Assembly: GCA_030295235.1 (NCBI GenBank)
Contig: AP026137.1
Coordinates: forward strand, 868,001 to 932,000
Source: Fistulifera solaris
Lineage: Eukaryota
DNA: 64,000 nt
Reading direction: 5' to 3'
In this document: piece by piece, positions 1 through 64,000 of the stretch
Layout of the letters: each line of letters begins with the position of its first letter
Numbering within the stretch: position 1 is the first letter of the stretch
Notes under the pieces: generated by a model
Seen by the model: the letters and a program-made list of their open reading frames with translations, nothing else
Databases searched by the model: none
Told to the model about the DNA's origin: nothing
Made by a program: the position numbers and the translations under genes

Positions 1-1096
1 TGGACACAGGGTGAGCATGCCAGTGAAACTTCCGAACCACAATACCTTTCGATGGATGGCGTGGCTTTTTATCGTTGATGAGACTTTCATTGGCAAGCTG
101 AGCCTCATAGCGAGCCATATTGTCGTTGTACTCTTCGACACGAGGAATCAAATCAACTAAAACCTGAATTGATCCCCGCATGTGTCCACACGCTATGTCT
201 CTTTTGTTCGGTGCTATTGCCAAAGTAGTGATTTTGTTACTGGAGCTAAGATTCCAGACAAACGGTGCGACCATGGTCGTTCCAGAATCTGTGGTTTTCT
301 CCATGAAAATAAGGAGCGACGAAGAAAAGCCAATTACGACGACGGAGCAGTAAGGTCCATCAAGATTTGCATCATTCCCATCCTTTTCATAATTGCAGAC
401 GGACAAACCAAACGGATTCTCCGGATTTTCTTCCGAAAACCTTGATACGTTCGATTCCAAACAGATGATGCTCGAGGAATCCAGCTTTTTCTTTTTATTT
501 TTGCCTAGTTTCAACTGCAGCATGAACCGATAGGCACTCATAACGTTATCTCCTTTTGCGATGGCATAAACAGCCACGTGATCCTTGCGACAATAACCAA
601 ATTGCATGTGATGGACCACACCCTCCTTCTTATTCAATTGAAAGACCTGCTGAGGTCGATAGCAGTCTCCCGGAATCCAATACGGACCACAATTCTGCAT
701 TTTCGCACCTTTATTTCTCAAGACGTCAAGAGATAGAGTCCGGAGAGACCCATCGTTGCAAGCGAGCACAAGAATCTGGTGATCTCCCGCAGCTCCCGAC
801 GCCACCAGATCTTTTACATTGACGGTTTGTTGGGTGGATCCAAGAGTGACAGCGGTGATTTCAACGGGCACACGTTCCGTATCCAAAGACGGTAAAATAG
901 TCGCAATTCGTTTTCCTGTTTTGTACGCCAGAACACTGATGAATCGAGGATTGGGAAGAACAACGAAACGTTCGGACTTGCTTTCCTGAGGATCGGTAAT
1001 CAACGGAGCAAACGTGCGCCAGGCCTCGAGCGGACTTGACTCATCGATCTCGGTCTTTGTACCTAGTAGAGGGGCACCGACAAGTATTCTCTTCAT
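1..1096 (-). CDS. WDR75: WD40 repeat protein, WDR75/UTP17 (NAN1)-like; 5' part only, runs off the window edge
   Basis: Not in the ORF track, consistent with no stop inside the window. ATG at 1096 gives MKRILVGAPLLG...FVVLPNPRFISVLAYKTGKRIATIL... and is in frame with IVVRKFHWHAHPVS at the edge; the HWH motif is typical of WDR75/UTP17. Confidence 0.65.
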   Translation of the reverse strand, partial: MKRILVGAPLLGTKTEIDESSPLEAWRTFAPLITDPQESKSERFVVLPNPRFISVLAYKTGKRIATILPSLDTERVPVEITAVTLGSTQQTVNVKDLVASGAAGDHQILVLACNDGSLRTLSLDVLRNKGAKMQNCGPYWIPGDCYRPQQVFQLNKKEGVVHHMQFGYCRKDHVAVYAIAKGDNVMSAYRFMLQLKLGKNKKKKLDSSSIICLESNVSRFSEENPENPFGLSVCNYEKDGNDANLDGPYCSVVVIGFSSSLLIFMEKTTDSGTTMVAPFVWNLSSSNKITTLAIAPNKRDIACGHMRGSIQVLVDLIPRVEEYNDNMARYEAQLANESLINDKKPRHPSKGIVVRKFHWHAHPVS

Positions 1097-1264
1097 TTTC
1101 AATCAATCCTCTTGAAAGCTTAAGCTGGATGCAGCTACAAAGAATGATTGGAATAATGCAGCTTTTTTCTTTCAGTTTTTTTGATGGTAGCCAAGGGCAA
1201 AGCGAGCGAAGGCCAGACGCCATCAAACCGGACTGAAAATCTTTTTAGTCGTCGGAAAATTGTC

Positions 1265-1881
1265 ACGCCTAAACACTTCACAAGGCTTTTCGACGTAAAA
1301 ATAGGATGGCGTTTAATGGAAACGCTTGTAAAAGACTATTCCATTGCAACTATGTCAAGTGTAGCTCAAAACTTGTTGAACGAACGAATAATTGTAGGTA
1401 GCATTATCGCTCGAAAGATTTTTTAATGAGAAAATGCATGCAGTCGTGGTTGCCTTAAACTAACACTCTAGTCCATAGTAAATCCGAAAGCTTGCATTTT
1501 GCAAGGCTCTTCGACGTAAACATATGATAGCGTGTAACGAAACGCTGCTAAAGACTATTTTCATTTCAACGACAACAAACGGAGCTCAAGAACATTATTT
1601 GCTGAACGAACGAATTGTATATAGGAAGCAAGAATATTGATTCATGACTGAAGTGCAGTCGTGGCGAAAATACGGAAAACACAGTGCTCCATTTTCTAGT
1701 AGATACGGAGTAATACGGAAGACAATGTTTTGCAAGGCTATTCGACGTAAAATATAAGGACGTGAAATGCAAACACTGCTAAAATCTATTTCGTTGCCAC
1801 AACGATGAATAGGGCTCAAATCATTTTTGCTTAACGAACGAGTTGTAGGAAGCATAGTCGCTCGAGAGTCTTTTCATGACT
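1265..1881. repeat. Family B degenerate tandem repeat, ~3 units of ~220-230 bp
   Basis: CAAGGCTnTTCGACGTAAA recurs at ~1281, ~1502 and ~1733, each followed by AAACnCT...CTATT...GCTCAA...AACGAACGA blocks. Confidence 0.85.
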
Positions 1882-1931
1882 CGTGGATACTGACAAACTA
1901 ATACTCTGGGGTAGGCAACAAGTCATCTCTT

Positions 1932-3662
1932 TTATGCTTCGTGATTTCCGTCAGCATTGTGGTCCATCACGGAGCCTTCTACAACACGAAATTCATGAAA
2001 AGTGGCAAAGCCGCCTTTCTGATCTTCGGGACAGCAAGCAAAGACGCCGGCAGCAAACTTATCAGCGGAAACACGCAAATTTGCAATGCGTATAAAATCG
2101 AACTTGATCCCCATTTTGGCCTCAACAACAAAACTCGTCCCGCGGCAGTGAACACGCATTTCCACGTCTTGTACCAATATCGTGTCAGGCGTGAGATGTC
2201 GAAAGCTTTCCCAATGTTGAGTCGACCAGTCGCTGAATTCATTCGTCACGACACACGAAAGACGCGGTGTCCCATCCACAACTTCAATCCCTGTTTTAAT
2301 CCAGTGTTCTGGATCACATCGGATGAAAATGCCAGCTTGATCAAACTGAGCGGCCGCTACGAGATCAAATTTTGCCTCTACTGTGTAATGTTGATCGGCA
2401 TTCAAGCCCGCGTACTCCAACACAGCTCCGTCGTCTTTCAGAAGCACGGGTTCGTAATATGTCTTTCTCCAGTAGTCTTTCTTGGCGGCGGGATATATAA
2501 TCAGTTTGTTGTCCTCCACACGCCACGATCCATCGCACCCTTCGCGATCCGTTGTAGGTGACCACGAATCGGGAGCGCACCGCCAATGCAATCGCCCCAA
2601 GGGTCGCTGGATTGGATCATAGATATCTTGGAGTCCCGAAATGACAACGACCGGGTCGTTGGCTTGCTGCAGGGAAAAAGTAGTTTGAATCATTTGTTCA
2701 AGTGTTTGCAACGGACGCGACGGTAAAATTTGCATAAGTTGCGCAGAATCCATGGAAATGTCCAAGGGGCTAGGAACTTCTGTTGCCCGTGGTTGACACT
2801 GCGCTTTCAAAGCTGCTTGCAGAAACTCGGTGGGATCGTAGCCATGATGCGCAAAGACTGCTTGGGCCATCTCCATGCGGCTGTATGAATGCGGGCCGCC
2901 CATATTGAAAACGCCCGCAGATTTGGTATCGCTGCAAGTGAAATGCAAGATGATCTGTACTGCATCTTGGACTGCCAATACATTCCGTCGTTCATCCGTC
3001 CAGTACGTCGTTTGTTGTGGCGGTGGCCGACTTCGGACAAAGTGCAAAAACGTATCATGCGCCGGCACAAACGGCGCCAGAGGTCCCAAGAGAATGCTAC
3101 TCCTCAGTACAATGGCGGATTGGGCAAAGTACTGCTGACAAGTATCTTCCATGGCCCGCTTGGTAGCACCGTATACATTGACGGGCAGGGTCGGACTCGT
3201 TTCCCGATACGGTGGATCAGTCCCCTCGTACACTTGATCCGTGGAAAGCGCCACAAGTCGTAACGACGGATTGTGCTGTTGAAAAGCTCGAAAGAAAGTG
3301 GTTGGGTTGTTGACTGCCATGGCGAGTGAAGGGTTTTCTTGACAAACTTTCGGAGAAGCCATGGCGGCTGTGTGAATACAAACATCCCAGCGGTGTGACG
3401 ATGCATTCAAAAACTGATTCACGGCGTCTTCGTCTGTGAAGTCTAATGCTTGACATTGTACCGAACAAATGGATGTGCGAGAAGACATGAAGGATTCTAT
3501 GGCTTCCGACAAACCAGAAGAGCGATGGTATAAAGCCCCGACAAAGAACGAGTCATATTCTTCGTTCGAGCTTGTCGTCAACAGTGCATGAAGAATGTGT
3601 TGACCCAAATAACCGCTTGCCCCCGTGAGTAGAATATTCAACGACTTTGACTGTTGTGACAT
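1932..3662 (-). CDS. RmlD/MAT2B-like extended SDR fused to a C-terminal DUF1349 (Ree1-like, ConA-fold) domain
   Basis: LLTGASGYLG Rossmann motif, STDQVY and YGATK in the N-half; KDYWRKTYY, FDQAGI, WIKTGIE and SDWST (DUF1349) in the C-half; single 576-aa ORF. Confidence 0.8.
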   Translation of the reverse strand: MSQQSKSLNILLTGASGYLGQHILHALLTTSSNEEYDSFFVGALYHRSSGLSEAIESFMSSRTSICSVQCQALDFTDEDAVNQFLNASSHRWDVCIHTAAMASPKVCQENPSLAMAVNNPTTFFRAFQQHNPSLRLVALSTDQVYEGTDPPYRETSPTLPVNVYGATKRAMEDTCQQYFAQSAIVLRSSILLGPLAPFVPAHDTFLHFVRSRPPPQQTTYWTDERRNVLAVQDAVQIILHFTCSDTKSAGVFNMGGPHSYSRMEMAQAVFAHHGYDPTEFLQAALKAQCQPRATEVPSPLDISMDSAQLMQILPSRPLQTLEQMIQTTFSLQQANDPVVVISGLQDIYDPIQRPLGRLHWRCAPDSWSPTTDREGCDGSWRVEDNKLIIYPAAKKDYWRKTYYEPVLLKDDGAVLEYAGLNADQHYTVEAKFDLVAAAQFDQAGIFIRCDPEHWIKTGIEVVDGTPRLSCVVTNEFSDWSTQHWESFRHLTPDTILVQDVEMRVHCRGTSFVVEAKMGIKFDFIRIANLRVSADKFAAGVFACCPEDQKGGFATFHEFRVVEGSVMDHNADGNHEA

Positions 3663-3764
3663 GGTTGATCGTATGAATTAGTTACAAGAATAAGAAGAAC
3701 GCAAGCAATAATGATTGTCATCATCGTTTATTTGCGAGGAAAGAGGCAAAATGCTTCGAAAATA

Positions 3765-4680
3765 TAGGTCCACGTACATGCCACGTTGGCCTCGTAGGAA
3801 ATTTATCGACAGAGGGGGTACCCGGATATTGTGTTACTTGACATCGTCCTTTTATCGGCTATGTTTGACTGCAATGCCATAATATAATGAGCCAACATCG
3901 AATATGCGCAATTATAAACGATACTCACATATTCGAAATTGAAACGTAGAAATTAACGAAGATACAACAAACCGAATGTCTACGTCAAATTCACGTAGAC
4001 CCCGTAGGAATTTTATCTATGTAGGTAGCAACTGGAAGGTATCGTCTTAGATTTCAATGATTCTCAGGCCCGACAGCAGCAAATTGCATCAAACTTTTTC
4101 TCAACAGATGTGTATACAGACCATTAAGCAATATTCGACCTCAATCGGAACACCGAACATGAAAAACAACAACAGATGCAATGCTCCGAAGGGCTACGTG
4201 AATGTCACGTAGGCCCCGTAAGGAAGTTTATCGACAGAGGGGGTACCCGGATATTGAGCATTTCGACATCGTCCTTTTATCGGCTATGTTTGATTGCAAT
4301 GCCAAACCATGATGAGCCACATCAGTAATTCGTAATTATAAATGATCTTTACAATAAATTCGAAATCGAAACGTAGAAATTAGCGAAGATACAACACACC
4401 GAATGTCTACTTCAAATTCACGTAGACCCCGTAGGAATTTTATCTATGTAGGTAGCAACTGGAAGGTATCGTACCATATCTCAATGGTTCACGGGCCCGA
4501 CAGCAGCAAATTGCATCTCATCATTTCTTAAAAGACGTGTATACCGACCGTAAGCATGAATCGACCTCAATTGGAACACCGAACATAAAAAATCAACAAC
4601 AGATGCAATGCTTCGGATGTCTACGTGGATTTCACGTAGGCCCCCGTAGGGAAGTTTATCGACAGAGGGGGTACCCGGAG
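3765..4680 (+). repeat. Family A array: 5 conserved cores, ~210-216 bp period, subtypes 1-2-1-2-1
   Basis: Core TCTACGT-N6/7-ACGTAG..CGTAGGRAATTTATC..AGGG..ACCCGGA; TTTATC anchors at ~3802, 4012, 4227, 4439, 4655. Confidence 0.9.
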
Positions 4681-4742
4681 TTGGTTCTACCAGGTACAGT
4701 ACATTATTTTCGCTTTGATCACAAACCACAAACCATAAACCC

Positions 4743-5330
4743 ACAGTTGAGACAATGCATGATATTGATGAAACTAGAGGTGATATCTCCGTGTATGAAT
4801 TTTGGAAAAGACGTCGTCTCACCATGTTTGATGTATCTATCGTTGACACTGAGGCTGATTCCTATGTTACCACTGACCCTAAAATTCTTTTAGCAAGACG
4901 CGAAAAAGAGAAATTCGACAAACATGGCCCCAAATGTGAAGCCCAACGTATTGATTTCACCCCGTTGGTCTTTTCGGCAGATGGATTGATTGGAAAGCAG
5001 GCTAATCTTGCGATCAAAAAGCTTGCTGGGAAATTAGCACTAAAATGGGACAAACAGTATTCTGTTGTATGTGGCTATGTCCGCTCTCGATTGAGCATTT
5101 CCTTAGTCCGTTCCGTTTCTATGCTGTTGCGCAGCCCGCGTAGTGGTTTGCCCCTTAGCTCTCATCCGCTTTGGTTAGATGGTGCTGGTCTGTCTATCTA
5201 CTAACCTTATCCTCAATGGTGCTCCTTCGCGATCTACCGTTTCCCTTCTGAGCGTACCAGATACGTCGTACAACTGATCCTCGTGTTAGACAAGCATAGT
5301 AGAGAAAGTAATACTATAAAGGACAAGTTT

Positions 5331-5365
<35 letters not shown>
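4743..5365 (+). mobile_element. 5'-truncated non-LTR retrotransposon, CRE-clade-like: C-terminal restriction-like endonuclease domain, 3' UTR and poly(A)
   Basis: ORF 4755-5204 reads RGD..FW..FDVSIVD..SY..EKEKFDKH..C..FTPLVFSADG..KW..YSVVCGYVRSR; 34-nt poly(A) at 5332-5365; direct repeat ATAAACCC at 4735-4742 and 5365-5372 (TSD). Confidence 0.85.
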
Positions 5366-5367
<2 letters not shown>

Positions 5368-5480
5368 AACCCCTCCATCTCCATTCATTCAACGCATTCG
5401 CGACCTTGCGACAGTAATTTTTGTATAAATTCAAACATTTGAAGTCTTATCTGCGAACGTAAAAGGCACCGATATCAATC

Positions 5481-5942
5481 ATGAGATGCCCTATGGCATT
5501 GTTGTTGGAAATGGCCTTGGCACTCCAGCGCGAGCGTACTACTTGGTACATTGATGGACACAATCTACTCGGTCACAAAGGAACACCGCGCTCCGTAGAG
5601 GCTTTAATTCAAGCTCTCGAGCCAATACAAGGCGTAGAAAAGATAGCGCTCATTTTGGATTCGAAATTAGAAACAGACCCTCTCATTCAGATACAACCGT
5701 GTGACAACAACGTTGTACTCGAAACCGTCACGCTATCACGCGACATTTCCGCGGATGATTACATTCGCCAACAAATCCATGAAGCACTTCCTCATACTCG
5801 GATCCAAGTCGTTACGGCCGATCGTGATCTGCGACGACAAGTTTTGCAAACGAAACCGGTAGTAAGAGGAGTTGTCAATCCGGTAACCTTTTGGAGGCGA
5901 TATTTACCGCGTCTTTGCGGATACAAGAAACCAAAACAATGA
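5481..5942 (+). CDS. YacP/Rae1-like NYN (PIN-fold) domain protein
   Basis: IDGHNL, ADDYI and VVTADRDL acidic motifs typical of NYN_YacP. Confidence 0.75.
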   Translation: MRCPMALLLEMALALQRERTTWYIDGHNLLGHKGTPRSVEALIQALEPIQGVEKIALILDSKLETDPLIQIQPCDNNVVLETVTLSRDISADDYIRQQIHEALPHTRIQVVTADRDLRRQVLQTKPVVRGVVNPVTFWRRYLPRLCGYKKPKQ

Positions 5943-6049
5943 TGATTAATCTAAATTGTGAACAAGATATGTTATTTTGAATAGCAATTCATGATGTAGC
6001 AACTCTACCAATGTTTCTAAAGTCTAGACTATTAGAATGCAGTTTGAAT

Positions 6050-6430
6050 TTCGCTCTTATTAGCCATCTGAGGTGAAAGCACAAAGTGACACAACAACGC
6101 CAGGGCGCTCATAGAGACGTAAAGGATAGCTGTACATGCGACGGGAAAAGTTTTCACAATAATATTGTGGATGAAACTCATTATTCATAGTAATAGGAGA
6201 TCTATCTCATGACTGAAATCCACAACCATAGTAAAGACCCAAGGTGCAATCCAGGGATATTCGACGACAAATGCATGATCTGTAATTTGAGGGAGTATTC
6301 ATGACAAACGTATGTATAACTCAACACATCTATGGGGTAAGTTATATTTCGCGGATAAGACAAACGCGAAAGCGAGCCTTTTTCAACAAGGGTTTATCTC
6401 ATGACTGAAGTCCAGTCTTGACGAAATACG
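6050..6430. repeat. Degenerate family B copies
   Basis: TATCTCATGACTGAA at ~6203 and ~6395; CATAGTAAA and TTCGACG blocks shared with the 1.3-1.9 kb array. Confidence 0.55.
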
Positions 6431-6778
6431 CAGACACATCATTGGTCGATAGTAGAGATTGCTGGATACCGCTAAGATGTCGCGTACTTGCTCCCTTTAC
6501 ATAAAACACTAGAGTTCGTATTTTAGTATCAAGTACCTAGAGTAGTATTGTGTTCAGTTTCGTGTCTTTCCTTGTTTTCCATTATCTGCAACATTAACGA
6601 CGAAAAAATCAGCATCATCAACAGAGAGCACAATGGGATTGAAATATTTTTGGTACCTGGTAATCCAATCGTTCCCCTCTATTCATTCAAGTAGTTTTAG
6701 AATAACATATGGCTCTCTGAGCTTTCTTTAACTGATATTCGCATGGTTTAATCTTCAATCTAATTTCACAATTAACAA

Positions 6779-7726
6779 ATGAATCAAGACGAGAATCCGT
6801 ACGATGTGTTGGGCGTATCCGCCAACGCCACCGAAGCTGACATTAAATCAGCTTACCGCAAAGCGGCGCTGCGCTATCACCCAGACAAACAAACGAACGA
6901 ACAAGATCGTCAGACTGCAACGGAAAAATTCGCAAAGCTGTCGAATGCTTACGAAATACTTTCAAATCCAGAGTTGAAGCGACAATTCGACATTGAGCAG
7001 CAATACAGTCAATACGATCATCGCACTTTTCACGAACCGTTTCCGCCGGAGGCATTTCCATGATCCGTTTCAGGTTTTCGAGCAAGTCTTTCGCGAAGAA
7101 TTTGGTCGATCCAGTCGTTCAGCTCCTCGTGGATCTGGAATGAGAGATTCTTTCTTTTCTCCGGATCCAATGTTCACACGAGGGAGTTTGTTCGACGATC
7201 CTTTCTTTTCGTCACGAAGTCAATCGCGAGGTGCACAGCGCGCCGGAGATTCCTCTTCGTTCTTCGATAATGATCCTTTCTTCGGCGCGAGCCCTTTGCC
7301 GGCTTTTTCGGAGGTCGAGATCCGTTTTCCGAGATGCGTCGTATGCACGAATCTTTTCACGATGGAACGATCGACCGCAATCAAGCCAACAACGGCAACC
7401 AATCCGATGGCTACATTACATCGACTTCAACTTTCACTCGCATGATTAATGGGAAACAGCAAACAGTGACGGAACGGATTGTGCGAAAACGAGATGGTAC
7501 GATTGTCGAGCATCACAAGGAGACGACGGGTGACGGTGATTTCCCAGAAACTGCAGCACTGCCTTTTTCTAACAATGGTAACAACAAACAGCTCGAACAA
7601 CATCCATCAAACCAAAACAATGCGTCCGATTGTAAGAATGAGTTGCAGCGACAAGTTACGAAGAATACCTTGCAACGTAATTCGTCGAAAACTCCCAAAG
7701 AAGGTCGTCGAGGCTGGTTCTGGTGA
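6779..7726 (+). CDS. DnaJ/Hsp40 co-chaperone (J domain plus G/F-rich region); two apparent frameshifts
   Basis: NPYDVLGV...YHPDK...AYEILS J domain; F/D/P-rich linker; SxSTFTRMINGKQQTVTE C-terminal segment; spread over three overlapping ORFs. Confidence 0.85.
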
Positions 7727-7828
7727 ACGCATCATGAATCATGAAGTAGGTTTTTTATTCACATTTAGGATTTAGATAATTGTATAGCAATGTAGATAGT
7801 TAGCGTTGATTCTTCTACGATATCTATG

Positions 7829-8776
7829 TTAGATACTGACCTGGTCACCTACAGCTTGTGTAATTTTGGAAAGCTGCGACAACATGGCCGGCGGCCAAGC
7901 AATCGTCCCCGTCAAATATTGTTGGTCAACATATTTGAGTCGTTGTCGATCGGAGATCTCCAGAAACTTTTGTTGCGCTTCTACCATCTTTCCCGTACCC
8001 GCCAAGAAGACCGCCGACGCGGCTTTGACTTCGGTGCATCCGGGAAGCGATTTTCAATACGCTTCAACAAATCATATCCTTGCTGCTTCTCATTTAATTG
8101 AAATTTAACCATCGCTGCCCGTAACCAATAAGGACTCACTTGATTGCCCGTCATACGAATGGCAACATCATAATTTCGATCCGCCTCTTCGTACAGACCA
8201 TTAAGTTCACACGCTCGCGCCAAATTTTGCAATACGATATCATCCGGACGACCCCGTAAAGTAGCTGCCAATCTCAAATCGGCTAACGCCTCAGCCGGTC
8301 GATTGGTGTTGAGCCGAATGGTCCCTCGATTGAGATACAGGACGTACTGATCGCTACAATCGACTTGTGTACACAAATCGATCGACTTTGTGTAAGAGAC
8401 TTCCGCCGCTGCCAAATCCCCAAACGCGGTTTGTGTATTACCGAGCGAACTCCAACCGTAGACAAAGTTGGGCGCCATTTGTGTGACTTTCCCGTACAAA
8501 CGTTGTGCGGCCATTAAATTGCCTTGCAATTCCAACGCACGGCCTTCTCCAAATATCTTTTCGCGTCTCCGGTGAGTTGTACAAGAATGCTAGAGTTTAT
8601 TTCTTCGGCTGGCGCGAGTTGCGGAGCTGCACACACGGGGATCGTCACGAACGCCGACGCCAGCATCTCTCTTCGCGACAGCGCCAACGATTGTGGTAGG
8701 GAAGTTGCCACGCGCGAGCGGTGGCGAGCACGAGTGCTGCAGTCAGTATTGAGCGTGATAAGACATTACATTTCAT
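7829..8776 (-). CDS. TPR-repeat protein, probably plastid-targeted and possibly thylakoid-lumenal; frameshifted
   Basis: ATG at 8776 gives MKCNVLSRSILTAALVLATARA-W; SRREML twin-arginine-like motif; TPR helices (WSSLGN..GDLAAAEVSYTKSI, YLNRG). Confidence 0.7.
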
Positions 8777-8894
8777 TTTAGAAAATGTTAGACTATTAAA
8801 AGTTTATTAATCAATCTCCTTTGGCTTATCATAAATTTTGTTTTTGTTATAGCCTACAAAGTATAGTGAGGCCTAGTCATCATCGCCAAGGAAA

Positions 8895-9335
8895 ATTGCT
8901 TCGGTGGCGTTTCAAGTGACTGAAATTTAGTCGCGATCGCGTAGAACCAACACTTTACCCTATAGTGAAAATGGCAGACGACAATACGGATGCTTTTCGA
9001 CGCAAATAGTTGCCTTTCCAATGAAGATGATAGTTTTAATAAATCGTATATTGGTATTTCCATGGCATTGGATTATACACTCCGCGCTTTCTGTTTGTGG
9101 ACAACTTTGGTGCTCTCATTGCTTCGGTGGAATTTCGAGTGACTGAAATTTAGTCGCGATCGCGTAGAACCAACACTTTACCCTATAGTGAAAATGGCAG
9201 ACGACAATACGGATGCTTTTCGACGCAAATAGTTGCGTTTCCAATGAAGATGATAGTTTTAATAAATCGTATATTGGTATTTCCATGGCATTTGATTATA
9301 CTCTTCGCGCTTTTGCTTGTGGACAACTTTGGTGC
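8895..9335. repeat. Family B-related near-perfect direct repeat, 2 x ~223 bp
   Basis: GACTGAAATTTAGTCGCGATCGCGTAGAACCAACACTTTACC at 8918 and 9141. Confidence 0.95.
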
Positions 9336-9663
9336 ATGAAATGTCATCGCATGCATCGCAAAATGCGAACGGACGGATGACTGACCAGCCCGCTCTAGCT
9401 ATGGTCTATGGTGAAACGTTTGTTCTTATTCTAACTTACTTAACTTTTAACTTGATAGCAGCTATGGCCAAGATCCGCCGGGATGGATCTGGTTTCCTAT
9501 TATTACGCATCAATCAGATCCCAGATTCACAATTATTAATTCCCCTGATCAGCCTCTACTTACAATTCACCGCCTGTGAAAGTAACAGGAAAGGTGCGAT
9601 TGCAAGAGCAGGTGAGAATACAAGGCAACAAAGAATGTCGGATTTCTTTTGAATTGCGGTGCC

Positions 9664-10746
9664 TTACCATGACCTTATTACTTCGTCGACGCCAGGAACG
9701 CGACAGAAAAGACGAGCACCGCTGAATAGTGTAACATTCACTGGAAACTCAAAGCGCCTCGTCAGTTCTTCCATTTCCAGAGCGCACTTCGACTCGCATA
9801 CACCCTTCAATTTACTTATGGCTTCAAACATAAAAGGAGGAATTCTCTCGAGAAGTGAATCGAGCACGTCTTGTTGGTCATCGATATCAACATTCCTATC
9901 TAGAAGCATATCCTGAACTAGTGGTCGAACTTCTTGAATTCGCTTTCCGTTTGATTTCTTGAACACGAAATCAAGTGTTCGCGACACCGCATAGTGGGCT
10001 TCAAAGATTCTCAATTTGATGATAGCGAGTGCCACTATATGTGGCCCAGGTAAGTCCACATCGTCGATGTTGGGACACTCCTCAAAGATGTCCCGATATC
10101 GGCAGTTTTCCTCAACGTCGTAGATCCAGTCACCTTCACGAGAGTGCTTATGCTTTACCAGAATTTCATCCGGGTCTAGGTCGTCGTATTGTAAACAATA
10201 GCGGATGAAAGCGTAAGCGTCATCATCTCGGTTCAAATAAAGAAGGATGAATGGGACACGAAATTTCGTATTAAAACCATTCATTTCATCCAATCGCAAA
10301 AGCTCCAGGTAATGAAAGAGCGCCTTCTCCCAGACTTCTTTCACCTCACAGTCGTAGGCAGCCATCCAATACGATTTTGCCAGCTTGGCACAAGCTTTTA
10401 GATACTTTTCCGTCTCATCAAGCTCGCCGAATTCTCCGATACGTGTCTCAAATATATTTTCCGCCACTGCATTGTCTTGCCATGGATCAACAAAGGTTCG
10501 AAGCGGGATAGCCTCTGTGTCAACCCGGTTTCTCTCATCTTCGATTCGCTTGCACAGTTTGCGATGAAGTTGAAAGTGCTTTTTCTGGCATTCCGAACTG
10601 CAATACCAAGCTACTTGGCACCGCGAACAGCGCTGTAAGCTTGCGACGACAATTCGATTACCATAATGGCGACACGCAAAGCAATACGGCTCAGGTTTCA
10701 AGTTGTGATCCTTTCCGTCGTACAAGGGCGTATTTGAACGGTTCAT
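9664..10746 (-). CDS. MYND zinc-finger protein, cluster copy 1
   Basis: CFAC..CSRCQVAWYCSSECQKKH..H..C; NIFETRIG; LELLRLD; PFILLYLNRDDDA. Confidence 0.9.
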   Translation of the reverse strand: MNRSNTPLYDGKDHNLKPEPYCFACRHYGNRIVVASLQRCSRCQVAWYCSSECQKKHFQLHRKLCKRIEDERNRVDTEAIPLRTFVDPWQDNAVAENIFETRIGEFGELDETEKYLKACAKLAKSYWMAAYDCEVKEVWEKALFHYLELLRLDEMNGFNTKFRVPFILLYLNRDDDAYAFIRYCLQYDDLDPDEILVKHKHSREGDWIYDVEENCRYRDIFEECPNIDDVDLPGPHIVALAIIKLRIFEAHYAVSRTLDFVFKKSNGKRIQEVRPLVQDMLLDRNVDIDDQQDVLDSLLERIPPFMFEAISKLKGVCESKCALEMEELTRRFEFPVNVTLFSGARLFCRVPGVDEVIRSW

Positions 10747-11616
10747 TCGCTCGATAAATCTGATACCTTACCAATGGTATCTTTTCGAAGAAATCGCGGC
10801 CACAAAAAGGACACTGTAATAGATATGGTAAGTAAGAAGATTTCAGAGGACTCAAAAGGATGTTCTGAATCTGAAGGTCCTGCAGAACAAGATACCTGGT
10901 ATGCCGGATGTGAAAACATTTATTGTTTGTTTGCGATCTTCTTGTTGCGATCCTTTTATGTTTGGCGATCGACGCGATGATGATTATTTTGCACCGGATC
11001 CGACGACTTGTGGACGGCAGGTCACGAATAAACAGTCACGATAAAATAACAACAAACTACACGGAGTAAATTATACGGAATACGGAGTAGTACGGCCTGA
11101 GAGATGATAAGAAATGTTATTCATTCTTCCAATAGTTCAGCACAAATAAGAAAAAGGTTTCCTTATTGTGCCAGTATCTGCCAATCGACGAGGGCCAGCT
11201 TGATACTCTGTATTAGTTATCCCGACACGTGCATGTCTAGCAACAGTTCTCCAAAGCCTTTGCTGAATAGAGCCGTCAGCCATGAGGTTCCAAAAACGCA
11301 TGTTCTTTTGAAAAATCCTAACCAATTTGAATGCTGAGAGAACCCGTACTTGGATTTCTGATTAGACAGCTGTGCTTCATATCGAAGCGAAATCGAACAC
11401 GACGATGCGAGAAATGAAAGGGCACGTTCACAGCAAATACATACTGCGATAAAAATCAAGAGTAACACCATCGTCGTTGTTCGTCGTCTATTGATGCTTG
11501 TCCATTCAGTTGTTGCGAAGATTTATGTCTACTGCGAAACGGTTAGCAATCCAAGCCAGGGAGCCCCGAAGACCTAGCAATTAATTATCGTTAACAGCCA
11601 TTAGGGATGTTCCGAA

Positions 11617-12713
11617 TTACTTCCCGACGATTGGTAGAACTTCGCCGTTCTCTGCAAAACTTTCGAGCATCTCATAAGCTCCAGGTACGCGGAAAAGACA
11701 CTGGACACTGCAATTCAGTAAAAGATTAATTGGAAACGGAATGTGCCGCGTCGATTCCACAAGTTCGTAATATTGCACGGTCGAATCCACTAGGTCCAAC
11801 ATTTTCTCACGTATACGAGGAGTGATTTCCCCAAGAAACGAGTTGAGTTGCTGCCGTTGACCAACGATATCATTACCGACAATCATCCCTCTCGGACTAT
11901 GGGTCGTATTTCTTGTATGCGTTTCGCATTTGTCTGCTGGAACACGTAATCGAGTTCTTTTGTAATCGCATTATCGATTGCAACGATACGCATTTTGATA
12001 ATAGCGAGTGCTACGTAGAATAGTCCCGTCGCCTTTTGCTCTGTCATTTTGGGACACTCCTTCGACATGTCGAGATAACGACAATTTCTCTCGACCGGAT
12101 ACAGCCAGTCGCCTTCACGCGATCGTTTGTGTCGTGAAAGAACTTCATTGAAGTCAAGATCGTCAAATTGGAGCCAGTATCGAGGCAAAGGCATCATCGT
12201 CTCGATTGAGATAGAGAAGAATAAATGGCACCCGGTGACGGGCCTCGGCACTACTCGTCCCGGTAGCATCTAACCGCGATATCTCCAGAAAATGAAATAG
12301 AGAAAGCTCCCAGACGTCTTTCACGTCCGAATCGTGAGCTGCTTCCCAATACGATTTCGCTAGCTCGCCACGAGCCTCTAAATAGTCATGACCGAACGTG
12401 TTAAATTCACCCACACGCGTCTCAAATGGATTTTCGTCTGGCACAACAGAGTCTCGAAGCACGTCAGTCACCACCGCGAGAACCTGCAGATCTGTCTCAA
12501 TCTGATCACAGATCATGCGATGATCATTTTAAAGTTCTTCTTCTGGCATTCCCTGCTGCAGTACCAGGCCACATTACAACGTGAGCACCGCTTCGATGCT
12601 GGGATAAAATCTTCATACATGTGCTGGTAGCGACAGCCAAAGCAGTAGGGTTTCTTTAACTGCATATCCTTTCCGTCGTAACAAGGCTTTTTGAGAAGGG
12701 TCAATCCGCACAT
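11617..12713 (-). CDS. MYND zinc-finger protein, cluster copy 2 (about 3 frameshifts; pseudogene or assembly errors)
   Basis: Four consecutive ORFs carry successive parts of the same family motifs. Confidence 0.75.
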
Positions 12714-13343
12714 GGGGCGGAATTTGATTAAGTAATTGTTGTAAGAAATCGTCCGAATTCATTGTAGCTTTGACGAAGATCGAGGAAAGTTACTTCGTGC
12801 AAATCCTCGCTGCAATTTGCCCAAATTCTCTTGAGTAACAGAGATAGTTATTAAGTTAGTTTTTACTAGTTTAGGGTCTCTAGGCTACGATAGTGAAATA
12901 ATGATAAACATATTATAGCGTCGCATCTATTTTTACTACTGTTGCAGCTTGCAGCGCAGTTTTGTGGCTGCAGGTTTAAAAAACTGGACTGATATATTTT
13001 TGATGATTCACTAGATGTTGCATTTACACTTTACTCCATAGTCAACTCAAAGCCGCACGAAGAGCAGACGAAATTGTTAGATTGTGGCTGGCGCCTTGGC
13101 TGGCGCCTATGTATGGCGGAAAAGTTGTAGGATCTAAAATTTCGCGGTGGATTAGACTATGTCTTCGTTTTTACCTGGTAATTATAATTATAACATTTTA
13201 CCTAGCAAAACTAGCATCGTTATCCTCATAAAGCGAGATTCCTTTCGGATGACAATTAGCAAAGGCGCTTTGTTAAAGCTACACCTGGTAAAAATTTAAA
13301 CAAGCAGAAACTACCTTTGATGACTGTTGATGAGCCAAAGCAG

Positions 13344-14483
13344 TTAACTGAAATGGGCATGACTGTCTAGATCTCCCCAAGTCTTGAGAATGCCGGCGGC
13401 TCCAGGAACTCGACAAAAAGCGCGAGCACTACTCCAGAGCGTTTCACCGGCCGGAAAACTCTGACTCATTGAAGCAAAGCAGTGCGTCAAATCATCCATT
13501 TCCAAAGATTGTTTGACTTCACAAACGTCCTTCAAGGATCGTAATGCTGTAAGCACAAACGGAGGAATTCTCTCAAGTAATGCAACAAGAATATCTCGCT
13601 GGTCATCAATATCAAGGTCACTGCGTGTCAGCATATCTTTTACCAGCGATCGAACCTCTACTATTCGCCTTGCAGTTGTTCTTTCAAAAACAAAGTCGAC
13701 TGCTCGTGACACCGCATCGTGCGCAGCAATAATGCGCATTTTTATGATAGCGAGCGCCAATAAAAACGGTTCTGGATTGTGGGCATAGTCCATGTCCGGG
13801 CAATCCTCGAAAATGTCACGATATCGGCAGTCGTTCTCAATCGGATAAATCCAATCACCTTCCCGCGAATGTTGATGTCGCTCAAAAAGTTCGAAAACGT
13901 CATGCTCGCTCAAGCGATATCGCGCATAGGAATAGGCGTCATCGTCTCGGTTGAGGTACAGAAGAATAAACGGAAGTCGAAAGCGAGCTTCGAAACTAAT
14001 CTTATAATCCAACCTCAGAACCTCCAAGCAATGAAAAAGTGACTTTTCCCAGACCTCCTTTATTTCGCAGTCATAGGCTGCCTCCCAATACGATCGTGCC
14101 AACTGGGTGCGTGTCATTACGTAGTAATCAGCGTCATCAATGTCATGGAAATCCCCGATACGCGTCTCGAATAAGTTTTGAGGTACCGTGTCTCCTTCAA
14201 GTGGATCAATATAGGCTCGAAGTGATATGGCTTCTTGCTCTACGGCTTCGATTCCGTGTGCGATATCTTTACAGACCACGCGATGAAGCTTGAAGTGTTT
14301 CTTTTGACAATCGGCACTGCAGTACCAAGCAACCATGCATCGGGAGCAGCGTTTCAGTTCCGAGAGGACTGTATGGCCGTGGAAATGCTTACAGGCAAAG
14401 CAGTACGGATCCTCTCTTAAATTCGTGTCCTTTCCGTCGTAGCAGAATGGAATTTGATCGCCGTCGCCGTCGGAAATATCCAT
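13344..14483 (-). CDS. MYND zinc-finger protein, cluster copy 3
   Basis: Likely start MDISDGDGDQ at 14483, chosen by comparison with paralogues; all family motifs intact. Confidence 0.88.
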   Translation of the reverse strand: MDISDGDGDQIPFCYDGKDTNLREDPYCFACKHFHGHTVLSELKRCSRCMVAWYCSADCQKKHFKLHRVVCKDIAHGIEAVEQEAISLRAYIDPLEGDTVPQNLFETRIGDFHDIDDADYYVMTRTQLARSYWEAAYDCEIKEVWEKSLFHCLEVLRLDYKISFEARFRLPFILLYLNRDDDAYSYARYRLSEHDVFELFERHQHSREGDWIYPIENDCRYRDIFEDCPDMDYAHNPEPFLLALAIIKMRIIAAHDAVSRAVDFVFERTTARRIVEVRSLVKDMLTRSDLDIDDQRDILVALLERIPPFVLTALRSLKDVCEVKQSLEMDDLTHCFASMSQSFPAGETLWSSARAFCRVPGAAGILKTWGDLDSHAHFS

Positions 14484-15240
14484 TATTGCCACGAATGCCA
14501 CAAGTGAAATCAAGAGTATATCAAAAAATTGTACGGAGTACGGAGTATTTGTGAATACTGCGGCTGTAGACAGCATCAAAGGATCGATCCTCATCGTGGC
14601 TTCAAAAGAAAAGTTCAAATAGCGACGATATCCGCGCTCGCGATGAATTCGTGACAGAAATCTAGTCTTGGTTGCGTTCCGTCTCGATAATGTCTGCGGC
14701 CTTACAGTCTCGCTAAGAATGCAGAAAACAATGATCTGCAATCGCATTGACATCAAAAGGTTTTGTTTATGAGCTTGCCACGGGCCCAGAAAATCTGGGA
14801 GAGTGGTGTATTGACGTACACGGAAAATCTGGGAGTGTGAAGATTTCACATGCCCAGAAAATGTGGGGATGTGGTGTTTTTACGTCCACAGAAATTGTGC
14901 AAAACTCGGCACTGGCTGTAATGCTATAGCGCGTACGATTGGAGCTCCGCCCTTGGCAGTTTGCGGGAGCGTTGTCAGCGACTGCACAATTGGCGCCTAA
15001 AAGCCAGTCGGCTCAAAGGAAGAGGAGACGATAGTGAAGGAGAAACCAGCGATGCTAGACTACCGCGTACATGATTGGATTGTAACCTGATGAACTTCAT
15101 AAACATTACCAATTGTAGCTGTTTCGATAGCTTCAATAAAAACTTTCTTTAACGTGCAGTAGTCGTCGAGGAGGTTCACTGGCCTGGGATACAAGCTCAT
15201 TGGATTATCCAATTTAGCAAGTAACTTGCTCCAGTAGAAT

Positions 15241-15579
15241 TTACCGCTGTCCCAAGCCCATCGCTTGTGCCATCTCAATCATTGCTCCCATATCCATACC
15301 GCCCATTCCCGGTATATCACCCGGCATGCCGCCACTCATCGATGCGTCCATGTCGGGCATTCCTCCGGCGTTTGTTCCTCCTTTGGCCATTTGCTGCATC
15401 ATGGCGGCTACTTTTTCCCGACCACCCATCTGCTGCAGCATCTTGAGATCCATCTGATTCAATCGCTGCTGAACGAAATTTGAATTCTTTTTGACCTTTG
15501 CTGCCAACTGCTGTTGACGGGCATCTTCATTCTTTCCTACCATCCCCGACTTGCCCATCTTGCTCACCATTCCTTTCAA
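15241..15579 (-). pseudogene. SRP54: Isolated C-terminal (M-domain tail) fragment of SRP54
   Basis: MVSKMGKSG...QRLNQMDLKMLQQMGG..AMMQQM Met-rich tail; no ATG-led NG GTPase domain upstream, where the MYND copy 4 3' end sits instead. Confidence 0.65.
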
Positions 15580-15613
15580 CTATTTATGAACGACAGTCCA
15601 TAGTTGCCGAGAT

Positions 15614-16724
15614 CTATCGACTTTCGAGTATGTAGCCCGCTCCAGGAACACGGCAAAAAGGCGAGTCCCATTCCAGAGTGTAACATTACCAGGAAATGCA
15701 TGGGACTCCGTTAATATTTCCATTTCTAGACAATTCTTTTCTTCACAAGTTTTCTTTGTGTCCCTTAGAATTGAATAGAAAACTGGGGGATTCCCTCCAG
15801 AAGTGCATCGCGAACAAGTTGTTGTTCGCCAAGATCTACAACATCAATACCTAAGAGCATGTGTTGCACAAGTGGCCTCACTTCTTGTATTCGACTCCCA
15901 CTTGTTTTGTTAAAGACGAGATCAAGTGCTCGCGACACCGCCACATGGGCTGCAACAATACGCATTTTGATAATTGCGAGAGCGAATATAAACGGAAAGT
16001 CGACATCTTCTGCATCGGAAAAATCCTCGAAAATGTTGCGATATCGGTAATTGACGTCGACGGGATATATCCAATCACCTTCACGAGATTGTTCATGAAG
16101 ATCATAGTACTCATCGTCGATTGAGTCGTCGGGACCGATGCAGTGTCGGATAAAGGCATAGGCGTCGTCGTCCCGGTTAAGGTATAATAGAATGAATGGA
16201 ACACGATAGGTCGTCTCAAAACCAACCAAATCATCTAACCTCAGAAGCTCCAAATAATGAAAAAGGGCCATTTCCCAAACCTCTTTTATCTCAGAATCGT
16301 AGGCTGCATGCCAATACGAGTCTGCGAGTTCATGGCGGGTCGTCAGATAGTCCGCGGCCTCTTCAATCAGACCGAAATCCCCAACACGTGTCTCAAATAT
16401 GTTTTCTGGCTCTCCTTCCTCGTCAAATGGATCAATATAGGTTCGAAGCGGTACGGCCTCTTCCTCTACATAACGAATTTCTTGTGCAATAACGGTACAG
16501 GACTCGCGATGGTGCTTGAAGTGCTTCTTTTGACAGTCAGCACTGCAGTACCAGGCGACTTTGCAACGTGAGCAACGTTTTAGATTCGAGAGGACGAATC
16601 GGCCGTGAAAAAGTTTACAGGCAAAGCAGTATGGATCCTCTCTTAAATTCGTATCCTTCCCGTCGTAGCAGAATGGAATTTGATCAAGACACATGCGCTC
16701 GTCGTCGCCGTAGAAGGAATTCAT
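15614..16724 (-). CDS. MYND zinc-finger protein, cluster copy 4 (frameshifted near the 3' end)
   Basis: DQIPFCYDGKDTNLREDPYCFAC identical to copy 3; the C-terminal CRVPGA motif is recovered across homopolymer shifts. Confidence 0.85.
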
Positions 16725-17599
16725 TGTTGTTGCGAATGCTAGTAAAGGGAATAAGAAAACAAATGCAGGAAAACTCCTCGAGCGAATGTATGAATACAAC
16801 TCCTGGGACGAGAAAATAATAGTTGCAAAATCTATGTTTAGAAGTGCAGTAGACTTTCAAATTATTTGCATTTGCCTCATTTCCAGATTTTCTGGCTACG
16901 CAAAGACACACATCGCAAAAGGATCGCGATACTGGAGCTCGTGACTGACATGTAGTCGTGGTTTGGCTAACGACAACTCTTTTCCGACGGATAAAATAGA
17001 ACCGCCGGGCGCTGGAAATTCTGGTTAAATTCCTTATAGGCTACTTAACGCCATCTTAGCTAACAAATGGGACGTACGACATAGGCTACGATATCGTGGC
17101 GAGTCATTCATGGGCGCATCGATTGCAGCTGAATGACGAACCTTTTTGGCGCTCCCAAAACATCGTATCCATTCTCCACTTACTTTACTGAGCGGTATTG
17201 TTCCAAACAGTTAGATCTCGACTTTTCAACACGCGATAATGTTGAGTAGAGTGTACTCCAGTTCTCTTTTCAAATATGTAGTTCCTTCGTCAATTTTTGG
17301 TTGTCGATCAACGCTAGTTATGTATTCCAGCCACTCATGTAAAACCTCAAAAATGAATCACAGGAAGAATGTGAATCATTAATCTTCGTCAGAATATTCG
17401 ACATCACTCTACCGCTTCGCAATCGGTAGGAAACGCCTGGTAAAATTTGCGTTTGTGTGCAATATCGCCGACACTAGTGATAGCAAGTCGAAGCATGTCA
17501 TAAGCTCGGCACGCGATGAAAGGAGCGAAGACTGCTTTCCAGTGCTAGTTTGAAACTTGAAATAGCATAAACCAAGTGAGAAGCATTCCTCATAAAAGG

Positions 17600-18070
17600 C
17601 TCTTTTCGCTTGTTTGGGCTCTTCATTTTCAATCATATCAAATACTGTCGGGACTGGTTCAGCAATGTCAACATTAGCATTTACAAGCATTTCTTGCACA
17701 AGTTCTCGAACTTTCGAGAAACGTTGGAAACTGGTGTGCTTGACGCGAAAGCTCTAGACCGCGAAACTGCATTTTGGGATGCAATGGTACGCATCTTGAT
17801 GAAAGCGAGAGCTACGAAGTAGGACAGAAGCAAATCCTCCGAGTTGATGTCTTCGTTAAAAATGTCCTGATAGCGACTGCTGCGTTCGATCGAGTAGGGC
17901 AGACTTCGACCATAATATCCGGCCTTCAGCCAGTATTGAACGAAAGCGTAAGCCATGTCAACTCGAACTAGGTAGAAGAATGAATGAAATCCAAGCACGA
18001 ACCGTAAAGTCATATCCGGCATCCACTTTCATAATCTTATAGCAATGAAAGAGTGCTTCTTCCCAAGTTT
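17600..18070 (-). pseudogene. Partial MYND-family paralogue remnant lacking the zinc finger
   Basis: AYAFVQYWLK..RYQDIF..VALAFIKMR..MQEML fragments broken by frameshifts. Confidence 0.65.
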
Positions 18071-18095
18071 GCTTGATCTCCCAGTAATAAGTTGT

Positions 18096-19208
18096 TTATC
18101 GTTTTGCCTTGGGTTTAGAGCCATCGGATTTGCGCTTCCGTTTGAGAGCTGCTTTGCAATCAGTATAGCTCTGGAGCATTGCTTGAGCCCCAGGAATACG
18201 ATAAACAGCACGGAGACTGCTCCGAAGTGTGGGTTTCAATCTTTCAGGACACCCATAAAGTTGTTCCAGCATATCATCAAGATCGAAAATGTCTATCGTT
18301 TCAGAAATGCGTTTGTTATGCAGCAAAGCTTCAATCATGGTTGGTTCCTCCTCGTCACCATGTATGGCTCTTTCATTGTGAATTCTATCGAAGATCTGAT
18401 GGAGTTGATTGCGTTGACTGGCAATATCGATCTTACCGCCCAGAAGCATCTCTCGCACAACGGGCTGCACTTCTGAAATGCGTTTCACACCAGTCTGCTC
18501 AAACGCGAAATCCATGGTTCGTAAAACGGCTTCGTGAGAATGCAATGACTCGCATCTTAATGATAGCGAGTGCTACTAGATACGGTAGATACATCTCTGG
18601 CTCTTTCGAGATGGTGCTCTGCTGGAACATATCAAGATAACGACAGTTAGGCTCGACCGAATAGGGACGGCTAATCTGGTTAGGTATTCCTTCCTTAAAC
18701 CAGTATCGAATATATGCGTAAGCCTCGTCATCTCGATTCAAGAACAGTAAAATGAATGGGACTCGCAGGCGAACACCGACATCAAATTCTGCATCGACGC
18801 TAACGAGTTTCAAGCTGTGAAGTAACGCCTCTTCCCATATTTCTTTTGCCTCACACTGGTAGGCTACATTCCAGTATTCTTCTGCCAAAGTGCACCGGGC
18901 ATCAAAATAATCGACTGCGTCATCATCGAACCTTTCGTTGTCAGTATTTTCGTAATAGCGTTCGATTTCTCGATAGTCCTCCGATAAAACTCCTGAATCT
19001 TGAAGTACACTGATTTTGGAGCTAGTTGTTCTCTAATTTTCGCAAAGAAAAAACATAGGTCGGGATGATCTCGGTCGTGCATTTCCTGGCATCGACTAGT
19101 ACAACACCAGATCGCCTGGCACTTGATACAACGTTGTCGAGTTTTGACGTCGGTAATTTTTGGCTCGTCATCAACCGCACAGCAATAAAATAGCGGTTCC
19201 TCAATCAA
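18096..19208 (-). CDS. Divergent MYND zinc-finger paralogue (frameshifted)
   Basis: RCIKCQAIWCCTSRCQEMH..H..C; PFILLFLNRDDEAYAYIRYW; ALAIIKMR; YRIPGA. Confidence 0.75.
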
Positions 19209-19770
19209 TCCAGGGTCTTTACCTTGGTAGAAAGGCGTGGTGAAAAAATCTTCGTCTTGGTAATAACGATATCCAAAGCATAGCCTTCGTCGCTCCTTCG
19301 TCTTGTGAGGAGGCTTCTTCGGGCGTCTCCTTCTCTTCTATTCCCGATTCCATTGTGGTTGTTGTAAGCGGTTGATGGCAATAATTCTCTCAGTATGAGT
19401 TCCAAATAATGAACAAAATACAACTGCATGTGTTTCGTCATCAATCGCAGCATCATAAAAGCCGCACGAAAATAAAGAAAGCACAAAAAATAAAGCATGA
19501 TTGAAATGTTTTCAGTCGGAAGAAAAGGTCACTGACACTTTACGCTATAGTAGCCGCTGGAGATTTCTCGGATTGGTTGGTTCACTGCGCACCGGTACTA
19601 ACAGGTAACAGGATTACTCGTCCGCCCGCAATAATAATAAGGTCTTACCGGTACGGAGTATTTCGCAACGCACGCGAGCAGCAAAAAAGTTCGAAGGTCT
19701 TTGCTTCAATAGCATTGCTTTTAAATCATTCGTTCTGGTAATTAATTCTCATTTTACAAAGCGAATTATT

Positions 19771-21429
19771 ATGAACGCGGAGAGAGATTCCGCAGCGAAA
19801 GCAGGGCGGCCTCGAAAGAATACAGCTACGCCCGGGCGGCAGCGAAGTAGGGCGGCGGAACGAGCCGCGCCGAACGAAGAGGCACCTCAGAACAATGCTG
19901 CCAGGGAACTAGAATCCATTCTGTTTCCTTTAGCTAACTCAGTAATGCCTACTTTGTTTCCGGAGCAAAATGAGGCTGCTCCGAATGAAGGAACCGATAA
20001 TAAGGAACATGTTCGTGATCAGCGATGGAAGACTCGTTACGAACAACTTGTGCAATTCAAAAGAGAACACAACCATTGCAATGTCACTAGCACCGACTCG
20101 AATAACGGGAGAGCCTTTAGCGACTGGATCCGCGATCAACGACGTCTGTGTCGACTCGGAAAACTAAAACCCGAGCGAAAGCAACAGTTGGATCAAATTG
20201 GATTTGTGTGGAGCAATCCGGTTTGGATGGAGAAATATCAGGAATTGTTAGAATTCAAAGAAAAGCACGGACACTGTAAAGTACCGACGAACTACAAAGA
20301 GAATCCGCGATTGGCGAGCTGGGTGCGGAATTTGCGCTGCGATCAGTTGCAAGGGAAAGTGCGGGCGGATCGAAAACAAATGTTGGATGAAATAGGCTTT
20401 GTTTGGCGTAAAACACCGGAAGATCGCGAGAAAGAAAAAGACACAAAAGCGGCTGCGAGAACTTATAAGACTCGTACCCGACTCGGAATTGAAAGAAGAG
20501 GAACTGGCGATCAAACGATCCATGATCGAGAAAGAGGAAGCCGAAAAGAAGAAACAAAAAGAAATTCGAGAACAGAAATTACAAGAGAGTGTCTTGCATC
20601 AAAAGTGGCTCGAGCGCTATCAAGAACTCAAGGCTTTTCATGAGAAGAATGGGCATTTTCATGTGACTCTGGCGAACGGAGGTCAACCCTTGGGGGATTG
20701 GATGCGCGATCAACGACGTCGTCACAAGAGGGGAAATTGCCCGCGATTCGCAAGCAATTGTTGGACGAAATTGGGTTTGTTTGGTCGTATTCTGTTTGGA
20801 TGGATCATTACAACCAGCTCGTTGAATTCAAGAATGCTCATGGACATTGTCGTCTTCCTCCTTCTCACGAGAATAAAGCGCTGAAAGTGTGGGTGAAGAA
20901 TCAACGACACGATGAAATAGCCGGGCGCTTATCCGATGAACGCAAAAAGTTACTAGACGACATTGGCTTTCTCTGGACACGCAAAATCTGTGACGCGGCG
21001 GACAACAAATGGATGGACCAATACAAAAAGTTGGCTGCGTACAAGGAAAAGTACAGTGATTGCAAAGTCACTCGCAACGGGGATCCAAAGCGTCGCAAAG
21101 ACGATATTTTGGCACAATGGGTGGTGAGTCAACGGAAGGCCAAACGCCGGAACCGGCTGCGCAGTGATCGCGAGAAGTTGTTGACCGACATTGGTTTCGA
21201 TTTCAGTGAAGGCAATCGCCCGGCCAGTAAACCGAACAGCACTGCGGGTCAGCCGAAAAGCACATCCGGTCGACCGAGAAGCACAATAGCCAGTCAACCG
21301 AAAGTGCAGCCATGGATGTTTCAGTACGGATATTGGCCGGGTCTCATCGGCAACAACGTGTCGCCGTACAATGCTATCATGACACAGGCGCGTCAGGTGG
21401 TCGACCCGTTGCGTAACAACAAAATATGA
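19771..21429 (+). CDS. Helicase-associated (HA) domain repeat protein, 5 repeats; frameshifted
   Basis: Five W..Y..L..FK..HGHC.V..L..W...QR..L...R...L..IGF.W units; N-terminal GRPRK AT-hook-like motif. Confidence 0.88.
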
Positions 21430-21462
21430 AGGGAAGGGAAGGGAAGGGAAGGGAAGGAAGGA
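21428..21462. repeat. (GAAGG)n microsatellite at the stop codon
   Basis: gaagggaagggaagggaagggaagggaaggaagg. Confidence 0.9.
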
Positions 21463-21651
21463 AATGCTGTTCTGTATTATCATTAGTCATTAGTAGATTG
21501 TCTTGAATATTACTTTTTTACGTTTATTTTCTGGGCATTCCGGACGGAAACATAAGACTGGCCAAACCGCTGGTCAAGGAACTAACCAGTGTTGACGAAA
21601 CATAAGCTACGGTCGCTGTCGATTCTGGCAATGCTGTTACTGTTGTATTTC

Positions 21652-22293
21652 TCAATCGATCCCAGTGAATGAGTTGTTGCCGCAAAAGTTCCACGTTTCG
21701 TCGTCTTCGAAACGAGTCATAGTATCGTTATTGGACACTAGATGCAATTCGGCGGCTACATAAATAGCCCCCAGACTGAATTGCTCCAGCGCATTCAAGG
21801 ATGCCGTATTATCATCCTCATGACACAACGAGCATACCGTCTCTACCATCGTCTGCAATTTCTCGGAGGTCGTGACCACATATTCGGGTCGGGCACCGAC
21901 CGCCATGGCTTCATGCCACCGATTCGCTTGTAGGAATTCTTGTTGCAATTTCAATCGCGTCGAAAACGCAAACTGCAGACGATCCGCGAGAGACAACTGG
22001 GACCATTCATCGGCATGATTGTTGACTCGCTCCAACAATATTTGTCGCAATTGATCATTCCAATCATCCATACAAAAGGCAATGAGATCATACGGCGCCT
22101 GCACGAGACCCGTGGCGGCCACGGAAAGACGGGCATTCGAAGCCACGGCGGCAGCCACCGCATCCTGCGTCCATCCATACGCCGGGACGTGGGGCAAGGC
22201 TGCGCGCAACAGTTGCACTTGCGGAGCCGACCAGGAGAAACAGCGACGGCTGTTTCGCGATAGTAAAGTGCGAAGAACGAAAGAGCGATGCAT
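21652..22293 (-). CDS. COQ9: Ubiquinone biosynthesis protein COQ9, mitochondrial
   Basis: Arg/Ser-rich presequence; LLRAALPHVPAYGWT; WHEAMA; LGAIYVAAELHL; ETWNF. Confidence 0.85.
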   Translation of the reverse strand: MHRSFVLRTLLSRNSRRCFSWSAPQVQLLRAALPHVPAYGWTQDAVAAAVASNARLSVAATGLVQAPYDLIAFCMDDWNDQLRQILLERVNNHADEWSQLSLADRLQFAFSTRLKLQQEFLQANRWHEAMAVGARPEYVVTTSEKLQTMVETVCSLCHEDDNTASLNALEQFSLGAIYVAAELHLVSNNDTMTRFEDDETWNFCGNNSFTGID

Positions 22294-22589
22294 GTTTGTA
22301 TGATTTATCTAGTGAAGGGATGAAGGGAAGGTGGACTGACAAAAAATACTCCGGAGTAATAAAAAAGCACCGCGATCGGACACGTGAAAACGTAAAACGT
22401 CTGAGCGGTATCTAGGTATTATACCACGAATGTGTCCCTTTATTATTTTTTTCGCCGACGGTATTGTCGCTGACGCCTGTGTATTCTATAGCAGAACGTT
22501 GATGACCCGATGCGGACAGAAGTCTCTTACGCAATCAACAATATCATCTTCGTAAAAATTGACTGCAAAAACAAACACATGAAAGGATG

Positions 22590-23475
22590 CAACGCTTCGA
22601 ATGTCTACGTAATCCCACGTAGCCCTCGTAGGGAAATTTATCGACAGAGGGAAACCCGGATATTGTGTTATTTCGAACAAACCATTTTTCGCCTCTTTCG
22701 GGCACCAATGTCAACAATACTTTGCGAGACATCGCTTATGCGTACCATAAAACAATAATTGACTCTGATTTGACTATGAAATATGAAATTGAAACAGTAT
22801 AAAAATACAATGCCTCCAATGTCTACAGGTATTTCACGTAGCCGCCGTATCGCCGTAGGAAATTTATCTCTGCAGGGGTACCCGGATATTCATCAATTCG
22901 CCATCATCTAATTTGTGGATCTACAGCAAACAGGGGATAATGTTTCCTTGCCCACCGTATTCGCATTGTATCATCAAGCAATAATTGTCTCCAATTTGAT
23001 AACAAAACGATGATAGAACAAATGATGCCACGGTTCGAATGTCTACGTAATCCCACGTAGCCCTCGTAGGGAAATTTATCGACAGAAAGGAAACCCGGAT
23101 ATTGTGTTATTTCGAACAAACCATTTTTCGCCTCTTTCGGGCACCAATGTCAACAATACTTTGCGAGACATCGCTAATGCGTGCCATGAAACAATAATTG
23201 ACTCTGATTTGACTATGAAATATGAAATTGAAACAGTAAAAAATACAATGCCTCCAATGTCTACAGGTATTTCACGTAGCCGCCGTATCGCCGTAGGAAA
23301 TTTATCTCTGCAGGGGTACCCGGATATTCATCAATTCGCCATCATCTAATTTGTGGATCAGGGGATAATGTTTCCATGCCCACCGTGTTTGCATTGTATC
23401 ATCAAGCAATAATTGTCTCCAATTTGATAGCAAAACGATGACAGGACGAATGATGCCACGGTTCGAATGTTTACC
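22590..23475 (+). repeat. Family A array: 4 cores (1-2-1-2), ~440-bp dimeric unit duplicated almost exactly
   Basis: Cores at ~22600, 22820, 23040 and 23260; the array breaks off at the start of a fifth core (GGTTCGAATGT, ~23460). Confidence 0.92.
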
Positions 23476-23841
23476 TCATGAACAAAAACTCGTACTACAC
23501 ATTTTATTTGGAAGCTCTGTCGTCGTAGATACGATCGGCCGTAACAGCTTGAATCCGCATACCTATGAAGAATATGAGGAAGTGTTTCATAGATTTGTTG
23601 GCGAAGGGTACGATCGGCTGAGATGTCGAGTTAAATGAACTTGAATGAACAATTCCATAGGAGTAAGTTCAAGTAGAAACCACAATTCATTCGGTCGATA
23701 TTTTAGAATCCGTGACTGAAGAGCAGTTGAGTCGGCAAAAGGTCGCCTACTATTTGCGTGACTGTAAACCTTTTGGTTGCAGAAAAGCATTGCATTTTAT
23801 TGTTACCAGGTACATCATTATTACTCCGGAGTAGGTAGATA

Positions 23842-24800
23842 ATGGAAGCATTCGAGTTAATCGTGTGTTTTCTGGATCAGACATTTGTGTTCCTCTACAC
23901 AGGCTTGATCGGCGCAACACTTCTTTCGGTGTTTTCGCCCTTTTTCCGGCAACTCAGTCTGCATGGAAAAACGCGCTCTATCATAATGAATGCAAGTAAG
24001 GATGAAAAGCAATCATGTTCCCAATCAACCGTTACTATTGCCGCTCTAGCAAAGATCCGCTCGTTTGCACACGAGTGGGAACTACCAAAGTCGTACTTTC
24101 TTCATTTTTATATCATTGGGTTGACATCCCTGATGGGGTGCCTCTTTGCTGCAGTTACCGCTCGTCTTCTTCTCGAATTCATTCGCAATCAGCAATCACC
24201 AGTTCATGGATTTTCTCCTCACTTCTGCTGCTCGCAATACATCTTTTACGTCGGTTATACGAATGCATTTACGTACACCAGTGGACCACGAGCAGCAAAA
24301 TGCATATCATGGGATATTGCGCCGGTGTAGCGCATTATATATGGTTGCCCTTGGCGTTTGTGTCCGTGCCTAGTGGAATAAACGATATTATGAACGACAA
24401 CAATACTTTTTCTGTCGACCGCGCGCGCTTATTTCCAATGGTCGTATTTCTGTTGGGACTGTGGGCCCAGTATCAGCAACATCGACATCATCGTTTGTTG
24501 GCCAACTTGCGCATCAATCCACAGACAAGAAGCAGTCACAACAGCTCTAAGTATAAGATCCCTACGGGAGGATGGTTTCGCATGGTTTCGTGTCCGCATT
24601 ATTTGGCCGAAATCATCTTATACGTGTGTTTTACAATTTTGGTTTCGTTCGACCATTCGACGTGGCGCATGGGCCTCGTACTGCTGTTTGTTGTCCTGAA
24701 CTTGTCAGTGACAGCCATCCGAACCCATCGTTGGTATTGCGAAAATTGTCCCGGTTATATACAATTGCAACGATGTGCTCTGATTCCTTTTGTGTTATAA
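23842..24800 (+). CDS. Polyprenol reductase / steroid 5-alpha-reductase family (SRD5A3/DFG10-like); one frameshift
   Basis: HGKT; LPKSYFLHFY; HLLRRLYEC; KYKIPTGGWFRMVSCPHYLAEI; THRWY; ALIPFVL. Confidence 0.88.
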
Positions 24801-24895
24801 GATCCCTGCACGAGAGTTCCGACGATGAAATACAAACGAAAACAATAGAATGTGTAGAATAGTAGCTCTAATTAGTAAGCGTTATGGGAAAGAAT

Positions 24896-27800
24896 TTATA
24901 CACCCTCAATGCGGTCTTCCACTTCCGCATACAGTTCCTGAAGACGTTCAATATTCTCTTCCGAGGTCTCCCAGTAGCCACGGCCGTTGGCTTCCAAAAA
25001 GGTGGTCACCATGTCACGGAAGGCGTTGGGGTTGGTGTCCAAAAGACGTTGTTGCATCTCACGATCTTCAATGAACACAGCATTGGCGTCCTCGAACACA
25101 AAGTTATCGACTTCACCGGCGGTGGCGGACCATCCCATGGTGTTGCGGAGACGCTTTTGGATTTCACGGACGCCCTCATATCCGGTGGAAAGCATACCCT
25201 CGTAGAACTTGGGGTTCAACAACTTGGTACGGGCATCCAATCGGACGGTCTCAGCCAAGGTGCGGACTTGGGCATTGGCAGTAGTGGTGTCGGCCATCAA
25301 AGCCATGGGCTTCTTCTTGTCGTCACGCAATCCCTGAACAACCTTGGTGGGATCCGAATCGTAGTAGTGAGACACATCCGTGATGGAGATTTCGGAAGAG
25401 TCAAGGTTCTGGAATGTGCAGTCGACAGTCTTTAACGCGGTTTTGAACAACTCGGCCTGCTGTTCCATCATGCCGGGCTTGTCGGCATTGAAAGCAAATC
25501 CCTTACGAGTCAAGAATTGTTCTTGAAGTTGATTCTCGCTTTCCCAACCACCGTTCTCAATGGCAAGACCGACGTTGGCACTGTACGATCCAGCCGAGTT
25601 GGAAAAGACACGGCAGGCAGCGTCACGAAGAGAAACACCCAACTCCTTAGCCTGGTCCAAAGCGTGCTTGCGAACAAAGTTCATTTCAAGGGGCTCATCC
25701 GCCTCGGCGGCCATCTTGATACCACGGTCCATCAAGTTCATCTGGTTGATGAACAAGTCGCGGAACACACCGGAGCAAGACACAACGACGTCGATACGAG
25801 GGCGACCGAGCTCTTCCAAAGGAATGAGTTCAACCTTGTTGACGCGTCCAAGGGAATCGGCAACCGGTCGTACACCAACAAGGGCAAGAACTTGAGCCAA
25901 CGACTCTCCGTAAGTCTTGATGTTGTCGGTACCCCAGAGAGTGAAAGCAATACTTTCGGGGTACTTGCCATCGTTGTCTTGCTTGAGGCGCTCGAGCAAC
26001 TTTCGTACCACATCTTCCGAGACATCAACAGCCGCCTTGGTCGGGATCGACGAAGGGTCAAGGGCGTGCATGTTACGACCAGTAGGAAGCACATCAGGGT
26101 TGCGGATGGGGTCACCACCGGGGGCGGGCATCAGGAAGTCACCGTTGAGAAGCTCCATGATACCGCCAAGTTCGTTGTTGGCAACAATCTGCTTCAAGCA
26201 AAACTCCAAATATCCCATGAGGTTTTCCAATCGGCTCTCGTCAATTTGAGGGAAGCCGGCATTGATAATGGCCTGAGTGTAAGGCTTCTTGGCGCCCGTA
26301 AGCTTGCCGAAGAATCCACTAATGTCATCGAACACAGACTTGACTTCCTTGACACGTCCGTTGGAGTCGGTGGATTGCATGACCAAGGCTCGGACAGCGG
26401 CGCGACTGGCATCGACGATCTTGGCGTTCAACTCAACGTCATCCAAGACACCGTTGTTGTTTCCTCGGTAGATATCATTGATGTCACGTCCAATAGACGC
26501 CGCGATGGCGCGAGGCAAACTTTCGATCTTGTCCTCGGGGCGGTCCAACTGAGCAATGTTGACCAAAGTGGCGATGGCTTCTTCTGCCGTAGGAGGAACA
26601 CCAACAGTGTGCAAACCGCACGGAAGGAGACGGCTCTCAATCTGCATGATCTGAGAGTAGACAGCACCGACGAGCTTGTCACGGTTCTCGGGAGTATCCT
26701 TGGCAGAATCGTAAGTCTCGAGATTGGGAAGCTCGACGTCCTTGTCCAAGTTGCATGTGTACGCCGTCGAAAGAATCGAGTTGACAATGGCAGGTCCTCG
26801 GCCTTCGTTCTCACGCAAACCCTGGTACGATGAGATCAACTCCTTCAGCTCCTTGAGTCCCTTGTACAAACCGGCGTTCTCAGCAGGAGGCGTCAAGTAT
26901 GACACAGTGGCAGAGTAGGATCGTCGCTTGGCAATGGTAGCCTCCGAAGGGTTGTTGGCAGCGTAGAGATAGGCCGAAGGCAAAGAACTGATCAAGCGGT
27001 CCGGGTAGCAAGTGCCGGACATACCAACTTGCTTCCCAGGCATGAACTCCAAACTACCGTGGGTACCAAAGTGCAAGACAGCATCGGCCTTGAAGATCTT
27101 TTCCAAATACGTGTAGTAAGCCGCGAAACCGTGGTGCGGACTCGCCGACTTGGCAAAGAGCAAACGCATGGGATCACCTTCGTAACCGAACGTCGGCTGT
27201 ACACCAATAAACACATTACCGAATTGCTTTCCGTAAACAACCAAGTTCTGTCCGTCCGAGTTCAAGTTTCCAGGCGCGGGTCCCCAGTTCTCTTCCAAGT
27301 CTTTGGCGTACGGTGTGAGCTCGTAGTACTCATCCGTGCTCATGCGATACGCCACATTGAGCTCGGGCGACGAGATGCGAGCCTCGGGATCGTTCAAGAC
27401 GGCCTCCATGATTTGTTCCTTGGTATTGGGAGCATCACCAATGTCGTATCCTTGTTTTTTAAGTTCCGCCAGCACCGCCTTGATCGAGTCAAACACATCC
27501 AAGTACGCGGCCGTTCCGACATTGCCCTTATCGGGCGGGAACGAAAAGATGGTCACGGCAATCTTCTTTTCGGCCGCCGGCTTGATGCGCAAATTGGCCC
27601 ACTTGAGTGCACGGTCGGCCAACAAATTGACACGATCCGCGAGAGGAACACTGCGACCCGTCGCACCCTCACGTCCCGCAAAGATGATGGGTTCAATGGC
27701 TCCATCGATTTCGGGCAACGACACCTGGAGTGCCACTTGAATGGGATGCAGTCCCAATTCGGACGATTGCCATTCTTCAAACGACTGGAAGACGAGTGGC

Positions 27801-29362
27801 ACCGCACACATGTACGGACGGTTGAGTCGCTTCAATACCGCGGCCGCCTTTTTGTGATCTTGTGAAGCCGGTCCTCCGACCAACGCAAAGCCCGTCAAGT
27901 TGATGACCGTGTCGACAATGGGCTTGCCACTGGCATCGTAAAAGTATTCTTCGACGGGACCGGAAAAGTCGAGACCGCCCGAGTAAATTGCAACGACCCG
28001 CGATCCGCGGCTTTCCAATTCGGAAATGAGCGACACGTAGTGCGTATCATCCTTGGTGTTGATGTGGGACTTTTGCAAAATGATCCCAATGGTGGGTGCC
28101 GTCTTGGTATCAATGCCGGCATCGGGACAGAATTCGTTGTTGTACCATTCAAAGTATTTCTGATTGTTCTCAAAGACAATGCTGGGAGCGACGGGATGCC
28201 ATATGGCCTTGTCGGGCAGCAATACGGGTTCCGCAGCGACGACTTTTTTCTTTTCCTTCCATACTAGCCTTGATGGGAGCAACATAATCTTGACCGACCA
28301 TGGTAAGGAGCGACTCCAAGTTCTCGGGGGATCCACCGAGCCAATACTGAAAGGACATCATGAAGGTACGGGCATCCGCGGCCTTGTCACTGGGCAAGAA
28401 TTTGAGTACCTTGGGCAGCGTGCGCAACAACTTGAGCATACCTTCTTCAAAGGACGATCCATCTTCTTGTTTCTTTTTCTTCATGAAATCGGAAATGACA
28501 CTCTTGGATTGTCCCAAGTTCTTCATGGTAAACGATCCGACCTTGTTGAGACGCATGACTTCGGGCATGGAGGGGAAGATAAGGACCGCATCGAGCTGAT
28601 CGCGTCGGGGCTGCACGACTTCAACGACTTTTTCGGCGAGTTCTTGCACGAAAATGAGCGATCCAATAAAGATATCGGCTTCATCGACATCTTTTTGAAT
28701 TGCTCAAAGGCATCGTTGTTGCGGAGTTCTTCCAACAGATAACCGACACATTCAACGGCCATGTTATCGGATCCGGCGTTAATGCGTTTGACGGCGGCCG
28801 TCATGGAAGACTGGTATTGACTTTCGAGAACAACGTAAACGACTTTCATGGTGGGTCTTCCACGAGGATCCTCGGGAATAACGCGACGTTTATCGGCGTT
28901 GTTGGCTGTGAAAGCTCCCGCCATGGGACCGGAGGTTGTCGTGGGGTCCGTCACGACCATTTCCAAGGCAGATTTCGATCGAAACGATGCTTTGGAAAGT
29001 CCAGCAAAGGGGGTACTGATACTGCTGGGTTGCCATCTGTAAAAGGTGAAGAGAGAAACAGAAAGATACAAGAGCAAAGAATAGGAGAAATGAGAAAGAG
29101 AAAAAGAAGAGTCACAAAATTGTGCGAGCAGGTCAAGACACAATCGTAGACAAGAAATAACATCAGGGATTCACTGCACTCGTTTGCGTCTTTCAATATT
29201 ACGCAACAACATGATTCCCTCAAGTTCAACAAACGATCTTTCACGTTTCGTCGGGTTGCACATTCTTGGCAATCCTCCGATACGACAAACAAGCGAACAA
29301 ACTTACGCTGTGGTGGCTCCCATGGCCAATAAGGCAATTGCGGCTGTTCGGAAATGAACCAT
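24896..29362 (-). CDS. CHLH: Magnesium chelatase subunit H, plastid-targeted
   Basis: Exon 1 (29307-29362) [19 protein letters not shown]; intron 29037-29306; mature protein begins W. Motifs [53 protein letters not shown]. Two apparent frameshifts near 28690 and 28230. Confidence 0.97.
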
Positions 29363-29951
29363 CGTTTTTCAACAATCCAACACGCTCACTTGGTTTCAAT
29401 TCTAATACGTCTATTGGGTTGTTTGTGTTTTTGTTGGTCGAGTTGAAGGTCCTGTGAAGCAAGCTGTGAAGAACACAACTGCGTTGGTAGAAACGACGAC
29501 GACAAGGAAGACGAAGATAACCTTTGCAAGGTTGTTGAAGTCCGAAGCTCCTCTTTAGGATACAACACTTGTAGAGGGACAGACGATGCAGAGTAGGGTG
29601 ACGTGTTGAAGTGCGCGGATGGGGGGAGTTTTTGTTTTATAGATAAATAGTGTAGTATCGTGTCGCCTGCGAGACGTCAAGTTCTAACAAATTAGTATTG
29701 GTACGACACTTATTTGTTTTCATGAGACACATCGGCATCGGCTCACGTCTTTCTCACGTTTCGCTCATTCCAACTCAGTGCCGACAAAAAACAGCCGTTT
29801 GCGCCGTGAAGAAAAAAGACAAAAGTTGCACCTGCGATCCTGTTCATGCGAGAAACGACGACGACAGCATGTCGTCATCATCATCAACAACAAGATACCT
29901 TTTTCCGAAAGAAAGAGAAGCACTTACTATTATTTAGCCGAGCATTACCGT

Positions 29952-31469
29952 TCACTCGCCGCTCGACGAAAAGAAAGCTGTTTGCAGAAACTCTGATACA
30001 ATCGTAGCATTCGATACGCGCTCTTCCGTCTCTTCTTGAAAGGTGGTTTCAAATTCTTGTAAATCGCGTAAAGTCTCTCCGTCGCGGATTTTCACATTGT
30101 CACAAAGGGCGACCGATCGTAATAAATAATTGCGCAAATCATTCAAACTGTTCAATTCGGGACCATCCGCAGCAAAGTTACGACGGGCGACGACCATCCA
30201 TTGTTCCAATTGCGCCAATGCCGTGGGAATGCGTTCGACATGAGGCGAACGCGCCAAGATGACGGCCAAATCACCAAACAAACGCAGGCCCCGTCGACAC
30301 ACCGCCAGATCGTTTCCTCCGTACAGTCGAATCCCGTCCAATATGGAGAGAAGATACGCAAATGACCGTTGGGGAGCACACAGCCGAACAACGCCGTCGG
30401 CATCAACTGCCCACGGTGTCGCCAGATCTTCGCGCGCGATACTGGCCAAGACACCGGTCAATGTGTCCATGCATTGAATCGCCGTCGTGGGGTCGTTGAT
30501 GCCGGGCGACAACGCTTTCATGGCAATGTCGGCCAGTTGTTGAATTCCGAGGGTCACGTCAAAATCACCTTCTCGTTGTTTCGTAATACAAACACCTTGG
30601 ATAGCGAACAGTCCCAGTGTCTGTTCTATCATGCGATCTTTGGTGTCATGATGACTCGATGGATGGTTCGACAAAGTGGAAAGAATGCGGCGTTCCAAGG
30701 TAGTGCCGTTCGTTTCTTTCCTACTTTTGCATCCCACACGTAACAGAGCGTCGTCCCGCGGTTCACATATTCTCCAATTTGGTACATGTACCGGACACAC
30801 ACATCCATCGCCTCGGCTTGCTGCAAAATGCATTCGAATCGAAATACTTTCACGTAACCAGACGTATCGCTCGTCACAACATAGGCATTCGGTGGAACAT
30901 CGGGTAATTGTGTCACGGTGGCATCCATGTAACGGAGACGACCAAGACGATCCGCGGCACTCAACGCCGAGTTTGACGCGCGCTCCATGATGGATTCGAG
31001 GCGAAAGCCCACCATGAAAAAAGTGAATAAAGTTAATAAACGATCCCAAGACACCCACCATTTGTACTGTAATCCCATAAATCGCCACGAATGGAATATT
31101 CTCATTGTCATATAAATAAAAGAAGAGAGTGTAACAGTACGAAAGTGCCCCAACATTTACCGAGATGACCATTTTCGAGACCGGATCTTTGATGAATACA
31201 TCGAGCAAACGAGCGGAATACAATTGCGTGGCGAGTTGAACACTCAATACCGTCAGAGAGAAAGTTAACGTCATGATGGGAACGGCGGCACTCGTCAATA
31301 AACTAATCATTTGCAAGGCTTGTTCGAGTAGTTCTTCGTTACTGTTTTTGGTGATTTGTGCGAGCGACACCGCGAGAAGCGCGTTGAACAACCCCCAGCA
31401 CAGCGGGCCTGCTACAAACGATTCGCTGTTCCATGGTGTATAATCTCGAATCCAAATAGCGTTCCACAT
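29952..31469 (-). CDS. DUF2254 family predicted membrane protein; internal frameshifts
   Basis: TFSLTVLSVQLATQLYSARLL..F; QLADIAMKALSPGINDPTTAIQCMD. Confidence 0.85.
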   Translation of the reverse strand: MWNAIWIRDYTPWNSESFVAGPLCWGLFNALLAVSLAQITKNSNEELLEQALQMISLLTSAAVPIMTLTFSLTVLSVQLATQLYSARLLDVFIKDPVSKMVISVNVGALSYCYTLFFYLYDNENIPFVAIYGITVQMVGVLGSFINFIHFFHGGLSPRIHHGARVKLGVECRGSSWSSPLHGCHRDTITRCSTECLCCDERYVWLRESISIRMHFAASRGDGCVCPVHVPNWRICEPRDDALLRVGCKSRKETNGTTLERRILSTLSNHPSSHHDTKDRMIEQTLGLFAIQGVCITKQREGDFDVTLGIQQLADIAMKALSPGINDPTTAIQCMDTLTGVLASIAREDLATPWAVDADGVVRLCAPQRSFAYLLSILDGIRLYGGNDLAVCRRGLRLFGDLAVILARSPHVERIPTALAQLEQWMVVARRNFAADGPELNSLNDLRNYLLRSVALCDNVKIRDGETLRDLQEFETTFQEETEERVSNATIVSEFLQTAFFSSSGE

Positions 31470-31777
31470 GGAGGTTTGTTTATCATCAATAAAGAAAATG
31501 AGCTTGTCGTCGGCAGGGAAGAAATAATGAGAAAATCTTCTTCGGAAATCGGAAGGAGATGACGTTTTACTAATGTTTATGAAAACTTCCAGATTTTCTG
31601 GCAATGAGCAACTCCATACGCACAACAATTTTACTGGACAATAGTGGAGGGTCATGAATTCATATTCAGTTAGCGACAGTCTGCCAACTAGGTTATAAAT
31701 TAAGTGCGTAAAATTATACGGTGTAGCAAACAAGATGATGATAACAGAAGGGAAGTTACCTGGTAATAGTCTATTGT

Positions 31778-34700
31778 CTAATGCCTTCGGCTCCATCTTT
31801 TTCGACCACGTGCGTCTCGACTCATATTATTCAGTGCCATCACTAGACAGTAGACGCCCAATGTAAAGCTCCCTACAGCAACAGTGCCCCAAAAATACTT
31901 GTGACCAACAGTACCAAGAGTACGGTTTGTCGAAGTGATTTCTTTGCCGAGTCCTCCTCGTCTTTCTTCGACGAAGCGTCGCCATCATCCGTTTGTGCAT
32001 CTTTACCTAATATCTCGTCGGCTTCTGTTTCAGTCAAACCACTGGCACTTCTGGAGTGTCGACCTTCCTCAGTTGGTTCGAACTCAAGACTCATCATTTG
32101 TCTGGTGTCTTCCGAGAATCCACGAAGTAGTTGACCACGTGTTACAGCTGTGTCCTCTCGCTTTTTTACTTTTTGAAAGTCGATCGCTTTATGTTGGTCT
32201 GTAGGCTCACCCATGGATGACGCATCAACTGTCAAATCGTCATTCTTGCTCGGTCCGCCGGCTATCATTACCTTCTCCAGAAAATCCTCCACGTCCTGAC
32301 AAGTAAGATCCGGACGGCCGATCATCTGTAGAGGGGCAGTGTCGAAACGGGACGTGTCTTTATCACGCTCCTTTTCGTGCATGTGAAACGGCGTCGCCGT
32401 AGCTCCAGGGCTGAACAGAATCTCTACACGAAAGCGTTTAGGATCATCCATAGGGCGACGCGCATCTTCAAATACTCTCATAATGATTTGAGTAAGGTAG
32501 CACAGTTCCGGTGTACTGTTGATGATTGAAATTCCCTCTTTGGAAAGCACAGATTTTTGATCTTCCGAGCTACAGAAGCGGAGGACACTCAACACGGTGT
32601 GCAAGTGCGACTCTGAGGTAAAATACAATCGAGTGCGCACGCGCCGGCCAAGCGAATTGATGTTGAGGTCACTTTGGTAAGCTAAGTTGATCAGATACCG
32701 CATATCTACTTCATTGTCCTTTCGAGCAATATTGAGGTCATACTTGATCTTCTCCAAAAGCCCATGGCATATCTTAACACCAACGCTGCGTTTCTCCGGA
32801 ATTGTCGTTCCATATTCCTGGGGGACTACGCAGTCGGCCATAGGCTTGGCTAGATCATACAATCGATGTAAAGTATCAGACAGACCCAAGTGCGGATTGT
32901 GCAGGATATCAAAGCGAACATTATCGTGAATATCTGGGATGCGGGAGAGATCAAACTTGTCTTTTTCAGCATCATAGAGGCGCTCGTATATGAACCTCCA
33001 CCGCTCAATCAGTTCAAGTAGCGTCTCGCCTTTGTATAGTTTCACGCCACTCAAAGCAACATCGTCGTCTGTTCTACCTTTCAAGCCTTCGCCTCCTTCG
33101 ATGCGTCTTTCGTCGCCACTCCCCATCTCATCTAACATCTCTCCAAGTTGCGTCAATAGCTCGCACATCGTCTTGTGTATCATAAACAAGTTATTGCGGG
33201 GATTGCCAATGGAGATCAATGCACTGCGCAAGGATGTAAGTTGGGACGGGCCGGCGATGCTGTCCAGTTCTTCGTCACTGATCTTATCGAGATCGATGTC
33301 GCGCTGCAGATTTGTACATATCTTTTCTTTGAATGCACCGATTTCATTCTTTACCTCTTCGTTACCAGACGGGTCGAGCATATGCATGCTGCCTTTCTCT
33401 TTGTGGACGAGAGACACTAAAATCGGTGGCAAGTCACCCTCAAGCTCCAACAATCCTTTTGCAAAAGCAGCAGCTGTTTTCATGACGCGACCTTCATCAC
33501 TAGTTTTGATCTTGAGATCGTGACGGAAAGTAGAATGCAGTCGTAAAATACCTCCACCGGGGGCGTCTGGGTACATCTCTTGACGCAGCCTTTGTCCTAG
33601 ACGAACCGATTGCTTTTCTCCGAGCTTGGTCAGATCTGTGCGAATCAATTAGCAAAACATGCAAGAAAGGATGTAAACACGGAATCATCGATGTTTTCAC
33701 TTACTGCCGCCCCACTTCAAGATTAATTGAACTTCTATGCATTTCTGTTTCGTTTCTCCGCTATCGTCTGTAACAAAGTCGAACTTACGAGGCTTGATTT
33801 GCAATTTACGGTTCACTGAAATCCAAGGAGGATGAGTCTCCAATCGAAGTTATGTTTGAAAGTGGTGCAGGGGCGAAACCGTACTTACATCCTACAATTT
33901 TCCATCGTTCCAAGATGTCGCGCATATGCATTAGTTGATATCGGAGACTCTCCGTCTGACTGCTTCGTTCCAACTCGGCTAGAGTTGTTTTCACAGTCTC
34001 GAGGAACTCAGTCAATGGTGCTTTGGCTTTTACTTTCAAATCTTTGGTGCAATTTTTAACACTAAAAATGGCAAGGTAAGCATAAGAACAGGTAGCAATG
34101 CGAAAGGCGCACCCGCACGTTTACTCACTGACGGTGAAAATATTCCAGAATGTGGGGTTCACTCATGTCCACCTTAAGCTTTTGCTTTGGCGTTCGATCT
34201 CCATGGCGAATGATGGCAACGACACAGCGTAGTTCCTCCTGATGCGGTTCTTGTAGCGAAATGGAAAGCCTGCGTTTCTTGTCGACCTGCTCTTCGGACT
34301 CGGAACTATTCACAGATGACGGCGCCATTGAGGCTGGCACTGACGTTAAATTTCCCGGAAAATCTCGCACTGGTAAAGCCCCTTCATCAAGAGTTGTTGC
34401 CGCAGTCATAGACATCTCGCCCGCATCGGAACGATTAGGCGATGCATTCGGTTCGCCCTTCATACTTTGAGAGTCTACGTCGTCGGAATCATCTTTTGCC
34501 GGTTCGCCCTGCAGCATCCAAGCCGCTCTGGTAAAAAACGTTCCTTGTTTCTTTGACGACGTGTCATCTGTTATATCATCATCGCGGTGATTTGTTGTTT
34601 TGACCAATGGGTCAAGAGTCGAGATCGTCCGCAATGCGGAGGGTCTCAGTAGAGCGAGAATATGTTCGGACAAAATTTGTGCACAGTCGTCGTAGTATTT

Positions 34701-35955
34701 CCTGAAAAGAATTTCGTGTAAGCAATGCGCTCATTGTCACCCTCATTCCTGATCGTGCCATATAACTACTTACCTACTATTCTTCACAAACGAAAAGCCG
34801 TTCACGTCGCACACGTACGAGACTACCGTGTGCCCTTCCTGGACTCTCAAAATGTCGAAACCACAGACGAACTGCTTGAATACCAGCACAATACGACGAG
34901 CAATTTCTTTTTCTCGGTAGGTCAAAATCACGGGAAATCGCACCTCCTTCCCGTCCGAATTTCGCTCCACTTTCCCATCAACCGTCGGAGACTTTCTGGC
35001 TTCGGCATGTCCGTATTCGGGGCCAACGGTATACATTTTGACATCCGTGCCTTGTGTTTCGACAAACTCTTCGTAAATATAACTCCCATCTCTCCGCACT
35101 TCGTTAATATCAGGGTAAAACTCGGACGACCGGTTGCCGATTTTTCGAAAAAGCTTTTTGCACCCCCCTCCTGCACTCGTGGGATAGTAAATACAAATCT
35201 TGTGATCTTCGAAAATATGAAAGTATTGCGTGTCAGTGACAGTAGTAAGACTTGATGAAACCGACCATAAAATACCACGCACCTTCGGCATTCACTGGCT
35301 TTTCGACAAATGGCTTGTGTATCGTGATCCCATTGACTTCAATATGGTCATCAAATTCTTGCACCTCTTGATTTCGATTGCCATTCCCATCACCCGTTCC
35401 CGTAGATACATACCCATCTCGACTCAAATATGCATGCCTCGGGACATCGATCCCTGACGCTTCCAGTAAATCGTAAACTCTGCGGCGATCTTGCAGTAAT
35501 TCTTGCATTTCGAGATCATTCAAAATGAGCGGTTTCCTCAACGCCACATATTCTTTCGCTTTCGGCAGTGGGTAGTTTTTGCTAAAAAATGCAATCAGAA
35601 CATCGCAAATGGGCCATTCCTCTACCGGCTTATTGAGAATGACGTCGTCACCGAAAAAGACCACACGAAAATGATCTTCATCGAGTCGACTAAGAATCTC
35701 GGCCATGGGCTTCGAACGGGCTTTCTTATCCATGGCACAAATCCCTAGACGGATACAACCATTGTCGTTTTCTTCTTTGGAGTCTTCTTCGCTTACTGGC
35801 ATTGAATCTTGTGCAGCAGCTATAATTCGTGATGGTGATACTGTTTGCGTCGTGGGGAGAATCTCGGTACCGTCGGTCTCAGGTGCTGGATACGTTTCGA
35901 CGCTTTCCGGCAAAGGATCTCCCGTGGATACAGTCGTGTCTTTCTGATCTGTCAT
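31778..35955 (-). CDS. VIP1: Inositol hexakisphosphate / diphosphoinositol-pentakisphosphate kinase (ATP-grasp plus histidine acid phosphatase-like domain), multi-exon
   Basis: [67 protein letters not shown]. Confidence 0.95.
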
Positions 35956-36171
35956 TCTCGCTCGATTGTGTTATTACTTGCTTGGATATTGTGCTGCAAG
36001 TTTAGAGTGTGTCAAGTCGCCATCAAAGCAATCGCATCAATGGGGGGATGAAAAAGCGTGCGCTGCAATTGCGGCGGCACTTTGATGTATTGAAAGTGGT
36101 GTGACATTTTGTTGTTGCGGCGTACCAGTAACCTTATACCGAAAAAATGGATGACGTTTGTCGGTCGTCTG

Positions 36172-38130
36172 ATCATTCCAGAATTTCTGGAATCGGTGCT
36201 TCTGGTCTTACAGAAATTCTGTGGATGGTCCAGAAATTCTGGAACATCGATGGACCATAGATATTTTGAGTCATTCAGTACCTTGTAATTTTGTGAACAA
36301 TCCAGAACTTCTTGAAAGGATCATCGGCGTTCCGGGTCAACAACTAAAATGTGGAATCGTTTTTGGGGTCGTATGGAGACTTTGTGCAATTTCCAGAAAT
36401 TCTGGAATCAGTGTTTAGAGTCTTTTCATCATACAGAAATTCCGTGGTGGTCCTGAAATCCTGGACCATCGTGTTTTGGGTCGTTCAGAAATTTTGAGCT
36501 CATTCCAGAAAATTTTGAATCGGTGTTTCGGGTCAATACAGTTAGACTATTCTTTATAAATTCCAGATAATCTGGAATCGTTTTTGGGGTCGTATGGAGA
36601 CTTTGTGCAATTTCCAGAAATTCTGGAATCAGTGTTTAGAGTCTTTTCATCATACAGAAATTCTGTGGTTGTCCTGAAATCCTGGACCATCGTGTTTTGG
36701 GTCGTTCAGAAATTTTGAGCTCATTCCAGAAAATTTTGAATCGGTGTTTCGGGTCAATACAGTTAGACTATTCTTTATTAGTTCCAGATAATCTGGAATC
36801 GTTTTTGGGGTCGTATGGAGACTTTGTGCAATTTCCAGAAATTCTGGAATCAGTGTTTAGAGTCTTTTCATCATACAGAAATTCCGTGGTGGTCCTGAAA
36901 TCCTGGACCATCGTGTTTTGGGTCGTTCAGAAATTTTGAGCTCATTCCAGAAAATTTTGAATCGGTGTTTCGGGTCAATACAGTTAGACTATTCTTTATA
37001 AGTTCCAGATAATCTGGAATCGTTTTTGGGGTCGTATGGAGACTTTGTGCATTTTCCAGAAATTCTGGAATCAGTGTTTAGAGTCTTTTCATCATACAGA
37101 AATTCTGTGGTTGTCCAGAAATTCTGGACCATCGTGTTTTGGGTCGTTCAGAAATTTTGAGCTCATTCCAGAAAATTTTGAATCGGTGTTTCGGGTCAAT
37201 ACAGTTAGACTATTCTTTATAAATTCCAGATAATCTGGAATCGTTTTTGGGGTCGTATGGAGACTTTGTGCAATTTCCAGAAATTCTGGAATCAGTGTTT
37301 AGAGTCTTTTCATCATACAGAAATTCTGTGGTTGTCCTGAAATCCTGGACCATCGTGTTTTGGGTCGTTCAGAAATTTTGAGCTCATTCCAGAAAATTTT
37401 GAATCGGTGTTTCGGGTCAATACAGTTAGACTATTCTTTATTAGTTCCAGATAATCTGGAATCGTTTTTGGGGTCGTATGGAGACTTTGTGCAATTTCCA
37501 GAAATTCTGGAATCAGTGTTTAGAGTCTTTTCATCATACAGAAATTCCGTGGTGGTCCTGAAATCCTGGACCATCGTGTTTTGGGTCGTTCAGAAATTTT
37601 GAGCTCATTCCAGAAAATTTTGAATCGGTGTTTCGGGTCAATACAGTTAGACTATTCTTTATAAGTTCCAGATAATCTGGAATCGTTTTTGGGGTCGTAT
37701 GGAGACTTTGTGCATTTTCCAGAAATTCTGGAATCAGTGTTTAGAGTCTTTTCATCATACAGAAATTCTGTGGTTGTCCTGAAATCCTGGACCATCGTGT
37801 TTGGGTCGTTCAGAAATGTTGAGCTCATTCCAGAAAATTTTGAATCGGTGTTTCGGGTTAATACAGTCATTCTTTATAAATTCCAGATAATCTGGAATCG
37901 TTTTTGGGGTCGTATGGAGACTTTGTGCAATTTCCAGAAATTCTGGAATCAGTGTTTAGAGTCTTTTCATCATACAGAAATTCTGTGGTTGTCCAGAAAT
38001 TCTGGACCATCGTGTTTTGGGTCGTTCAGAAATTTTGAGCTCATTCCAGAAAAGCTTGAATCGGTGTTTCGGGTCAATACAGTTAGACTATTCTTTATAA
38101 ATTCCAGAAAATCTGGAATCGTTTTTGGGG
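36172..38130. repeat. Family C satellite: ~8 homogeneous 221-bp monomers, each with four palindromic subunits; 663-bp higher-order repeat
   Basis: GGGGTCGTATGGAGAC recurs every 221 bp from ~36365; the ORFs at 36697 and 37360 are identical (offset 663). Confidence 0.97.
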
Positions 38131-38133
38131 GCA

Positions 38134-38165
38134 ACCGGAGACCGGAGACCGGAGACTGAGACTGT
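38134..38165. repeat. 7-bp minirepeat (ACCGGAG)3 at the right edge of the satellite
   Basis: accggagaccggagaccggagactgagactg. Confidence 0.8.
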
Positions 38166-38326
38166 ACAATTCCCAGAAACGCGTCGACTTCCTAGCCGGT
38201 ACGACATTTTCACGTTTCGCAAGATTCATTGAGGTTCGAGGGGTTCGAATTGGTTGACGTTATAACGAAACAAAAGCTGTCAAGAAAGTGACATAAAATC
38301 GAACAGAAAGTCATTCAACATGAAAT

Positions 38327-40147
38327 ATGGGCCAGCAACACAGCCGCAGAAGCCGATCATTATCTGGGTCACAGCGTAGCCGTTTGGGGAGTTCTGAACG
38401 AAGTCGCGAAAGAGGAGGACTGTCACGCACCAAATCCGTTCATGAAAATCTCGTTCGAGAGCGCGGCAAGAAAGTCTTGATCGAAGATGTCTACGAAGTC
38501 GTCGGAAAAATAGGTCATGGGGCGTTGTGTGAGATATACAAGTTACAGAAGAATAAGGACAAAATAGGAGGGAGTTCTCGACCCGAGCTTCAGCGTAAAA
38601 AGGTTCTTGATTTCGGGCGTTTTCTGAGTTACAACGATACAATGAAATTAAGAAAGGAGGAGTCCTTCCAGCTGAATCCTCTATACTTCGCTCTCAAAGT
38701 TATCAATTTGAAAAAGGTGAAGGAAGATAAGATCGATCAGCTCAAGAATGAAATAGAGTGCGTACAAACATCTTCGCAAATCATCTTTTTGCAGCTTGTC
38801 TCGCTCACCTTCCGCGTGAATTTCAGACTTCTACGAACAATGGATCACATGAATATTATCAAAGCATACGAAACATTCCAGGATAAAGCGAGCAAGAAGC
38901 TAATGATTGTAATGGAACTTTGTACCGGCGGGGATCTATACGAACGGCTACCGTACTCGGAAGAACAAGCGGCAACCATCGCGAAACAAATCTTGAGCGC
39001 AGTGTCGTATATGCACCAACGGAATATCATACATCGTGACATTAAAATGGAGAACGTCATCTATGAAAGTAAACAACCGGATGCTCTCATAAAACTGATC
39101 GATTTTGGCTTGTCGAAAGAATAGTAAGTACACGAGCTCAAGAACTTAATTGGTTCCCTTATTCTAATGGCGTTTCAATCCTCCGCAGCGACTCGTCGCA
39201 GAAAGATCTATTTTCAGAACGAGTTGGAACCCTTTACAGCATGAGTCCAGAGACAATGAAGGGAGCCTACGATGAAAAAGCGGACTTATGGTCGATTGGT
39301 GTTTGCATTTACATACTTCTGGCGGCGGGACATAAGCCTTTTGATGGAAAAGATCCAAAAGAACTGGTGCAAAAAGTGCTAAAAGCAGATTATAATTTCG
39401 AATCTCCTGAATCCTGGAATTCAATATCATTGATGGCAAAAACATTCATCAACTCACTGTTAGTAGTCGATCCAGCGAAGAGACCTTCCGCTAAGAAAGC
39501 ATGTAACCATGAGTGGATAAGAAGTTTCGCTGTCGTAGAGCATGCTTCAGACGATTTGAAAAGATCTGTCCGGAAAGCCCTGATCCGCTATGCTAATTTT
39601 GGGTCCTTTCGAAGACTCGCACTGAATGTGATAGCGAAACGATCCACTTCTGATGAAATTTTCCACCTTCGTAAAGTGTTTCAAGAGTTCGACATGCTGA
39701 ACACCGGTACTCTTACGCTACGTGTGTTTGAAGGAGCATTATTGTCCTTGAATGTCAGCAGTGAGGAAATTGCCAAAATATTCAAGTCCTTGGATGTGAA
39801 CCGTAACGATGCTGTAAACTTTACAGAATTCCTGGCAGCATGCCTTGAAGCTCAAGGTGACTTGGCAGAATACCGAATAGCTGAAGCTTTCGACTTGTTG
39901 GATTTTGACGACACCGGCTACATCACCCGTGACAACCTTCGCAAGCTACTGGGAGGCTACTCGTCTGAAAATTACATTGATCGGTTACTTGCGGAAGCCG
40001 GTAGCAATGGCAAAATTTCATAGTAAGTCAAATGAGCTAAAACTCTTGTGCTGCTTTTCTACATCATCTCACCTCTGAAGCACTAATTGATTCAGCAAAG
40101 ATTTTCTCAACGTGTTTGCCGATCAAATGCCTCGAAGACGGTCGTAA
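38327..40147 (+). CDS. Calcium-dependent protein kinase (kinase plus EF-hands), possibly N-myristoylated; about 3 introns
   Basis: MGQQHS start; HRDIKMEN; DFG; MSPE; EF-hand loops DVNRNDAVNFTE and DFDDTGYIT. Confidence 0.92.
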
Positions 40148-40482
40148 GGGAATTGACATCGATAGCAGCGTTAGGATAAGCGATTACACGAAATGGCTGC
40201 ATTCATCTGCGCGGTGATAGCCAACAATGAACAGCGGCACTAGAGTTCAGCCTGGTGACCGCGTTCAAGATACCTGATAAAAACAACAGCGCATCTAACG
40301 CGCGATATCTCGGCGTAATAAACGAGACCGTTGCTCGAGACATTCAGAACACACAAATCATTACTTTGACATGCAGCAGCAAACTAACTTTGCGAACAAA
40401 TACCAGACCATGTATGTAAGCCATACACAATTTAGCCGTTGTAGAACTATATTTATGGCCATAACACATACCACGGACGTCA

Positions 40483-42286
40483 CTATCTCGTTTTAGATGA
40501 ATGAATCGATCCTCCATCTAAAGCTACTTTTTCAACAGCCAAATGCATTTGGTTTCGAAACGCTTCCAAAAATTCTTTGTAGGATATCTTTCCATCTTTG
40601 TCAATGTCAGCGCTTGTCATCATCTCATCTACTTGCTCTTTTGTACACTGATCCCCCAAAAGTCTCTTAAATTCTGGCGACTGATGTAGCCAGAATCGTC
40701 GGCGTCGATGCGATCAAAGGCTTCCGCAATGTGATCTTCGCCGATGTGGCCGTGCGCCTCAATAGTCGCCGCCAAAAACTAGGCGGCATCAGTGACCTTC
40801 ATTTGTATTACCAAACATCAACACAGCTTATCGTTGACTCACCTCTGTCCACATGATATGTCCATTCTGGTTGAAATCAACACTATCAAAAATTTCCGTC
40901 AACGTATCTTCGGGATAATTCATCTTTTCCAAGGCTTGCCGAAATTCGTCGAATGAAAGGACGCCATCCTGAGTTTTGTCGAACTCCTGAAAAATGCTAC
41001 GTAGCTTTTGCATCTCAGCAGTGGTGGAGCGATGCGCAATAACCGTGAGGGCTAATTTCTTCAATCGTGAAGTGTGACGGTAATTGAGTAGACTTCCATC
41101 CACCTTGGAAAGCACCTCCTCCGACGGCACTTCATCGTGCAAACGTTCTCTATTGACAATCCACTTATGACCAAGCGCTTGTGCCGCATCCAGTCTTTCT
41201 TTGGGATCCACAACAAGGAGTTTGCTGATGAAATCTTTAGCATCCTCGGAAACGTTACTCCACACCGGCGACTCGAAACTATACTTGCAGCGCATGATCT
41301 GATCAATCAAGACGCTTCTTCGCTTATCGTAAAAGGGCTTTACGGAAGAGCACAGCATGAAGGCAATAACACCCACACCCCAAAGATCCGCTTCCGCCGA
41401 ATAGTTTCCTAGAAGGACTTGCGGCGACATGGTGTAAATCGTTCCAACGCGCTCCGTCATGGTCCCCGTTTTGCCGATGAACTTTTTCGACAAGCCAAAG
41501 TCGATGATTTTTATTGCCGCATCTTGTGCAGTGCTTTCAAACATGATATTTTCATACTTTGAGGGTGGCGGATTCCAGCTTTTCGTGAGTGCTAATTGGA
41601 TAAAAAAGACGTTGCTGCAAGCTCTTACTCACCTTGAGATCTCTGTGAACAACCCCATGATCGTGCATGTAACGAATGGCTTGTAATATGCTGGCTGCAA
41701 GATGAGCGAAAAGCAGTTTGAGACAATCCTCAGTTATCAATCAACCATTTGAAAAAAAAGCACTTACTCGCAATCCGTCCAGCTTGCTTTTCTGTGTACG
41801 GAGACCGCGTGTAAAGATCACCCCAGCGCATAAATCCATAACCAGATAAATCTGCTTTTTCTGCGTATACACTTCATGAGGACGAACGATGTTCGGATGA
41901 TCAAGGTTGCGAAGAATATCAATTTCATTTTTGAGCTCTTCAATGAAAGCGGGAGAAATGCGATCTAACATAATCCGTTTCATTCCGTAGAGAAAGTCGT
42001 CTGTATGTTCGGAGACATGTTGTGGTTGTACTGAATGCTTGTCATGCTTCAGAAAGCGAAACAATTTCATCAACCCCTTGTGCTTCCTCGGTCGAAACGC
42101 AGAACCACCAACTTGGCTTTTCCGAATTTGAACTTTAAAGACTGCGCCCATGGATCCTTCCCCCAGCACTTGAACTACCTCATACTTGCGGAAGGGATCG
42201 TCGTTATCGATCTCTCGCAAAATGTTAGAGTGGATTGACGTTGAGTTCTCGCTGTTCGTCGGTGAGTGCCGGGACGACGACAGCAT
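40483..42286 (-). CDS. Calcium-dependent protein kinase, convergent paralogue; about 3 introns; true start uncertain
   Basis: LGEGSMG; HRDLK; IIDFGLSK; VGTIYTMSP; EF-hands DKTQDGVLSFDE and DFNQNGHI. Confidence 0.9.
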
Positions 42287-42748
42287 GCTTTGTGTCTTTT
42301 GAAATAGAATGGTTGCAGTGACTTTAAAATATGGAAACGCAACCCGACTCGCACAATGCGGTCTTCTTCTCTTTCTCTGACGCCCTTTTGAGCCTTCCTT
42401 GACACTTCGACGAAATTATTTAGTTTACAAGGTACCGTTTTTCAACGAATTGAGGCGAATCTTGAAGAGATTCTGCTCTTTCATGATGATGGTTCGTGAA
42501 GAGTAAAAACGGTAAACGGCGTAGCCTACTGTTCTGTACAATTGAGCGGATACTGTATCTTAGGACAAAAGCTTGCCTTTGGCCACGTCATGTTTACGTC
42601 AGCAAATTAAATCAGTACAAGTATCGGTTGGGTTTCAGCCAACAAAAACTACGATCATCAAAAGAGCAGCTGAAACCTAGCATCCATAGCTATCTCAAAG
42701 GAATTCCACGAAGGGACAGTTAGCTCATCGAATAGTTATGCTATTACA

Positions 42749-44698
42749 TTACTTCAGCTTCTGCTGCTTTTTCCATCGCTTTATTTGCTTTGGGGTCATT
42801 CCCGACAAATCGACATCGCTCTCTGCGACTAGATCGCAAGGAGCCATGAGCTTAATCTGACTTCTTGCGAGTCCAGTTTCACGATCACCATCAAAAAATT
42901 CTACATCATACGTCCCTCCAGATGCCCTTATGACTCGTGCAGGAAAGAACGCCCCACCGAGATCTGCTTCTACTTGCTGCCCCACTTTGACAGGCATTGT
43001 GAAAGCCCAATCATCAGGCAAGGTTGACACAGCTCCAGACCAAACAGTAGAACTTCCGGAAAGAGACCACTTTTTCAGCGCTTGCTTGCTTGCATTCACT
43101 TTGTCATAGTAACGTTTCACTCGAAAGAGACTCAGACGCTGCATGCGTTGCGGGGTCATTACTCTACGCGGAGAAGCATCCAAATGCGCTGTCATGGCCT
43201 CTTCGGCGTCGCGAGTTCTCCCCTCCTCAATCGCCGCCAGGTACATATCGCGATGTATTTCGAACAACTCAACTCCTTGTTGACGAACCCGTTCTAGTGT
43301 CTCTTTCCATATTATAGGATCAACGGCATTTGCTGTGTTCTCGTCAACCTCCCTGCTTATGCGCTCTAGTTCAGCCGTTGCTTGATCGAGTAGAGGAGAA
43401 GCTTTTTCGTCGTCATCGAGAAGCCCCAGAGGTAGCTCTGCCAACAAATCTTTCAAAATCGTTTGCGGAAGCTCGTTTACTTTTCCAACGTAAGGGTTTT
43501 CTCCATCTTTAGTTTGGCCCAGATAAGTATCGGTCACACCAGCTCGCCGCAATGCCAACCTCCGCGCCGAAAGGTAATCGAGCTCCCAAATATGGTGGTC
43601 GATACCGAATGTCAAATGAACGCTTGTTTCTGTAACAGTTTCATCTAACGTACTGGTTGTATGCGGAAAAGCTGCTGGCATGAACAATACATCTCCTGGG
43701 TTTGTGATCGTGTCAATCAGTAGCTCTGTATCCTTTTCCAAAGCATACAACGGCATCATGTCATCAATTTTTCCACGGGCAAACATATCGGCGAGCGGTT
43801 TCTTAGATGGATTTGGAGGCGCGTATACTTTCCATCGCTTTCGTCCAGCTGTTTGCACAACAACAACATCCTTCAAATAGCACAACCATGAGGCTCCTGA
43901 AAGCAATTATGTAAACTGCATCACTCCAAATCAATCTTACCTGTTTGTCTGTATGCGGAGGTGCACTAACTGGCTTAGATTGAGCTGTCACATATAGGTT
44001 TATGGCGCACTGGAAAAAGGGCACGAAATGGTGAGTTCTACATCCGTCTAAACAGTGCCGTAATCAACGTGACCGCGTACCGGAAGTGATGTAGCATCTG
44101 TGCACGCCAATGAAGGTCCAGCTAGCTTCGGAATATGGGCCCCTGCTGCATTCATAATGACTGTTCCCTTTTCCAAAGCAGCCTGCACATCTGCGAAAGT
44201 CATTCGCGCTTCTTCAAAGGAATCTCCTCTCGGATTACTGACGCCACTGATCTTCCATCCTTTATTTGCATCTGTGGAGCCTCGTGCTGCATCCAAAAAA
44301 TCATCGAGAACTGCCTTTTGCAGATCTTTCATTGTGAAGAATCCATCCCATTTTGTTGACATGATAGCTTCAATCTCATCTCGACGCAAAACAAACGGCG
44401 TTCCATGGAGGCCAAGTTTGCATTGGCTACGAATAGCACTAAATAGAGCATAGATACCAGCTTCTGGAGCAGACAGACCGAAAGACTGAGCGTACTGTTC
44501 AGCTTCTTCTCGGCATTCAGCCATTTTATCGAGAACTTTTTGTGCATAAGGTGAAGATGATGTTGTCAGCAGTTCCGTAGAGGGTGTCGCATACAGCAAT
44601 ATTCCAGAGCTCTTCGCCGTTGCGAATGAGCGGCGAGTGACGGCAAACGCATTTAAGCGCTCGGCGAAGAGTAAACAGAGAAGAAAAGCTTGGAACAT
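42749..44698 (-). CDS. JmjC/cupin 2OG oxygenase (ROX-like) with a C-terminal Tudor-like domain; signal peptide; 2 introns
   Basis: NLYVT..SAPPHTDKQ|DVVVVQTAGRKRW; PGDVLFMPAAFPH; VGQQVEA..FFPARV..YDVEFFDGDRE; N-terminal LNA-F. Confidence 0.82.
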
Positions 44699-44827
44699 TG
44701 CGCAAGATGTTTGTAAGCGATGAAAAGTTTTGATGGCAGGTGTCGTTTGGTTTCGTTTGAATGAAATAATGCGATCGAACAAATGTACACGTCGTCCGTG
44801 CGTCACTCGTACGCTAAATCCAGACTC

Positions 44828-45125
44828 ATTATCCGTGTTCCCCCCTGTCGATAAATTTCCCTACTGGGGGTACGTGAAAACTCCGTAGACTTTCGAAGCG
44901 TTGCATCTTCACATTTTTTAAAGCATGTAATGAAATAAATGGTGATTATTGCTTACAAGTAATTGTTACTTATGTCGGGGCAAGTAAAAAAGTCCTTGAT
45001 GCATATTTGGCTCGAAAAAGCGAGACGGCAAAATACACGATGTCCGTGTACATCTACATCGTTCCTACTCGTATGGAGGCTACGTAACAACACGTAGACT
45101 AGACTTTCAAATCATTGCATCACTC
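44828..45125 (-). repeat. Family A, two cores in reverse orientation
   Basis: ATCCG..CCCCTGTCGATAAATTTCCCTAC..TACGTG..CGTAGAC at ~44831; a degenerate core at ~45045-45100. Confidence 0.8.
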
Positions 45126-45232
45126 CTGATTGCTACGTTTCCAGTGAAAATCGAACCGAATTATCGCTTGTGGATTTGCATAGCCTATGCTGGGGGAAGT
45201 AAAATTGACTTATTTACTGCGGACCTTACCCA

Positions 45233-46075
45233 AAAGGAAATGCTGTCGTGGTTCCCGTAAACCAACACTTTGGCCTACAGTAAAAAATGCGAGATGCGAA
45301 CCGCAAGCATCTAGACCCAGTGAACACGAACTCTGCATTGCAAATGCTTTTCTACATTTTAATGAAAATTCAATGAGCCCTACGAAGCTAAAAAGAAGGA
45401 CGAAATTCGTGCAAATGGGCTTTCGTGTAGATTTTAGAACAATGTTCATGACTGAAATGATGCTGTCGTGGTTCCCGTAAACCAACACTTTGGCCTACAG
45501 TAAAAAAATGCGAGAAGCGAACCGCAAGCATCTAGACCCAGTGAATACGAACTCTGCATTGCAAATGCTTTTCTACATTTTAATGAAACTTCAATGAGCC
45601 CTACGAAGCTAAAAAGAAGGACGAAATTCGTGCAAATAGGCTTTCGTGTAGATTTTAGAATAATGTTCATGACTGAAATGATGCTGTCGTGGTTCCCGTA
45701 AACCAACACTTTGGCCTACAGTAAAAAAATGCGAGAAGCGACCAGCATGCATCTAGAACGAGTGAATACGAACTCTGCATTGCAAATGCTTTTCTACATT
45801 TTAATGAAACTTCAATGAGCCCTACGAAGCTAAAAAGAAGGATGAAATTCGTGCAAATGGGCTTTCGTGTAGATTTTAGAATAATGTTCATGACTGAAAT
45901 GATGCTGTCGTGGTTCCCGTAAACCAACACTTTGGCCTACAGTAAAAAATGCGAGAAGCGAACCGCATGCATCTAGAACGAGTGAATACGAACTCTGCAT
46001 TGCAAATGCTTTTCTACATTTAAATGAAACTTCAATGAGCCCTACGAAGCTAAAAAGAAGGACGAAATCCGTGCG
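45233..46075. repeat. Family B-related homogeneous tandem repeat, ~4 x 221 bp
   Basis: TGCTGTCGTGGTTCCCGTAAACCAACACTTTGG recurs; the spurious ORFs at 45446 and 45667 are offset by 221. Confidence 0.95.
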
Positions 46076-46281
46076 CAGGGACTCTTATTGTTGTTTTTTC
46101 GCTTGACAAAGCCTTGCCGGTGGTATCTTTCGTTATTTTTCCGTATTGATGTCAATTTAATGTCACTTGTCGTTTCATGGCACTTAGTTTACATGTCGGA
46201 AATAGCGACGATGGCATTGGTGCGCACTAGACCCATGTGAGTAACTTATGGTAAACCCATGCTAGACCGGAAAAAATGCTA

Positions 46282-46355
46282 CATTCCGGTTTACCCTCTC
46301 CGCGTAGATAAAATTTCCCTACTGTACGAGGGCTACGTGAAACTGCGTAGAACTC
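46282..46355 (-). repeat. Solo family A core, reverse orientation
   Basis: TCCGG..CCCTC..GATAAAATTTCCCTAC..CGAGGGCTACGTG..GCGTAG. Confidence 0.75.
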
Positions 46356-46459
46356 AAAAATGCGTACGTCATCCACGACACTTGCACGACACAGAAAGAC
46401 GTCACTATAAGGACGTCTTTTCCACTTGAATTTTCTTGTTGTTATCATTATTCATCACC

Positions 46460-47536
46460 ATGATAAAATACACTCTGGCGTTTCTTCTGGCAGCAGCAAG
46501 CTGCATCCCCACAGCAGTCGCATACAATGTGCTCATTATCGGGGGCACTCGCTTTTCGGGAGCGGCGTTGTGGAAAGAATTGCACGACCGCGGTCACTCC
46601 GTCACCGTCTACAATCGCGGAAAAACAATGCCCAAAGTCGTCGCTCCTCATCGAGAAACCGAAGATGAGTTAAGTGCCCGTGTAGCTGCTGCTACATTTC
46701 TAGCGGGTGACCGCGCCGATGCGGACGCTGTCTCGTCTCTTGTAAATCCGTCCGACTATGATTATGTCTTCGACATGAATGCTCGTGAACGATCCGATGT
46801 AGATCCATGGGTCAATGTTTTCAAACAGAGCAGTGGCAACCGTTTGAAGCAGTACGTGTTCATGAGTTCGGCGGGAGTGTACTTGAAAAGCGACGAATTA
46901 CCTCATATGGAGAGAGACCCTACTGACCCGAAGAGTCGCCACAAAGGAAAACTCGACAGCGAGGATCTATTGCAAAAATCTGGATTACCGTGGTGTTCTT
47001 TCCGTCCAACTTATATCTGCGGGCCTGGAAACTACAATCCTGTCGAGCGATACTTTTTCGAGCGCGTGGATTGCAATCGTCCGGTCTGTATCCCGGGGCA
47101 CGGTCAGCACTTGACCGGCTTGGGACATGTCTACGATCTTGCCGTCGCCATGGCCAACGTCATTGATCGCACCGACAAAACGACGGGAAAGGTTTACAAC
47201 GTTCAAAACATCCAAGCTATTACTTTTGATGGTGTTGCCAAGGCTGCCGCCAAGGTATCTGGGAAAGGTTCTGTCAAGATTGTTCATTATGAACCTAAGG
47301 AAATTGATTTCGGTGACAAGAAAGCTTTCCCCATGCGCCCTCAACATTTCTTCACGAGTCCGCTAGAGGCAATGAAGGATCTTGATTGGACACCGAAGTA
47401 CGATACGGTTGAGTCTATTATGCGAGACGCGTACGAGAATGATTTTGTCCACGTGAAGGCAGCTGGAAAACTCAAGGGCGACTTTAGCTGTGATGAATTA
47501 GTCCTACAACACGTAGGAAAAGCAGTCGTTGCTTAG
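46460..47536 (+). CDS. CSP41B: Chloroplast stem-loop-binding protein CSP41b-like (SDR fold), plastid-targeted
   Basis: Signal peptide ending AVA-Y; GGTRFSG; SSAGVYLKSD; DPKSRHKGKL; QHLTGLGHVYDLA; KKAFPMRPQHFF. Confidence 0.9.
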   Translation: MIKYTLAFLLAAASCIPTAVAYNVLIIGGTRFSGAALWKELHDRGHSVTVYNRGKTMPKVVAPHRETEDELSARVAAATFLAGDRADADAVSSLVNPSDYDYVFDMNARERSDVDPWVNVFKQSSGNRLKQYVFMSSAGVYLKSDELPHMERDPTDPKSRHKGKLDSEDLLQKSGLPWCSFRPTYICGPGNYNPVERYFFERVDCNRPVCIPGHGQHLTGLGHVYDLAVAMANVIDRTDKTTGKVYNVQNIQAITFDGVAKAAAKVSGKGSVKIVHYEPKEIDFGDKKAFPMRPQHFFTSPLEAMKDLDWTPKYDTVESIMRDAYENDFVHVKAAGKLKGDFSCDELVLQHVGKAVVA

Positions 47537-48891
47537 GCTCCAAGAGTTTGCATGATTCTTACTAAATAAAGTGCATTCATCGATCATGAGCTCGACCTAT
47601 TGAAATTTCCTGTTAACTAACTCATTCTTAGACGTACTCTCCAGTTAATATGGTTTGGTTGTGGTTCCCAACAACCTATACATAGATTCTTTAACTTTCT
47701 GTGCATGTCTTCAACGAGCAGCAACAGCAAAAACATTTTCTTCCATTCCATGAAACGCAGGTTGTCTGCGACTGAATGAAATAGCTTACCTGGTAAACAA
47801 GACAGCACATCGAAATGGCGTATGGTGACATCAACTGCACACACAAGAGGCTCATACGATTCTTCCCGTAGACCCTTGATTTATTTTTGTTACGATTGCC
47901 GAAGATCACTTTTGCGCTACATAAGTTGGCATCAACTATTCATTCATTCATTCGTTCATCGTAAACGACAGCCCCCGCTAAGGATTCTTCAAGCGAAAGC
48001 AACGAATGGATATTTTTGTTTGCACTTTGACTTCCACAACAGTCGTCCTGAACGAACCCATCTTGTTGTGGTGATGCACTGTTTTGCATCATCTTGACTG
48101 CCAGCATTGTGTAAATGAACCACCGCAGTAAGACACGTATCATTGCTTTGCCGCCCTATTGCTGCTTGATCCAATAGAGCATTTCCTTATCCGCACCCAT
48201 GAGATTGAAAAAATGAGGTCGTAACTCCTTCACAAGCAGAGGTGCGCAGGAGAAATCATCACAAACGAAACGCAAACAACTTTCCCTCCGCATACAAACA
48301 CTCTCAGCTATTGGAATTGCAGTGATCTGAAGCGACAAGCTACATGAATAGACGTTATCGTGACAACAAACGCAACCCCAGATGAGAAAAAAATACCGTC
48401 GATAAAAAAACGTGAAACGAAAATCAAGACTACATGCCAACAGCGAGAAAGAGAAAGGCCGAACAAAAAGAGCATGAGTTTTTCATTTATAGCCCCTCCA
48501 AACAAGTACCCCCTACACTTTAACTGATAATCATTGGGCTTAACGTGTCACGCACCGAACAAATACTTAGTACATTTCAATGGAGCCTTTTTCTCGCTCC
48601 CACATTCAAGGTGCGCAAGGGCCTAAGTACTTCTCAAGAACGGTTAAGACTATCGGCTCAGATGTAGTACGTCAAGATCGTTTGATCGTAATTTTTCGTT
48701 CTGTTAATGACTGGACGTAAAAAAATGCCGCGTTGCCGCGTTCGAAAAAGGCCCCGCACGCCATTCGCAACCCAGTGAAAGCAAAAACAACGGAACGAGC
48801 AACGTTAATCCACTTCAATTGCAAAGAGACTCTGTGTGTATCTAATAGCATCCTCACGATTCATTCAAATCATTCATAGTAAACAATCGCC

Positions 48892-50660
48892 ATGAGCGGG
48901 AAGAAGCGGGGCGCGAAGGTAGCCCCCGGGGACGAGCTCAATGAGGATGCACAGGATATCATCAAACAAAACCTCGAAGTCATGTACGATATTGTCATGA
49001 AAATAAGAGAGGATGAAGAATTTGCGAAATCAATCTACGCCGATTGCCCGCGATTACAGCATATGCTGGAAAAACGACCCGATTTACGGCCCATCTTTGA
49101 GGATCAACGATTAGTCGCAATCAACTTTGAGCAAGTGTATCGAGAGGCGGGAGGTGTGTTACCGGAAGATGAAGAAGAGGAAGAGCTAAAGAAAAAGAAA
49201 ACGAACTACATAGCAATGATCGTCAACAGTCCATGCTTCAAGATTCTCAAAATCTTTCTCTTGTTCAAAAAGATCCTGGCGTGCATATTTGGAGGAGGAA
49301 TGGCGATCATGCTCAGTTTATGGAAATGTCTTTGTTGTTGCTGCGATGATCCTACGGACATGGTAGAGGATCCTGAGGACGAAATTGACGATGACGACGC
49401 GAACACAGCCAACAAAGAAGCGCTTTACCGAGCGGCTGATCACATGGAAGACCCGGAAGTCCAACAACAAATGAATCACTTGCTCGAGAATGATCCAGAT
49501 GGGCTTGCGGATGCTATTGAGGATGATCCAGAGTTACGCGAACTAAGAGACACCAATCCATTGTGCGCGGAACTCATGACTGACCCAGAAACAATGCGGA
49601 TATTGACGGAACCGGATAATCTTCGCGCCCTTGGGGACGCGCCTGCTTTGATTGAAGCCGACTTTAACGATCCCGACTGGACACCGCCGGTAGAAGATGT
49701 GGAAGCCGGCACCAGCTGTGGAGGTGCGGATCTTGCCGCCGCCGAAAGTAACACATTCGGAGGCCACGACAGCTTCCAAGGAGCAGAATATGCGACAGAC
49801 GATGGTGTAGAAGTTCCAATCGAAGACGATGTTGGAGATATTGAAGAAGAGGGTTCCCTCAATTTGGAAAAGAAGAAGAGCCAGCTGACGAGGAAGCGGG
49901 AGAAGAGGAAGAAGAAGAAATGGAGTTCGAGCTGGGTGAAGCAGAAAAACAAGACAACAATTGCAATGCGAATGCCCAGAACAAGCAGAATAAGCAACGG
50001 CAACGAGATCAACCAGTACAAGGCGGTTTCTTCGCTCAAGTTGGAGCCGGCATTACTGATATGATGGCAGCACAGCTGGTTGGTGTCGGTATCAGTGAAC
50101 TTGCTGGTCAAGACGATCCATTTGCCGGCCTCGAGCAAGCGGAAGGCGCAGCGGATTGTGGAGAAGGCATGGCAGAGAATGCTAATCAAGCTGCAGATAT
50201 GGCTGCGGTATCAGAGACACTTCTTGGCGAGGATATGGCAGCCAATATGGAAGCCGGGATCGATGAATTAGAAAGCGCGAATGACGCCACAGGTGGTCAG
50301 GGAGCGGCTGCGGCGGCAGGGGCTGGCGCAGCTGCCGGGGGTGTGGCGGCTGCTGGCGTTGCCGTATCAAGAGGGGCAGAAGACGGCGAAGGCGGCGAGG
50401 AAGGAGGAAAGAAGAAACGTTTTGGTGTAGTCGGTAACTGGGCCTCGGCAATTTCTTCTGCCGGCAAGGAATATTTTGCCTCAGCCTTGCTCGGTGATGA
50501 CTTGGGAGCATTAGTCGTCGAAAAGATCGAAGAGAAGGATAGTAACGACAACGACAAAAGTTTCAAGCTAGATGAAGAGACAGCAGCAATGGATTCTCTT
50601 GAAGAAGGACACACGTCCTCAAGACGGAGCCTCTTTTCATCGAAACGAAGTCTGCAATAG
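48892..50660 (+). CDS. Uncharacterised acidic protein with STI1/DP-like repeats and a hydrophobic, Cys-rich segment; frameshift near 49855
   Basis: EDPEVQQQM, DDPELREL and MTDPETMRIL repeats; CLCCCC after a hydrophobic stretch. Confidence 0.65.
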
Positions 50661-51059
50661 TCCTTCCAGTGGTTGAAACCAATGTTCGTTAGAGTTGTAA
50701 ATATAGACCCGCCTTAGGCATTTTCAAAAGTTTTCTCGGTGATTACTGGCATCTTATGAATATATTAGAGTTTGTGAGCACTTCGGCTGACATTTGGGTG
50801 CAATACTTAGTACTTAGACAGTCTCGGTATAAGTTGGGAAGTAAAACGTCCTACGCGCTCTCTAGGAGCCCTAGTCTATTCTCAGTGCGTGTCGTACGTG
50901 TACTGTCGCGGTGGGATATCATTTTCGCTTTCGAAAGAGGACGATGATGTTTGCGCGCGAGATGCGATTGCGTTCGACGTTCGATCACTTTCTCAACGAA
51001 GACCATTCACATCAATGACGCGTTCTTATTCATAATTGCAACTTTACCGCACCCACAAG

Positions 51060-51989
51060 ATGACAATCATTTCCACAAGACCCAGCTTTTCCATTCATTC
51101 ATCTTTATCTACTCTTGTCGACAAGTACGAAGGATTTATTATAGATCAATTCGGCGTCTTACACGATGGAACGAAAGGATTAGCAGGAGCCGCCGATGCG
51201 GTGCGTTTCCTCAAAGCCCGCGGAAAGAAACTCATCATTTTGTCGAATTCATCCAAATTAACCGACTTTACACTGCAAAAACTCCCCCAATTCGGTTTGC
51301 AACCCAGTGATTTCGTACACGCCGTGACGAGTGGACAAGAAGCCTGCGCGTACGTGAAGCAACAACACTTTCAACAACCGGCACTCTTTTTGACGTGGTC
51401 TTCTCAAAACGACGCGGATGTCTTCTTACAGGCTTGTGGGACGCCCGTTGTCACGCGTGTGGAAGAGGCCAAGTTTATTCTCTTGCATGGAGCCAGGCGT
51501 CTCTACGGGACGGATCTGGATTTGGAGCAATGTTATATGACGGGAGACTTGACCGTGGTGGAGCCACTATTGAAACAATGTGTCGAGCACCAGCTACCGA
51601 TGATCTGTGCCAATCCGGATTTTGTCATGGTTCGGACTGACGGAAAACTTGTTTACATGCCTGGGACGATTGCACAGCGTTACGAAGAATTGGGTGGGAA
51701 GGTTACGAGTTTCGGTAAACCGAATAAGGAACACTTTAAAGCGTGTTTGAGGGAACTCGAACTTCCAGCGGAGAAAGTTGTTCATGTTGGCGATTCGTTG
51801 CATCACGATATTATGGGGGCCAACGCCGCTGGCCTCGACAGTATTTTCGTAGCCGGAGGAGTGCATCGCCATGAACTGGACAATCGTCCCGGCGAAATGC
51901 CGTCACGTAAGTCATGTCTTGAATTGTTTGAACGACACGGTCAGTTTCCGACGCACGTGGTGCCTTTGTTTCGAATGGATGACAGCTGA
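51060..51989 (+). CDS. HAD-superfamily class IIA hydrolase
   Basis: IDQFGVLHDG; LSNSS; CANPD; GKP; VGDSLHHDIMGA. Confidence 0.92.
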   Translation: MTIISTRPSFSIHSSLSTLVDKYEGFIIDQFGVLHDGTKGLAGAADAVRFLKARGKKLIILSNSSKLTDFTLQKLPQFGLQPSDFVHAVTSGQEACAYVKQQHFQQPALFLTWSSQNDADVFLQACGTPVVTRVEEAKFILLHGARRLYGTDLDLEQCYMTGDLTVVEPLLKQCVEHQLPMICANPDFVMVRTDGKLVYMPGTIAQRYEELGGKVTSFGKPNKEHFKACLRELELPAEKVVHVGDSLHHDIMGANAAGLDSIFVAGGVHRHELDNRPGEMPSRKSCLELFERHGQFPTHVVPLFRMDDS

Positions 51990-52364
51990 TTGCTTTCAAT
52001 TAGCTTGCAACAAACTCGACTTCTGCCGCTATTCTACGATCCGCTGAAGCTAGCTTATACCATGAAACGCTAAGAATTGCCCTAACTAGAACATTTGCAG
52101 TTTACTGATGGAATTAGCAAGCTTTCCCTTTGTTTTAGGATAATTGTGTGTTTTATAGGCCAAGAATTTGCTCTCTTCTATACCATCGAAAGAATCATAC
52201 CAGGTATTCCAAGTTAACCGCATAAGGAGTTTCCATCTAACTCCGGCAGATGCATTACAGTTCTCAAGAAAACAATTGACCATCGCGATGGACCATCCAT
52301 CATTATTGCAAGACGGCGTGTAAAGTTAGCGTACACATTTAGCTGCATTTAGTTTTAGAAGTGA

Positions 52365-52625
52365 CACACGACTAAAAATGCAGTCGTGGTACTGTAGCTA
52401 TAAGAACCGCATGAACGTCTAGCAAGGCTCTTCGCCGTAGAATAAAATGGTTTGTAACGCAAACGCTGCTTAAGACTATTTCATTGCAACAAAAACAACT
52501 CGAGCTCAAGATATTTTGTTGAACGAACGAATTTTGGGCAGCATTGTCGCGCCAGAGAATATTGACTCATAACTGAAGTGCAGTCGTGGCGAATACGGAC
52601 AACACTATGGTCCATAGTAAATACG
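52365..52625. repeat. Family B copy, ~1.2 units
   Basis: TGCAGTCGTGG at ~52379 and ~52579; GCAAGGCTCTTCG..AAACGCTGCT..AGACTATTT..GAACGAACGAATT, as at 1500-1660. Confidence 0.85.
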
Positions 52626-52861
52626 AAAGACTTTCGACAATAATAAGGTTAGTAGATAATTCGTTGCGTCGGTTAGCTCTAACCGTACAGTACAAGTTGT
52701 TATTTTTACCGCGTTATTTTTTCGCCCGAAAAAAATGACGATGAAAAAATGAAGCGGTTACCTGGTACGGTACGGTACCGTACCATAACCATTAACCATT
52801 AACATCTGTCATCATCTCATTCCATTCTCTTTCTTGTGTTCATGCACCTTTCTAAGGCGTC

Positions 52862-53503
52862 ATGACCGCAGTTGCTGCTCAAAGTGAATACGAAATCACC
52901 CGTGCACAAAACATAGAACGCAACAATGCTCGATTGCGTGCACTCGGCTTGATTACGGAAGACGAAGAACGTCAGTCCAACGCTGCTGGCTGGGGAAAGC
53001 AATCGAAGCCCCTCAAGCAAGTTAACTCGCAATCTGCTTCTACTTCAAAGGAAAAGCAAAATAAGAAACGCCCATCTCCGTCTGCGGTGTCGGAAGGTCG
53101 CAAATCACGCCGCTTGTTGGGATTGCAAGCGGAGCATTCAACATCCACTGCAACACCCGCCGAATTGCAAGATCTTCCGATCATTCCCGTAGAACAGCGC
53201 CACCAGACACGACAAGAAGCTGCTTTACGCTACTATCAATCTTCCGACGACGCGACACAGAAAGCTGCGGCCGAAAATCCGACCGCGACCTACGAACATT
53301 GCTTGATGCGCATTCAAAGCATGACACACGCCGGTCTCGCCAAGCGCATCAAAGTCATGGAACGGGCCGCTGGAAAACATTGCGTAGTGAAAATGGCCAT
53401 CTTTGCCAAGTGTCTACAAGACGAAGGATTATCGGAATTGGCTGCTGACGCGAAGGAAGCATTGGAACGTTTGAAAGCGCTACAACCTCCCCCGGATTTA
53501 TGA
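52862..53503 (+). CDS. Hypothetical protein, probably nuclear
   Basis: 213-aa ORF; SEYE..R..NIERN...L.ALGL and RKSRRL motifs, common in nuclear proteins. Confidence 0.7.
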   Translation: MTAVAAQSEYEITRAQNIERNNARLRALGLITEDEERQSNAAGWGKQSKPLKQVNSQSASTSKEKQNKKRPSPSAVSEGRKSRRLLGLQAEHSTSTATPAELQDLPIIPVEQRHQTRQEAALRYYQSSDDATQKAAAENPTATYEHCLMRIQSMTHAGLAKRIKVMERAAGKHCVVKMAIFAKCLQDEGLSELAADAKEALERLKALQPPPDL

Positions 53504-53592
53504 AAACGCCGGATTTTTGAACAATAAATTACCAATGCTGGAAACGTTTATTACTTGCTTTGTATGATTTTAGACTAAACGTGTCGTAAGGA

Positions 53593-54727
53593 TTACATCA
53601 AACCAGCCGTTTCGTCAAATCCCAAAGCGATGTTCAAGTTCTGCACAGCCGCACCACTTGCGCCTTTGCCCAAATTGTCTAGGCGTGCCACCAATAACAC
53701 TTGCTGTTCTTCGTCGTTCGCAAAGACGAAAATTTGCAATTTATTGGTATTCGCTAAAGTATCCGCCGCCAGAAAGGCTCCTCGCTCGAGCAATCCACTT
53801 TCCTTGACGGCACTTTCACCCAGTGGCATGACCTCCACAAACGTCGATCCTTCGTAATGTTTTTGGTACGCCTCGTGTATCTTGGCACCCGTGACACCAG
53901 GAGCCATCCATGCGTAATGCAACGGAACGGAGACGACCATCCCTTGCGCAAAGGTGCCGACGGCGGGCTGAAAGATGGGCTTAGTACCCAACCCCGAATA
54001 CACACTCATTTCGGGAACATGCTTGTGTTTCAGCGATAAGCCGTACGTTCCCCATGGTTCATGCTTTTCGTTTTCGAAAATTTCCATGAGCTGCCTCCCA
54101 CCGCCACTGTATCCGGAAATCGCATTGACCGTCAATGGCGTGCCCTTGGGCAAGAGTCCGGCATCGACCAATGGACGCGTCAATCCGATGAAACCAGTAG
54201 GATAGCATCCCGGGTTGGCGATGCGTTTTGACGATTCCAATTTCGATCTCTGTTCTTTCGACATTTCGGGAAAGCCATAAACCCAGTCGTCGTTGACGCG
54301 AAAGGCCGTGCTGGCGTCAATGAGGACGGTGCTGTCGTTGTCGGGTTCGACCCACGAAGCAGCTTCGATCGACGCAGCATCGGGAAGGCCTGGAGTCACA
54401 GAAATGAGTAAGACTGGCAACCAACACATAGGTCTAACAAAGCCACATCCATATTAACTTACAGAGAATGACAGCGTCGGCTTCATTGATGAGTCTCTTC
54501 CGTGTCGCTTCGTCTTTTCGAAGGGCATCAGGTATACTTAAAATCTCCAAATCCTCACGAGCGCTCAACCGATCTCGCACTTGCAACCCAGTCGTTCCAG
54601 CTTCTCCATCAATGAACACTTTCTTTTTTGCCGACAAGAACGATGGTTCTCGGCGGACCGATCTCGACACAAAGGCGTGGCTCGTGGCTGCCAAGAAAGC
54701 ACACGTAGTCAGGGCGATCAGCTTCAT
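53593..54727 (-). CDS. argC: N-acetyl-gamma-glutamyl-phosphate reductase (type 2 ArgC), plastid-targeted; one intron
   Basis: Presequence [55 protein letters not shown]. Confidence 0.95.
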
Positions 54728-55124
54728 TATTACTTCTCTTCCTCTCTTAACAAATTGTTCAATGAGTGTGTAAAGAGAGATTTGTGGTCAAAATGGAAGT
54801 AAAAACAACGGAAAAAGGAGAAATTGCAACGATCTTTGACATCCAATCGACGACAAAGCGAAGGATCGGATTATTTTCGAAAGAGCGCAAACACAAAAAG
54901 TGCCAAAAGGTGAAGAAGAGTAGGTCTATAAAAAACGGAGTAGTCTTGCGTATCTTACCGGCAATGGCTCTCCCCTGCAATAACGCTTGGCATCAAAGTT
55001 TTATCGGCGGGATGATTGACGATTCGATGCAAAGACAATCTCATTAAAGCCATAAACGCTGTCACCTTCGTGCCAACAAACGATTATCAGCATCGAATTG
55101 AATGCATTTACGTGAAACGCATGA

Positions 55125-56480
55125 AAGATGCAACGCTTCGAATGTCTACGTAATTTCACGTAGCTCTCGTAAGGAAATTTATCGACAGAGGGCAACCCGA
55201 ATATTGTGTAAATTTCATGATACCATGTTTCGCGTTTGTTGGGCACCAATGTCAACAATACTCTGCCCAACATCACTAATGCATGCAATGAAACAGTAAT
55301 CGACTTTGGTTATTATTTACATGAAACAGTAGAAAGATAAAACGCTTTTAGTGTCTACGCGTATTTTACGTAGCAGCCGTAGGAAATTTATCTCTGCAGG
55401 GCAACCCGGAACTTGCATTTTTCGCCATCATTCAATTCTTGAAATTACAGTGCACGGGTGACTACGTTGCCTTGTCCACCGTATTCACTTCGTATCTAAA
55501 AGCATTAATGGTCTCCATTTGATAACAAAACGATGCTGGAACGAATGATGCCACGGTTCGAATGTCTACGTAATCCCACGTAGCCCTCGTAGGGAAATTT
55601 ATCGACAGAGGGGAAACCCGGATATTGTCTAATTTCGAACAAACCATCTTTCGCCTCTTTCGGGGACCAAAGTCAACAATACTTTGCGAGACATTGCTTA
55701 TGCGTGCCATGAAACAATAATTGACTCTGATTTGACTATAAAATTAAAACAGTAAAAAAATACAATGCTTCCAATGTCTACAGGTATTTCACGTAGCCGC
55801 CGTCCCCGTAGGAAATTTATCTCTGTAGGGGTACCCGGATATATGCATCAATTCGCCATCATCTAATTTGTGGATCTACAGCAAACAGGGGATAATGTTT
55901 CCTTGCCCACCGTGTTTGCATTGTATCATAAAGCAGTAATTGTTTCCAATTCGATAACAAAACGATGACAGAATGAATGATGCCACGGTTCGAATGTCTA
56001 CGTAATCCCACGTAGCCCTCGTAGGGGAAATTTATCGACAGAGGGGAAACCCGGATATTGTCTAATTTCGAACAAACCATCTTTCGCCTCTTTCGGGGAC
56101 CAATGTCAACAATACTTTGCGAGACATCGCTTATGCGTGCTATGAAACAGTAATCAGCAGTGTTTTATCATTTACATGAAACAGTAGAAAGAAAAAAAAC
56201 GCTTCCAGTGTCTACGCGTATTTGCGTAGCCGCGGTAGGAAATTTATCTGTGCAGGCTATCCCGGAGCTTGCATTTTTAGCATCATCCAATTCTTGGATT
56301 TACAGTGCACGGATGTCTACGTTGCCTTGTCTACCGTAATTACTTCGTATCGAAAAGCAGTATTTGTCTCCGATTTGATGACAAAACGTTGCTGGAACGA
56401 ATGATGTAACGCTTCGAATGTCTACGTAATCTCACGTAGCTCTCTTAGGGAAATTTATCGACAGAGGGCAACCCGGATGT
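55125..56480 (+). repeat. Family A array: 7 cores (1-2-1-2-1-2-1), ~210-218 bp period
   Basis: TTTATC anchors at ~55177, 55387, 55598, 55816, 56031, 56243, 56455; spacers closely match those of the 22.6-kb array. Confidence 0.93.
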
Positions 56481-56672
56481 AGAAATTTTTACGAGAAAGC
56501 TTTAAGATGGTACACTTTGGAAGTCTAGTTGAGATTCAAGTAAACGCCGTAGCCGCTTATTTTCTTCTAGATGTTTATCATCATGGTATTGACGATTGAT
56601 ATCGTTTAGCAGCTACAGTATGTCCTTTTTATGCTGTTCCATCGGCCAGTGGAGTGGCATCCTTCAACAAAG

Positions 56673-57786
56673 TCACAACCAACCACGTCTGGGCCTGTGC
56701 TTCAACACCAGAATGAAAAGCAAAATAAAGATTGTAATGGAAAGACAAATGATGCATCTCATAGGACGCGCTGACTTTTGATGTTTCTCGGCTTTTTCCA
56801 ATTGTTTAATACCAGTCTTTGTATGCTCAACGACAGCCTCCATGTTGTAGTCAATGCGATCCAAAATAGTTCCTTGATCAATGACGAGCACGGCCAACTC
56901 TTTAAAGATAGTTCCCAACTCTTCAATACTCTGTGCAATCTTGACTATCTCTTGATCACGCGACTGCACTGCCGCTGTCAGATCATCGACAACCGCCATT
57001 TGTTGTGTCGTAAAGAAATCCCCCGATTCGGCACCGAGATCGAGTCCTCCTAGATCGGGCGCCAAACCACCACTCTTTTGTGTTTGAACTTCCGCTAAAT
57101 ATTTGCGCTGCGACTGGCGAAACGCCAATGACTGCTCTTGCAAGCGCTTTGCGAGACTAACAGATCAATCATGAGAAAAAGAACAGTTCGCCATTTCATT
57201 ACACCGATTGCCGTTGACGATGCTACGTACCTCCGTTGAACATTGGCTCCCACCATGGCTTCTTCTCCACCCACGCGGCGCGTCGCCATTCCCACTTTTT
57301 GCAAAAGTCGTTCGGCATATCGAAATTGATCCGTGAGATCTTGCGTGTAGCGTTCAATTTTGCCCTCCATATTTTGCAAATCTTTGCCAAAGACGGAACC
57401 GACACGCTGTGCGTGCATCGATTTCAACTGCTCCATCATGCTGCTAATTTCCGTCAGGCATCCTTCGACCGCCTGCACGTCATTGACCCACGCCGGTGGC
57501 TGACCCATCGCAGTCATTTGAATTCCTTCTTCTGCCAACATCAAATCATGACCACCCGCAGTGAGTTTCTTGTACGAATTATCCGCTTTGCTCGGACTAC
57601 CGCCTGCAGCGGCGACATGACAAGGAATGAAAAAAAATTAAAATAATTGATGTCATGATGTGAATGAGGAGAGGCCGATGCACTTTCAAAGACGAGAGTA
57701 TGAAACGACGACTCACCCAATGTCCTCTTTCGCATCACAGCCGAACGGCGCTCCAAAAACGCCGAAGTGAGATCTCGAGACGCCAT
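56673..57786 (-). CDS. STX16: Syntaxin-16/Tlg2 (Qa-SNARE); 2 introns
   Basis: MASRDLT..F N-peptide; PPAWV; IFKELAVLVIDQGTILDRIDYN; C-terminal transmembrane segment. Confidence 0.92.
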
Positions 57787-58420
57787 GATTGCCTTATTCA
57801 ACGAGGTTTTACGGAATACAATGAAAAGAATGGGATAACAAATACGGAGTGACAATACAAGTAATAACGCGTCTATCGTTTTGGATAGACCTAATAATAC
57901 CAGTATAATAAAAGCGCGCTCGTGTGCTCGCGACGATAGCATCGCACCGTGACCAATTTTACTATTGTTCAGAGAGTAGTCTTGGCTGACTGATTATCAG
58001 TCCCGGCTACTATCGACCTCATTAATTTAGCTGCACTATCCTAGGAGCTGCTTTCGACCCATGAATTGTTACTTAGCGATCTATGATCCTGTTAGTGCAG
58101 TATTGACTTTATCGGAATGATCAGCGCCAAACCTTTTTGGGTTTGCATTAGACTTTCCGTGGGCTCACTGATCCAACCTAACCTAAAATTATTTCAGGTC
58201 TCATCGAACATCAGTAGATCCCGTCATAACAGATTACTACCAGCTATAGGATCTATATTTAGAGATACTTAGACGTATAAGCAACTTCTTCTGACTGCGC
58301 CTGCACCAGTGTTATTACTGAATCAAATCGAAGTGCACACAAGTTATAGCTCTCCTCCCTTGAACTGCTCGTTTCTTAAAAAAATACATTCCAAGTATTG
58401 CCATTCGTCTACAGTCCCGC

Positions 58421-59254
58421 TCATTTCTTACCAGCACTCTTTCGTACCGAAAATCCCGAAGTATTGTGTTCATTGTTCGACTTGACCTTCTTCTTGGTAT
58501 TGTCATATTTTGGTTTGCGTCGATTCGCTCTCCGGCGCTCCGAATTGAGCGGATGACGATGCTGACTTGACTCACCCTTTGCTCTCCGTTCCGCGGCTTC
58601 TTTTTGCAACCGTTTTTGTTCTTCTCTTCTCATTCGTTCTTCTGGAGTAAGGGAATCCCAGTTGGCCGAACTTTTGCGTCGTCGTTTCGAAGATGGTTCT
58701 TCCGTGACCACCGTTTCATTCTTTTTCGTGCTGGGTTCTTCTTTTTCTTCCAGCGTTTTTCGGGCTTCTTCTTTCACCGCTGCAGTGTCGCCTGTTCGTT
58801 CTAAGAGACGAGTCAATGTGCGGCGTTGCTTGGAACTGAGCTTTTCTAACATAGCATCGAGTTCTGCGTCCTGCTCCGCTTTAGTGGGATTGTTATCGGT
58901 CGTGCTAGGAATATTATTCATGCTTTCTGGTTGTATGCCTTTGTCTGCTTTCTCATTAGGATCTTCAGCTGTTGCTTTCTCGTCGTCGTTGTTTTGATGC
59001 ATCGGTTCTTTGCCGTCGTTGTCGACAATTTCTTCATCAGTAGATTGTTGCTGTATATCTACTACAACGGTATCACTCGCCTCAGTTCCTCCTGGATTCC
59101 GTTCCCGATATCGCTGTATCATTCGACGTTGTTTCGCATTCCATGTAGACGGATCCTTCTTCAAGAGTTCTTCGACGACTGGATCGGATTGAAAGACGGT
59201 ACGTTCCTCTTTCGGAGGTTCGACCTTTCGTTTGCGCGACGCGAACAATTTCAT
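58421..59254 (-). CDS. Hypothetical charged, low-complexity protein
   Basis: 277-aa ATG-led ORF rich in K/R/E. Confidence 0.7.
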   Translation of the reverse strand: MKLFASRKRKVEPPKEERTVFQSDPVVEELLKKDPSTWNAKQRRMIQRYRERNPGGTEASDTVVVDIQQQSTDEEIVDNDGKEPMHQNNDDEKATAEDPNEKADKGIQPESMNNIPSTTDNNPTKAEQDAELDAMLEKLSSKQRRTLTRLLERTGDTAAVKEEARKTLEEKEEPSTKKNETVVTEEPSSKRRRKSSANWDSLTPEERMRREEQKRLQKEAAERRAKGESSQHRHPLNSERRRANRRKPKYDNTKKKVKSNNEHNTSGFSVRKSAGKK

Positions 59255-59572
59255 TTCTTAGCGGTATAAATGAGGGGAACGAAATATGACGGTAAGGTTG
59301 GTTAGTGTTGTTCGCTTGGGCGGTTTTTGTTGAACGAAGGAAAGAAAGAAAATAAAAAGGTGCAACACTTTTTTGATGGCGGAGGACAGGCGTCTGTCCT
59401 GCATCCGGAAGACGAAAGTTGCACCCGCCGCCCATCGATCGCGCATTATTCTTCGCCATCATTTCCACGACATCATCTCACGAAAAGGAAAGCGACGAGA
59501 AGCTCAAGAAACGAAACCTTACCTATCAGTACACGACAATTTTAAACTCATAGCAGTAAATTATTTGAGAGA

Positions 59573-60870
59573 ATGACTGTTCGACACATCCTGGCGAGGA
59601 GCTGGCAAAGTGCCGCAGGAGGGAGAATATATAGTACGACCCGACCAACTCCTCCAACGACAAACGCCTATACGACAACAAGTCGAGCTCTGTCGTTAGG
59701 ACCGCTTTTACAGAGCATGCTTCTTCTACTTCAGAGAGTACAGTCGCAAATTCATCTTCCTCATCGTCTCCTGTTTCACGTCTCAAAAGTACCATGACAA
59801 CTCCGCCCCGCTTAGCTCCTTCTTCTCCTTCACCGTTTTACTTCAATTCCGATTTGCGTCGACGCAAAGCACGCCGCACCAAACAAAGTCCCGTACAACA
59901 ACAACAACCATTGACGAGTGCTCCCGCCGCCGATGTTGTTACAGGACAGTTACTACCCGTCACTGCGCGTCATATTGCACAAAACATTGATCTATTTTCC
60001 GTACTCAAACGCGTCTTTTCCGGAACACGAGCTCCTACGAAACAAAAAGTCTTTGGCAATAAATACTTTGTTCTCGAAATGCCCACCACGATTCCCTCGA
60101 AACCCAGTTACGTGGCGGTCTTCAAATTCGGTTCCATTGTGGCCCTCAATGTATCACCCCGTGACCTTGATGTTTGGATTAAAGAAATCAAGCAAATGCA
60201 CGTCAAAGACCCGGCGCTCTCGGGATTTGAACGCAAAGAAAACTACGGTATCTTAGTCGATGCCTCACAATCCGCCTTTGACGTCAGTACGCCCCATGCG
60301 GACGACAATCTCGTGGTCGCCGAGGAAAATGTTGTAGTGACGGGAGACATGTGCATTGTACCGGAACTCGATATGAACGGGGTCGCCGTCATTGCCAATA
60401 TCATGGCGCAGACCGTGGCACTCGACAGTTACAATGAATTGGTCGATGGTTTGCTCAGTAACTTTGCCGAAATCAATGCCAAAGTCACGGAAACGGGAAA
60501 ATTCACTCAAGCCGACAAGGACTTTTTGTTCCGGTCCGTCGCACAGAACAATAGTATCTTTATTGATATGATCAGTCGCGTCCGCATCAAAGATCGATCC
60601 GATATGGCGTGGCATTACGCTAAGTACGAGAAGATTCATTCCGGAATGAAACAAGAATTTGAAATTGACGATCGATTCGATCATATTGAGTTCAAACTGA
60701 ATTTGATTCAACAGAATGCCAAGTTCTTTTTGGAAGTCTTGCAACATCAAAAGAGTAATTCGTTGGAATGGATCATTGTGGCGTTGATTTCCGTGGAGTG
60801 CGTCATTATGTGCATTGATATGACGGGCATGGGTGAGCCTTTGTTCAAGACGTTGTCGAGCATTATTTAG
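59573..60870 (+). CDS. DUF155 (RMND1/Rmd1/YagE) family protein, probably mitochondrial; frameshift near 59790
   Basis: FKFGSIV; AQTVALD; EFEIDDRF..IEFKL; SNSLEWIIVALISVE. Confidence 0.88.
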
Positions 60871-61374
60871 ATTATTAAAAGACGTAGTTTCTTAGTCTGC
60901 TGGCTCACTGGGTGATGTGATTTTGAACTAGTTGCGTTTAAGAGCAAACTTTTTGTAGACTTATCAAATATCTATTGAGGGCACCACACCCTACTAGTCT
61001 AGCGATCTATTGCGATCCGTAGTTCATTCGGTTCCTGCGTTTAGTCATGAGGAGAGGGTCTTCTTGTTATCAAAGAGCAATGCTCTTTGAAATAAACTTA
61101 CAAGTACTTGATCGTGAAAGACCCAGACTGATTATTCCAAGACCTAACCCCCTCGAACGGCTATGGGCTAATGAGTGTCCAAAACCAGTAGGACTCGATT
61201 TATGTCTCACATTTTCAACTCGGTAAAAACAAAACCGAACTCTCACATTTTCGTTGTTGCTAATGCGAAGCATCATCAAAATGTCCATGAAAATGACGGC
61301 TTTACAAACAAAATTGGAACGCTTTCCTTGATTCATAAATTTGTGAGAAAGTAGCGTGAAACGTTTGTACTATC

Positions 61375-62752
61375 ATGTGGCATCGTCTCTTCTCTTTCGC
61401 TGCACTAACCATCTTGCTTCAAAAGGATGCCGATGCACAAGATGCTTCGTATGGTGTCGATTGTTCGTTTCCGATTTTCAGTAAGGATCTGAAATGCAGC
61501 GATCTGCTGGGTGACCGAAAAGCCGTGTATGACGAATTTATGGACGGATGTCGCAAATACTACGGAGCTAAAGGTAATCGATGTGATACAACAGAGGATG
61601 ACCGCATCGCTATGGATATTTATCAGCCCCAATCAATGGTGGTAAGTTAAGGGCAACAGTGACGATACAAAGCAATAAACTTGTCTTCCGGAAACTTCTT
61701 ACAATCGGCTCTGTGCAACGCATTTTTAGAACTATACGTCGACAGGTTTCAAAAAGATAAAGGCGCCTAAGGCGGTCATGGACCTCCTTCTCGATCACTG
61801 GAATAAAAACAATCAAGACAGAAAAGAGGAACGCTGGCCAGCTGGTAACATTTACGTCAATCATTGGGCATCACCGACGTATATGGTAAGCGTCGAAGAT
61901 CAATCGCTGCGCGGTGGTGGTTACAAACTGAAAACGGATATTTGGGATGCTGTGAAATCGACGATTGAAGAGTGGACAGGCATGGAGCAAAATCCAATTT
62001 CCATGTACGGTATCCGGATCTACACAGACGGGGCTATATTGAATCCTCACGCCGACCGTCTTCCTTTGGTGAGCTCTTGCATTATCAACGTGGCACAGGA
62101 TGTTGACGAACCGTGGCCATTGGAAGTATATGATAGGAACAATAATGCTGTCAATGTTACCATGGAGCCCGGAGATATGGTATTGTACGAGTCAGGGTCG
62201 CTGATCCATGGGCGACCGTTCGCATTGAAGGGCAAGTATTTTGCAAACATTTTCATACACTTTGAGCCCACTGGTCGTCGATTGCATGACAAGTCGGATG
62301 AATATCTGGACGATCTGGACTCCTTTCTTCCACCTTACGTTATTCCTGACTCACCTGGTGCCGCCGAGTGGTCGAAAAAGAATCCACAAGGGTGGAAGAA
62401 GCCGACTCCATCGGCGCCGATCCAACAAATCAATTCTCCAGAGAGTCATTATGCTGCCGCCCATGGTGATTTATCACGTTTGGAGTCAGTGTTACAAAAA
62501 GATCACCGTCTATTACACAAGAAAGATAACAATGGATGGCTGCCTTTGCACGAGGCAACGCGTGCTGGTCACAAAGACGTTGTGGAATTTTTAATAAAAA
62601 ATGGGGCAGATAAAAATGCTCGTACCGGAAGAACAGGCGATGGGAGCACACCTTTGAATTTAGCTTTGGCCTATCATGGCCCTGATCATGAGCTCTGCAA
62701 GTACCTTCAGAGTCTTGGCGCAGCAAACTTGCCCAATAACGGTGAGCTGTAA
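61375..62752 (+). CDS. Secreted 2OG-Fe(II) oxygenase-like protein with C-terminal ankyrin repeats; one intron (~61642-61729)
   Basis: Signal peptide; HADR..WPL..PGDMVLYE..HGRP; GWLPLHEA..GH..VVEFL..GAD.NA. Confidence 0.85.
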
Positions 62753-63197
62753 CCATCGCGAATCGGAATTATTCGAATGGATCAAAATACTTGGATCGTT
62801 TCATAGCACGAACACCTTTATAATTGAAGCCTGGTCAGAATTTATACACTCTATTTCGTCAAATCGTCCTCAACTCTTTCGTTCCATCATTTCGGTTATA
62901 GTCATTGCAAATCGAAGGTCTCTCGCCCTTTGGACGGATTGGGCGTTTCATTTTTTTGAATTCGACGTTGAACGTTATTTGCCGTTATTTTCACCTTTTA
63001 CTCTGCTCGAATGAGTAGGAGGGCTTCTTTCACTCGCCATTTGACGAGTTCAAACCCGAACTGCAAAATTCTATTGGTGTTAATCCGAACCGTGCCATTT
63101 TCTTGCACGACAACCATAATCTTTGCCTGTTTTAAACAACGGCTCGTCATACAAGTCACAAAACAAAAAAGCTGGCCGTAGCAACTGGAAATATATC

Positions 63198-64000
63198 ATG
63201 ATCCGCTCTTTATTGGTTGCATGGCCAATACTCCTCCTTGCACAGGGCGAGGAATACGCGACCGACTGTTCCTTTCCGATATTCAGCACTGATTTGAAAT
63301 GCGGCGACAAGCTGGGTGATCGAAGAACATTCTACGAAGATTATATCGAAGGATGCCGTCAATACCACGGGCCACAGAAAGCAAAACGATGTGACGCAAC
63401 TGAAGCAGACCGTATTGACATGAACAATCGTCAGCCTCAATCTATGGTGGTAGGTAGCACGGGTAGTAGAAGCGTAGGCAAACAAGAGTGTCTTGCTGCA
63501 GTATTTTCTGACACATCCGTGCTGTTTCTTCCCGCAGAACTACACCAGCACGGGTTTTATGAAGATACGTGCACCGAAGGAGGTCATGGCCTTACTGACT
63601 CGACACTGGGAAACCAACAAAGTCAATATGAAGGAAGAGCAATGGCCCGTGGGAAGTATATACGTGAACTATTGGGAATCGAAAACGTACATGGTTTCCG
63701 TTGAAGATACCAAGTTACGCGGAGCAGGTGCGACGCTCAAAGAAAAAGATCTGGGATGCCGCCAAGTCGACCATCGAACAATGGACCGGAATGGAATTAA
63801 AGCCAACGAGTATGTACGGTATTCGCATGTACACCGATGGCGCTGTTCTGAGTCCCCACGCCGATCGCCTTCCTTTGGTCAGCTCTTGCATCATTAACGT
63901 CGATCAAGATGTCGACGAACCGTGGCCTCTGGAAGTGTACGATCGACAGGGAAACGCCGTGAATGTGACAATGGAACCGGGTGATATGGTGCTTTACGAG
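63198..64000 (+). CDS. Tandem paralogue of the preceding oxygenase-like gene; truncated by the window end
   Basis: DCSFPIFS.DLKC.D.LGDR; QPQSMV|NYTSTGF with the same intron position; HADRLPLVSSCIINV. Confidence 0.88.

What the first reader, a model, noticed from the sequence alone, without database searches (positions are those of the whole stretch)
3765..56480. Family A: dispersed arrays of a structured ~65-bp core with strict two-subtype alternation (candidate ncRNA/ribozyme array or non-autonomous element)
Seen: about 19 cores at five loci (3.8-4.7, 22.6-23.5, 44.8-45.1 reverse, 46.3 reverse, 55.1-56.5 kb). Consensus AATGT CTACGT-N6/7-ACGTAG CCCTCGTAGGGAAATTTATC(GACAG|TCTGC)AGGG-N-ACCCGGATATT. 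The ~150-bp spacers diverge strongly between the 3.8-kb array and the others, but the core and the subtype 1/2 alternation persist. The first inverted repeat survives changes in both arms: CTACGC..GCGTAG at ~56212, GGGCTACGTGA..TCACGTAGGCCC at ~4191, CCACGT..ACGTTGG at ~3769. Other possible pairings are CCCTC/GAGGG, GG-GAAA/GCAA-CC (GNRA-like loops) and AATGTC/GATATT. Inference: selection on a hairpin or a dyad protein-binding site. Candidates are a tandemly transcribed and processed small RNA (retrozyme-like), a rolling-circle-amplified element, or paired ACGT bZIP-type sites. I do not recognise it as a known family.
Basis: partly seen in the sequence, partly recalled or inferred. Interest (0 to 1): 0.8.

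Follow-up and report, generated by a model that had tools for sequence, protein, structure and literature searches.

The report
Dispersed two-subtype tandem DNA repeat
This is a real, high-copy tandem DNA repeat sitting between genes of a probably diatom-like alga, whose short core stays conserved while the rest decays, but nothing tested here supports the idea that it is a structured RNA or ribozyme.

Summary
A profile of the core finds 19 copies on the family strand at five places, plus one partial copy. A and B subtypes alternate strictly inside three arrays, whose repeating unit is a ~427-433 bp dimer. The core is much better kept than the spacers. Array 1 against arrays 2 and 5 gives A cores 78% identical (z 21), while the spacers are at or near background.

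The RNA reading is not supported:
- Rfam gives nothing.
- No array contains the hammerhead core motif.
- The consensus fold is -1.29 kcal/mol with no covariation.
- Single-copy folds average z -0.39.
- The dyad is intact in only 10 of 18 cores, with one compensatory change.

Summed contig depth over array 5 is 17-93 times the flanks in two DNA runs. One dimer of array 5 is closer to array 2 than to its own neighbours.

Best reading: a lineage-specific, dispersed satellite-like higher-order repeat in promoter-side intergenic DNA, with its core constrained at the DNA level, probably as a protein-binding platform. This is a new member of a known kind and of modest interest.

The parts
3749..4683 (+). 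Array 1: five cores A,B,A,B,A at 3749-3834 (A, degenerate at the array edge), 3961-4041 (B), 4175-4257 (A), 4388-4468 (B) and 4602-4683 (A). The dimer is ~427 bp. Its spacers have diverged from those of arrays 2 and 5.
   Evidence: nhmmer; TRF (3778-4679, period 427, 2.1 copies, 86% matches); sequence; alignments.
22586..23476 (+). Array 2: cores at 22586-22668 (A), 22805-22890 (B), 23024-23107 (A) and 23243-23328 (B), then an A core cut off inside its left dyad arm at 23452-23476.
   Evidence: nhmmer; blastn (22583-23018 is 91.6% and 23017-23444 is 90.0% identical to the array 5 dimer 55540-55975); sequence. TRF did not list it.
44826..44907 (-). Solo A core, 128 bp upstream of the first ATG (44698) of the minus-strand ORF 44048-44698.
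   Evidence: nhmmer (E 2.3e-21); sequence; ORFs.
45038..45121 (-). Degenerate core in the B position, 213 bp before the solo A core. It keeps a perfect CTACGT-N6-ACGTAG dyad, but its GTAGGAAATTTATC block has decayed.
   Evidence: nhmmer (E 4e-6); dyad match (45080-45097); sequence.
46281..46361 (-). Odd single core carrying insertions, 99 bp upstream of the ATG (46460) of the plus-strand epimerase-like ORF. A 221-bp tandem array of another family (45240-46074) lies between it and the degenerate core.
   Evidence: nhmmer (E 1.3e-13); sequence; ORFs; Pfam.
55127..56482 (+). Array 5: seven cores A,B,A,B,A,B,A at 55127-55208, 55336-55417, 55547-55628, 55759-55842, 55979-56062, 56194-56273 and 56403-56482. 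The dimer is ~433 bp.
   Evidence: nhmmer; TRF (55123-56478, period 433, 3.2 copies, 79% matches); sequence.
55540..55975 (+). The array-2-like dimer inside array 5. It is 90-92% identical to array 2 but only 76-81% identical to its own neighbours, which marks exchange between loci 32 kb apart.
   Evidence: blastn; per-segment identities.

Best explanation
Family A is a lineage-specific, multi-copy, satellite-like DNA repeat of a compact, probably diatom-like nuclear genome.

Structure: its unit is a higher-order dimer of two ~213-219 bp monomers, A and B. Each monomer has a ~85 bp core followed by a ~125-140 bp spacer.

Dynamics: arrays sit in intergenic DNA, mostly on the promoter side of genes. 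They grow and shrink by unequal recombination between cores and exchange sequence between loci as DNA.

Constraint: the core is held at the level of DNA sequence, not RNA pairing. Most likely it is a composite protein-binding platform made of two ACGT-containing half-sites (CTACGT and CACGTAG), an almost invariant GTAGG(G)AAATTTATC block and CCCGGA.

Shown here: that the family exists, the dimer alternation, core conservation exceeding spacer conservation, the lack of RNA-structure signal, excess depth in DNA runs, and exchange between loci.

Inferred: protein binding, any effect on chromatin or neighbouring promoters, and the mode of dispersal.
For: 1. Real repeat with dimer alternation.

2. 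Core better kept than spacers.
- Array 1 against arrays 2 and 5: A cores 78% identical (z 21.5, n=18 pairs) and B cores 68% (z 9.3, n=10).
- The spacer after A keeps only residual homology (z 4.1). The spacer after B gives z 1.3, the same as the mismatched-spacer controls at 0.7-1.1.
- Inside array 1 the two B cores agree at 79 of 81 columns, against 207 of 264 in the two spacers.

3. Conservation comes in blocks. 11 of the 19 invariant alignment columns fall in TAGGAAATTTATC. The rest lie in CTAC, CGT and GGA.

4. The dyad behaves as sequence rather than pairing. The right arm is kept in 15 of 18 cores and the left arm in 10 of 18. Left-arm changes in B cores are uncompensated, with one exception.

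5. Short motif iteration: CGTAG occurs at 9.2 per kb in the arrays against 0.76 per kb elsewhere.

6. Many further copies.
- Summed contig depth in the three array 5 bins is 2795, 640 and 512 in X1, where flanking bins are 12.8-67.4 (mostly 20-45). It is 2652, 506 and 438 in X2, where flanking bins are ~8-32.
- 16 (X1) and 27 (X2) records depart before 55577. 6+10 (X1) and 15 (X2) depart behind 55622-55626, with low agreement among their loose ends.

7. DNA-level exchange: dimer 55540-55975 is 91.6% identical to array 2 but 76.5% and 80.7% to its neighbours.

8. Arrays 1 and 5 begin and end on A cores, and a solo A core exists. This fits recombination between cores.

9. Position: 7 of the 8 sides of the four host intergenic regions face ORF 5' ends, with cores 72-540 bp from the first ATG.

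10. Non-coding: ORFs inside the arrays have no Pfam match and the cores carry indels.
Against: - There is no direct evidence that any protein binds. The motif readings (ACGT boxes, GATA- or GGATA-like) are recalled resemblances, not tests.
- Between the two dimer variants of arrays 2 and 5, B cores are hardly better kept than spacers (0.67-0.73 against 0.63-0.78). The constraint is therefore clear for A cores and across the deep array 1 comparison, but not everywhere.
- All 19 copies come from one 64-kb window and are related by descent. The pair counts and z-scores are not independent, and the power to see covariation is low.
- Core-limited gene conversion could mimic selection.
- The degenerate core at 45038-45121 keeps a perfect dyad while the rest has decayed. 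That would fit a hairpin or dyad constraint.
- The promoter-side bias rests on 4 regions and on unverified ORF-based gene starts.
- The tool warns that summed contig depth is not a copy number.
Confidence: 0.5

Rival explanations
1. It is a non-autonomous mobile DNA element. The core holds the cis-acting sequences recognised by a transposase or rolling-circle Rep encoded elsewhere: a short hairpin or dyad, adjacent CGTAG iterons and an ATATT-containing end. Arrays arise by tandem or read-through insertion. The core is conserved because only copies with an intact core propagate.
For: - The dyad plus direct CGTAG repeats resembles an origin or transposase-binding layout.
- The family is multi-copy, with the core set in many different flanks.
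- A solo ~85 bp core exists.
- Arrays have a sharp right end at ...CCCGGA(T) in arrays 1 and 5.
- Related dimers occur at two loci 32 kb apart.
Against: - Array flanks share no terminal sequences or inverted repeats, and I saw no target-site duplication (by eye).
- No transposase, Rep/helicase, integrase or reverse transcriptase is present among the 54 non-array window ORFs scanned.
- In-place conservation of the B cores of array 1 against their spacers is not explained by selection on master copies alone.
- Array starts and ends are not at the same point of the monomer, as a nick-to-nick rolling-circle unit would predict.
Confidence: 0.2
2. It is a neutral satellite with no function. The core looks conserved only because it is the one segment shared by all subfamilies, so gene conversion and unequal exchange keep homogenising it while the spacers drift.
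For: - Exchange between loci does occur.
- Array 5 is a mosaic of two dimer variants with a chimeric third dimer.
- Between the two variants, B cores are no better kept than spacers.
- Other unrelated ~220-bp tandem families fill neighbouring intergenic regions. Tandem-repeat formation therefore seems generic in this genome.
Against: - Array 1 cores carry their own fixed variants (GGGGGTACCC, AAGTTTATC), so they have not recently been converted by arrays 2 or 5.
- They are still ~80% identical to those cores, while the spacers are at background.
- The block-wise invariance is not what conversion tracts alone predict.
Confidence: 0.2
3. It is a tandemly transcribed and processed structured RNA. 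This is the first reader's retrozyme-like ncRNA or new self-cleaving ribozyme, with the core forming a hairpin junction.
For: - The consensus can be drawn with a 6-bp hairpin, CCCT/AGGG and GGG-GAAA-CCC stems.
- One compensatory change is present (a5_B3).
- 3 of 15 cores fold at z about -2.
- Tandem ~200-400 bp units are the layout of animal non-LTR retrozymes (abstract seen).
Against: - No Rfam family at gathering over the whole window.
- At E <= 10 over the four array regions there are only hits far below threshold.
- No array has CUGANGA on either strand.
- The RNAalifold consensus is -1.29 kcal/mol with a covariation term of +0.09.
- Covariation is no higher than in shuffles (167 of 500 and 104 of 500 as high).
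- Predicted folds differ from copy to copy, with mean z -0.39.
- The dyad is broken in 8 of 18 cores.
Confidence: 0.05

Closest known systems
Dispersed euchromatic satellite-like repeats near genes, such as the Tribolium castaneum TCAST-like elements and Cast1-Cast9 satDNAs (abstracts seen). The Drosophila 1.688 X-linked repeats are mentioned in the introduction shown.
   Same: - Short head-to-tail arrays, from partial monomers up to a few units, scattered in gene-rich DNA.
- Sequence exchange between distant arrays.
- Non-coding.
- Proposed spread by transposon-like carriage or eccDNA, and possible cis-regulatory effects.
   Different: - Different organism group and no sequence relation.
- The monomer here is ~215 bp in a strict two-subtype dimer.
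- A sharply bounded ~85 bp core outlives the spacers.
- No large heterochromatic parent array is known here, and I could not look for one because no genome is held.
Conserved boxes inside satellite monomers, such as the CENP-B box of alpha satellite (recalled, not checked in any call).
   Same: A short protein-binding block is kept inside otherwise fast-evolving tandem monomers. This is how I think the core works.
   Different: The core here is much longer and composite, the arrays are short and intergenic, and no binding protein is known.
Hammerhead-bearing tandem repeats or non-LTR retrozymes and plant retrozymes (abstract seen; listing only).
   Same: Tandem units of a few hundred bp, intergenic location, and a conserved small module in each unit.
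   Different: The defining ribozyme is absent, and there is no support for any conserved RNA fold.
Helitron- or Helentron-associated tandem repeats, such as DINE-TR1-type central tandem repeats (recalled; only the title of PMC3833285 was seen in the listing).
   Same: ~150-225 bp tandem units that disperse as short arrays in euchromatin, with a short hairpin in the conserved part.
   Different: No conserved element arms flank the arrays, no Helitron termini were recognised, and no RepHel gene lies in the window.

Membership tests
Dispersed satellite-like tandem repeat with higher-order (dimer) unit | Head-to-tail tandem monomers | tested here: met
   TRF periods 427 and 433; blastn ladder; cores spaced 210-219 bp apart.
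Dispersed satellite-like tandem repeat with higher-order (dimer) unit | Monomer subtypes in a fixed order, with same-type monomers more alike than adjacent ones | tested here: met
   A,B alternation in 3 of 3 arrays. A against B align only over the core at ~72%, while A against A reach 76-100% over whole dimers.
Dispersed satellite-like tandem repeat with higher-order (dimer) unit | Many copies at many loci | tested here: inconclusive
   Five places in this window. Summed contig depth is 17-93 times the flanks in two DNA runs, with many divergent flanks, but the tool states that depth is not a copy number. No genome is held.
Dispersed satellite-like tandem repeat with higher-order (dimer) unit | Non-coding | tested here: met
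   The cores contain indels. 0 of the 6 array ORFs scanned match Pfam at E <= 1.
Retrozyme or hammerhead tandem repeat | A hammerhead (or other known self-cleaving) ribozyme in each unit | tested here: not met
   0 Rfam matches at gathering. At E <= 10 there are only unrelated hits of 11-19 bits against gathering scores of 31-100. 0 CUGANGA in the 5 array regions on both strands (the motif is recalled).
Retrozyme or hammerhead tandem repeat | Unit-length linear or circular RNA | not testable with these tools
   No run on record as RNA was listed, and contigs cannot show RNA ends or levels.
Structured ncRNA (any) | Conserved secondary structure supported by covariation | tested here: not met
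   Power is limited to 18 related copies.
MITE or DNA transposon | Terminal inverted repeats and target-site duplications at element ends | tested here: inconclusive
   Array flanks share nothing above chance and I saw no duplication at the ends. No empty sites were available to compare.
Helitron or rolling-circle element | Defined 5' and 3' termini with a subterminal 3' hairpin, and a RepHel source | tested here: inconclusive
   A 6-bp hairpin exists, but it lies ~50 bp from the array's right end. No Rep or helicase ORF lies in the window. The rest of the genome could not be searched. The features of the family are recalled.
ACGT-core (bZIP/bHLH-type) binding sites | ACGT-core motif present and conserved | tested here: met
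   The CGT of the right-arm ACGT is invariant in 18 of 18 cores and ACGTAG is kept in 15 of 18. ACGTAG occurs at 4.7 per kb in the arrays against 0.12 per kb elsewhere.
ACGT-core (bZIP/bHLH-type) binding sites | Bound by such a factor | not testable with these tools
   Needs EMSA, DAP-seq or one-hybrid assays.

The most novel reading that the evidence does not exclude
The ~215-bp unit is a functional module and not junk. An ~85-bp sequence-specific protein platform (dyad, CGTAG iterons and the invariant GTAGGAAATTTATC block) alternates with a roughly nucleosome-sized free spacer. Arrays of these modules would then build phased, factor-bound promoter or boundary chromatin in a compact algal genome. 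Alternatively, the platform is the origin-like cis element of a new DNA-level (eccDNA or rolling-circle) tandem mobile element. Three unrelated tandem families in this one window share a ~213-223 bp monomer, which would fit a common, length-setting mechanism.
Probability: 0.12. Interest if true: 0.7.

Novelty: new member of a known kind. Interest (0 to 1): 0.3.

Why it matters
As it stands, this is a clean description of a new repeat family in a poorly studied algal lineage. It also corrects the ribozyme or ncRNA lead, and such repeats need masking and annotation.

It would matter more if the core proves to be a bound site. Arrays fill up to 86% of a divergent promoter region (array 1: 935 of 1092 bp between the two start codons). 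They would then be candidate regulatory or chromatin-phasing elements in a gene-dense genome.

The shared ~220-bp period of unrelated families hints at a general rule for how tandem repeats form there.

Tried and rejected
- Whole-genome census: not possible, because no genome is held.
- Copies elsewhere. The core pattern gave 8 loci in metagenome contigs, 7 in genome contigs and 0 in viral contigs.
  - blastn with two dimers found nothing in the first 8.
  - The core profile matches all 15 loci only over the stretch the pattern selected (9-18 bits against 46-82 for true cores) and finds no second copy.
  - I rejected them as chance matches, so I had no sequences from other organisms for a covariation test.
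- Expression. No RNA holder was listed. Run X3 looks like RNA, with GT..AG joints and a poly-A loose end. It has no contig cover in bins 55110-56297. The tool bars reading a part without cover as evidence, so I draw nothing from it.
- Known RNA families: none.
- tRNAs: none.
- Pol III reading. The B-box-like GGTTCGAAT (motif recalled) occurs in only 4 family copies, three full A cores and the partial A core, and is not kept in the others. I saw no A box by eye, and T-runs after the core are not conserved. Rejected.
- Coding reading: rejected.
- Shared element arms: none.
- Relation of Family A to the other ~220-bp tandem families: none detected (z -1.4 to 2.5; nhmmer).
- Earlier findings of this scan: nothing.
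- Papers. Four searches on diatom or satellite repeats listed no description of such a family in diatoms. A sequence cannot be searched in that library, and Dfam and Repbase were not available, so 'undescribed' is not shown.
- Lineage. The first Atlas look-up, with the chelatase, gave bacterial CobN clusters and was uninformative.

Full report
**Setting**

The window is nuclear DNA of a gene-dense eukaryote with few introns.
- ORFs carry CobN/Mg-chelatase with a DUF3479 piece upstream, zf-MYND, JmjC, kinase plus EF-hand, SNARE, ankyrin, and two adjacent helicase-associated (HA) domain genes.
- The nearest Atlas clusters of an HA protein are mostly Bacillariophyta, at a score of 0.83, which is a lead only.
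- Contigs of one run show GT..AG joints.
- I therefore call the organism diatom-like. That is inferred, not shown.
- No whole genome is held.

Yes.
- blastn with one dimer draws a ladder at 3.8-4.7, 22.6-23.5 and 55.1-56.5 kb, plus single hits at 44.8 and 46.3 kb on the other strand.
- A profile of 18 aligned cores (alignment A1) finds those 18 cores, a degenerate one at 45121-45038(-) with E 4e-6, and a cut-off A core at 23452-23476. It finds nothing else in the 64 kb apart from weak echoes of the palindromic part.
- Subtype A (..TTTATCGACAGA..) and subtype B (..TTTATCTCTGCA.., or TATGTA in array 1) alternate without exception in the three arrays.
- The repeating unit is a dimer of 427-433 bp.
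- Arrays 1 and 5 begin and end on an A core. Array 2 ends inside one.

**Core against spacer**

- Between array 1 and arrays 2 and 5, A cores are 78% identical (z 21.5 over 18 pairs) and B cores 68% (z 9.3 over 10 pairs).
- The spacer after A keeps only a trace of homology (z 4.1). The spacer after B is at the level of the mismatched controls (z 1.3 against 0.7-1.1).
- Inside array 1, the two B cores differ at 2 of 81 columns, while the spacers differ at 57 of 264.
- Between the two dimer variants found in arrays 2 and 5, the A core is again better kept (0.88-0.93 against 0.63-0.78 in spacers). The B core is not (0.67-0.73).
- In two DNA runs the summed contig depth over array 5 is 17-93 times that of the flanks. 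Many contigs leave the reference just before 55577 and just after 55622-55626 with dissimilar continuations. This fits many more copies that share the core but not the flanks. The tool warns that this depth is not a copy number.

**Is it a structured RNA?**

Nothing I could test says so.
- Rfam has no match at gathering in the window. At E <= 10 in the four array regions it gives only stray hits far below threshold.
- No array contains the hammerhead CUGANGA core on either strand (the motif is recalled).
- RNAalifold keeps only 4 invariant pairs of the dyad and 2 of a GG/CC stem, at -1.29 kcal/mol with a covariation term of +0.09.
The covariation score is 0.044 against 0.041 in shuffles (167 of 500 as high). 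With the AATGT/ATATT closing helix added it is 0.078 against 0.066 (104 of 500 as high). Slid controls reach similar covariation.
- I folded 15 of the 18 cores, leaving out three near-identical ones. Their z-scores run from +0.75 to -2.25 with a mean of -0.39. Only 3 lie near -2, and the predicted shapes differ between copies.
- The 6-bp dyad is perfect in 10 of 18 full cores. The right arm ACGTAG is kept in 15 of 18 and the left arm CTACGT in 10 of 18.
- B cores of arrays 2 and 5 carry CTACAG or CTACGC without a matching change. The one exception is a5_B3 (CTACGC..GCGTAG).
- With 18 related copies the power is low, so this weakens the RNA reading without excluding it.

**What the conservation looks like instead**

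- The invariant columns form blocks: CTAC, (A)CGT(AG), an almost unbroken TAGGAAATTTATC, and GGA of CCCGGA. Variable filler lies between them, including the 6-7 bases between the dyad arms.
- CGTAG is iterated, once inverted and two or three times direct in each core. It is 12 times denser in the arrays than elsewhere.
- This is the pattern of sequence-specific recognition of double-stranded DNA. Which factor binds, if any, is unknown. The resemblance of TACGTA/CACGTA to ACGT-core boxes is recalled, not tested.

**Dynamics**

- Array 5 is a mosaic. Its middle dimer (55540-55975) is 91.6% and 90.0% identical to the two dimers of array 2, which lies 32 kb away. It is only 76.5% and 80.7% identical to its own neighbours.
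- The third dimer starts like the middle one and ends like the first.
- So sequence moves between arrays as DNA.
- Joints in the DNA runs that skip or repeat one or more dimers hint at other array lengths in the genome or on the other haplotype. Their short sides make them weak evidence.
- The 400 bp on either side of the arrays share nothing.
- No transposon-type protein is encoded in the window.

**Position**

The four host intergenic regions are 3663-4754, 22294-23841, 44699-46459 and 54728-56672.
- The first three lie between divergent ORFs. The fourth lies between a 5' end and the 3' end of a SNARE gene.
- Seven of the eight sides are therefore 5' ends.
- Array 1 fills 935 of 1092 bp between two start codons.
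- With only four regions and ORF-based gene starts, this is suggestive at best.

**Verdict**

- The family is real, non-coding, multi-copy and organised as a dimeric higher-order tandem repeat, with a core under DNA-level constraint.
- It works like a dispersed euchromatic satellite carrying a conserved box. The closest described parallels are the satellite-like arrays near genes in Tribolium (abstracts).
- It fails the defining test for retrozymes and other ribozyme repeats.
- Whether the core serves the host (regulation or chromatin), serves its own spread (a transposase- or Rep-type site), or is merely homogenised cannot be settled from one window.
- I put the odds at about 0.5, 0.2 and 0.2, with 0.05 for an RNA.
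- Supplementary files of the papers were not consulted. Dfam and Repbase could not be searched.

Noticed in passing
window 8895-9335, 45240-46074, 1281-1868, 52140-52733: This is a second tandem superfamily with ~220-223 bp monomers. Its members are linked only through short shared cores: 8895 against 45240 gives z 12.8, 45240 against 1281 gives z 13.0, and 1281/1501 against 52140 gives z 35-66. It has the same 'short core, free remainder' design as Family A but no detectable relation to it. The bin 52140-52733 has about 8 times the flank depth in DNA runs.
   Followed up: partly
window 36348-38130: A third, unrelated tandem array: 221 bp x 8.1 copies at 96% identity, with an internal ~112-bp half-period. 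It fills the divergent region between a PPIP5K-like ORF and a kinase/EF-hand gene.
   Followed up: no
whole window: Three unrelated tandem families share a monomer length of ~213-223 bp and together with Family A occupy roughly a tenth of the 64 kb, all of it intergenic. A common length-setting mechanism (chromatin spacing or small DNA circles) is a guess I could not test.
   Followed up: no
window 23489-23631 vs 5738-5868: Directly after the cut-off end of array 2 lies a 144-bp stretch that is 71.5% identical, in reverse orientation, to part of the NYN-like ORF 5481-5942. It is a gene fragment or a paralogue piece.
   Followed up: no
window 55110-56500 (runs X1, X2): Contig joints skip 425-466 bp or go back 965-1278 bp within array 5, at depths near half to all of the baseline in both DNA runs. 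They may reflect dimer-number variants between haplotypes or copies elsewhere. The sides are short (21-54 letters).
   Followed up: no
window 46200-64000 (runs X1, X2): Many single-base differences sit at about half depth in run X1. This suggests two haplotypes of a heterozygous diploid. The same organism, or a very close one, is present at ~20x depth in a wetland metagenome run.
   Followed up: no
window 19771-20643 and 20698-21429; 9664-10746, 13344-14849, 15765-16799; 38327-40023 and 40828-42415: Local gene families: two adjacent HA-domain genes, three zf-MYND genes, and two kinase/EF-hand (CDPK-like) genes in opposite orientation.
   Followed up: no
window 23032, 23460, 55555, 55987: The array-2-type A cores carry GGTTCGAAT, which resembles the tRNA-gene B box (recalled). 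The window has 5 matches in all against 0.8 expected. The motif is not kept in the other cores.
   Followed up: partly
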